From positions 1 to 23,628 of the forward strand of contig JAUNDF010000031.1 in the NCBI GenBank assembly GCA_030526225.1: a DNA stretch of 23,628 nt, read 5' to 3'. The stretch comes from Clostridia bacterium (GTDB lineage Bacteria; Bacillota; Clostridia; Christensenellales; Aristaeellaceae). The translations under genes and the position numbers were made by a program. Shown piece by piece: positions 1-23,628 of this stretch. Numbering within the stretch: position 1 is the first letter of the stretch; each line of letters starts with the position of its first letter. The notes below the pieces were generated by a model. It was not told where the DNA came from and made no database searches. It saw nothing but the letters and a program-made list of their open reading frames with translations.

Positions 1-36
1 ACAGTATGTCACAATGCGGAACGATTAGACAGGTGA

Positions 37-309
37 TTCAGAATTGACGCTTACAAAAAAGCAGGATTTGAGCCTCGTGTTGTGCTGACAATGCACCGCG
101 CTGACAACATGCTGGATCTTTGTCGAAAGGGCATGGGCATTGTGTTGCTGAACAAGGCCCCCATCCTGCCCATGCTGACTGAGGATCTCGTTGCTGTAGA
201 CATCGAGCCCCGGATTATTACACACATTAATCTGGCATATCCCAAAAACAAGCAATTAAACATCGGGGCCAGACGATTGATGGAAATGGTGCGGGTCGCC
301 GGAAGATAA
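37..309 (+). CDS. LysR-family transcriptional regulator, C-terminal effector-binding portion only (partial at window edge, possibly frameshifted)
   Basis: Frame-1 translation IDAYKKAGFEPRVVLTMHRADNMLDLCRKGMGIVLLNKAPILP...LVAVDI...INLAYPKNK fits the usual LysR substrate-binding-domain pattern. TAA stop at 307-309. An in-frame TGA at 34-36, plus LysR-like residues (GTIRQVI) in another frame just upstream, suggest a frameshift or sequencing error. Too little upstream sequence to decide. Confidence 0.45.
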   Translation, partial: FRIDAYKKAGFEPRVVLTMHRADNMLDLCRKGMGIVLLNKAPILPMLTEDLVAVDIEPRIITHINLAYPKNKQLNIGARRLMEMVRVAGR

Positions 310-482
310 GGGGACAAGCTCTTGTCAACAGCGCTCGGTACCTGATGTTATTTTCATTCGTTGAGCAATGCGGCATTACGTTCATAAAACAGATAATAGA
401 ATGTCGCATTTAGCTAATCCGGCATATCCAACGAACACATAGAACGTTCCGTTGGTTCTTTTCTGTTATTTCTTTTGCAAAA

Positions 483-546
483 AGACTGGTAGTGCGCTAC
501 ATTCGCATTGTAGAGGCTACGGGTTCGACTCCCGTATGCTCAACCA
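483..546 (+). tRNA. Truncated tRNA: D-loop to CCA only. The anticodon loop reads CGC (Ala-type if it were functional). The 5' acceptor strand and 5' D-stem are missing.
   Basis: Anticodon arm CTACA/TTCGCAT/TGTAG (497-513). T-arm ACGGG/TTCGACT/CCCGT (519-535). Acceptor 3' strand ATGCTCA, then A, then CCA (536-546). Upstream sequence (AAAA...) cannot pair with D-stem GTGC, and no TGAGCAT partner for the acceptor strand is present. Confidence 0.6.
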
Positions 547-606
547 AACTTGAGAAATCCGAACCTGATTCCGGTTGGAAGTGGGTTCGGATTTCTTTGT
601 TTTTTC
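536..606 (+). repeat. Left copy of an imperfect direct repeat (tRNA 3' end plus hairpin) that recurs at 10011-10080
   Basis: Both copies read GTAT(T)GCTC...AAAC...CCGAACC-T..TTCC-(4-6 nt)-GGAA..GGTTCGG(A/G)TTT(T)CTTTG in the same order and orientation. Roughly two-thirds identity by eye. The stem/inner-stem architecture is the same. Confidence 0.55.
555..606 (+). terminator. Rho-independent terminator downstream of the tRNA fragment
   Basis: AAATCCGAACC (555-565) pairs with GGTTCGGATTT (584-594). Inner TTCC/GGAA pairing, followed by CTTTGTTTTTT. Confidence 0.7.
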
Positions 607-811
607 TCAAGTGTCATGATGTGATTGATTTCTGGATGAAGGAAGTGATTACAGACTCAAAGATGGCTTCTTCTGTAAAAACAGTTTCATAGCACAACAC
701 GCCAGAAATCCTAGCGGTATTCATGTTTTTCTCTTTTTGGATAATTGATAGATGTGGCGAACCTAACGGTCATCCTGCCAGATTCGCCACTTTCAATTTC
801 AACAATTACTG

Positions 812-1144
812 TCAAACCTCAGTATATTCGTCCATCGATTCAGCAGTAATCTCCGCTGCAACTTCGTCATACATACCATTGAGGTTCTTAAGAAATTGCA
901 TATTACACGGACGTCCATGCTCAAAACAAAAGATCTCAATGCCGGCTTTTGTAAGTGCTTCGCAGCATCCGAGCAGACGCTTCAAGTCATGTCGGTCTGT
1001 ATATCCGCACTTAAGTAAATAGTCTTTGTTTTCTATACGTCTCTTGATATCGGCAATAGAAATTGCCTCATACCCTCGCACAACTGAGACGCATTTCGAC
1101 AGAGTCGCGTCTGCTGGGACCTTAATACCGATAATACTTTCCAT
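812..1144 (-). CDS. Small hypothetical protein, putative immunity protein for the upstream GHH nuclease toxin
   Basis: 110-aa ORF. The ATG at 1144-1142 is preceded by GAGGAGGAG, which overlaps the toxin stop codon. Position immediately 3' of a toxin domain is typical of toxin/immunity pairs. No family recognised from sequence. Confidence 0.5.
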   Translation of the reverse strand: MESIIGIKVPADATLSKCVSVVRGYEAISIADIKRRIENKDYLLKCGYTDRHDLKRLLGCCEALTKAGIEIFCFEHGRPCNMQFLKNLNGMYDEVAAEITAESMDEYTEV

Positions 1145-1155
1145 TTTACTCCTCC

Positions 1156-1682
1156 TCAGAAATCTACGATGATGATGATGGGAATGCCAGGCCTGCTCTT
1201 CCGGAAATTACCGCCATGCCAGCCATAGAGATGCTCATTAAAAGTAGCGGGGTAAATAACCTCTCCTTTATCTGCAAGGTGCGGATACTTGATTACACTG
1301 TATGTGTGATGTCCTTGAATGGTCTTGCCGCTATGTTTCGGTTTGCTACCACTCAGTATTGACTATAATTGTTCCTGTGTCCAGCGCCGCGTACCGGGTT
1401 GTCCCGCAAGAATGCGCTCTCTCTCTTGTTCCCAAAACTTATTTACGCCTCGAGTCCTTCGTTCAGCAAGTCGCACATTACTCATATGCTGCTTATATTC
1501 ATTTTTGGTAGCGGTTTTGTTATCTACACGTCTCTTGAGTTCTCGTGCCGACAACTTGCTGATTTTTTTACAGGATGCTCCCGCAAGTCTAACCCCTTAG
1601 TTCGCAATGCGATGACATCAAAGTTACCTACATGAAATGCACCAATTGTTCCAGTAAATAACCTGCTATTACCTTTACTCAT
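1156..1682 (-). pseudogene. GHH-signature HNH/EndoVII-fold nuclease toxin (Tox-GHH-like), interrupted by a frame change at an A7 run and by one in-frame TAG
   Basis: ATG at 1682-1680 follows RBS GGGAGGGAG. The frame changes at the A7 run (T7 on the plus strand, 1563-1569). In-frame TAG at 1363-1365. After the TAG the frame reads SGKTIQGHHTYSVIKYPHLADKGEVIYPATFNEHLYGWHGGNF, and before it ...RRWTQEQL, both typical of GHH toxins. TGA stop at 1156-1158. Confidence 0.6.
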
Positions 1683-1683
1683 A

Positions 1684-2487
1684 TCACTCCCTCCCTTCGA
1701 AGACCTGGGCGGTCTTACTACTGAAGAAAATGATATTGATTCCTCGGCTTCTCAGTTTATCGAAGCAAGCGCCTCTTGCCGAACCATAAACCAAAATGGT
1801 GTGAGGTTGGAGCTGTTTAACCATAGCGAAGAGGCCGGCTTCAAAACGTTCTCGGTTAATGAGCTTGCGAGGACCGCCTCCGACGGTCCCAATGGCAACA
1901 ATGCTGTTTTGGGGAATCCCTTCAAAGCAATAATCAAAGGTTTCTTCTGTACCCCAACGAACATTATTGATGACGGGAAGTCCATTTTTCCCGAGCCAAT
2001 ACCCATACAGGCGCATGCGATAGGTCGCATAAATCTTGATGGCCTCAGGAAAGTCTTGATACGTGGAAAAATCAGGAGTGATTGCACCGGCAAAATGACG
2101 AAGAACGCGCAGTGCTTGCTTACAGTCATGCCAGATACCACGTGGTCCATCAAACTTCTGATCGTCGATGTAGAAACACACATACGCATCGTGAGTAAAA
2201 TCATACTTCTTGAGGGCGATGTGTTTCTTATAGATCGCCTTGGCTTCTTCCCAAGTAATAAGCGCACTGGGCAAAGTCTTTGCCGTGGTTGGGCAGAAAG
2301 GGATGTCATGCTTGCCAAACATTGCACCATCTGCCATAAAGGCATTCCAGATATCCTTCAGTCCTGGTCTGACACTATCATTGACCTTTATGTTGTCATT
2401 TGGCAGAGAAACAAGGCGAATATCGGATGCCTTTATACCGCTCAGGACTGTGTCAACATCCATGTCGAACAGGGAGAGTTGATTCAT
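1684..2487 (-). CDS. DUF4417 domain protein
   Basis: 267-aa ORF. The motif block CFYIDDQKFDG...ITPDFSTYQDFPEAIKIYATYRMRLYGYWLGKNGLPVINNVRWGTEETFDYCFEGIPQNSIVAIGT matches my recollection of the DUF4417 signature (FYIDDxxF, PDFS, N/TxYR, VIPxVxWG, CFxGI). TGA stop. Confidence 0.75.
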   Translation of the reverse strand: MNQLSLFDMDVDTVLSGIKASDIRLVSLPNDNIKVNDSVRPGLKDIWNAFMADGAMFGKHDIPFCPTTAKTLPSALITWEEAKAIYKKHIALKKYDFTHDAYVCFYIDDQKFDGPRGIWHDCKQALRVLRHFAGAITPDFSTYQDFPEAIKIYATYRMRLYGYWLGKNGLPVINNVRWGTEETFDYCFEGIPQNSIVAIGTVGGGPRKLINRERFEAGLFAMVKQLQPHTILVYGSARGACFDKLRSRGINIIFFSSKTAQVFEGRE

Positions 2488-2577
2488 TATCGGTCACCAC
2501 CAAATACAGTAGTCAACACTATTTCGTGCTGCTATCTGTATTCTATCGAGAGGTGGCCGATAAGTCGTTCTGACGCA

Positions 2578-2608
2578 GTTGCGATGAAGTTGCGATGAGT
2601 AGCGATGG
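2578..2608. repeat. Three tandem 10-11 bp direct repeats GT(T/A)GCGATG(A/G)
   Basis: GTTGCGATGA at 2578-2587 and 2589-2598, GTAGCGATGG at 2599-2608. They lie in the 139-bp gap between the TIR-like gene stop and the DUF4417 start. Confidence 0.6.
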
Positions 2609-2626
2609 TTGTTATATTACATAGAA

Positions 2627-3145
2627 TTAGCTCATGATGGCATTCTTGATGGATTGATAGTCCCAATATAGTTCTCCGTCAATACCTCTATACATTGCAG
2701 CGACATGCTGCCCTTTGTATCGAAGCACTTCCGGGCACTTATTCCGATTAATGTGGGTAGCATTATAGAGAACAACAATTTTTAGCCCATCGTTGGCTGC
2801 CTTCTGACATTCATATTGGATAAAACTTCGGTAATCAATATGCATGCCGTGTGCACAGTTTGCCGTATGTGAATTATAGCAACTGCAGTACCGACAGCTA
2901 CCTTTTGTGAGCGAGTTGGTAGTTTCGCCAACTATCAGCACAAAGGTTTTTGATGCATCAAGACGTACCGCCAAGGATTTTTTAATGCTACATGGGAGGC
3001 TTGTATCCCGCGCCTGCGTTATTTCGTGTGCATCAAAAAAAGAAAGCGTCAATCTCTGGCTATTGTTCCAATAATACAAAGTATCAATCAAATCTTTGTC
3101 GCCAGTCCAGTCACCGGCAATATATGTTTTCGTCCGATAGGCCAT
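2627..3145 (-). CDS. TIR-like domain protein (DUF1863 / MTH538 TIR-like, ThsB-like) with an inserted Cys/His cluster
   Basis: 172 aa. N-terminus AYRTKTYIAGDWTGDKD...FFDAHEITQARDTSLPCSIKKSLAVRLDASKTFVLIVGETT...KCPEVL matches the DUF1863 TIR-like pattern seen in plasmid Tir and Thoeris ThsB proteins. The ATG directly abuts the upstream stop (TAAATG) and the RBS GGAGGTGGA lies inside the upstream gene. Confidence 0.7.
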   Translation of the reverse strand: MAYRTKTYIAGDWTGDKDLIDTLYYWNNSQRLTLSFFDAHEITQARDTSLPCSIKKSLAVRLDASKTFVLIVGETTNSLTKGSCRYCSCYNSHTANCAHGMHIDYRSFIQYECQKAANDGLKIVVLYNATHINRNKCPEVLRYKGQHVAAMYRGIDGELYWDYQSIKNAIMS

Positions 3146-4246
3146 TTAGTCCACCTCCATCTTTAGATCATTCATAGCTTCTTTTGAAGCTACAATCGTA
3201 ATCTGTCCTTGCAATAATTGTATATTATCCATCATTTCCTCACGGATTAGATCAAATGAGGCTTGAAAACTCAAAGCCGCGCGTGATCGGCCAGTTCCCA
3301 ACAGCGGGAGATACAATGGATAGCCATTTCCATAGCGATTATAAAATTTCAAAAGAGATAACACTGCTTTCCGAATATCGTATTCCGTACTATGGGCTAT
3401 ATTCTGTTCATCAAATGTTGAGATGGCTAGCAGATAATAGACTGCATTGCTACTATTGATAACGGCAATGCTACCGATAGCGTAATGTTTTCTTTCTGCC
3501 TGATCAACTGTGTATGTCAGCTTCTGCTTCATAAGGTTCATTTTAATTTGTGAATTTAGCTATTCAATTGTGTTGCCCGCTTTCGTCCAACGGTCAATCC
3601 ATTTTCCATGGAGTGTCGTCGGTGAAACAATAGGAGCTTCAGCACCCTCCGTTGTCCACGTGATATGTGTATCAAAAGATGTATTGACAGGAATCACTAC
3701 GATGGACGGTTGTTTCTTGCGATTGCCGAATCCGTATTTGAACAGGTCGCCTGTTATCAACTGGAGCGAATTTGTTCCACGATGCCACAGATAGTTTTCC
3801 GCTGCCGTTGTTATTCTATTGTCCAGTCTGATAGCCTCGAAGAAAGCAGCGCAGAGATAATCTGTTACATTGTTCTCAAGCCTAGACAATCGTTGCTTTG
3901 TTTCAGCAGACATCGTTGGTGTGCTATTTACAATGGCACTTATCTCTTGAATTAGGGCAGGCAGCTGCTCCTGAACAAGCGTATCATCGATGAATGCTAC
4001 AAAACCATCTTTTGTATTTTCACTGATACCGTAGGAGGACAGTGCATTTCGCATAGCAGTAGGTACATCATCCTTCTGTGACAGCAATGTACTGACACGA
4101 GATTTATTTAGGTCGAGCCTCTCTCTGTTCTTGTCCTTTATGTTGCCCGCACAGATATAAGGGGTAAATAGGTTTCGCACAAACTCTTCATCCGTTATGG
4201 ACGGGTCGATTGCTCGTTTTTTGAGTGCCGTAATGAAATATGCCAT
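3146..4246 (-). CDS. Macro-domain protein (ThsA_Macro-like) with a ~155-aa helical N-terminal domain; contains one in-frame TAG at 3560-3562
   Basis: ORFs 3560-4246 and 3146-3541 are in the same frame and separated only by a TAG. The macro-like fold spans the junction: ...LITGDLFKY...SIVVIPVNTSFDTHI...LHGKWIDRW...E[TAG]LNSQI...HYAIGSIAVI...YYLLAISTFDE...PLYLPLLGTGRSR...ITIVAS. TAA stop at 3146-3148. The RBS-like GAAGGAGGAG lies unusually far (~18 nt) from the ATG at 4246. Confidence 0.6.
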
Positions 4247-4584
4247 GCAAAACAGAGTAACACTCCTCCTTCTCAGCTTGAAAATGCATCAGCCTATGAA
4301 AGCTTCATATTCGGGTAGAAGTCGACGTGTATATCTGAGATTATGAACCATATAGAACACCGTTATCAATTATAGCACACATTCTTGCCAAAATCGATAC
4401 AAACAAAGCCTGGCCATACTCTATAGCACCAATGCAGTATGCACTATTTTTAATGCGATGTTGGTCTTTCGCTTCTAATCAACGATTTTCTCAACTGCTT
4501 TATTATATATTTTTCTTTAAGCAGGAAAAAACCGCACTTATTTTGTCCATATAAAGTAGGAGGATTAATCTTCTAACATCGTCG

Positions 4585-4616
4585 AAAGCCGTGCTGCCGC
4601 CCACGGCTTTTTTGTT
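4585..4616 (+). terminator. Plus-strand intrinsic terminator with no annotated gene upstream
   Basis: AAAGCCGTG (4585-4593) pairs with CACGGCTTT (4602-4610), followed by a T-run. On the minus strand there is no U-tract, so it is oriented plus. Confidence 0.55.
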
Positions 4617-4739
4617 GTGCGGATTTTGAATCATTCCTCCAATAATCACAGCAAGAAAGGAACAAAACCATGATGACATATCTGCTTATCAGCACCTTCT
4701 GTTACATGGCAAAAATAATCAGAAAAGGAGGAATACGGG

Positions 4740-4910
4740 ATGGCTGAAAGCATGAACATTGAAGAAATGGAAATCCCGGACGATGCCATTGAGCGCATAG
4801 CCCGGTGTTTGCTGCCTGCTTTGCAGGCTTTTTTTGAAAGCGATGAAGGAAAAGGCGAATTTGCCCGATGGCTGGCGCAGCGTGAACCGCTGAACAACCC
4901 CGCTGCCTGA
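4740..4910 (+). CDS. Small hypothetical protein (56 aa) at the head of the mobilization module
   Basis: ATG at 4740 is preceded by AAAGGAGGAAT. Translation MAESMNIEEMEIPDDAIERIARCLLPALQAFFESDEGKGEFARWLAQREPLNNPAA. TGA stop. Below the ORF-track length cutoff. Resembles small acidic proteins I recall next to Mob genes in Firmicutes elements. Confidence 0.45.
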   Translation: MAESMNIEEMEIPDDAIERIARCLLPALQAFFESDEGKGEFARWLAQREPLNNPAA

Positions 4911-5002
4911 TGGCGCGATTGCCATCACTGACAAACCAAGCATGGCCGGGTGATGGCGAAAGTGCTGTCACCCGGCGGCGCTTATTCATCAAGGAGGTTT
5001 AT

Positions 5003-5215
5003 ATGAAAGATACGGTCAAGTATGCAACGCAGCTGCTGCACCGGGTTCAGGAGCAGGATGCACGGGCGAAGGTGCGGGCAAGAAAGGCACGAACCCATCG
5101 CCTGATTGTGGAAGGCGGTACGCTGGAGAAGGTGATGCCGACGGTGATGCTGATGAATCCGGAGGAGCTGGAACGGTTCCTGCGGGACATGCTCTGCAGG
5201 GAGAAACCGGAATAA
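5003..5215 (+). CDS. DUF3847-like mobilization accessory protein (70 aa)
   Basis: ATG at 5003 follows RBS AAGGAGG. The coiled-coil basic sequence ...VQEQDARAKVRARKARTHRLIVEGGTLEKV... is typical of DUF3847 proteins found upstream of MobA/MobL relaxases. TAA stop. Confidence 0.55.
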   Translation: MKDTVKYATQLLHRVQEQDARAKVRARKARTHRLIVEGGTLEKVMPTVMLMNPEELERFLRDMLCREKPE

Positions 5216-5327
5216 TGCCGGACAGGCATATCGGCCGGGACGCTGCTGACAATCAGGCGCAGCACCATCCCGGCTTTGATGGGGGAAGCCTTCTGCGGAA
5301 GCTCCCCCAAGCCCCCTCCCCGGGGCG

Positions 5328-5421
5328 AAGGGCGCACTTACTCACCACCCGCAAGGAGCGGTGGTATCCCTGCGGGCCCGTGCGCTCTCCGAGGGGGCTG
5401 TTTCGCTCTCTGCGGAGAGCG
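5328..5421 (-). other. Putative oriT: MobQ-type nick motif with adjacent inverted repeats
   Basis: The minus strand reads GTAAGTGCGCCCTT (complement of 5328-5341). This is the RSF1010/R1162-type nick-region core TAAGTGCGCCCT. On that strand it is immediately preceded by the imperfect inverted repeat ACCACCGC-TCCTT-GCGGGTGGT. A second inverted repeat CGCTCTCCG (5383-5391) / CGGAGAGCG (5413-5421) is present. The region is GC-rich and non-coding. Confidence 0.6.
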
Positions 5422-5463
5422 ACAGGCCTCCTGCCTGATACAATGCCGAAAGGAAGGTGAAGC

Positions 5464-7113
5464 ATCTTCGCCATTTATCATTTGGAGGCCAAGGTCATCA
5501 GCCGCGGAAACGGCCGCAGTGCGGTGGCAGCTGCTGCTTACGCAAGCCGTTCCAATCTTTATAACGACTATGATGGCCTTCGCCATAATTACACAAGGAA
5601 GCATGATTTGCTTTGGCAGAACATCTATCTGCCGGAAAATGCGCCGGCGGCATGGTACAATCGATAGCAATTATGGAACGCCGTGGAGGCAGAAGAGTCT
5701 ACTAAGGACAGCCGGTTGGCACGGGAATTCATCCTTGCATTGCCGGTGGAATTGGACGAAAGCCGCTGGCAGGATATCCTGACGGAATACATCCGTGATA
5801 GTTTTGTTAGCGATGGTATGTGTGCCGATGTTTCGATCCACTGTGACAATGAGGGTCACAACCCACATGCCCATCTGATGGTCACCGTTCGTCCGCTGGA
5901 TGAGCATGGCGGCTGGCAGTATAAGACAAAGAAGGAATACCTCTGTGTCCGTGATGGTGCGGAGCAAGGCTTTACGGCAGAGGAGTATGCTGCCGCGAAG
6001 GCGCTTGGATGGGAGAAGCAATATCTCTTTCAGGTGGGGAAGAAGAAAGAGTATATGACCATGGAAGCAGGGCTGGCCGGCGGATATAAGCGCACGGATA
6101 AGCATCCTAAAAGCACCAAATACGGACGGCAGAACCCCATCTCTGCCAGATGGAACAGCGAAGAACAGCTGCTTGTCTGGCGTGAACAATGGGCGATTGT
6201 GGTCAACAAATATCTGGAACAGGAAGGCTTCGCGGAACGCATCGATCACCGCAGCTTTGCATAGCGCGGCATCATGGCAGAACCAACCATCCACGAAGGC
6301 GTCGTGGCCAGAGCCCTTGAAGCGAAGGGCATCATCGCCGACCGATGCGAAATCAATCGTATCATCAAGGCGGAAAACAGACTGTTGGCAGAAAACAAAA
6401 AATCCGATGTGCCTAAACAGCAACCATCGGACAATCATCAACATGTTAATGTTATTGAGAAGTGGGAGAGCATCAGAGATGAATTGATTTTCACGCAGTA
6501 CCGGCTGGCTCTCCATCAACAACGGCGGGAATCAATCGAAGCGTTTCTTTCTCAGAAGGAACCTGACATGGCCCGGTATCGTGCAAAGAGGAACGAACTG
6601 ACAGTCCTCAAAAGCAAACGAAAAGCACTGCGGAATGAGCTGGTAAATCTCGGGATGCTCCATCCCATTCAGGCCGGAAAGCTGAACAAGAAGATTGCAG
6701 AAATCACCGAAGAAATGGAAGATGTCATCAGCGAAAGAAACATGCTGTTGACCAAGCTGGACTGCGCTGATGTGAAAGAAGCAAAAGCGTTGGAAAAGCA
6801 AATTGTTTCCGCCCATGATACTCGCAATGCCATTCTTACAAAGACCCCGCAGCTCCGTAACCGAATAGAGCAATTGTGTGCATAGTACCGGCAGGGAAGT
6901 GAACAAACGGGTAAATATGACAGTGATGCTGTTGACAGAATCCACAAAGAGCATTTGCACCGGGTTCGGGCAAAGCTGGAAAGCACCTTCGGTGAAGACT
7001 TTGATGCGCAGCTGTTTGAACGGTGTGTGACAGAGGTTGATGACATGATTCAGCATGAGCATCGGTCTGTCAAACGACATGCACAGCGTGAGTAGCGGAA
7101 TGAAATGCGTTAA
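5464..7113 (+). CDS. MobA/MobL-family (MobQ-type) relaxase; single frame with four in-frame TAG codons and no canonical start codon
   Basis: Frame 1 is continuous from 5461 to the TAA at 7111-7113. Conserved relaxase motifs span the TAGs: (F)AIYHLEAKVISRGNGRSAVAAAAYASR...WYNR[TAG]QLWNAVEAEE...LAREFILALPVEL...HNPHAHLMVTVRP...IDHRSFA[TAG]RGIMAEPTIHEG...LCA[TAG]YRQG... (69 open codons) ...QRE[TAG]RNEMR. TAGs at 5665, 6262, 6883 and 7093. The start is uncertain: ATC 5464, ATT 5473 or TTG 5482. Confidence 0.7.
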
Positions 7114-7499
7114 TCCACTTCTTCACGGAAACGCTGTGCTATTTTGGCGATTCGCTTGGTGATGGCACTGGGGGATTTCAGCCCAAGGGTTGATGCAATA
7201 TCTCCCAGTGCTTTCCCTTCGGCCCGCATCTGAAGAATCATCATGTCTTCATCAGACAGTCCTTTTTTGAATTCTTCGATGCTCGTTTTACGGACAACAT
7301 CCTCGGCGGTATGTGATGCGTATGCATCTGAATCAAAGATTTTCGCATTGTTCTCGAGCATTTGCTCCAGAGAATATACTGCCTTGACCTTGGTGTCTGA
7401 ACGCACATGCGTCCAGCGTTTCATGAAGTCCTTCACGGCATAATTATCACTGCCGTTGTAGTCTTCCAACTGGCGATTGTTCCAAACAGCATCGATCAA
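7110..7499 (-). CDS. Sigma-70 region-4 / LuxR-type HTH protein (ICE/IME-type small sigma-like regulator)
   Basis: C-terminus LSDEDMMILQMRAEGKALGDIASTLGLKSPSAITKRIAKIAQRF is a region-4-type HTH. TAA stop at 7110-7112 overlaps the relaxase TAA. The start is uncertain: TTG 7499, or ATG 7424 with AAGGA upstream, or a fusion to the upstream ORF through the TAG at 7515-7517. Confidence 0.55.
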   Translation of the reverse strand: MIDAVWNNRQLEDYNGSDNYAVKDFMKRWTHVRSDTKVKAVYSLEQMLENNAKIFDSDAYASHTAEDVVRKTSIEEFKKGLSDEDMMILQMRAEGKALGDIASTLGLKSPSAITKRIAKIAQRFREEVD

Positions 7500-7514
7500 G
7501 GGCTGAAGATTTTC

Positions 7515-8036
7515 CTACCGGATAATCATGTCAGTCAGATTACCGACGAGATTGCCGAAGTGCTTGTAATCAAGCCAAGGAACACGAACGCCCGGCGGCA
7601 TCAGAAACAGCCGCTGAAAGCTGAAGCCCATGTCTGTTTCAAACTTTTCCCGGAAGAACATCTGCAAATAATAGCTCAACCGCCACAACGGAAAATCACC
7701 GGAGTAATAGCTCCAGTCCCCGGGAATGTCACGATAGGTGCCATCCTTCAGCGGAATCTGTATGAATTGCCAGATAGACCAGGCGTAACAATCCCAGACA
7801 AGCTCAAGAAATGCATCATCCTCAATCAGCTTGACACATTCCGATGATGACAATAACTCGTTGATGTTGCGGGGAAGGGCAGCGTATTCCGGACGCTTTC
7901 CTGCCAGCTCCGACGGCAAAGCATAGAACATGGGCAGCCAGGACAGGTTCGAAGATTTCGGGATTTCGATTATCGTATCGGGCAGCACAGCGATATAACC
8001 CATAGGGCCGGGGTTTGAATGAACAGCTTCGATCAT
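7515..8036 (-). CDS. Hypothetical protein (173 aa); ends at a TAG that is in frame with the downstream HTH ORF
   Basis: ATG at 8036-8034 is preceded by AAGGGAGAA. Translation MIEAVHSNPGPMGYIAVLPDT... No family recognised. The TAG at 7515-7517 is followed by 5 sense codons and then the 7499 ORF in the same frame. Confidence 0.45.
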   Translation of the reverse strand: MIEAVHSNPGPMGYIAVLPDTIIEIPKSSNLSWLPMFYALPSELAGKRPEYAALPRNINELLSSSECVKLIEDDAFLELVWDCYAWSIWQFIQIPLKDGTYRDIPGDWSYYSGDFPLWRLSYYLQMFFREKFETDMGFSFQRLFLMPPGVRVPWLDYKHFGNLVGNLTDMIIR

Positions 8037-8150
8037 GGCATTCTCCCTTATTAGCAAATTTCGATGAATCCATTATACCATATTGACGATTAGTCTACAA
8101 CAAGCCGGCGCGTAAACCTTGATGAATCAATTTAAAATTCAAAAACAGTG

Positions 8151-8179
8151 TTGCAATAAAACGAATATCGTGTTACTAT
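8151..8179 (+). promoter_or_regulatory. Sigma-A-type promoter for the Xre/recombinase operon
   Basis: TTGCAA (8151-8156), 17-nt spacer, TACTAT (8174-8179), about 28 nt upstream of the Xre ATG. Confidence 0.5.
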
Positions 8180-8206
8180 AAGAGCATGCCTAAGGAGGTT
8201 GTACTC

Positions 8207-8566
8207 ATGAAAATTGTATCGGAACGACTCAAGAGCCTGCGTCAAAGTATGGGCATTTCCCAAGCGAAACTGGCAGAAATGTTCGGATCACGGCAAGCCA
8301 ACATCAACCGCTATGAGCATGATGAAACGCAGCCGTCCATTGCTGTACTTTGCCAGTATGCGGATTTCTTTGATGTTTCCCTTGATTACATTTGCGGACG
8401 AACAGATGAACCGCAAGGAAAGCTGTACAAGGTAGAGCCTGCCTATTCTCCTGACAAGGAGCTCATGGCGAAGTTTATCGAAATGTGTTTTGAACCTGGC
8501 TCTTTGGCCAACAAGAAGCTGCGGGAAACCATGTTGAAAATTGCGATGGAGGAAACAGAAAAATGA
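8207..8566 (+). CDS. Xre-family helix-turn-helix transcriptional regulator
   Basis: ATG at 8207 follows AAGGAGG. LKSLRQSMGISQAKLAEMFGSRQANINRYEHDETQPSIAVLCQYADFFDVSLDYICGRTD is a typical HTH_3 domain. The TGA overlaps the recombinase ATG (ATGA). Confidence 0.8.
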   Translation: MKIVSERLKSLRQSMGISQAKLAEMFGSRQANINRYEHDETQPSIAVLCQYADFFDVSLDYICGRTDEPQGKLYKVEPAYSPDKELMAKFIEMCFEPGSLANKKLRETMLKIAMEETEK

Positions 8567-10083
8567 CAGGTGTCATCTATGCTCGCTACTCCTCTGACAA
8601 TCAGCGTGAGGAAAGCATTGAAGGGCAGTTGCGTGAGTGCATGGCATTTGCGGAAAGAAGCGGGATTACAATCATTGCCAACTACATCGACCGGGCTATG
8701 TCGGCCCGGACTGCTGACCGTCCTGATTTTCAGCGAATGATTAAGGACAGTGAAAAGAAGCTGTTTGATGTGGTCATCGTTTGGATATTAGACCGATTTT
8801 CCCGTGACCGTTATGACAGTGCCAATTACAAACACATTCTGAAAAAGAATGGTGTGAAGGTTATATCTACTACGGAAAATATCTCGGATGGCCCGGAAGG
8901 TGTCCTGTTGGAATCTATGTTGGAAGGTCTGTCCGAATACTACTCTGCTGAACTGTCTGTAAAAATTCATCGCGGGCAGATGGAGAATGCTTTGAAAGGC
9001 AAGAACAACGGCGGTAACATTCCATTGGGATATCGAACAGGCGAAGATGGTGTATTGGAAATCAATCCAGTGACGGTGCCTGTTGTGCAAGAAATCTTTC
9101 AGCGCTATGATGAAGGTGACAGCATGACAGACATTGTGGATTCGCTCAATGAACGAGGTATCCGCACAGCAAAAGGATTGCCCTTTCGCATCGGCAGTCT
9201 TGGTACAGTGCTGAAAAATCGCAAATACATCGGCGAGTATCGCTACGGAACGATTGTGATTCCGAATAAGCTGCCGGTCATCATTGATGAAGCGCAATTT
9301 AATCGGGTACAGCAGAAGCTGCAGACCAACAAGCGTGCTCCTGCTCGTGCAAAGGCAGAGGAAGAGTATTTGCTGACAACAAAGCTGTTTTGCGGCAAGT
9401 GTGACACCATGCTCGTCGGCGAAAGCGGCAGAAGCCGCAACGGAGATGTCCACCATTATTACAAGTGCGGAAATGCCAAGCGCGGAAAAGGCTGTAAATT
9501 GAAGACGCTGAAAAAACGCTGGATAGAGCAAGCTGTCGTAGCAGCCACCATTCAGCGTGTGATGAATGACGATGTGATTGACAGAATTGCCGATGCAATT
9601 GTCGCACTTCAGGAAAAAGAAAGCACGATGCTGCCTTCGTTGAATCAGCAGTTGAAAGAATGCGAAAAGTCAATTCGGAACATGCTGAATGCCATCGAGG
9701 CCGGCATTATCACACCTTCTACCAAAGAGCATTTGCAGGAGCTGGAAGCTCGCCGGGAAGAACTCAAAGTTGCGATTCTTCAGGAAAAGCTCCAGCGCCC
9801 AAAGCTTACCAAGGAACAAATTGTATTCTGGATCAGCCGCTACAAGCACGGAGATCCCAATGACCTGAACTATCAGCGGCAAATCATCGATACATTCATC
9901 AACAGAATCTATGTGTATGATGAAAAATTGGTGCTGACTTATAACTATAAAGAGAGAGCTGAATCAATTACCCTGGAAGATATTCAGCAGGCATTTGGTT
10001 CGGATTTGTCGAGTATTGCTCCACAAAACAGAAGCCCGAACCTTTTCCCACTGTGGAACAAGGTTCGGGTTTTCTTTGCCTAA
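8563..10083 (+). CDS. Large serine recombinase (resolvase/invertase N-terminal domain + recombinase domain + zinc ribbon)
   Basis: 506 aa. N-terminus VIYARYSSDNQREESIEGQ...RPDFQRM...VVIVWILDRFSRD (catalytic Ser motif). Cys cluster CGKCDTML...YYKCGNAKRGKGC. Coiled-coil C-terminal part. The last ~25-30 codons run through the repeat/hairpin at 10011-10080. TAA stop. Confidence 0.9.
   Translation: MTGVIYARYSSDNQREESIEGQLRECMAFAERSGITIIANYIDRAMSARTADRPDFQRMIKDSEKKLFDVVIVWILDRFSRDRYDSANYKHILKKNGVKVISTTENISDGPEGVLLESMLEGLSEYYSAELSVKIHRGQMENALKGKNNGGNIPLGYRTGEDGVLEINPVTVPVVQEIFQRYDEGDSMTDIVDSLNERGIRTAKGLPFRIGSLGTVLKNRKYIGEYRYGTIVIPNKLPVIIDEAQFNRVQQKLQTNKRAPARAKAEEEYLLTTKLFCGKCDTMLVGESGRSRNGDVHHYYKCGNAKRGKGCKLKTLKKRWIEQAVVAATIQRVMNDDVIDRIADAIVALQEKESTMLPSLNQQLKECEKSIRNMLNAIEAGIITPSTKEHLQELEARREELKVAILQEKLQRPKLTKEQIVFWISRYKHGDPNDLNYQRQIIDTFINRIYVYDEKLVLTYNYKERAESITLEDIQQAFGSDLSSIAPQNRSPNLFPLWNKVRVFFA
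10011..10080 (+). repeat. Right copy of the imperfect direct repeat (tRNA-3'-end-like sequence plus hairpin), inside the 3' end of the recombinase ORF
   Basis: CCCGAACCTT (10035-10044) pairs with AAGGTTCGGG (10060-10069). Inner TTCC/GGAA pairing, followed by TTTTCTTTG. Same architecture and flanks as 536-606. Confidence 0.55.
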
Positions 10084-10151
10084 AACAACAAGAAAATATC
10101 AATTCCCATTCATCGTCTGAGGCTGTGTAATCCTTCATATACAGAAACAAC

Positions 10152-10178
10152 AAAAAAGGGAAGGCCTCTGCCTTCCCT
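10152..10178 (-). terminator. Intrinsic terminator of the polyamine/aspartate kinase operon
   Basis: AGGGAAGGC (10157-10165) pairs with GCCTTCCCT (10170-10178), loop CTCT. A U-tract follows on the minus strand (A-run 10152-10157 on plus). Confidence 0.75.
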
Positions 10179-10212
10179 TAAATCATATCTTTTCAGCAAC
10201 AAACCCCATCCA

Positions 10213-11505
10213 TCACGCCGAAGCGCAATCGAAGAATTTCTTGTAAATCGCCCGGGTGCTGTCCTCGAAGCAGGCTTCTTCCACGCCGATGACAATGCTC
10301 ATGGGGCTGCCGCCCTGGTCGATAATCCGCACGTTTGTGCCGATGTCACCCACGGCGGAGAACAGCTTGCCGGAAATGCCCGGGCGGTTCATCATGCCAA
10401 AGCCGACCACGGCAATCATGGCGAAGCCGTCGGTGATTTCCAGCCTGTCCGGGTCAACGGCCTTGCGGATGTCCTGGGTCAGGGCATCACGACAGCTCTC
10501 CAGCGCGGCGGTGGGTACCACCAGCGAGAAGGCGGAAAGTCCGGTGGCCATATGCTCAAAGGCCACGCTGTACCGCTCAAGGCAGGAAAGGGTCTTGCGC
10601 ACATAGCCGACCATGGCGTTCATCTTTTCCTTTTCGATGGAGATGACGGAGAAGCCCTTGCGGCCCGCAACGCCGGTGACGGGATTGTCGTGGGTCACGT
10701 TTTCGGCGCGAATCCACGTGCCCTCTGCCTCGGGGCAGAAGGTGTTGCAGATGTGAATGGGGATGCCTGCATCCCATGCGGGGCGGACGGCATCCTCGTG
10801 GAGCACGGTAGCGCCCTGATAGGTCATCTCCTGCAGCTCTTCATAGGTGATGGTGGGGATGGTGACCGCCTGTGACACAATGCGGGGATCGGCGGTCAGG
10901 ATGCCGTTGACATCCGTCCAGTTTTCGTACACCTCGGCATGCATGGCAGCCGCAACCAGCGCGCCGGAAATGTCGCTGCCGCCGCGGCTGAAGGTGTGCA
11001 CCTGACCGTCGGGCATGGCACCGTAATAGCCGGGCAGCACGGCATGCTCCAGCTGGGACAGCTTGTCCCGCAGGGTGCGCTCTGTCTTCCGGCGGTCCAG
11101 ACGCCCCTGTTCATCGAAAAACACGCAGAACTCCGTATCCACAAAGGGCCAGCCCAGATAGGCGGCCATAATCCGTGCGGACAGGTATTCGCCGCAGGAG
11201 GCCATGTAATCCACATTGTGGCGCTGATGCTTCATCTCAGCATAGTCCTGGCTCAGGTCGATTTCGACGCCCAGTTCGCTGATAATCTCCGCAAAGCGGT
11301 CCTCAATGGGCTGAAAATCCTTTACATCACCGGTGTGATAGAACCGGATGAGATGGTCGGTGATTTTCGTGTCACCGGCATTGCGTTTTCCGGGGGCGGA
11401 AACCACCACGAAGCGCCGTTCCGGATTGGCGCGGATAATGTCCGCGGCGCGGCGGATGTTCTGTGCGTCCGCCAGGGAGGAGCCGCCGAATTTGCAGGCA
11501 ATCAT
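10213..11505 (-). CDS. Aspartate kinase
   Basis: MIACKFGGSSLADAQNIRRAADII...FVVVSAPGK... plus C-terminal ACT-like repeats. The second ATG (11505) has a GGAGGG RBS at good spacing. TGA stop. Confidence 0.85.
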   Translation of the reverse strand: MIACKFGGSSLADAQNIRRAADIIRANPERRFVVVSAPGKRNAGDTKITDHLIRFYHTGDVKDFQPIEDRFAEIISELGVEIDLSQDYAEMKHQRHNVDYMASCGEYLSARIMAAYLGWPFVDTEFCVFFDEQGRLDRRKTERTLRDKLSQLEHAVLPGYYGAMPDGQVHTFSRGGSDISGALVAAAMHAEVYENWTDVNGILTADPRIVSQAVTIPTITYEELQEMTYQGATVLHEDAVRPAWDAGIPIHICNTFCPEAEGTWIRAENVTHDNPVTGVAGRKGFSVISIEKEKMNAMVGYVRKTLSCLERYSVAFEHMATGLSAFSLVVPTAALESCRDALTQDIRKAVDPDRLEITDGFAMIAVVGFGMMNRPGISGKLFSAVGDIGTNVRIIDQGGSPMSIVIGVEEACFEDSTRAIYKKFFDCASA

Positions 11506-11553
11506 GCTTGTTCCCTCCATGCTGCGGTCCGGGGATGACCGGGCCTTATTAGT

Positions 11554-12759
11554 TTACCGCCGGCTGCCCAAGCGGCATTTGAAATCCTCATAGCCGAAGG
11601 TGCGCAGGGGCTGGATGCTGCCATCCTGTCTGCGGACAAGAATCGCAGGCAGTGGCATACCGTTGAAGGTGTTGTTTTTGCAGGTGGTGTAAATGGCCAT
11701 GTCACCAAAGAGCAGCAGCTCGCCCTCCTGCAGGGGATGGTCGAAGCTGTAGTCGCCGATGATATCGCCCGCCAGACAGGTGGGTCCGCCCAACCGGACA
11801 GTGCAGGCCTTCTCGTTTGCCTCTCCGGCATCATACAGGGGAGGACGATAGGGCATCTCAATCACATCGGGCATATGACAGGCGGCACTGGCATCAAGAA
11901 TGGCAAGGGATGTATCGCCGTTGCGGGAGGTATCCAGCACACGGGTGGCCAGATAACCGGCATTCAGGGCACAGGCTTCGCCGGGCTCCAGATACACCTG
12001 TACGCCCCATGTGTCGCGGGCATGGCAGATGCACTTCTCCAGCCGGGCCACATCGTAATCACTGCGGGTGATGTGATGGCCGCCGCCCATGTTCAGCCAC
12101 GTCATGCGGGGGAGAACATCGCCGAATTTGGCCTCTACTGCCTGCAGGGTTGTTTCCAGCGCATCGCTGTCCTGCTCGCAGAGGGTGTGGAAGTGGAGAC
12201 CGTCCAGCAGGGCGATGGTGTCCTCGTCCATGGCTGCATCCCACTGGGCGCGGGTGGTACCCAACCGGCTGCCGGGGGCGCAGGGGTCATAGATTTCATG
12301 GCCCTCCTGCGTGGAGCATTCCGGGTTGATGCGCAGACCGATGCTCTTGCCGGCTGCCTTGGCAGAAGGACCGAACTTCTTCAGCTGATTCGGGGAGTTG
12401 AACACAATGTGGTCAGCCCAGTCAAGCAGCTCGGCGAACTCATCCTCACGATAGGCGCCGCAGAAAACATGCACCTCGCCGTCAGGCATTTCCTCCCGGC
12501 CCAGCCGTGCCTCATACAGGCCGCTGGCTTCGGTGCCGGCCAGATAGGGCGCAAGCACCGGATAAAGGTCGTAGTTGGAGAAGGCCTTCTGGGCCAGCAG
12601 AATCTTTGCGCCGGTGCGCTGCATCACCCCGGCAAGCATCTCACCGTTGCGGCGCAGCATTGCTTCATCCAGAATATAGCAGGGCGTGGGCAGCGCACCG
12701 AAAAGCTCCTCCGGTGTGCTGCCGCCAAGGCCCATAAAGCAATCGCGTGTATCCATCAT
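11554..12759 (-). CDS. nspC: Carboxynorspermidine/carboxyspermidine decarboxylase
   Basis: 401 aa. TPCYILDEAMLRRN...ILLAQKAFS...GTEASGLYEARLGREE...GLRINPE...YDPCAPGSRLG matches the NspC/CANSDC family. The ATG overlaps the upstream stop by 1 nt (12759). Confidence 0.85.
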   Translation of the reverse strand: MMDTRDCFMGLGGSTPEELFGALPTPCYILDEAMLRRNGEMLAGVMQRTGAKILLAQKAFSNYDLYPVLAPYLAGTEASGLYEARLGREEMPDGEVHVFCGAYREDEFAELLDWADHIVFNSPNQLKKFGPSAKAAGKSIGLRINPECSTQEGHEIYDPCAPGSRLGTTRAQWDAAMDEDTIALLDGLHFHTLCEQDSDALETTLQAVEAKFGDVLPRMTWLNMGGGHHITRSDYDVARLEKCICHARDTWGVQVYLEPGEACALNAGYLATRVLDTSRNGDTSLAILDASAACHMPDVIEMPYRPPLYDAGEANEKACTVRLGGPTCLAGDIIGDYSFDHPLQEGELLLFGDMAIYTTCKNNTFNGMPLPAILVRRQDGSIQPLRTFGYEDFKCRLGSRR

Positions 12760-14018
12760 CAGTCCACCAGCACGGGAGCATGGTTCTCACTGCGGGGGAG
12801 ACCATACTTGTCCAGTGCATCCAGGAAAGGATCGGGATCGAACTCCTCCACGGTGTGCACGCCCTTTTCGGTCCACTTGCCGGTCAGCAGCATCAGTGCG
12901 CCGCACATGGCGGGTACGCCGGTGGTGTAGCTGATGGCCTGAGAGCCCACCTCGCGGTAGCATTCCTGATGGTCGCAGACGTTGTAGATGTAGTAGGTCT
13001 TGTCCTGACCGTCCTTCTTGCCGGTGAAGATGCAGCCGATGTTGGTCTTGCCGTGGGTACGGGGGCCAAGGCTGGCGGGATCGGGCAGCAGGGCCTTCAG
13101 GAACTTGATGGGCACAATCTCCTTGCCCTCAAACATGATGGGGGTGGTGGACAGCATGCCCACATCCTCCAGACAGCGCATGTGATCCAGATAGCTCTGA
13201 CCAAAGGTCATGAAGAAGCGGATGCGCTTTGCCTCGGGGATGTTCAGGGCGATGGACTCAATCTCCTCGTGATGCAGCAGGTACATGTCCTTCTGACCAA
13301 CCTGATCGAAATCATACTCGCGCTTGATGGACATGGCGGGGATTTCCACCCAATGGCCGTCCTCCCAGTAGCTGCCGGGAGCGCTGACCTCGCGGAGGTT
13401 GACCTCCGGGTTAAAGTTGGTGGCAAACTTGTAGCCATGGTCGCCGCCGTTGCAGTCCAGAATATCGATGGTGTCGATGGTGTCGAACTCATGCTTCTTG
13501 GCATAAGCGCAGTATGCCTGAGTAACGCCGGGGTCGAAGCCGCAGCCCAGCAGGGCGGTCAGGCCGGCATCCTCAAACTTCTGCCGGTATGCCCACTGCC
13601 AGCTGTAATCAAAGTAGGCAGAGAAGCCGGCTTCCTTGCAGCGCTTTTCATAAATGGCGCGCCACTCGGGATCGTCGGTATCCTCGGGCTCGTAGTTGGC
13701 GGTATCCATGTAGTTTACGCCGCAGGCCAGGCAGGCATCCATGATGGTCAGATCCTGATAGGGCAGGGCGATGTTCATCACCAGATCGGGCTTGTAGTCG
13801 TTGATGAGCGCAATCAGCTCCTCCACCTTGTCGGCATCCACCTGAGCGGTGGTGATTTTGGTGGCGGTGTTGGGGGCCAGCTTGGCGGCCAGGGCATCGC
13901 ACTTGGACTTGGTGCGGCTGGCAATGCACAGCTCGGTGAATACCTCGCTGACCTGACAGCACTTGGAAATAGCAACCGTGGCCACGCCGCCGCAGCCGAT
14001 AACCAATACTCTGCTCAT
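12759..14018 (-). CDS. Carboxynorspermidine synthase/dehydrogenase (saccharopine dehydrogenase family)
   Basis: 419 aa. N-terminal Rossmann motif VLVIGCGGVA. Full-length resemblance to CANSDH/CASDH proteins (...GCGFDPGVT...FATNFNPEVNLRE...). Adjacent to nspC. Confidence 0.8.
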   Translation of the reverse strand: MSRVLVIGCGGVATVAISKCCQVSEVFTELCIASRTKSKCDALAAKLAPNTATKITTAQVDADKVEELIALINDYKPDLVMNIALPYQDLTIMDACLACGVNYMDTANYEPEDTDDPEWRAIYEKRCKEAGFSAYFDYSWQWAYRQKFEDAGLTALLGCGFDPGVTQAYCAYAKKHEFDTIDTIDILDCNGGDHGYKFATNFNPEVNLREVSAPGSYWEDGHWVEIPAMSIKREYDFDQVGQKDMYLLHHEEIESIALNIPEAKRIRFFMTFGQSYLDHMRCLEDVGMLSTTPIMFEGKEIVPIKFLKALLPDPASLGPRTHGKTNIGCIFTGKKDGQDKTYYIYNVCDHQECYREVGSQAISYTTGVPAMCGALMLLTGKWTEKGVHTVEEFDPDPFLDALDKYGLPRSENHAPVLVD

Positions 14019-14051
14019 GATGATTTCCTCCTGTATCTATGATGTTGATTG

Positions 14052-14909
14052 TTACTTTGTCAGCAGGGCCAGCAGCAGCTCCCGCAGGACCTTGCAGGCA
14101 GTGGCGGTGGAAACGCCGGTGGTATCCAGCATGGGTGCCAGCTCGTTGACATCACAGCCGACGATATTGCACCGGGTCACCGTGCGGATGGCACCCAGCA
14201 GCTGCAGGAAGGTGATGCCGCCTGCTTCAGGGGTGCCCGTTCCGGGGAACGCGGACGGGTCAAGGCAGTCAAGGTCGATGGTGAAGTAAACCGGTGTACC
14301 GGCTGCCTTCAGCTGGGCAACGCACTCCTCCAGACCGTCAAGGGTCAGGGGATGCATATCCGTATGCTCTTTGGCAAAGCGGAATTCCTCCCGCTCACCG
14401 CTGCGGATGCAGAACTGGTGGATGCGGCCGTCGCCCACAAGGTCATGGCAGCGGCGCAGCACGCAGGCATGGCTCAGCTTTGCGCCAAGGTAATCATCCC
14501 GCAGGTCTGCATGGGCATCAAAGTGGATGATGTGCACATCCGGATGATGCCGCAGCACAGCCCGGAAGCTGCCCAGGGTCACCAGATGCTCGCCGCCGAT
14601 GAGCAGGGGCAGCTTGCCATCTTTCAGGATGGTTTCCGCGCGCTCTTCGATATCTGCCAGAGCCTGCTCCGCACTGCCGAAGCACAGCTCCAGATCGCCG
14701 CTGTCGAACACGCTGTAGTCGGTCAAGTCAGCATCCTGATAGGGGCTGTAGGTCTCCAAACCAAAGCTTTCATGCCGCATGGCGGCGGAGCCGAACCGGG
14801 CGCCGGGACGGAAGGAGGTGGTGGAGTCAAAGGGAGCGCCGAACAGCACGATGGATGCATCCTCGTAGGAGGCATCGCAGCCGATAAAGGTCTCAACATT
14901 CCGTTCCAT
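14052..14909 (-). CDS. speB: Agmatinase (ureohydrolase family)
   Basis: 285 aa. Mn-binding motifs GGEHLVT, HFDAHADL, IDLDCLDPSAFPGTGTPEAGG. The ATG overlaps the speE stop by 1 nt. Confidence 0.85.
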   Translation of the reverse strand: MERNVETFIGCDASYEDASIVLFGAPFDSTTSFRPGARFGSAAMRHESFGLETYSPYQDADLTDYSVFDSGDLELCFGSAEQALADIEERAETILKDGKLPLLIGGEHLVTLGSFRAVLRHHPDVHIIHFDAHADLRDDYLGAKLSHACVLRRCHDLVGDGRIHQFCIRSGEREEFRFAKEHTDMHPLTLDGLEECVAQLKAAGTPVYFTIDLDCLDPSAFPGTGTPEAGGITFLQLLGAIRTVTRCNIVGCDVNELAPMLDTTGVSTATACKVLRELLLALLTK

Positions 14910-15763
14910 TATTCTTCAACCTCCATGAGCATTTCCTCCAGGAAGGCCGGCAGGGCAAAGGCACCCTGATGCAGCCGGGGAGTGTAGTACCGGGTGCGCA
15001 GGTTCAGGCTGTACCAATCCTCGGCATTCAGGTCGTTGATGGGATGATACTTCTTGCTGGCAAAGCCGAAGAGCCAGTAGCCGGCAGCGTAGGTGGGAAT
15101 ATGGGCCTGATACACCTTGCTGATGGGGAAGGTGTTGACGATGCGCTTGTGGCTGCGCTGCATGGCCTCTGCATCCTCGGCATAGAAGGGGCTGCCCTGC
15201 TGATTCACCATGATGCCGTCATCCTTCAGGGCGTTGTAGCAGTTGCCATAGAATTCGCGGGTGAACAGACCCTCGGAAGGGCCGAAGGGGTCGGTGGAGT
15301 CCACGATAATCAGATCGTATTCTTCCTCACGGTTGCGGATAAAGCGCAGGGCGTTTTCAAAATGGATGTGCACCCGGCGGTCATCCATGCGGCAGGCGTT
15401 TCCGGGCAGGAATTCGCGGCAGGCCTCGATAACCACCGGATCCATTTCCACCAGATCGATGCGGCGGATGCGGTCATAGCGGGTCAGCTCCCGAACCACG
15501 CCGCCGTCACCGGCACCGATGACCAGCACATCCCGGATGCCGGGATGCACCGCCATGGGCACGTGGGTAATCATTTCGTCATAGATAAATTCGTCGCGCT
15601 CTGTCAGCATGACATTGCCGTCCAAAGCCAGCACCCGGCCGAATTCGGGGGTCTCGAAAATGTCAATCTGCTGGTAGCTGCTCTTTTTGGAAAACAGATG
15701 CCGCGTCACCCGCAGGGAGTGGCGCACATGCTTGGTATGATACTCGCTGAACCACATTTCCAT
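14909..15763 (-). CDS. speE: Spermidine synthase / polyamine aminopropyltransferase
   Basis: 284 aa. WFSE...QQIDIFET..FGRVLALDG..MLTERDEFIYDEM..VLVIGAGDGGVVRE..IIVDSTDPFGP. Confidence 0.9.
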   Translation of the reverse strand: MEMWFSEYHTKHVRHSLRVTRHLFSKKSSYQQIDIFETPEFGRVLALDGNVMLTERDEFIYDEMITHVPMAVHPGIRDVLVIGAGDGGVVRELTRYDRIRRIDLVEMDPVVIEACREFLPGNACRMDDRRVHIHFENALRFIRNREEEYDLIIVDSTDPFGPSEGLFTREFYGNCYNALKDDGIMVNQQGSPFYAEDAEAMQRSHKRIVNTFPISKVYQAHIPTYAAGYWLFGFASKKYHPINDLNAEDWYSLNLRTRYYTPRLHQGAFALPAFLEEMLMEVEE

Positions 15764-15776
15764 GGCATTTTCCTCC

Positions 15777-17231
15777 TTACTTCAGCACATTGAGCCGCAG
15801 GATATCCGGGTCCTCGGGGCCGGTCATAGAGCAGCCCTTGTCCTTGGCAAACTCAATATAGTCCAGAATTTCACGGGTGATTCTCTCGCCGGGGGCCAGA
15901 ATCGGGATGCCCGGGGGATAGCACATCACAAACTCACTGCACACCTGACCCTCTGTTTCGCGAAGGGGCAGGGATACCTTCTCGGCATAGAAGGCTTCCT
16001 GCGGTGAGGTAACCACGATGGGGTCGATGTATTCCTGCTTCAGCAGGTCGGAGCTGTCCCGCTGATAGCGGCGGCGGATTTCGGCCAGTGCGCTGACGAG
16101 ACGCTCCAGCTCCTGCACACGGTCGCCCATGGACAGGTATGCCAGAATGTTGCCGATGTCGCCGAACTCAATCTGGATGTCGTATTCATCCCGCAGAATG
16201 TCATAGACCTCAATGCCCGCCAGACCGATGCTGCGGGTGTTGATGGAAAGCTTGGTGGGGTCGAAATCAAACACGGAGTTGCCGTTGCGCAGCTCCTTGC
16301 CGAAAGCGTAGTAGCCGCCGATGGCATTGACCTCTTCCCGGGCGTATTCCGCCATGTCTTCCACCCCGTGGAACACCTGACGGCCGCGCAGGGCCAGATT
16401 CCGGCGGGAGATGTCAAGGCTGGACATCAGCAGATAGCTGCCGGAGGTGGTCTGGGTCAGGTTGATAATCTGGCGCACATAGCCCGCATGGATGTTGGGG
16501 CCGCACAGCAGCAGGCTGGACTGGGTCAGGCTGCCGCCGCTTTTGTGCATGGATACGGAGGCCATATCAGCCCCGGCCTCCATGGCGGATACGGGCATGG
16601 AGGTGCCGAAGTAGAAGTGGGTGCCGTGGGCCTCGTCGGCAAGGCACAGCATACCGGCTTCGTGGGCCATGCGCACGATGGAGCGCAGGTCGGAGCAGAC
16701 ACCGTAGTAGGTGGGGTTGTTGACCAGCACGGCCACGGCGGAGGGATGCTCCCGGATGGCCTTGGCCAGACTCTCGCGGGTCATGCCCAGGGAAATGCCC
16801 AGCTTCTGGTCCACATCGGGATTGACGTAAACCGGCACCGCGCCGCACAGCACCAGCGCATTGATGACACTGCGGTGCACATTGCGGGGCAGGATGATTT
16901 CATCGCCGCGCTTGCAGGCAGTCAGCACCATGCTCTGCACAGAGCTGGTGGTGCCGCCCACCATCAGGAATGCATGAGCCGCGCCGAAGGCATCCGCCGC
17001 CAGCTCCTCAGCTTCCCGGATGACGGAAATGGGGTGGCAGAGGTTATCAAGGGGCTTCATGCTGTTTACGTCCAGGCTGACGCAGCGTTCGCCAAGGAAT
17101 GCGGTCAGCTCCGGATTGCCTCGTCCGCGCTTGTGACCGGGTACGTCAAAGGGAACGACCCGCATCTGCCGGAACCGCTGCAGCGCTTCGTAAATCGGAG
17201 CGCGGTTCTGGTCGAGTTTCATCTTCTTCAT
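15777..17231 (-). CDS. speA: Arginine (Orn/Lys/Arg family, PLP-dependent) decarboxylase
   Basis: 484 aa. Orn/Lys/Arg decarboxylase major-domain pattern with the PLP-lysine motif SMHKSGGSLTQSS. First gene of the polyamine operon, as with Bacillus-type SpeA. Confidence 0.8.
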   Translation of the reverse strand: MKKMKLDQNRAPIYEALQRFRQMRVVPFDVPGHKRGRGNPELTAFLGERCVSLDVNSMKPLDNLCHPISVIREAEELAADAFGAAHAFLMVGGTTSSVQSMVLTACKRGDEIILPRNVHRSVINALVLCGAVPVYVNPDVDQKLGISLGMTRESLAKAIREHPSAVAVLVNNPTYYGVCSDLRSIVRMAHEAGMLCLADEAHGTHFYFGTSMPVSAMEAGADMASVSMHKSGGSLTQSSLLLCGPNIHAGYVRQIINLTQTTSGSYLLMSSLDISRRNLALRGRQVFHGVEDMAEYAREEVNAIGGYYAFGKELRNGNSVFDFDPTKLSINTRSIGLAGIEVYDILRDEYDIQIEFGDIGNILAYLSMGDRVQELERLVSALAEIRRRYQRDSSDLLKQEYIDPIVVTSPQEAFYAEKVSLPLRETEGQVCSEFVMCYPPGIPILAPGERITREILDYIEFAKDKGCSMTGPEDPDILRLNVLK

Positions 17232-17649
17232 AGGCTCATCCTTCCATTACATCATCACGGGAATGAAAAAACGCAGGCCGTGCGTGTGCACAACCTGCGA
17301 TGAATTCCTGACAGAAAAAGAGCCTGTGTGGAAAAAGAAAATCGAATGAAAAATCTGTTCCGTAAGGCATGACTTCTGCTGGGGAACGGACGAGAGTCTA
17401 TATAGCAATCATACTTTTACTACTCTTATTGACCGTTTCGCAAGTGTGTGCTTTTAACACCGGCTCCATGGGGGGAGTCACTTGGGAAATTGAGCTTCTA
17501 ACTCAATCAATGAAGATACAGCGAAAGCTGCATGCGAGTTTATACCCCGCATCGGCTATTGACCCGGCTGTCCGTTCGGCCTTACTTCCCCAAAAGGGAA
17601 GGGTCATAAGTATTACGAGAAAAGGGGTTCCTTTCCTCTGTTAGTTGCC
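17232..17649 (-). promoter_or_regulatory. Long (~420 nt) structured 5' leader of the speA operon; class unassigned
   Basis: Lies between a consensus promoter and the speA ATG. No ORF of meaningful length on this strand. Several strong hairpins, e.g. GAGGAAAGG-AACC-CCTTTTCTC near the 5' end, and it ends in an intrinsic terminator. Confidence 0.5.
17265..17299 (-). terminator. Attenuator terminator about 35 nt upstream of the speA start codon
   Basis: The minus strand reads CGCAGG-TT-GTGC-ACAC-GCAC-GG-CCTGCG followed by TTTTTT. Confidence 0.65.
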
Positions 17650-17655
17650 GAGAAA

Positions 17656-17684
17656 ATTATATAAAATACCCATTGGAATGTCAA
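17656..17684 (-). promoter_or_regulatory. Consensus sigma-A promoter for the speA operon leader
   Basis: The minus strand reads TTGACA (17684-17679), exactly 17 nt, then TATAAT (17661-17656). Confidence 0.7.
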
Positions 17685-17831
17685 GCGTAAAAACGGAGAT
17701 TATCTGTTTTAACCTGCTGTGAGGCGATGGCCGATGAATGCTGTTGAACAATTCCCGATTCTGTGGTATGGTAACGGCAGATGCATTTGTGAAAACACAT
17801 ACCGGATGGAAATCCGTTTGGGGGTTGCCTT

Positions 17832-18608
17832 ATGGCCTACGATTATGACTCGTTCAAGGAAGATATCCTCTCCATGACGGATATCAACCTTGATTTCTAC
17901 AAGGAAAAACAGATGAAGCGGCGCATCAATACCAGAATGGAGCGGTATGGCTTCCATTCCTATCAGGCATATGCCCATGCGCTGGCAGCCGATGACCGGC
18001 AGTTGAAAAGCTTTGTGGATTACATCACCATCAATGTCACATAGTTTTTCCGCACGCCGGAGCACTGGCATGCGCTGGCCGACAGCGTTCTGCCGGAGCT
18101 GGTGAACCGCTTCGGCGAGGAGCTGACCGTCTGGAGCGCCGGCTGCTCCACCGGCGAGGAGCCTTATTCCCTTGCCATGCTGATGAGCAGCTTCATCGAC
18201 CCGAAGAAAATACACATCATGGCCACCGATTTGGATGAGCGTGTGCTGGACCATGCGCGGGAGGGGCGGTATTCGCCCGCAGCTGTCAGCAGAGTGCCGG
18301 TAATCTACCGGGACCGCTTTTTCCGAAAGGAGCGGGATGGCTATCAGGTGAAGGATGAAATCAGGCAGTGCGTGGAGTTCCGCAAGCTCAACCTGATATC
18401 TGACCCGTATCCGCAGTCCTGCCACCTGATTTTGTGCCGCAATGTCATGATTTACCTGACAGATGCGGCCAAAAACAGGATTTTAAGCGACTTCCAGACA
18501 AGCCTGCTGTCCGGCGGATGCCTGTTTCTGGGAAACGTGGAGCAGATTGTCTATTGCAAAACGCAGGGGTTTGTGAAGCTTCATCCCAGCATTTACCGCA
18601 AGGAATAA
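17832..18608 (+). CDS. cheR: CheR-type protein-glutamate O-methyltransferase with one in-frame TAG at 18042-18044
   Basis: ORFs 17832-18044 and 18102-18608 share a frame. The CheR motif spans the TAG: DYITINVT[TAG]FFRTPEHW...LTVWSAGCSTGEEPYSLAMLM...LILCRNVMIYL. TAA stop. Confidence 0.75.
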
Positions 18609-18624
18609 AAACACAGCAAAACAA

Positions 18625-18653
18625 TTGACATCATTCGCTAATGGGAATATAAT
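18625..18653 (+). promoter_or_regulatory. Consensus sigma-A promoter upstream of the riboswitch
   Basis: TTGACA (18625-18630), 17-nt spacer, TATAAT (18648-18653). Confidence 0.7.
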
Positions 18654-18667
18654 TAAATCAATATAGA

Positions 18668-18745
18668 ATATTTGGCAAAGTATCCGAAAGGATATGACGC
18701 AAAGCTACAGGGCCTGAATGATAGTATGGCAGCCAGTTGCGATTT
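18668..18745 (+). promoter_or_regulatory. c-di-GMP-I (GEMM-I) riboswitch aptamer
   Basis: TTTGGCAAAGTATCCGAAAGGATATGACGCAAAGCTACAGGGCC...GGCAGCCAGTTGCG contains the hallmark GGCAAA, a hairpin with a GAAA tetraloop, GACGCAAAGC and ACAGGGxC...GGCAGCC elements in the canonical order. Confidence 0.75.
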
Positions 18746-18755
18746 TTGTTGATGA

Positions 18756-18787
18756 CATTGCCAATTTCTGTATTGGCAATGTTTTTT
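18756..18787 (+). terminator. Riboswitch expression-platform terminator
   Basis: CATTGCCAAT (18756-18765) pairs with ATTGGCAATG (18772-18781), followed by TTTTTT. The 5' half is also complementary to TTGGCAA in the 5' side of the aptamer, which is a possible antiterminator. Confidence 0.7.
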
Positions 18788-18804
18788 GTTTTGGAGGCAA
18801 ACAC

Positions 18805-19023
18805 ATGACGGATGAATACATGACCATTGCAGAGGCAGCGGCGGCGTGGGGTGTATCCACCAGACGGATTCAGACATATTGTACCCAGGGGTGCATTGAA
18901 GGGGCAAACCGGTTCGGCAGAATCTGGGTGCTGCCCAAGAATGCCCAAAAGCCGGAGGATGCCAGAGTGACCACCGGCGCATACAGGAACTGGAGAAAAA
19001 GCAACAGGAGTGACGAAAAATGA
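18805..19023 (+). CDS. Small MerR/excisionase-type HTH (HTH_17-like) DNA-binding protein
   Basis: ATG at 18805 follows TGGAGG. MTIAEAAAAWGVSTRRIQTYCTQGCIEGANRFGRIWVLPKNA. The TGA overlaps the kinase ATG (ATGA). Confidence 0.6.
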   Translation: MTDEYMTIAEAAAAWGVSTRRIQTYCTQGCIEGANRFGRIWVLPKNAQKPEDARVTTGAYRNWRKSNRSDEK

Positions 19024-21872
19024 AGAAGAATGCGCAGATGAACAGATTGCACGCTCTCCGGCATGGTTTTTCTTTGCTGCTGTTGCTGCTGCTCGTTTTT
19101 GCCGCGTCCTTTGCCTTAGCAGAAGGGGAGCGCCGCGTTGTCCGGGTGGCATTCCCCGAGCAGCGGGGCATGAGCGAGATTGACAACACCGGCAAGCTGA
19201 TGGGCTACAACTACGATTATCTGGAAAAAATCTCCGAGTATACCGGCTGGCAGATGGAGTACATCACCTATCCCGCCACCGATGCCAACGATTCGGTAAT
19301 GAATGCCATGCAGGACCTGTCTGACGGCAAGGTGGACCTGCTGGGCCCGATGCTGAAAAACGATGCCACGCTGGAGATGTACGAGTATCCCCAGCACAAC
19401 TACGGCACGGTGTATACCATGCTGTGTGTGGATATGCGCTCCACCCTGCGCCGCAGTAATCTGGATATGGACAAGACCTACCGCATCGGCCTGTATGAAA
19501 AAGCAGCCCAACGCAACAGCGAGGTGCTGGCCTATCTGGAAAGCGACAACATCCCCTACGAGATTGTCTATTACCCCTCCGTCAAGGAGCAGCTGGAGGC
19601 ACTGCGCAGCGGGGAAGTGGATATGGTATCCGCGGTGTCCCTGTCTCCCTATGACAATACCCGCGTGTTTGCCACATTCGCGCCCCGTCCCTACTATTTT
19701 GTATCCACCAAGGGCAACAGCGGGCTGATTGCCGAGCTGGATGAAGCCATCGTGCAGGTATCCACGCGCCATGTGAACCTGCAGGACAGCCTGTTTGACC
19801 GCTATTTCGGCGAGCGGGTGGACTACTTCTCTGTCTCCGAAGCAGAGCAGGAAATTGTTGACGGTGTCAAGGCCATCCGGGTACTCTGCGTGGATATGGA
19901 TGCGCCATACGCGTTTATCGAAAACGGACAGCCCAAGGGCGCGCTGGTAACGGTCATCAACAATTTTGCCGGTGAACTGGGCATCCAGGTGGAATACACC
20001 CTTTGCGGCAGCCGGGCAGAGGCAGAGCCCATGCTTGCCGACGGTGCCTTTGATTTCGTGGTCGGCATGCCGTTCCCGTCCTCCTTCTGCGCGGAAAACG
20101 GATATGTCAGAAGCGACCCGGTGTTTACATCAGGCATTGCCTACATCAGAAACAATTATTCCGACCAGTATCAGGAGCAGACCATCGCCCTTGTCCGCGG
20201 GCTGGAGGGCGGCCTGACGACCTCGGCCTTCAAGAAGGTGGATACCTATGACACCATGCTGGAATGCGTTGAGGCTGTCCAGAGCGGCAAGGCTGATGTG
20301 GCGGCGGGCAACCAGTCCATGATGGAGTATTACCTCAACGATACCGGCAGCAGCCTGCTGACCTTCAGCGTGGTGGGCCGCACCAACGATGTGTGCATCG
20401 CCGCCTCCCGCAAAACCATGCTGCCGCTGCTTGGCGTTTTGAACAACTACGTCAACAGTCTTTCCGTATCCGAGAAGAACAATATCCTCAGCGCGGGCAA
20501 CAGCCACAGCCATGTGCGCGAGGTCATGGCATCGCTGCGCCGGCTGATTAACCGCCATCCCTGGGTGATTCTGGTGGCCGCAGCTCTGCTGGTGCTGATC
20601 ATCTCCCTCAAGGCGCGCCGCATCCATCGGGAAAAGCAGCGGCTGGAGGAGGTCAACCACGCTCTGGAGCAGGCCAAAGCCGCTTCCGAGGCTGCCCGGG
20701 TGGAGCTTGAAAAGGCCAGCGTGGCCAAGAGCAATTTCCTCTTTAATATGTCCCACGATATCCGCACACCCATGAACGCCATCATCGGCTACTCCGAGCT
20801 GATACGCCGGAAGCTGGATGACCCCGAACTGCTGGATTACGAGAAGAAGGTGGAAAACGCCAGCAACCTGCTGCTGTCCATCATCAACAACGTGCTTGAT
20901 ATGGCCCGCATCGAAAGCGGCAAGGTTGAACTGAACGAGGAAGTGGTCAACACCGGCGAAACCATGGATGAACTGCTGAGCGTTTTCGAGAAGATTGCCG
21001 AGAGCAAGGAAATCCGTCTGGAAAGCCAATGGGATGTGCAGCATAACTGCCTCATCTGCGATCAGACGAAAATCAAGGAGGTCTTCCTCAACCTCATCAG
21101 CAACGCCGTGAAGTATACGCAAAAGGGCGGTACCGTATCCATCCGGGCAAGGGAGCTGCCCTGCGACAGGGAAGGCTATGTCCGCATTGAATCCGTGGTG
21201 GAGGATACGGGCATCGGCATGAGCGAGGAATACCTGCCCCAGCTGTTTGATCCCTTTACAAGAGAACGGAACACCACCACCAGTCAGGTCTCAGGCACGG
21301 GCCTCGGCATGCCCATTGTCAAAAAGCTGGTGGAGCTGATGGGAGGCACCATTGAGGTGGAAAGCCAGCCGGGCAAGGGCACAAAATTCACCATGATTCT
21401 GGAGCACAAGCTGGCAGACGAGGATTGCGGCAAGCAGAAGAAAGCCATTTCCGACGATTGCAGAAAGGCGCTGCTTGCCGGCAAGCGCATCCTGCTGGCA
21501 GAGGATAACGACCTCAATGCCGAAATCGCCCAGCTGATGCTGACGGAAAACGGCTTCCTGGTGGAACGTGTCGCAGACGGCGCACAGTGTGTGGCAAAGG
21601 TGGAGCAGATGCCCGCCGGCAGCTACGATGTCATTTTGATGGATATCCAGATGCCCAACATGGATGGTTATCAGGCGGCAAGGGCCATCCGGGCTCTGGC
21701 AGACCCCGCAAAGGCTTCCATCCCGATGCTTGCCATGACGGCCAATGCCTTCGCCGAGGACAGAAAGAATGCCCTTGCGGCGGGGATGAACGGCCATCTG
21801 CCCAAGCCCATCGACATCAACAAAATTGAAGCAGCCATTTTGTCTGTGCTGACCGGTACGGGCAATTGCTGA
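19020..21872 (+). CDS. Hybrid sensor histidine kinase/response regulator with two periplasmic solute-binding (SBP family 3-like) domains
   Basis: 950 aa. Signal/TM segment, two SBP-like repeats, TM (VILVAAALLVLIISL), HisKA (FLFNMSHDIRTPMNAIIGY), HATPase_c (GTGLGMPIVKKLVELMGGTIEVES), and a C-terminal receiver (ILLAEDNDLN...ILMDIQMPNMDG...AMTA...KP). Confidence 0.9.
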   Translation: MKKNAQMNRLHALRHGFSLLLLLLLVFAASFALAEGERRVVRVAFPEQRGMSEIDNTGKLMGYNYDYLEKISEYTGWQMEYITYPATDANDSVMNAMQDLSDGKVDLLGPMLKNDATLEMYEYPQHNYGTVYTMLCVDMRSTLRRSNLDMDKTYRIGLYEKAAQRNSEVLAYLESDNIPYEIVYYPSVKEQLEALRSGEVDMVSAVSLSPYDNTRVFATFAPRPYYFVSTKGNSGLIAELDEAIVQVSTRHVNLQDSLFDRYFGERVDYFSVSEAEQEIVDGVKAIRVLCVDMDAPYAFIENGQPKGALVTVINNFAGELGIQVEYTLCGSRAEAEPMLADGAFDFVVGMPFPSSFCAENGYVRSDPVFTSGIAYIRNNYSDQYQEQTIALVRGLEGGLTTSAFKKVDTYDTMLECVEAVQSGKADVAAGNQSMMEYYLNDTGSSLLTFSVVGRTNDVCIAASRKTMLPLLGVLNNYVNSLSVSEKNNILSAGNSHSHVREVMASLRRLINRHPWVILVAAALLVLIISLKARRIHREKQRLEEVNHALEQAKAASEAARVELEKASVAKSNFLFNMSHDIRTPMNAIIGYSELIRRKLDDPELLDYEKKVENASNLLLSIINNVLDMARIESGKVELNEEVVNTGETMDELLSVFEKIAESKEIRLESQWDVQHNCLICDQTKIKEVFLNLISNAVKYTQKGGTVSIRARELPCDREGYVRIESVVEDTGIGMSEEYLPQLFDPFTRERNTTTSQVSGTGLGMPIVKKLVELMGGTIEVESQPGKGTKFTMILEHKLADEDCGKQKKAISDDCRKALLAGKRILLAEDNDLNAEIAQLMLTENGFLVERVADGAQCVAKVEQMPAGSYDVILMDIQMPNMDGYQAARAIRALADPAKASIPMLAMTANAFAEDRKNALAAGMNGHLPKPIDINKIEAAILSVLTGTGNC

Positions 21873-21891
21873 CAAAAAGCATGAAAAAAGT

Positions 21892-21934
21892 CGGAGCACC
21901 ACAAAAAAACTGTGCTGCTCCGGCTTTGCTTTTG
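21892..21934 (+). terminator. Intrinsic terminator after the hybrid kinase
   Basis: CGGAGCA-C-CAC (21892-21902) pairs with GTG-C-TGCTCCG (21912-21922), followed by GCTTTGCTTTTG. Confidence 0.55.
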
Positions 21935-22036
21935 TATGAAACAGGATTTTGCTTGATAAACCGCCGCGCTTGTGGTATATATTATCAGTGCCTCAATCGG
22001 GGCCGTTTTCATTTGGGTGAAAAGGCAGGGAACAAA

Positions 22037-22762
22037 ATGTCAAAAATCAGGAAAGTATACATGGCCCGGCTGATTGGCCGCATATTGGTGCTTCTTGCGG
22101 CCATTGCTGTTTTTCTGTGCAAGCCCCAGTGGCTTGATGTATTGCATGGCTGGCGCTTTTTCGAGTCGTTTTCGCCCCTGCATCTGCTGTGGTGCATTTG
22201 GCTGATTGACATGGTTTATCAGCTGATTCCGGTGAAAAAGAAGATTTGCCTCGGCTCACAGAAGCTGTTCCGGTTCCGCTTCAAGCCTGCATCGGGCAAG
22301 CTGAACAGGCAATCTTTGCAGCAGCACATCATCACCACCACCAAAGCGGCGTACAAGGTGTTCATTCTGTGGGGGCTGGTGATTGTTGGGCTGGGCATCC
22401 TGTTCCACCGCGGCATCTTAACGGCGGAAGCGCTGTTCCTTGTCAGCGTGGTATTCTATGTGTGCGACTTGATTTGCGTGCTCATCTGGTGCCCCTTCCG
22501 GCTGATTATGAAAAACCGGTGCTGCACCACCTGCCGCATCTTCAACTGGGATCACCTGATGATGTTTACCCCCATGCTGTATGTGGCCGGCTTCTATGCC
22601 TACTCCCTTCTGGCGGCGGCCATTGTGGTATGGCTGGTGTGGGAATTAAGCGTGATTCTCTACCCCGAGCGTTTTTGGGAGCAGAGCAATGAGGCGCTGA
22701 CCTGTGCCAACTGCACCGACAAGCTGTGCACCCAGTACTGCCAAAAGCTGCGCAAGGATTAA
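22037..22762 (+). CDS. Cys-rich integral membrane protein, function unknown
   Basis: 241 aa from the ATG at 22037. Several hydrophobic segments. Cys motifs CCTTCRIFNWD and CANCTDKLCTQYC. TAA stop. Confidence 0.6.
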   Translation: MSKIRKVYMARLIGRILVLLAAIAVFLCKPQWLDVLHGWRFFESFSPLHLLWCIWLIDMVYQLIPVKKKICLGSQKLFRFRFKPASGKLNRQSLQQHIITTTKAAYKVFILWGLVIVGLGILFHRGILTAEALFLVSVVFYVCDLICVLIWCPFRLIMKNRCCTTCRIFNWDHLMMFTPMLYVAGFYAYSLLAAAIVVWLVWELSVILYPERFWEQSNEALTCANCTDKLCTQYCQKLRKD

Positions 22763-22774
22763 CTGCAAACAAAA

Positions 22775-22817
22775 CGGCTGCGGAAGACGATGCTGTTCTT
22801 CCGCAGCCGATTTTTTT
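22775..22817. terminator. Bidirectional intrinsic terminator between convergent genes
   Basis: CGGCTGCGGAAGA pairs with TCTTCCGCAGCCG (13 bp), flanked by an A-rich tract on the 5' side and TTTTTTT on the 3' side. Confidence 0.8.
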
Positions 22818-23628
22818 ATCGGACATAATACATGCCGCCGGGCATGACCAGCAAATCACCGAAGAATTCAATGCATGCCGCGGTGTTGCCTTCCTTGTCC
22901 TTCAGGTAATAGAAATCCGTTCCGCCGGTAACCATGGTGGCGCTGTGCATGCCGGTTACGGTCATGGCGGCAAAATCTGCCGGTGTCAGCTCGGTTTCAA
23001 AGTCCTCTGCACCTGTCTCGCACCCCATGGCGCAGGCGGAGACGGTCAGGCCGGTCAGGTCAAGGTCGACATAGCCGCAGAATTCCAGCAGGGGTACCGG
23101 CTGAAAGCCTGCCGGGGAAATGTATGGATCGCCGTTAAAGGATGGAACCTTCGGGAACAGCTTTCGTAATGTCCGGTACAGGGACTGGGCGGCAGGCGTG
23201 GTATTTTCAAACATGCTGTCACCGGAGGTGCCCAGCAGGACAATGTCATCCTTCCCGCGGCAGGCAAAGCTTTTCTGTGTACCCGCATCACAGGCATCGG
23301 AGCTGTAATGCTCCTCCTGTGGCTGGACGGTATTCACAAGGCTTTTGATGTCAAACAGGCTGTTTGAGGAAATACTGCCGGCCTCTTCCAGCAAATCCGT
23401 GGTTTCGGCCCAGGTCAGCAGCTCATCGTCCTCAAAGGGTACGCCGTCCCGGGATAAACTGCTGTAGGTCCACAGGTTGCCTTCATCATCCAGCGCACCG
23501 AAGGAGAAACGCTCTCCCCAGCCCAGCTGCTGGTACGATGTCATCAGAATGATGGTCCGGCTTTCAGCCATGGCGGTGGCGGTTCCGAGCAGCATCACGA
23601 TCAACAGTATACACCAAAGCTTTTTCAT
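22816..23628 (-). CDS. Secreted hypothetical protein (signal peptide)
   Basis: 270 aa. N-terminus MKKLWCILLIVMLLGTATAMA is a signal peptide. The start codon lies at the last bases of the window. TAA stop. No family recognised. Confidence 0.6.
   Translation of the reverse strand: MKKLWCILLIVMLLGTATAMAESRTIILMTSYQQLGWGERFSFGALDDEGNLWTYSSLSRDGVPFEDDELLTWAETTDLLEEAGSISSNSLFDIKSLVNTVQPQEEHYSSDACDAGTQKSFACRGKDDIVLLGTSGDSMFENTTPAAQSLYRTLRKLFPKVPSFNGDPYISPAGFQPVPLLEFCGYVDLDLTGLTVSACAMGCETGAEDFETELTPADFAAMTVTGMHSATMVTGGTDFYYLKDKEGNTAACIEFFGDLLVMPGGMYYVR

Follow-up and report, generated by a model that had tools for sequence, protein, structure and literature searches.

Are the amber codons that interrupt conserved genes at this clostridial locus the marks of broken genes, or are they translated? 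The question arises from a window of 23,628 nucleotides (contig JAUNDF010000031.1 of assembly GCA_030526225.1, from an uncultured, gut-type Clostridia bacterium of the Aristaeellaceae), within which a preliminary description had listed eight in-frame TAGs inside conserved genes. All eight were confirmed in position and frame (Table 1); they are spread over five otherwise well-preserved genes, each lying in a single gene that has uninterrupted homologues. Full-length homologues measure 543-570 aa for the relaxase, about 350-380 aa for the Macro protein and 175 aa for the GHH protein, and Pfam domains span the TAGs in the GHH, ThsA Macro, MobA_MobL and CheR genes. Every internal stop in a full gene is a TAG (8/8). 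These TAGs are real, in frame, and sit at Glu, Asp or Gln positions of genes that keep their conserved residues.

Table 1. Coordinates of the features discussed, numbered from the first letter of the window.
Feature	Position	Strand	Remarks
TGA in LysR-type gene fragment (1-309)	34-36	+	non-TAG lesion or truncation point
tRNA-like remnant	472-538	+	Rfam tRNA, 30.7 bits, model positions 5-66; outside the island
Integrative mobilizable island	650-10150		limits approximate; from Pfam, GC content and L081 synteny from 10228
Tox-GHH nuclease toxin gene	1156-1682	-	three pieces: 1524-1682, frameshift, then TAG
TAG in GHH toxin gene	1363-1365	-	facing CAG (Gln) in L089
1-nt homopolymer deletion in GHH gene	1563-1569	-	A7 on coding strand, T7 on + strand; relative to L089
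ThsA-like Macro-domain gene, 366 codons	3146-4246	-	adjoins ThsB TIR gene at 2627-3145
TAG in Thoeris ThsA (Macro) gene	3560-3562	-	spanned by Pfam and PADLOC domains
MobA/MobL relaxase gene	5482-7113	+	543 codons with TAGs read; TTG start at 5482
Relaxase TAG 1	5665-5667	+	codon 62 from TTG start
Relaxase TAG 2	6262-6264	+	within MobA_MobL domain, HRSFA-X-RGI motif
Relaxase TAG 3	6883-6885	+	C-terminal coiled region
Relaxase TAG 4	7093-7095	+	six codons upstream of conserved Arg-TAA end
Relaxase-associated gene, 308 codons, convergent	7110-8036	-	own TAA overlaps relaxase TAA within TTAA
TAG of 308-codon gene	7515-7517	-	C-terminal HTH-like part
cheR methyltransferase gene, 258 codons	17832-18608	+	Pfam CheR_N plus CheR
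TAG in chromosomal cheR	18042-18044	+	TINVT-X-FFR motif

Residues facing the amber codons

The relaxase matches Pfam MobA_MobL with E = 9e-83, shares 67% identity with the homologue P0001 across its full length and, with its four TAGs, matches 107 of 108 invariant columns in a reading frame free of indels. Opposite the first TAG stands Glu in P0001 and P0003, the closest homologues (encoded by GAG in locus L088), and Gly or Ser in those further removed. The column of the second holds Glu 72 times, Ala 26 times and Asp 21 times, with Asp (GAT) in the closest homologue; that of the third holds Gln 90 times and Glu 19 times, the closest homologue again having Asp. The fourth faces no alignable residue, leaving seven of the eight sites that can be aligned. 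A terminal Arg is present in 111 of 120 homologues, and the window's relaxase reaches its own Arg-TAA only beyond the TAG at 7093; the stretch CGTTAATCCACTTCT is the same in L088. On sequence grounds, this TAG is internal to the ancestral relaxase frame. As described previously, the frame that continues past the TAG at 6883 ends at a TAA overlapping that of the convergent gene, and the TTAA overlap was confirmed. In the PGAP annotation, one fragment of the relaxase is a "hypothetical protein".

The convergent gene had no match in Pfam or NCBIfam searches. Its TAG, previously considered ambiguous, lies inside one gene, as judged by a gapless alignment with a single 308-aa gene of L088 (67% identity) in which the TAG faces Glu (GAA). 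For ThsA, the TAG column has Glu in the closest homologue (P0275), and Glu 47 times and Asp 29 times among 150 homologues. CheR retains 31 of 31 invariant columns, and 118 of 120 homologues carry Glu at the position of its TAG. The GHH toxin gene is the exception to this picture of intact frames: once one base is put back at its homopolymer, the gene encodes a 175-aa product that runs collinear with P0425, its 91% identical GHH counterpart in L089. In each of the three pieces, including both sides of the TAG, dN/dS lies at 0.07-0.21. The homologue alignment that the preliminary description had called for thus finds Glu at four of the sites and an acidic residue at one more; of the other two, one has Gln, Glu or Asp and one has Gln, so that every alignable TAG has Glu, Asp or Gln as its counterpart in relatives. 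If one residue is to be chosen, Glu suits these seven sites best, though the sample is small.

Comparison with random nonsense mutation

Of the single-base changes that create a stop in these genes, about 45% lead to TAG, which is the commonest single nonsense outcome. Because the null already gives this proportion per event, a set made up entirely of TAG has a probability of about 0.002 if eight sites are counted and 0.004 if seven are; the all-TAG pattern that had first drawn attention is poorly explained by random nonsense, yet less extreme than had been implied. Only 33-44% of TAG-neighbour codons encode Glu or Gln, and for that reason a set of replaced residues that is uniformly Glu/Gln-like (7/7 sites) has a probability of about 0.0004-0.003 under random ancestry. 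Mutational bias, whether G-to-T or GC-to-AT, was weighed and rejected as a cause, since by our own codon-table count it would not favour TAG over TAA or TGA.

In a simulation of the neutral gain of three stops, a median of 64 substitutions accumulated and a median of 9 invariant residues were disturbed, with a probability of 0.016 that at most one invariant was hit. Neither loss of conserved residues nor relaxed constraint was found in the invariants of the relaxase and CheR or in the dN/dS of the GHH gene.

Terminators, by comparison, are uninformative. The earlier observation that genes here end only in TAA or TGA was upheld (21 of 21 readable ends, 14 TAA and 7 TGA), but not the argument built on it: 13 of 45 comparable Clostridia loci (29%) likewise lack TAG ends, as do all 17 genes of the relative L081. 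The lack of TAG terminators in the window carries no statistical weight.

The island, its flanks and its relatives

The island carries genes for an immunity protein, the GHH toxin, DUF4417, ThsB, ThsA, DUF3847, the relaxase, the 308-codon product, Xre and a large serine recombinase. It combines this recombinase (Resolvase, Recombinase and Zn_ribbon_recom domains) with MobA_MobL, as expected of an integrative mobilizable element, and Pfam found no type IV secretion system (T4SS) gene within it. Seven of the eight TAGs fall in four island genes, and the serine recombinase, Xre, ThsB, DUF4417 and immunity genes are TAG-free. The concentration of TAGs in the mobile island, already remarked upon in the preliminary description, holds when codons are counted: 7 TAGs among 2631 island codons, compared with a single one among 4084 on the chromosome (p = 0.007). 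Their distribution among the island genes is not significant given gene sizes, by our own estimate from codon counts.

At the left flank lies a LysR fragment whose residues 10-98 match LysR_substrate profile positions 115-205, across the TGA. The neighbouring tRNA-like remnant is tRNA-Ala-like with anticodon CGC, lacks a 5' acceptor strand and has CCA and a terminator hairpin after it; its anticodon and missing strand led us to reject it as a suppressor. No tRNA(CUA) was found in the window (ARAGORN: 0 tRNAs; Rfam: only the remnant with CGC), and neither program detected a tRNA gene of any kind inside the island.

The closer relatives L081-L086 (82% nucleotide identity) have only the stretch 10228-17606 in common with the window, and cheR is absent from them. 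A contig scan with the arginine decarboxylase, in a collection that did not contain the source organism, recovered only a widely shared polyamine operon (77-88% identity) and no cheR synteny. Scans of IMG/VR yielded three distant relaxase relatives whose matches to the relaxase are unbroken. Exact-protein look-up of six window proteins returned no record other than a Logan contig and NCBI cluster names, and neither the organism nor the island turned up more than once in the searched collections. A possible in-frame TAG in an L081 acetyltransferase proved to belong to a conserved non-coding leader and was rejected, and a screen for stop-split ORF pairs (90 loci) was dropped as dominated by non-coding frames.

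Possible translation of UAG and its rivals

The reading that we tentatively prefer, at a little short of an even chance, is that UAG may be translated at least part-time, through a Glu/Gln suppressor or an early recoding. The idea that these TAGs are translated was raised in the preliminary description; the all-TAG pattern, the Glu/Asp/Gln sites, the retained invariants, the simulation, the low dN/dS on both sides of the GHH TAG and the recurrence of TAGs in an independent assembly speak for it. The terminator argument and the claim that frameshifts are absent fell away, and code 15 proved a poorer fit than Glu. There is a precedent in TAG-decoding archaea, where mobile-element genes with internal TAGs had once been written off as inactive (bioRxiv 10.1101/2024.09.30.615893). 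Such translation would yield full-length proteins from the TAG-bearing genes. The agent is predicted to be a tRNA with a CUA anticodon that inserts Glu or Gln and is encoded outside this contig, either on the host chromosome (as a suppressor or an early codon reassignment) or by a co-resident recoded phage. Most Firmicutes lack GlnRS, and both tRNA-Glu and tRNA-Gln are charged with Glu before amidation; a CUA mutant of either tRNA could therefore plausibly deliver Glu or Gln. New TAGs would arise by single-base change of GAG or CAG and would be kept only where Glu or Gln is tolerated. The identity of the inserted amino acid and any weakening or loss of RF1 are both matters that we infer. The GHH toxin gene is an exception, separately disabled, or phase-varied, by its homopolymer frameshift.

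A stronger version, in which a Clostridia lineage reads UAG as Glu (or Gln) genome-wide as well as in its mobile elements, at an early stage with the codon still rare, appears distinctly unlikely. Several points weigh against either version: the literature searched yielded no bacterium that had reassigned UAG to a standard amino acid, so that the prior is low; the window contains no tRNA(CUA); decay does occur at this locus; and a uniform host-wide code change would not directly predict the enrichment of TAGs in the island.

Ordinary loss of function is the most serious rival, and we rate it as somewhat unlikely. It holds that the island is decaying, or that selection has knocked out costly genes (the relaxase and its partner, the Thoeris effector and the nuclease toxin), that the cheR gene is an unrelated recent pseudogene, and that the uniformity of TAG and of Glu/Gln is coincidental. 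Decay certainly occurs at this locus: the preliminary description was wrong to see only TAG lesions and no frameshifts, given that the GHH gene has a 1-nt frameshift and that a TGA or a truncation breaks the LysR fragment. In its interrupted relaxase, toxin and defence genes, its homopolymer frameshift and the gene and tRNA remnants at its left flank, the island resembles decaying integrative and mobilizable elements. The concentration of TAGs in the island fits this account, as do the prevalence of TAG among nonsense outcomes, the single step that separates it from GAG and CAG, and the failure to find a suppressor tRNA in the window; the low dN/dS may show merely that the lesions are recent. 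Set against it are the uniform stop type and replaced residue, for which stops that are all TAG and ancestors that are all Glu/Gln have a joint probability of roughly 1e-5 to 1e-4, and the conserved residues of an indel-free relaxase, in which three or four stops alongside 107 retained invariants have p of about 0.016-0.1 under decay. Eight nonsense lesions to one frameshift would, moreover, be an odd ratio for bacterial pseudogenes.

Conditional recoding restricted to the island, in which a helper such as a code-15-type phage supplies a suppressor tRNA that gates transfer, defence and toxin, and the cheR TAG is an unrelated nonsense mutation, seems very unlikely. Gut phages with suppressor tRNAs and TAG-free early genes are documented (e.g. 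PMC10879173), and the likeness to code 15 (TAG = Gln) proposed earlier holds to the extent that in-frame TAGs occur in conserved genes of a mobile element whose integration and regulatory genes are free of them, with no TAG terminators in the window, a Gln facing the GHH site and a Gln majority at the third relaxase site. The differences are that this is an integrative mobilizable island without a phage-style suppressor tRNA(CUA), or a tRNA gene of its own, and that Glu fits the sites better than Gln, five of them being Glu or Asp. In the chromosomal cheR, too, the TAG bears the signature of the island sites, replacing a residue that is Glu in 98% of homologues. The unbroken distant relaxases and the non-significant spread of TAGs among island genes of differing size also count against gating.

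Pyrrolysine is extremely unlikely. Its machinery is known from some bacteria, including Clostridia, and were pylTSBCD present the TAGs could be tolerated sites of Pyl insertion. In archaea that use Genetic Code 34 every TAG is pyrrolysine, and mobile-element genes with internal TAGs, nucleases among them, had formerly been dismissed as inactive or as pseudogenes (bioRxiv 10.1101/2024.09.30.615893). Like that code, a reading of TAG as a low-frequency sense codon here would leave coding density hardly altered under table 11. In contrast, this organism is a bacterium, and bacterial Pyl is reported in few proteins only, TAG otherwise being a stop. Pfam found no pyl gene or methylamine methyltransferase within the window, and the acidic or amide residues at the sites, none of them Lys or Tyr, are a poor match for a bulky Lys derivative.

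A sequencing, assembly or strain-mixture artefact is scarcely credible, even with a single MAG from one run as the source and a GHH frameshift that sits in a homopolymer, because an independent assembly (the Logan contig of run SRR24915835) is 100% identical over 4646-7036, three TAGs included, and because no error mode is known that specifically converts GAG or CAG to TAG. The eight TAGs are preceded by a purine and usually followed by a pyrimidine and have otherwise no motif in common, for which reason a methylation-motif or sequencing-motif cause was dropped.

Relation to known code changes and significance

Natural and laboratory precedents each match part of the pattern. Bacterial UGA reassignments (tables 4 and 25) likewise turn a stop into sense, with a cognate tRNA and release factor loss as their expected hallmarks; the codon here is UAG, which is read by RF1. 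Also comparable are supE-type strains, in which a mutated tRNA-Gln (CUA) decodes UAG and amber codons at Glu/Gln codons are tolerated, and the UAR-to-Glu codes of protists (e.g. Blastocrithidia, PMC12153298), in which a mutated Gln or Glu tRNA likewise reads UAG, although the former are laboratory strains and the latter are eukaryotic. According to Shulgina and Eddy (2021), all known bacterial code changes reassign UGA. The remaining literature searched agrees, with UAG as sense confined to phages, Pyl users and eukaryotes. A natural bacterial lineage gathering amber codons in this way is, to our knowledge, without precedent, and the searched literature holds none.

If decay is the answer, this is an ordinary degraded island. 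If UAG is instead translated, annotation pipelines would wrongly split TAG-bearing genes or call them pseudogenes, and mobile elements that carry internal TAGs would be due for re-evaluation. The responsible tRNA would be of interest for genetic-code engineering. Should the lineage prove to have reassigned UAG to Glu or Gln throughout its genome, no earlier case of a bacterium giving this codon a standard amino acid would be known. A free-living bacterium with such a reading would possess a natural genetic code not seen before and would afford a rare glimpse of the early, low-usage phase of a code change.

TAG codons within conserved genes

All eight TAG codons stand at the positions and in the frames proposed in the preliminary description, each inside a single gene. 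The relaxase aligns over its full length with homologues of 543–570 aa (closest P0001, 67% identity), the ThsA Macro protein with homologues of ~350–380 aa, the GHH toxin with a 175-aa protein at 91% identity, and CheR with homologues of ~258 aa. The TAG at 7515, previously held to be ambiguous, proves to be in-gene: it lies opposite Glu in a gapless, 67%-identity alignment to a single 308-aa gene of the related island L088, which is uninterrupted there and convergent with the relaxase. The relaxase TAG at 7093 is likewise internal to the ancestral frame. A C-terminal Arg is present in 111 of 120 homologues, the window relaxase reaches its Arg-TAA only past this TAG, and at the relaxase end CGTTAATCCACTTCT is the same in L088 and the window. 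The stop codons of the relaxase and the convergent gene overlap within TTAA (7110–7113), an arrangement conserved in the L088 island (7571–7574; 67% identical).

Features of the window, which spans nearly all of a 23,716-nt MAG contig, assigned from Pfam, PADLOC and homology, with the residues found in homologues at TAG codons (window proteins MDO4483963-77, locus tags Q4C54_059xx)
Feature	Position	Strand	TAG: residue in homologues
LysR-type gene fragment (C-terminal part)	1-309	+	
tRNA-like remnant	472-538	+	
Integrative mobilizable island	about 650-10150		
Immunity-like gene (island)	812-1144	-	
Tox-GHH toxin (island)	1156-1682	-	1363: Gln (CAG in L089, where the GHH protein is 91% identical)
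DUF4417 (island)	1684-2487	-	
Thoeris ThsB TIR (island)	2627-3145	-	
Thoeris ThsA Macro (island)	3146-4246	-	3560: Glu in closest; Glu 47 and Asp 29 of 150
DUF3847 (island)	4910-5215	+	
MobA/MobL relaxase (island)	5482-7113	+	5665: Glu (GAG) in closest subclade; 6262: Glu 72, Ala 26, Asp 21; 6883: Gln 90, Glu 19, Asp in closest; 7093: not alignable
308-codon gene (island)	7110-8036	-	7515: Glu (GAA)
Xre (island)	8186-8566	+	
Large serine recombinase (island)	8563-10083	+	
60%-GC operon (aspartate kinase gene and polyamine genes)	10213-17231	-	
Aspartate kinase gene	10213-11520		
SpF59/ldcC RNA motif	17552-17606	-	
cheR	17832-18608	+	18042: Glu in 118 of 120
c-di-GMP-I riboswitch	18664-18744	+	
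Hybrid histidine kinase	19020-21872	+	
Two genes of no assigned function	21866-23628	+/-	

Residues and sequence context at the TAG sites

All seven alignable TAG sites fall at Glu, Asp or Gln positions and none at a Lys, Tyr, Leu, Trp or Ser position, codons for which make up 56–67% of the one-step TAG neighbours in these genes; the probability of seven Glu/Gln-like sites out of seven is about 0.0004–0.003. Judged from these alignments, Glu is the best single fit for the residue at TAG sites.

The base 5′ of TAG is A at six of the eight sites and G at two, and the 3′ base is a pyrimidine at seven. The 5′ bases match TAG trinucleotides window-wide (A 49%, G 36%, C 2%) but not GAG and CAG codons, which A precedes in 25% of cases; this test was picked after the data had been seen, and we draw no conclusion from it. 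Also post hoc, the first site, TAG CAA TTA, coincides with a plant-virus leaky-stop motif.

Decay or constraint

Plain decay of these genes is an unlikely explanation, if one that retains some force. Random decay is a poor fit: all-TAG lesions combined with all-Glu/Gln ancestry have a joint probability of order 1e-5 to 1e-4, nonsense lesions outnumber frameshifts 8 to 1, and the relaxase is intact. The uniformity of TAG had itself been set against random decay, and does count against it (p ~0.002 for eight sites, ~0.004 for seven), although the figure is not astronomically small because ~45% of single-base nonsense routes in these genes lead to TAG, more than to either other stop. A further argument, from gene ends, carries no weight. 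All 21 readable ends are indeed TAA (14) or TGA (7), but TAG terminators are also absent among long ORFs in 13 of 45 (29%) comparable loci from other Clostridia; their pooled share of terminators across such loci is 16%, and the nearest relative, L081, has none in 17.

Constraint shows in the relaxase, which keeps 107 of the 108 columns invariant in 119 homologues, the sole mismatch being Glu for Asp; CheR keeps 31 of 31. In a neutral simulation of the relaxase, three nonsense codons needed a median of 64 substitutions and changed a median of 9 invariant residues, and the chance of at most one invariant change was 0.016 for three stops and 0.096 for two further stops; the simulation comprised substitutions only, and indels would lower both chances.

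Genuine decay at the locus, which favors the decay account and argues against a translated TAG, is nonetheless found in two places, and the claim that TAG is the only lesion thus fails. A homopolymer in the GHH gene, at 1563–1569 (-) and read as A7 along the coding strand, has suffered a one-base deletion relative to L089, a locus carrying a relative of the toxin (87% nucleotide identity). Re-adding one base makes the protein collinear with the L089 protein P0425, and a single extra A in the run gives the exact VKKISK sequence of that relative. The base could be supplied by transcriptional slippage or phase variation, so the toxin may be subject to switching and not dead. The dN/dS of 0.07–0.21 in all three GHH pieces indicates that the lesions are young relative to the divergence from L089, and nothing more. 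The second lesion is a TGA at 34–36 (+) inside the LysR_substrate domain of the left-edge LysR-type fragment; with only 33 bases upstream it can be read as nonsense, frameshift or truncation, and a LysR-like motif can also be read in another frame shortly upstream.

Search for decoding machinery

ARAGORN found no tRNAs in the window, and Rfam returned a single weak tRNA match at 472–538 (+) (30.7 bits, model positions 5–66), which ARAGORN does not call; the island thus carries no suppressor of its own. The match has the anticodon loop UUCGCAU, hence anticodon CGC, and a 3′ acceptor strand with U70 (G3:U70-type) and A73 followed by an encoded CCA, and a strong terminator hairpin lies 3′ of it at about 556–606. 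We rejected it as a suppressor tRNA on account of its anticodon and its missing 5′ acceptor strand; from its sequence it looks like a tRNA-Ala-like gene remnant, or an att-site remnant, at the island's left flank. The databases hold no close relatives (best identities: CheR 54%, relaxase 67%, Macro 62%), and the 90%-identity clusters of four island proteins have one member each.

The island and its neighbors

The Thoeris pair, ThsB TIR and ThsA Macro, is cargo of a small mobilizable island and adjoins the GHH toxin/immunity pair and the DUF4417 gene, a trio found again in L089 at 87% nucleotide identity. CTAG is absent from 4500–23628 (~19 kb, including the relaxase–recombinase half of the island) and occurs six times in 1–4500, which holds the toxin and Thoeris cargo and where GC is also lower; the cargo module may be a more recent acquisition than the mobility module.

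Beyond the island, the polyamine operon is headed by an arginine/lysine decarboxylase gene with the SpF59/ldcC motif (Rfam, 62.4 bits) upstream, and the gene's non-coding leader, out to about 17606, shows DNA-level conservation in the syntenic relatives L081-L086. The polyamine genes—carboxynorspermidine-type decarboxylase, saccharopine dehydrogenase-like enzyme, agmatinase, spermidine synthase and arginine decarboxylase—share 67–95% protein identity over many Clostridia families, and also with Acidaminococcus and Megasphaera (loci L001-L086), whereas the best relative of neighboring cheR reaches only 54%, which suggests that the operon is horizontally shared. For the aspartate kinase gene, by contrast, identity as high as 83% is seen in the close relatives L081-L085 only. 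Between cheR and the hybrid histidine kinase gene lies the c-di-GMP-I riboswitch (60.8 bits), which presumably controls the latter, encoding 950 aa with periplasmic-binding domains.

Possible translation of UAG

Our leading, still tentative, explanation is that UAG is translated, through a host suppressor or early recoding. Against it stands a low prior, because the established bacterial stop reassignments in the literature searched all concern UGA. No tRNA(CUA) was found in the window, which also counts against it, as does the concentration of TAG codons in the island (7 of 2631 codons, against 1 of 4084 on the chromosome, p = 0.007), an enrichment that weakens once the highly conserved, apparently horizontally shared polyamine operon is set aside; a helper-dependent variant confined to the island strikes us as improbable. 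Insertion of pyrrolysine, which nothing in the window data suggests, is a very remote prospect. An artefact is equally far-fetched, as over 4646–7036 the window shows 100% identity to a Logan assembly of run SRR24915835, and the three TAGs in that stretch are thus not one assembler's quirk.

The pattern at these sites is the one to be expected were a tRNA with a CUA anticodon to read UAG and insert Glu or Gln; the source could be a host suppressor, an early codon reassignment or a tRNA from a recoded phage. Under such a tRNA, GAG or CAG to TAG changes would be nearly neutral and could survive, whereas selection would remove nonsense mutations to TAA or TGA. The closest functional counterparts are a supE-type suppressor and the code-15 recoding of phages. 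The code-15 analogy (TAG=Gln) drawn in the preliminary description is weakened, since the aligned residues favor Glu over Gln and, unlike in such phages, the element bears no tRNA. UAR-to-Glu codes are known in protists (PMC12153298), and none was found for bacteria in the literature searched. A translated UAG would also resemble archaeal Code 34 in its rare TAG sense codons and in mobile-element genes formerly dismissed as dead, but the window gives no sign of Pyl.

Follow-up and report, generated by a model that had tools for sequence, protein, structure and literature searches.

A type II Thoeris derivative with a soluble helical domain in place of the membrane part of ThsA, on a mobilizable island of a Clostridia bacterium

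The window analysed here is a stretch of 23,628 nucleotides of contig JAUNDF010000031.1 from a Clostridia bacterium. It carries two adjacent genes on the minus strand, a thsA-like gene (3146..4246; 366 codons including a single in-frame TAG, with a TAA stop at 3146-3148) and a thsB-like TIR gene (2627..3145; 172 aa). The junction of the two reads ...ATGGAGGTGGAC TAA ATG GCC..., the ATG of thsB standing directly after the thsA stop, and the thsB Shine-Dalgarno sequence GGAGGTGG lies inside the final thsA codons. The translational coupling described in an earlier sequence-only reading of this DNA is thus visible at the junction itself. A promoter-like site, TTGATA-18-CATAAT (4340..4369, minus strand), lies ~95 nt upstream of thsA; it comes from a consensus scan, in which promoter-like sites showed no excess over shuffled sequence.

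The minus strand also carries a DUF4417 gene (1684..2487; 267 aa; Pfam PF14386, 8.6e-42), a Tox-GHH-like polymorphic toxin gene (1156..1682) and, downstream of the toxin, a small immunity-like gene (812..1144; 110 aa). The toxin, which starts MSKGNSRLFTGTIG and belongs to a toxin family with a common N-terminal motif, has a frameshift in an A7 run (1563-1569) and an in-frame TAG (1363-1365); tblastn with the Tox-GHH protein of a related locus (L041) recovered it in two frames at 55% identity. The immunity-like gene is homologous to genes behind toxins in that locus and in three others (L010, L017 and L034). A non-coding element (2562..2611, plus strand) begins with the box AAGTCGTTCTGACG, followed by three direct repeats, AGTTGCGATGA, AGTTGCGATGA and AGTAGCGATGG, with a period of 10-11; it lies 75-125 bp upstream of the DUF4417 start, and TRF reports 2.9-3.5 copies of period 11 at 2577-2611. 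Compared with the usual gene order, thsAB is turned round in the window, which is why the repeats stand between DUF4417 and thsB. The sequence-only reading had placed the pair on a mobilizable island, and this was borne out by a MobA/MobL relaxase gene (5482-7113, plus strand; in-frame TAGs at 5665, 6262 and 6883 and, near the end, at 7093), by a large serine recombinase gene (8563-10083, plus strand) at the island edge beside host polyamine genes, and by a G+C content of 42-50% in the island versus about 60% in the adjoining polyamine genes. No near-identical DNA to the island was found in phage records, and plasmid relaxases share less than 35% identity with the island relaxase. The description of a two-gene module was therefore right about the pair and understated the rest, since the DUF4417-toxin-immunity cassette and the repeats of 11-bp period travel along.

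Read through the TAG, the ThsA protein matches Pfam ThsA_Macro (PF20016; 4.5e-29, residues 163-340) and the PADLOC ThsA profile PDLC00408 (5.5e-56), the latter over profile positions 73-288 of 297 only, with positions 1-72 unmatched. Intact homologues are 353-390 aa long and cover 96-100% of the read-through protein. ThsB matches the PADLOC ThsB profile PDLC00427 over its full length (2.2e-79) and Pfam PF08937, ThsB_TIR, formerly DUF1863 (1.7e-6). A survey of gene neighbourhoods found ThsB adjoining ThsA in 31/34 related loci, and the relatives of the pair have restriction-modification genes and further defence genes around them. A DUF1863/ThsB_TIR gene beside a ThsA_Macro gene is the arrangement of type II Thoeris, as in ThsA/ThsB of Bacillus amyloliquefaciens Y2 and EcThsA/EcThsB2 of E. 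coli; the profiles, the conserved adjacency and the structural matches given below all agree with the Thoeris-like assignment made from the letters.

The ThsA-type Macro domain (residues 149-356; 3179..3802, minus strand) is interrupted by the TAG and is identified by PDLC00408, PF20016 and Foldseek. The best PDB matches of this part are the ThsA Macro domains 8r66, 8v6q and 8v6s (E about 1e-10), and a Foldseek search with the full-length ThsA model recovers Macro domains only. Of the pocket residues that bind His-ADPR in 8r66, the B. amyloliquefaciens ThsA, S194 and R240 align to conserved S276 and R322 of the window protein, which we count for the Thoeris identity, while an invariant histidine, H213, takes the place of the ribose-contacting N133. 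Higher-order oligomers of ThsA Macro domains are induced by ligand (PMC11204291).

The closest solved structure to ThsB is EcThsB2 (8v6t). The extra Cys/His cluster that had been singled out as unusual in this protein is present, but only C84, C87 and C97 are conserved within it; elsewhere C52, E112, C113, C137 and H147 are conserved. Identical conserved residues occur in the ThsB partners of ordinary transmembrane-Macro ThsA, and the cysteine pattern is therefore a trait of the subfamily and not peculiar to the window gene. ThsB proteins from two loci of the transmembrane type (L032 and L033) share 60% identity with the window protein. Judged by these comparisons, the window ThsB is a predicted TIR-like enzyme of a subfamily that, in Firmicutes, also partners transmembrane-Macro ThsA.

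The N-terminal part of ThsA, here called N-dom (residues 1-148; 3803..4246, minus strand), is soluble and all-helical by model and hydropathy. AlphaFold2 folds the N-terminal 150 aa into 8 helices at a pLDDT of 93, in agreement with the helical region described earlier. Across the family, the maximum 19-residue Kyte-Doolittle mean of the N-terminal part has a median of 0.94, which leaves no transmembrane helix, as had been noted for the window protein, versus 2.6-2.8 in the transmembrane-type ThsA of four loci (L030-L033). Residues S52 and N143 are invariant, and K48 and P62 nearly so. The stretch with K48, S52 and P62, formerly called HTH-like, is the best-conserved motif of the domain but matches no HTH family. 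Searches of N-dom against Pfam, NCBIfam, PADLOC and PHROGs found nothing, Foldseek with the N-dom model gave no significant match in PDB or BFVD, and the domain shows no enzymatic or pore-forming signature and no hydrophobic hairpin. The N-dom profile matches RecX (E = 7e-5), a three-helix-repeat protein that binds RecA filaments; Foldseek does not support this match. N-dom is mildly acidic (median net charge -4, pI 5.1), and this acidity, together with the lack of a match to a DNA-binding family or fold, counts against nucleic-acid binding.

N-dom forms 440 representative clusters and is found not only in ThsA but also at the head of Lamassu LmuA-type proteins and of proteins with an unannotated C-terminus. 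The proteins that combine N-dom with CTD6 or CTD11 are encoded with MC2/MC7 and ABC ATPases and are called LmuA by PADLOC (PDLC03857, 1e-62). N-dom is thus a portable module, and the locus is a type II Thoeris derivative in which the membrane part of ThsA has been exchanged for a soluble helical domain. The earlier suggestion that a different N-terminal module replaces the transmembrane effector holds beyond this window, the family of ThsA with N-dom comprising at least 106 clusters at 90% identity. In the literature searched, type II ThsA is described solely as transmembrane plus Macro. The window ThsA departs from this by having the soluble N-dom instead of two N-terminal transmembrane helices, and the locus differs further by the DUF4417-toxin cassette, the repeat element and an interrupted thsA frame. 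With Lamassu (ABC-3C) the locus shares the N-terminal domain of LmuA and the upstream box plus repeats; the window protein, however, has Macro where LmuA has a CTD (CTD1-12), and its partner is a TIR protein. No LmuB, LmuC, CTD or SMC/ABC ATPase was found in the window. LmuA of Lamassu has its effector in the N-terminal part and is activated by oligomerisation (PMC10586767; 10.1101/2025.06.23.660979).

The cassette is adjacent to N-dom ThsA in 25/27 testable loci and to transmembrane ThsA in 0/4, and the adjacency persists down to 31% ThsA identity. The cassette also accompanies N-dom genes with an unannotated C-terminus: DUF4417, toxin and immunity genes lie divergently beside two N-dom proteins without Macro (P0439 and P0467), just as they do beside N-dom ThsA. 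In gene order the window agrees with other DUF4417-led cassettes of Firmicutes, in which DUF4417 is followed by a toxin gene, its start overlapping the DUF4417 stop, and then by a small immunity-like gene; the toxins begin MSKGxSGLFxGTxG, and their domains include AHH, GHH and deaminase-like ones. In DUF4417 loci without N-dom, the divergent upstream gene is an XRE-type regulator and not an N-dom protein, which we count, with the adjacency, for a link between N-dom and the cassette. These XRE regulators were considered as relatives of N-dom or ThsA and rejected, the comparison showing no relationship. DUF4417 is far commoner than N-dom ThsA (1458 versus 106 clusters), so the adjacency could mirror a shared insertion hotspot. 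The toxin and immunity genes appear to be co-transcribed, which is a point against a model of toxin induction. DUF4417 does not occur in PADLOC, and no sequence relative of it was found in PDB; its known occurrences are chiefly in phages and in fusions with ParB-CTPase folds. The literature searched holds no description of DUF4417-led toxin/immunity cassettes of Firmicutes mobile elements.

Elements homologous to that of the window were found upstream of 28/34 N-dom genes versus 59/283 control regions (p = 2e-12). The usual element consists of a box plus 2-3 direct repeats with a period of 10-12, about one turn of DNA, whatever the C-terminus of the N-dom protein; the repeat sequence varies among loci, the layout is constant, and the repeats follow the likely promoter and precede the ribosome-binding site. 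The transmembrane-ThsA loci examined have no such repeats. In the window and in one related locus (L001) the element is uncoupled from thsA, yet three good copies are kept beside DUF4417. Lamassu-type N-dom loci, unlike the window, have the repeats without DUF4417, and the toxin cassette is therefore not a universal target. The conserved tandem repeats upstream suggest nucleic-acid binding by N-dom; we count for this their presence at N-dom genes of every C-terminal type, their constant layout, their retention beside DUF4417 in the window and in L001, and the RecX profile match. The repeats could also act at the RNA level, or in autoregulation alone.

Our best explanation of the whole locus, to which we give a probability of roughly 0.5, is a type II Thoeris derivative in which a TIR signal leads, by way of ThsA oligomers and binding of N-dom to the repeats, to control of the toxin cassette. 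Upon infection, ThsB would make an ADP-ribose-derived signal, possibly resembling His-ADPR. Binding of this signal to the Macro domain would bring about oligomerisation of ThsA, and the clustered N-doms would then bind the tandem repeats cooperatively. Such binding may control how the neighbouring DUF4417-toxin operon and, in the usual layout, thsA itself are expressed. The output would be gene regulation or toxin release and not membrane disruption. For the exchange of the effector we count the lack of a transmembrane segment, the confident helical model, the position of N-dom, which is that of the effector in LmuA, and the ligand-driven oligomers of Macro domains.

The position of N-dom in LmuA, in operons without DUF4417 (PMC10586767), can also be read in another way, namely that N-dom is itself a toxic effector activated by ligand-induced oligomerisation of ThsA, that the repeats serve autoregulation and that the cassette is an unrelated neighbour at an insertion hotspot. 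Effector domains are commonly shared by several defence systems, two invariant residues of N-dom (S52 and N143) are polar, and DUF4417 cassettes without N-dom are frequent. We nevertheless regard this reading as possible but rather doubtful: N-dom lacks the signatures, the hairpin and the fold match sought above, DUF4417 adjoins N-dom ThsA in 25/27 loci, distant ThsA among them, and recurs with another C-terminal domain, and the repeats stay beside DUF4417 where they have been uncoupled from thsAB. The sequence-only reading had also offered that the pair is a plasmid Tir-like fertility-inhibition or anti-defence module, the Macro protein soaking up ADPR-type immune signals. Proteins of the DUF1863 family are often annotated 'Tir', a name that 8v6t also bears, the module lies on a mobilizable island, and ADPR derivatives are Macro domain ligands. 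This proposal found no support and is extremely improbable, since the Thoeris-specific profiles are by far the best match for both proteins and the ThsB pairing is conserved; the surrounding restriction-modification and other defence genes of related loci and the absence of the ThsA family from IMG/VR viral contigs also speak against it.

A further question is the state of the window copy, which is probably inactive unless the TAG is read through. This TAG is codon 229 (3560-3562, minus strand) and, lying inside Macro, would under the standard code split thsA into pieces of 228 and 131 aa; the NCBI annotation contains the 228-aa piece (P0006). We give somewhat less than an even chance to the window module being a decaying relic, with a CAG-to-TAG nonsense mutation in thsA, a real frameshift in the toxin and no function in its host. 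The four closest ThsA homologues have Gln at the TAG site, the TAG precedes the ligand contacts S276 and R322, and a restart at ATG 3541, which would give a split Macro protein, was rejected because this ATG has no ribosome-binding site and the homologues have Glu-Thr there. The frameshift in the A7 run points the same way, and thsA is also frameshifted in two related loci, L012 (Lachnospira multipara ATCC 19207) and L021. Recoding of the whole host is unsupported, as relatives of the host operon end about 11% of their long ORFs with TAG, although these relatives share only ~78% nucleotide identity with the window. ARAGORN finds no tRNA(CUA) suppressor within the window, and a Rfam tRNA match at 472-538 was dismissed as a suppressor on account of its anticodon CGC and broken acceptor stem. 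Against decay stands the choice of stops: the island genes have at least six in-frame TAGs and no in-frame TAA or TGA, and in four of these genes, with six such stops between them, a TAG at every one has P about 0.007 under random single-base nonsense. Moreover, 0/19 window genes end in TAG (p about 0.11 given the 11% TAG use of relatives), and ThsA is conserved equally on both sides of the TAG (86.0% identity to the homologue P0001 before it and 86.9% after), the part behind it keeping all family-invariant residues. A motif-wide C-to-T conversion, whether from methylation or as a basecalling artefact, was rejected in view of the continued abundance of ACAGC, GCAGC and similar motifs; an exact-match scan of metagenome contigs for the thsA TAG/CAG site gave 0 matches. 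The same pattern of stops would fit a gate, in which ThsA, the GHH toxin and the relaxase, as the island products that are costly to make, are fully translated only with an amber-suppressor tRNA, for example from a code 15 gut phage. As in such phages, several TAGs lie in frame at Gln/Glu/Asp-type positions of otherwise intact genes with no other stops. Unlike them, the locus is a mobilizable island with no phage DNA match and a ThsA family missing from IMG/VR, has no suppressor tRNA in the window and has one gene that is frameshifted as well; we consider a gate very improbable. Were it true, the genetic code of the invader would itself switch on defence and mobilisation, while ThsB as the sensor, the immunity gene, DUF4417, the regulator and the recombinase, all without in-frame TAG, would be made constitutively. 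That the in-frame stops are all TAG is a puzzle in its own right, with a bearing on stop-codon suppression in gut bacteria.

Thoeris effectors in the literature searched are enzymes or membrane proteins, and here the receptor carries a soluble domain common to Lamassu. If N-dom binds the repeats, as in our preferred reading of the locus, a TIR second messenger or Lamassu activation would feed into a transcriptional or translational switch and not into direct killing. Hundreds of gut Firmicutes loci contain this unannotated domain, to which such binding would assign a function. It could also account for a Lamassu clade that is reported to have 'lost' its effector, and would offer a first handle on DUF4417 and the MSKG-motif toxins. 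Intact copies occur in isolate genomes, including those of Lachnospira pectinoschiza M83 and Lachnobacterium bovis DSM 14045, and direct testing is therefore possible.

The two genes lie on the minus strand, thsA at 3146..4246, where one frame of 366 codons holds a lone in-frame TAG, and thsB, of 172 codons, directly after it at 2627..3145. The junction is TAA-ATG and GGAGGTGG lies within the final thsA codons, so the translational coupling proposed in the sequence-only reading is real. Under the standard code thsA is divided into pieces of 228 and 131 aa, the TAG falling inside the Macro domain, and the 228-aa piece is the one annotated by NCBI in the 'Clostridia bacterium' MAG (P0006). The read-through ThsA matched Pfam ThsA_Macro (4.5e-29, residues 163-340) and PADLOC ThsA PDLC00408 (5.5e-56), the latter only from profile position 73 on; ThsB matched PADLOC ThsB PDLC00427 end to end (2.2e-79), and also Pfam ThsB_TIR. 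A search of 5.8 billion proteins gave a ThsA family of 106 clusters, mostly of 350-390 aa and covering the whole query, N-terminal part included, the closest homologue having 86% identity. Of 34 related loci from genomes and metagenomes, 31 have a ThsB homologue directly beside ThsA; they belong to Lachnospiraceae, Oscillospiraceae, Erysipelotrichaceae, Mogibacterium and Eubacterium. Two outcomes that would have refuted the sequence-only reading, assignment to unrelated families and lack of a conserved pair, therefore did not occur: by profile both proteins belong to Thoeris, and the two genes stay together across loci. The gene-pair observation is confirmed and, as far as family resemblance goes, the Thoeris assignment is supported. 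One uncultured bacterium (RUG13580, L027, 369-9115) carries ThsA and ThsB genes twice each, interspersed with three toxin/immunity pairs of the deaminase-like kind; DUF4417 is lacking there, and the ThsA N-termini are divergent or shortened.

The N-terminal domain (N-dom, residues 1-148) departs from the known architecture, as the literature searched on type II ThsA describes transmembrane plus Macro proteins only. No transmembrane segment was detected in the family by 19-residue hydropathy, the highest value having a median of 0.94 versus 2.6-2.8 where these bacteria have ThsA of the transmembrane type, which bears out the initial impression of a non-membrane region. Modelled alone with the window sequence first, N-dom folds into 8 helices (pLDDT 93); Foldseek against PDB and BFVD gave nothing significant, and no family in Pfam, NCBIfam or PADLOC matched. 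Its profile gave one match among PDB sequences, RecX (E = 7e-5), which may serve as a lead only. Against 1.84 billion representatives the same profile retrieved 440 clusters, mostly N-dom plus Macro. In a second architecture N-dom is fused to Pfam CTD6 or CTD11, the C-terminal domains of ABC-3C/Lamassu effector proteins; these proteins are LmuA PDLC03857 by PADLOC (1e-62), and their loci also encode an ABC ATPase together with MC2 or MC7 and have BREX or other defence genes as neighbours. A third (P0439, P0467) has an unannotated C-terminus of ~330 aa, without Pfam or PADLOC match, which may be another sensor domain; its genes adjoin MmeI-type restriction genes and DUF4417 cassettes. All of these N-dom proteins carry S52 and N143, with K48 and P62 close to invariant; the domain is a portable module.

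In their Macro and TIR parts the two proteins resemble ordinary type II Thoeris. An AlphaFold2 model of the closest intact ThsA homologue (89 sequences, pLDDT 92.7) gave as best PDB matches 8r66, ThsA Macro with signalling molecule, 8v6q and 8v6r, both EcThsA, and 8v6s, PcThsA (E about 1e-10, TM-score up to 0.76). In B. amyloliquefaciens ThsA the His-ADPR contacts are N133, S194 and R240 (10.1101/2024.01.03.573942). Transferred to the family by HMMER alignment to 8r66, S194 falls on S276 (conserved to at least 90%), R240 on the invariant R322 and N133 on an invariant His213; the predicted ligand is plausibly ADPR-derived, perhaps an amino-acid conjugate. In ThsB, residues E112, C52, C84, C87, C97, C113, C137 and H147 are kept across 32 homologues. 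The extra Cys/His cluster remarked on earlier is therefore present but is a subfamily trait rather than special to this gene, since the same residues are kept in partners of transmembrane-type ThsA (L030-L033). The nearest solved ThsB structure is EcThsB2 (8v6t), to which the alignment reaches only as far as residue 83.

A transmembrane effector is a defining feature of type II Thoeris, and the window ThsA, tested for it, is without one; the pair is a variant of type II Thoeris, not a plain member. N-dom is common to LmuA-type proteins, but the locus is not a Lamassu system, nor is the pair a Tir-type module. The effector swap common to Lamassu, the conserved repeat element and the linkage to DUF4417 and toxin genes are of interest to the field of defence systems.

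The DUF4417 gene (1684-2487, minus strand) adjoins the thsAB pair and opens a cassette (812-2487, minus strand) in the order DUF4417, toxin, whose start overlaps the DUF4417 stop, and small immunity-like gene; similar cassettes occur in L001-L029, L035-L041 and L128-L130. The toxins all start MSKGxSGLFxGTxG and diverge at their C-termini (deaminase-like, AHH, GHH, other). Of 27 N-dom ThsA loci whose flanks are long enough, 25 have DUF4417 next to ThsA, whereas it is absent from 4 of 4 transmembrane-ThsA loci. Divergent DUF4417, toxin and immunity genes likewise adjoin N-dom proteins that have no Macro domain, so the link follows N-dom and not Macro or ThsB. Where DUF4417 occurs without N-dom, an XRE regulator takes the place of the N-dom gene. 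DUF4417 comprises 1458 clusters and the cassette is widespread; DUF4417 is not in PADLOC, the searched literature that mentions it gives no link to Thoeris, and the cassette is not described in the literature searched.

Directly upstream of N-dom genes (-15 to -70) lies a box resembling AGTCGTT(C/A)(C/T), and after it come 2-3 direct repeats, each 10-11 bp long, at a period of 10-12. The element was found in L002-L029, L042, L044, L045, L128 and L129, with N-dom genes of every architecture, the Lamassu LmuA type included, and was absent at the transmembrane-ThsA loci examined (L030-L032). The repeat sequence is locus-specific, for example GTTGCGAT, GTTACGAT, GTTGTCA, GTTTCAT and CTTGCAA. Scored by a simple rule, at least two copies were present at 28 of 34 N-dom genes versus 59 of 283 control upstream regions (p = 2e-12), and three copies at 13 of 34 versus 10 of 283 (p = 1e-8). 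In the window the element (2562-2611, plus strand; TRF period 11, 2.9-3.5 copies) lies not 5' of thsA but in the gap that separates the start of DUF4417 from the end of thsB, as it does in the closest relative, L001; one inversion of thsAB accounts for this layout, with the element left intact beside DUF4417.

With a Thoeris-type sensor and receptor, a swapped N-terminal module and its association with element and cassette all observed, the most likely mechanism would begin with a ThsB-made signal binding the Macro domain. ThsA would then oligomerise, as ThsA Macro domains form ligand-induced higher-order oligomers (PMC11204291), and the clustered N-doms would bind the one-turn-spaced direct repeats cooperatively, so that the divergent DUF4417-toxin operon, and normally thsA too, would be expressed differently. 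Lamassu-type N-dom proteins would follow the same logic after release and tetramerisation. Against repeat binding stand the lack of a DNA-binding fold match for N-dom (Foldseek, PDB and BFVD), its mildly acidic character (median net charge -4) and the absence of DUF4417 from Lamassu-type N-dom loci; the repeats, being in the leader, could act on RNA or only autoregulate, and the toxin would be induced together with its immunity gene, by which a route to stopping phage is not evident. The main rival takes N-dom as a direct toxic effector and the cassette as a bystander. The N-terminal part of LmuA is the Lamassu effector, which docks through its CTD and tetramerises upon release (PMC10586767; 10.1101/2025.06.23.660979).

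The window copy of thsAB is probably crippled. Four island genes contain six to seven in-frame TAGs: the Tox-GHH-like toxin (1363-1365), thsA (3560-3562), the relaxase (5665-5667, 6262-6264 and 6883-6885, with a further one at 7093-7095, six codons before TAA) and the ORF at 7110-8072 (7515-7517). None of the four has an in-frame TAA or TGA, and six of six stops being TAG has a chance of about 0.007 under random single-base nonsense; none of 19 window genes ends in TAG. The residues of homologues at these positions are Gln, Glu, Asp or Ala (in thsA, Gln in the four closest and Ala, Glu or Asp in others), and ThsA identity to the nearest homologue is 86.9% after the TAG versus 86.0% before it. 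Toward decay count the lack of a suppressor tRNA within the window, the TAG ending of about 11% of long ORFs in relatives of the host operon, and a toxin frameshift in an A7 run (1563-1569). There the frame of homologues is regained by a -1 shift at A_AAA_AAA, and the run may stem from a slippage mutation or an assembly error, or may act as a slippery site. Inactivation of thsA also recurs, an isolate genome included, since frameshifts split it in L012 (Lachnospira multipara ATCC 19207) and L021. Candidate causes of the TAG pattern are suppression or recoding, decay and artefact; as a rough split, we give decay 45%, read-through or suppression 35-40% and artefact the rest.

The surrounding 10 kb form a mobilisable island, as first proposed, with DUF3847, a MobA/MobL relaxase, an HTH protein and a large serine recombinase, at 42-50% G+C versus about 60% in the adjacent polyamine-biosynthesis genes. 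The ORF at 7110-8072 (minus strand, 308 aa) has no family match; by eye, its C-terminal end resembles a sigma-70 region 4 or HTH segment. The host polyamine cluster (10213-17231) encodes aspartokinase, a carboxynorspermidine-type decarboxylase and dehydrogenase, agmatinase, spermidine synthase and arginine decarboxylase; many human-gut contigs are syntenic with its 11554-17216 part, the nucleotide identity being about 78%. At 472-538 (plus strand) an Rfam tRNA match (30.7 bits, gathering score 29), not called by ARAGORN, has the anticodon loop UUCGCAU (CGC, Ala) and an unpaired 5' acceptor strand, and is followed by a terminator-like hairpin (548-600); it resembles what is left of a tRNA truncated at its 5' end, perhaps the att-site scar of another element.

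Follow-up and report, generated by a model that had tools for sequence, protein, structure and literature searches.

The window analysed here is a stretch of 23,628 bp from a Clostridia bacterium, and its source is a metagenome-assembled genome (MAG), the GenBank assembly holding MDO4483969.1 (locus-tag prefix Q4C54). Judged by its genes, the carrier of the locus is an integrative mobilizable element with a relaxase, an origin of transfer (oriT), a serine recombinase and defence cargo. No phage structural, packaging or lysis genes turned up when the contig ORFs were scanned with Pfam and PADLOC. The relaxase region comprises the following features, given with the codons of the closest intact relative (L001) and with the residue counts in the relaxase family.

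5003-5215, plus strand: DUF3847 gene for a small putative relaxase accessory protein, TAG-free, with the same gene order in L001
5236-5430, minus strand: oriT, a non-coding block with hairpins, placed by conservation with L001
5464-7113, plus strand: MobA/MobL (MOBQ-type) relaxase gene, 549 sense positions including four TAGs, probable ATC start, TAA stop
5665-5667, plus strand: TAG 1, codon 68; GAG (Glu) in L001, family column Gly/Ser/Glu/Ala
6262-6264, plus strand: TAG 2, codon 267; GAT (Asp) in L001, family column Glu 69, Ala 26, Asp 22 (n = 117)
6883-6885, plus strand: TAG 3, codon 474; GAT in L001, family column Gln 89, Glu 20 (n = 117)
7093-7095, plus strand: TAG 4, codon 544, six codons 5' of the TAA; CGT in L001, family column Gln in 81 of 117
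7110-8036, minus strand: conserved gene of unassigned function, convergent with the relaxase gene, one in-frame TAG at 7515-7517
8186-8566, plus strand: HTH_3 regulator gene, TAG-free
8563-10083, plus strand: large serine recombinase gene, TAG-free

An earlier note on this DNA had described the relaxase as one continuous frame of 550 codons containing four TAGs, with no frameshift and no TAA or TGA across 1.65 kb. A scan of the frame of base 5464 bore this out: all stops between positions 4500 and 7600 were TGA 5458, TAG 5665, 6262, 6883 and 7093, TAA 7111 and TGA 7231, leaving four TAGs and no other stop ahead of the TAA at 7111-7113. By our arithmetic, 550 codons in a row would lack TAA and TGA by chance with a probability of about 3e-8 at the local composition. 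Under the standard bacterial code the gene fails as an uninterrupted ORF, having four in-frame TAGs and no ATG start; the ATC at 5464 follows a Shine-Dalgarno-like GGAAGGTGA, and L001 has ATT at the same position. At the 3' end, the relaxase TAA and the stop of the convergent gene have TTAA (7110-7113) in common, an overlap that had also been noticed before. The gene ends likewise overlap by 4 nt in L001, which indicates that TAG 7093 is internal and not an ancestral stop. Downstream of TAG 4, the conserved C-terminal Arg and the TTAA stop overlap are both present.

The read-through relaxase matched PF03389 (MobA_MobL) with 277.9 bits (E 9e-83; gathering cut-off 26.7) in a single stretch that pairs residues 18-288 with the whole profile (positions 1-224 of 224) and spans TAG 1 and TAG 2. 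Intact homologues of 543-570 aa covered 93-99% of the read-through product, and the alignment with the MobA_MobL family was collinear across all four TAGs, with every relaxase motif quoted in the earlier note found on both sides of them. Tyr26 of the catalytic region (in AAAAYASRS) and the histidines H132, H135 and H137 (HNPHAHLMV) are kept, and their columns are invariant across homologues. By these sequence criteria, the read-through product is a full-length MobA/MobL (MOBQ) relaxase whose catalysis is predicted from its motifs. The oriT block directly upstream is about 90% identical to that of L001, whereas the two relaxase proteins are only 67% identical. Within the block, on the minus strand at 5329-5341, lies GTAAGTGCGCCCT, which we take to match the nick-site motif of RSF1010/R1162. 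Apart from its TAGs the gene is intact and functional in design; read through, it would yield a 549-residue MOBQ relaxase, which by analogy with its family would nick the conserved oriT just 5' and pilot the element in mobilisation.

Relatives have sense codons at the TAG sites, as listed above, in family columns rich in Glu and Gln. The TAG of the convergent gene aligned with GAA (Glu) in both L001 and a second relative (L088). We found no common motif around the TAGs, and a TMV-like 'TAG CAA TTA' context at TAG 1 was set aside as inherited Q-L-W codons that are present in L001 too.

The view that a decaying pseudogene would not keep its frame this cleanly held up when we compared the relaxase with its family. 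Of the 108 residues that are invariant in the family it retains 107, and its lineage-specific deviations from the family's consensus number 17, compared with 24 in an intact sister. Unique changes in the successive inter-TAG segments numbered 3, 3, 9 and 2 in the relaxase and 4, 7, 9 and 4 in the intact sister (P0001). Nonsense paths account for 226 of the 4941 possible single-base changes, so a gene that had gained four of them neutrally would be expected to have about 87 substitutions and to have lost about ten invariant residues. By contrast, a truly decaying relaxase (L084) carries two frameshifts.

TAGs were not confined to the relaxase and its convergent neighbour. The remaining TAG-bearing genes, and the genes beside them, are as follows.

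812-1144, minus strand: probable toxin immunity gene, assigned on position and Shine-Dalgarno only, without a family match, TAG-free
1172-1682, minus strand: Tox-GHH nuclease toxin gene, in-frame TAG at 1363-1365, 5' of the GHH motif
1684-2487, minus strand: DUF4417 gene, TAG-free
2627-3145, minus strand: ThsB TIR-like gene, TAG-free
3146-4246, minus strand: Thoeris ThsA gene, Macro-domain type, in-frame TAG at 3560-3562
17832-18608, plus strand: CheR methyltransferase gene, outside the mobile element, in-frame TAG at 18042-18044 (codon 71)

In ThsA the TAG was spanned by both domain matches (Pfam ThsA_Macro in a single stretch, 101.9 bits; PADLOC ThsA, 188 bits). The codon is CAG (Gln) in the three closest relatives, a single C-to-T transition away. 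The terminal branch leading to this ThsA had 24 synonymous and 7 non-synonymous codon changes (8 and 3 downstream of the TAG), against a neutral expectation of 1 to 3.4. The ThsB/DUF4417 cassette is also present in another locus (L090). The Tox-GHH domain match (57.9 bits) was likewise collinear across its TAG, which aligned with Q and D in two distant homologues. The toxin gene additionally requires a -1 frame change at an A7 run (1563-1569), and some decay may have occurred in it. CheR, with a host-like GC3 of 0.71, gave a domain match of 181 bits and was collinear with 5FTW over residues 8-257; at the position of its TAG, 93 of 126 homologues have Glu, as does B. subtilis CheR (5FTW), and all 29 columns with conservation of 90% or more are kept in the protein. 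An ORF at 17709-18425 on the minus strand, first read as a gene, was dropped once the plus strand proved to encode CheR. A read-through 'ORF' at 231-1172 on the plus strand with three TAGs, and several antisense read-through ORFs, were discarded as spurious, being antisense to real genes or lying over RNA features.

Altogether, five unrelated genes of the contig hold eight in-frame TAGs, TAA and TGA are absent in frame, and homology runs on across the TAGs in the relaxase, ThsA, Tox-GHH and CheR. At each of the eight sites the aligned homologues have Glu, Gln or Asp, with Glu and Gln indistinguishable as the residue. None of about 22 genes ends in TAG, compared with 14-15% of stops in related Clostridia loci (P about 0.03, from a small gene sample). 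With four further TAG-bearing genes, one of them outside the element, the explanation moves from the relaxase to the cell's decoding of TAG. The four relaxase TAGs would then not be gene-specific lesions, and the cell carrying this DNA would read TAG as an amino acid.

The same counts bear on the main rival explanation, which we regard as unlikely: that these are amber null alleles of recent origin in dispensable genes of a bacterium with the standard code and no suppression, whose functions were lost by drift or by selection against their cost or toxicity. Each of the five genes (the relaxase, the defence effector ThsA, the nuclease toxin, an orphan CheR and the gene of unassigned function) is dispensable or could be harmful, and they belong to a class that tolerates or even favours knock-outs, and the essential-looking polyamine operon, the kinase and the recombinase are TAG-free. 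The frame change in the toxin gene fits this explanation, as does the single step from CAG in ThsA on a branch where 17 of 31 changes are G>A or C>T, and the Codetta authors warn that pseudogene stops can mimic reassignment. However, the chance that eight random nonsense mutations would all be TAG is about 0.002, given the codon content of these genes. That eight random TAG-creating hits would all fall on Q or E codons has a probability of 1e-4 to 1e-3; the placement of all eight on E/Q/D columns by chance is put at about 1e-3 or less. The relaxase would have taken four independent hits with no surplus of other changes in any segment, and past its first stop at codon 68 it would be expected to drift. 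The relaxase, ThsA, the convergent gene and CheR together span about 1,480 codons without a frameshift, and the lack of genes ending in TAG also argues against null alleles. General G-to-T or C-to-T hypermutation was rejected as the source of the TAGs, as TAA and TGA would arise too. Mixed lesions, all three kinds of stop and relaxed constraint, the marks of a decaying pseudogene, were not seen, with the A7 frame change of the toxin as the exception. As far as sequence comparison reaches, the TAG-bearing genes are without sign of relaxed constraint; very recent nonsense mutations would escape such tests.

We regard it as extremely improbable that the TAGs are artefacts of sequencing, assembly or binning. 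The sequence was found in one sample only, a single metagenome, and the CheR TAG comes from one assembly only. However, window positions 4646-7036 (2,391 bases, including TAGs 1-3) recur with 100% identity in an independent assembly, made by Logan from run SRR24915835 (L003). Random errors would not be restricted to in-frame positions, to TAG and to E/Q/D columns, and lineage-specific changes are otherwise not in excess. Outside this MAG, the exact relaxase fragment was found in just one place, the Logan assembly of its own run. Searches for further copies of the element with a codon-degenerate pattern for TAG 1 found none in viral_contigs and genome_contigs and a chance 20-mer match only in metagenome_contigs, and megablast against plasmids gave no match.

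Neither ARAGORN nor Rfam detected a tRNA with anticodon CUA within the window. The sole Rfam tRNA match (472-538) is a 3' fragment without a CUA anticodon, and low-threshold ARAGORN output was noise. Exact look-ups of the window proteins for further sequence of this genome returned nothing or short Logan contigs. Among 80 genome loci with the arginine decarboxylase, only the polyamine operon is held in common (77-80% nucleotide identity), and in a sister locus with at least 90% identity in this enzyme (L092) synteny ends with the operon. The nearest relatives of the operon are Faecalibacterium/Subdoligranulum-like, and we place the host as Oscillospirales-like.

Taking these results together, we favour, as the fairly probable reading, that TAG is translated here, probably as Glu or Gln, through a tRNA with a CUA anticodon encoded outside the contig. 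We infer the decoding of TAG, the identity of the inserted residue and the location of the tRNA gene; what the contig itself presents is five otherwise intact genes that have TAG as their only in-frame stop, at E/Q/D sites, and TAG as the terminator of none of about 22 genes. TAG translation is favoured by the eight E/Q/D-aligned TAGs with collinear domains and no relaxed constraint, by the lack of TAG terminators among about 22 genes, by the position of CheR outside the element with its host-like GC3, by the independent assembly of three relaxase TAGs, and by the precedent of TAG-recoded Topaz prophages in standard-code Oscillospiraceae. It is disfavoured by the lack of a CUA tRNA in the window, by the scarcity of TAG and by the dispensable or potentially harmful nature of the genes concerned; the frame change in the toxin gene, the single sample and the one assembly behind the CheR TAG also weigh against it. 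The tRNA gene may belong to the host chromosome or to a resident TAG-recoded element, and decoding could amount to full reassignment or be ambiguous, of the suppressor type.

A stronger version, to which we give only tentative credence, is that the uncultured gut bacterium of the Clostridia, rather than a phage, has UAG assigned to Glu or Gln or is moving towards this state, with its own tRNA(CUA) and with RF1 reduced or lost, and that mobile, defence and chromosomal genes are all written in that code. TAG is scarce (8 per about 6,900 codons, and none in about 3,300 codons of the polyamine operon and hybrid kinase). Because a long-established reassignment would be expected to yield more TAGs, this scarcity counts against a full, old recoding.

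A different use of the same codons is a gate, in which the host stops at TAG and the relaxase, ThsA and the toxin reach full length only when a TAG-recoded phage or induced prophage supplies a suppressor tRNA, so that the TAGs would act as an infection sensor or escape switch. The division of TAGs on the contig suits such a gate, with effectors (relaxase, ThsA, toxin) bearing them and partners (recombinase, HTH regulator, ThsB, immunity gene) free of them, and the relaxase would be further down-tuned by its non-ATG start. Recoded phages with suppressor tRNAs infect and lysogenise Oscillospiraceae, where recoding, with the integrase kept free of TAG, has been proposed as an expression switch. 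However, CheR and the gene of unassigned function do not suit a logic of defence or escape, the contig is without phage genes or a suppressor tRNA, and four TAGs in the relaxase would need very efficient suppression. The idea is wholly inferential, our literature search found no precedent for it, and we consider it distinctly unlikely.

Pyrrolysine (Pyl) is the only known route for UAG decoding in bacteria, and Pyl-using methanogens have in-frame TAGs in transposase-like and miscellaneous genes. The TAGs could on this basis be sporadic Pyl sites of a Pyl-decoding Clostridia host. This is very improbable here: all eight sites are Glu/Gln/Asp-aligned and not Lys-like, and the contig has no pyl genes or methylamine methyltransferases. 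Nor is the Faecalibacterium/Subdoligranulum-like group, the nearest by polyamine operon, known for Pyl use.

If the bacterium itself has such a code, this would be the first case of a bacterial UAG sense code outside pyrrolysine, and the element the first mobilizable one shown to use an alternative code. Sense UAG codons are on record in gut phages and prophages and in pyrrolysine systems; our literature search on TAG recoding that occurs naturally on plasmids, mobilizable elements or bacterial chromosomes, and on run SRR24915835, found nothing relevant. UAG within intact chromosomal-type, defence and conjugation genes would mean either that a lineage is changing its code or that suppressor tRNAs of resident recoded phages are reshaping host and mobile-element genes, and either case would be a natural example of the ambiguous-intermediate stage in code evolution. 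Standard annotation fragments such genes, and the relaxase and ThsA of this MAG are split in this way. A mismatch of codes could also hinder or gate horizontal transfer and the expression of defence systems.

Amber alleles are known to have been kept in E. coli K-12 lineages, with supE (tRNA-Gln CUA) and rpoS(Am) at codon 33. As in supE-type strains, where a CUA tRNA inserts Gln and decoding is ambiguous, TAG here stands for CAG or GAG in non-essential genes; unlike those single laboratory alleles, the TAGs here occupy eight sites, spread over five genes of an uncultured gut bacterium. Pyrrolysine systems (pylTSBCD) also use UAG as sense in bacteria, whereas the sites here are Glu/Gln/Asp-like and lack a pyl or methylamine context. 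All known bacterial reassignments in the Codetta survey concern UGA. The present case resembles UGA to Trp (code 4) and UGA to Gly (code 25) in having a stop codon within conserved genes that, among about 22 genes here, serves nowhere as a terminator, and differs in that the codon is UAG; release-factor loss and a cognate tRNA are the hallmarks of those lineages.

Among TAG-recoded genomes, Topaz prophages of Oscillospiraceae and Garnet in Prevotella use genetic code 15, and Topaz prophages carry suppressor tRNAs and TAG-free integrases in standard-code Oscillospiraceae (Borges et al., bioRxiv 10.1101/2021.08.26.457843). Like these phages, the contig has in-frame TAGs in otherwise intact genes on a standard-code background, a TAG-free recombinase, no TAG terminators among about 22 genes and Gln-like sites, and its host group is likewise Oscillospirales-like gut Clostridia. 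Unlike them, it has no phage genes and no suppressor tRNA, the carrier is an integrative mobilizable element with CheR outside it, TAG makes up only about 0.1-0.2% of codons, and the sites lean to Glu at least as much as to Gln. The relaxase itself differs from RSF1010/R1162 MobA in its long coiled C-terminal half (typical of Clostridia elements), its lack of a primase domain, its ATC start and its four TAGs. With that MobA and other MOBQ relaxases it shares the full MobA_MobL domain, the N-terminal Tyr region, the histidine triad and an oriT with GTAAGTGCGCCCT directly 5' of the gene.

Between TGA 5458 and TAA 7111, the only stops in the frame of base 5464 were TAG codons, at 5665, 6262, 6883 and 7093. 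The 550-codon MobA/MobL relaxase frame with four TAGs described in the earlier note is thus present, as are all the motifs quoted there. When TAG was translated as sense, the read-through product gave a single unbroken match to the Pfam MobA_MobL profile (positions 1–224 of 224, 277.9 bits), and this match passes through the first two TAGs. The intact relaxases recovered from a search of 5.8 billion proteins were 543–570 aa long, with the nearest (P0001) being 67% identical. They spanned 93–99% of the product, indicating that its C-terminal half, which contains the third and fourth TAGs, is also homologous; the collinearity check proposed in the earlier note thus held for all four TAGs. The relaxase TAA (7111–7113) overlaps the stop of the convergent gene, as had been claimed, in a common TTAA at 7110–7113. 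Gene ends likewise overlap by 4 nt in L001, the locus with the closest intact relative, and a near-invariant C-terminal Arg of the family is located 3' of the fourth TAG; TAG 7093 is therefore internal. Apart from its coding anomaly, the relaxase is an ordinary MobA/MobL member.

The relaxase frame contains no ATG. An ATC at 5464 lies downstream of GGAAGGTGA at normal spacing and aligns exactly with an ATT in L001 (a 67%-identical relative), and P0133, from the same cluster, opens with MAIYH. Judging from these alignments, ATC 5464 is likely a weak relaxase start. The non-ATG starts in this subclade (ATC within 5452–5466 here, ATT within 5925–5930 of L001) suggest deliberately weak initiation.

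The left 10 kb of the window is an integrative mobilizable element carrying defence cargo, followed by genes of chromosomal type.

Features of the element and of the right part of the window
812–1144, minus strand: probable immunity gene
1172–1682, minus strand: Tox-GHH toxin gene
1684–4246, minus strand: DUF4417 gene, ThsB and ThsA (PADLOC: ThsB 263 bits, ThsA 188 bits)
5003–5215: DUF3847 gene, followed by oriT and then the relaxase gene
7110–8036, minus strand: conserved convergent gene
8186–10083: HTH regulator gene and large serine recombinase gene
10213–17231: polyamine operon (GC 0.58–0.61, GC3 0.73–0.80)
17552–17606, minus strand: SpF59/ldcC RNA motif (62.4 bits) in the polyamine operon leader, followed by the CheR gene
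18664–18744, plus strand: c-di-GMP-I riboswitch (60.8 bits), upstream of a small HTH gene (18718–19023)
19020–21872: hybrid histidine kinase gene (950 aa, periplasmic-binding domains)

The non-coding oriT block (5236–5430) was approximately 90% identical to L001, well above the coding similarity of the flanking genes. It contains GTAAGTGCGCCCT on the minus strand at 5329–5341, which we take to match the RSF1010/R1162 nick region, and hairpins at 5348–5376 and 5383–5422. At 472–600 on the plus strand, a tRNA-like 3' fragment matches the Rfam tRNA family (30.7 bits); its D, anticodon and T arms and terminal CCA are present but the 5' acceptor strand is missing, and a strong terminator hairpin comes next. 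ARAGORN did not call this fragment, and its anticodon loop does not read CUA. It probably represents an att remnant, or the displaced 3' end of a tRNA, at the element's left edge. Among related loci, L088 (GenBank MT836816.1, 8,637 bp, unannotated, 'Bacteriophage sp.') carries genes for a MobA/MobL relaxase, a serine recombinase and a convergent-gene homologue. No phage genes are evident in it, and the record is therefore probably a small mobilizable element misfiled as phage. In L090, another metagenome contig, the ThsA-ThsB-DUF4417 cassette (10001–12609) is kept as a unit with 82.6% nucleotide identity over 2.4 kb and adjoins a type I restriction-modification system. DUF4417 may therefore be a third component associated with Thoeris.

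We scanned all six frames of the contig using only TAA and TGA as stops and checked each candidate by homology. Beyond the relaxase, four further genes carried one in-frame TAG apiece.

Single in-frame TAGs outside the relaxase
3560–3562, ThsA: ThsA_Macro match in one stretch; CAG (Gln) in the three closest relatives, 81–86% identical
7515–7517, convergent gene: collinear with homologues in L001 and L088, both of which have GAA (Glu)
1363–1365, Tox-GHH toxin: TAG mid-domain, with the GHH motif after it; Q and D in two distant homologues
18042–18044, CheR: CheR_N and CheR, 181 bits; Glu in 93 of 126 homologues

The joined Tox-GHH product scored 57.9 bits versus 35.5 bits for the fragment, and the CheR read-through was collinear with B. 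subtilis CheR (5FTW) over residues 8–257. The CheR gene lies outside the element, with a GC3 (0.71) close to that of adjacent chromosomal-type genes. In total, the contig contains eight in-frame TAGs, spread over five genes, and TAA and TGA do not occur in frame. None of the approximately 22 window genes terminates in TAG, an outcome with a chance of about 0.03 given that TAG makes up 14–15% of stops in related loci. TAG density is about 0.12% of codons, and the polyamine operon and kinase, approximately 3,300 codons together, contain no TAG. These results support the interpretation in the earlier note and widen it from one gene to the contig. The window makes up almost all of a 23,716-bp contig from an NCBI MAG labelled 'Clostridia bacterium' (locus tags Q4C54_...), whose annotation lists the relaxase and ThsA fragments as separate hypothetical proteins. 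That the TAGs are an artefact is highly improbable: the independent Logan assembly of SRR24915835 is identical over 4646–7036, confirming three of the relaxase TAGs.

The polyamine operon encodes arginine decarboxylase, spermidine synthase, agmatinase, and carboxynorspermidine dehydrogenase and decarboxylase, followed by an aspartate kinase-like gene. It shows 77–80% nucleotide identity to Faecalibacterium/Subdoligranulum-type MAGs, and its two flanks are lower in GC and contain every TAG-bearing gene. The operon may be a recent acquisition from a standard-code Faecalibacterium-like donor.

Four lines of evidence (only TAG, source residues, constraint and lack of frameshifts) argue against neutral decay of the TAG-bearing genes. 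With the codons present in the five genes, eight random nonsense mutations would all be TAG with a probability of about 0.002. All eight TAGs fall on E/Q/D columns in homologue alignments, of the kind that the earlier note had proposed for the relaxase; this placement argues against decay because random TAG-creating hits would often strike Trp, Tyr, Lys, Leu or Ser codons, and all eight would arise from Q or E codons with a probability of 1e-4 to 1e-3. Of the 108 columns that are invariant across 117 homologues, the relaxase, already described as unlike a decaying pseudogene, keeps 107; the lone change is D to E. Relative to the family consensus, its lineage-specific changes per inter-TAG segment are not in excess of those of the intact sister (3 vs 4, 3 vs 7, 9 vs 9 and 2 vs 4). 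As nonsense paths account for 226 of 4941 possible single-base changes in this gene, four neutral nonsense hits would be expected to bring along about 87 substitutions and the loss of about 10 invariant residues. On the window-specific ThsA branch, synonymous and non-synonymous codon changes number 24 and 7 (8 and 3 located 3' of the TAG), against a neutral expectation of 1 to 3.4. CheR retains all 29 columns of at least 90% conservation and, like the relaxase, ThsA and the convergent gene, is free of frameshifts. By contrast, a related relaxase on Logan contig L084 (330–2009) is a true pseudogene, with two frameshifts and one TAG.

The constraint tests are blind to very recent nonsense mutations, and every gene with a TAG is dispensable or could be harmful. 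We consider recent amber null alleles a rather unlikely explanation. The toxin gene requires an additional -1 shift at an A_AAA_AAA run (1563–1569), which might reflect phase variation, programmed slippage or a genuine frameshift mutation. Its ATG at 1682 (minus strand) lies behind a strong Shine-Dalgarno, and the toxin domain is reached from this start (1524–1682) solely via the shift. When ThsA (3146–4246) was compared with L089, L090 and L091, 17 of the 31 base changes on the window branch were G>A or C>T, a GC-to-AT bias not seen on the sister branches; CAG-to-TAG is a change of that class.

Taken from the aligned columns, TAG is probably decoded as Glu or Gln in the cell bearing this DNA. 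Family-wide columns lean to Glu for CheR, the convergent gene and relaxase codons 68 and 267, and to Gln for ThsA and relaxase codons 474 and 544; such columns cannot separate the two residues. This Glu or Gln character makes pyrrolysine a very unlikely reading. Decoding would require a tRNA(CUA), which a single anticodon change separates from tRNA-Gln(CUG) or tRNA-Glu(CUC) and which might come from the host genome or from a resident TAG-recoded prophage; ARAGORN and Rfam searches found no tRNA(CUA) on the 23.6-kb contig. Expression of the TAG-bearing genes gated by a phage tRNA seems doubtful. If TAG is decoded, the relaxase would, by family analogy, be a normal 549-aa MOBQ enzyme working on the adjacent oriT. 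An ambiguous state of the suppressor type accounts for the low TAG density better than would a complete reassignment of long standing.

UAG is known to be read as sense in phages (code 15, Gln) and via pyrrolysine. In the literature searched, natural TAG recoding was not reported for plasmids, mobilizable elements or bacterial chromosomes. Three alternatives are at stake: a bacterial sense code for UAG, which would be the first; suppression by a recoded prophage; and a cluster of amber null alleles. In the Codetta survey, every known bacterial reassignment involves UGA, and, in the accessible passages of a 2026 paper on UGA-to-Trp in Eggerthellaceae, only UGA-to-Trp enters the count of phyla and UAG appears solely as a terminator. 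Borges et al. (bioRxiv 10.1101/2021.08.26.457843) described TAG-recoded Topaz prophages, with TAG-free integrases, within standard-code Oscillospiraceae. The window shows a Topaz-like split, in which the recombinase, regulator, ThsB and immunity genes are TAG-free, whereas the relaxase, ThsA and toxin genes contain TAG. Its coding behaviour is like that of code-15 recoding, but, on Pfam and PADLOC scans of the ORFs, the element does not qualify as a phage.
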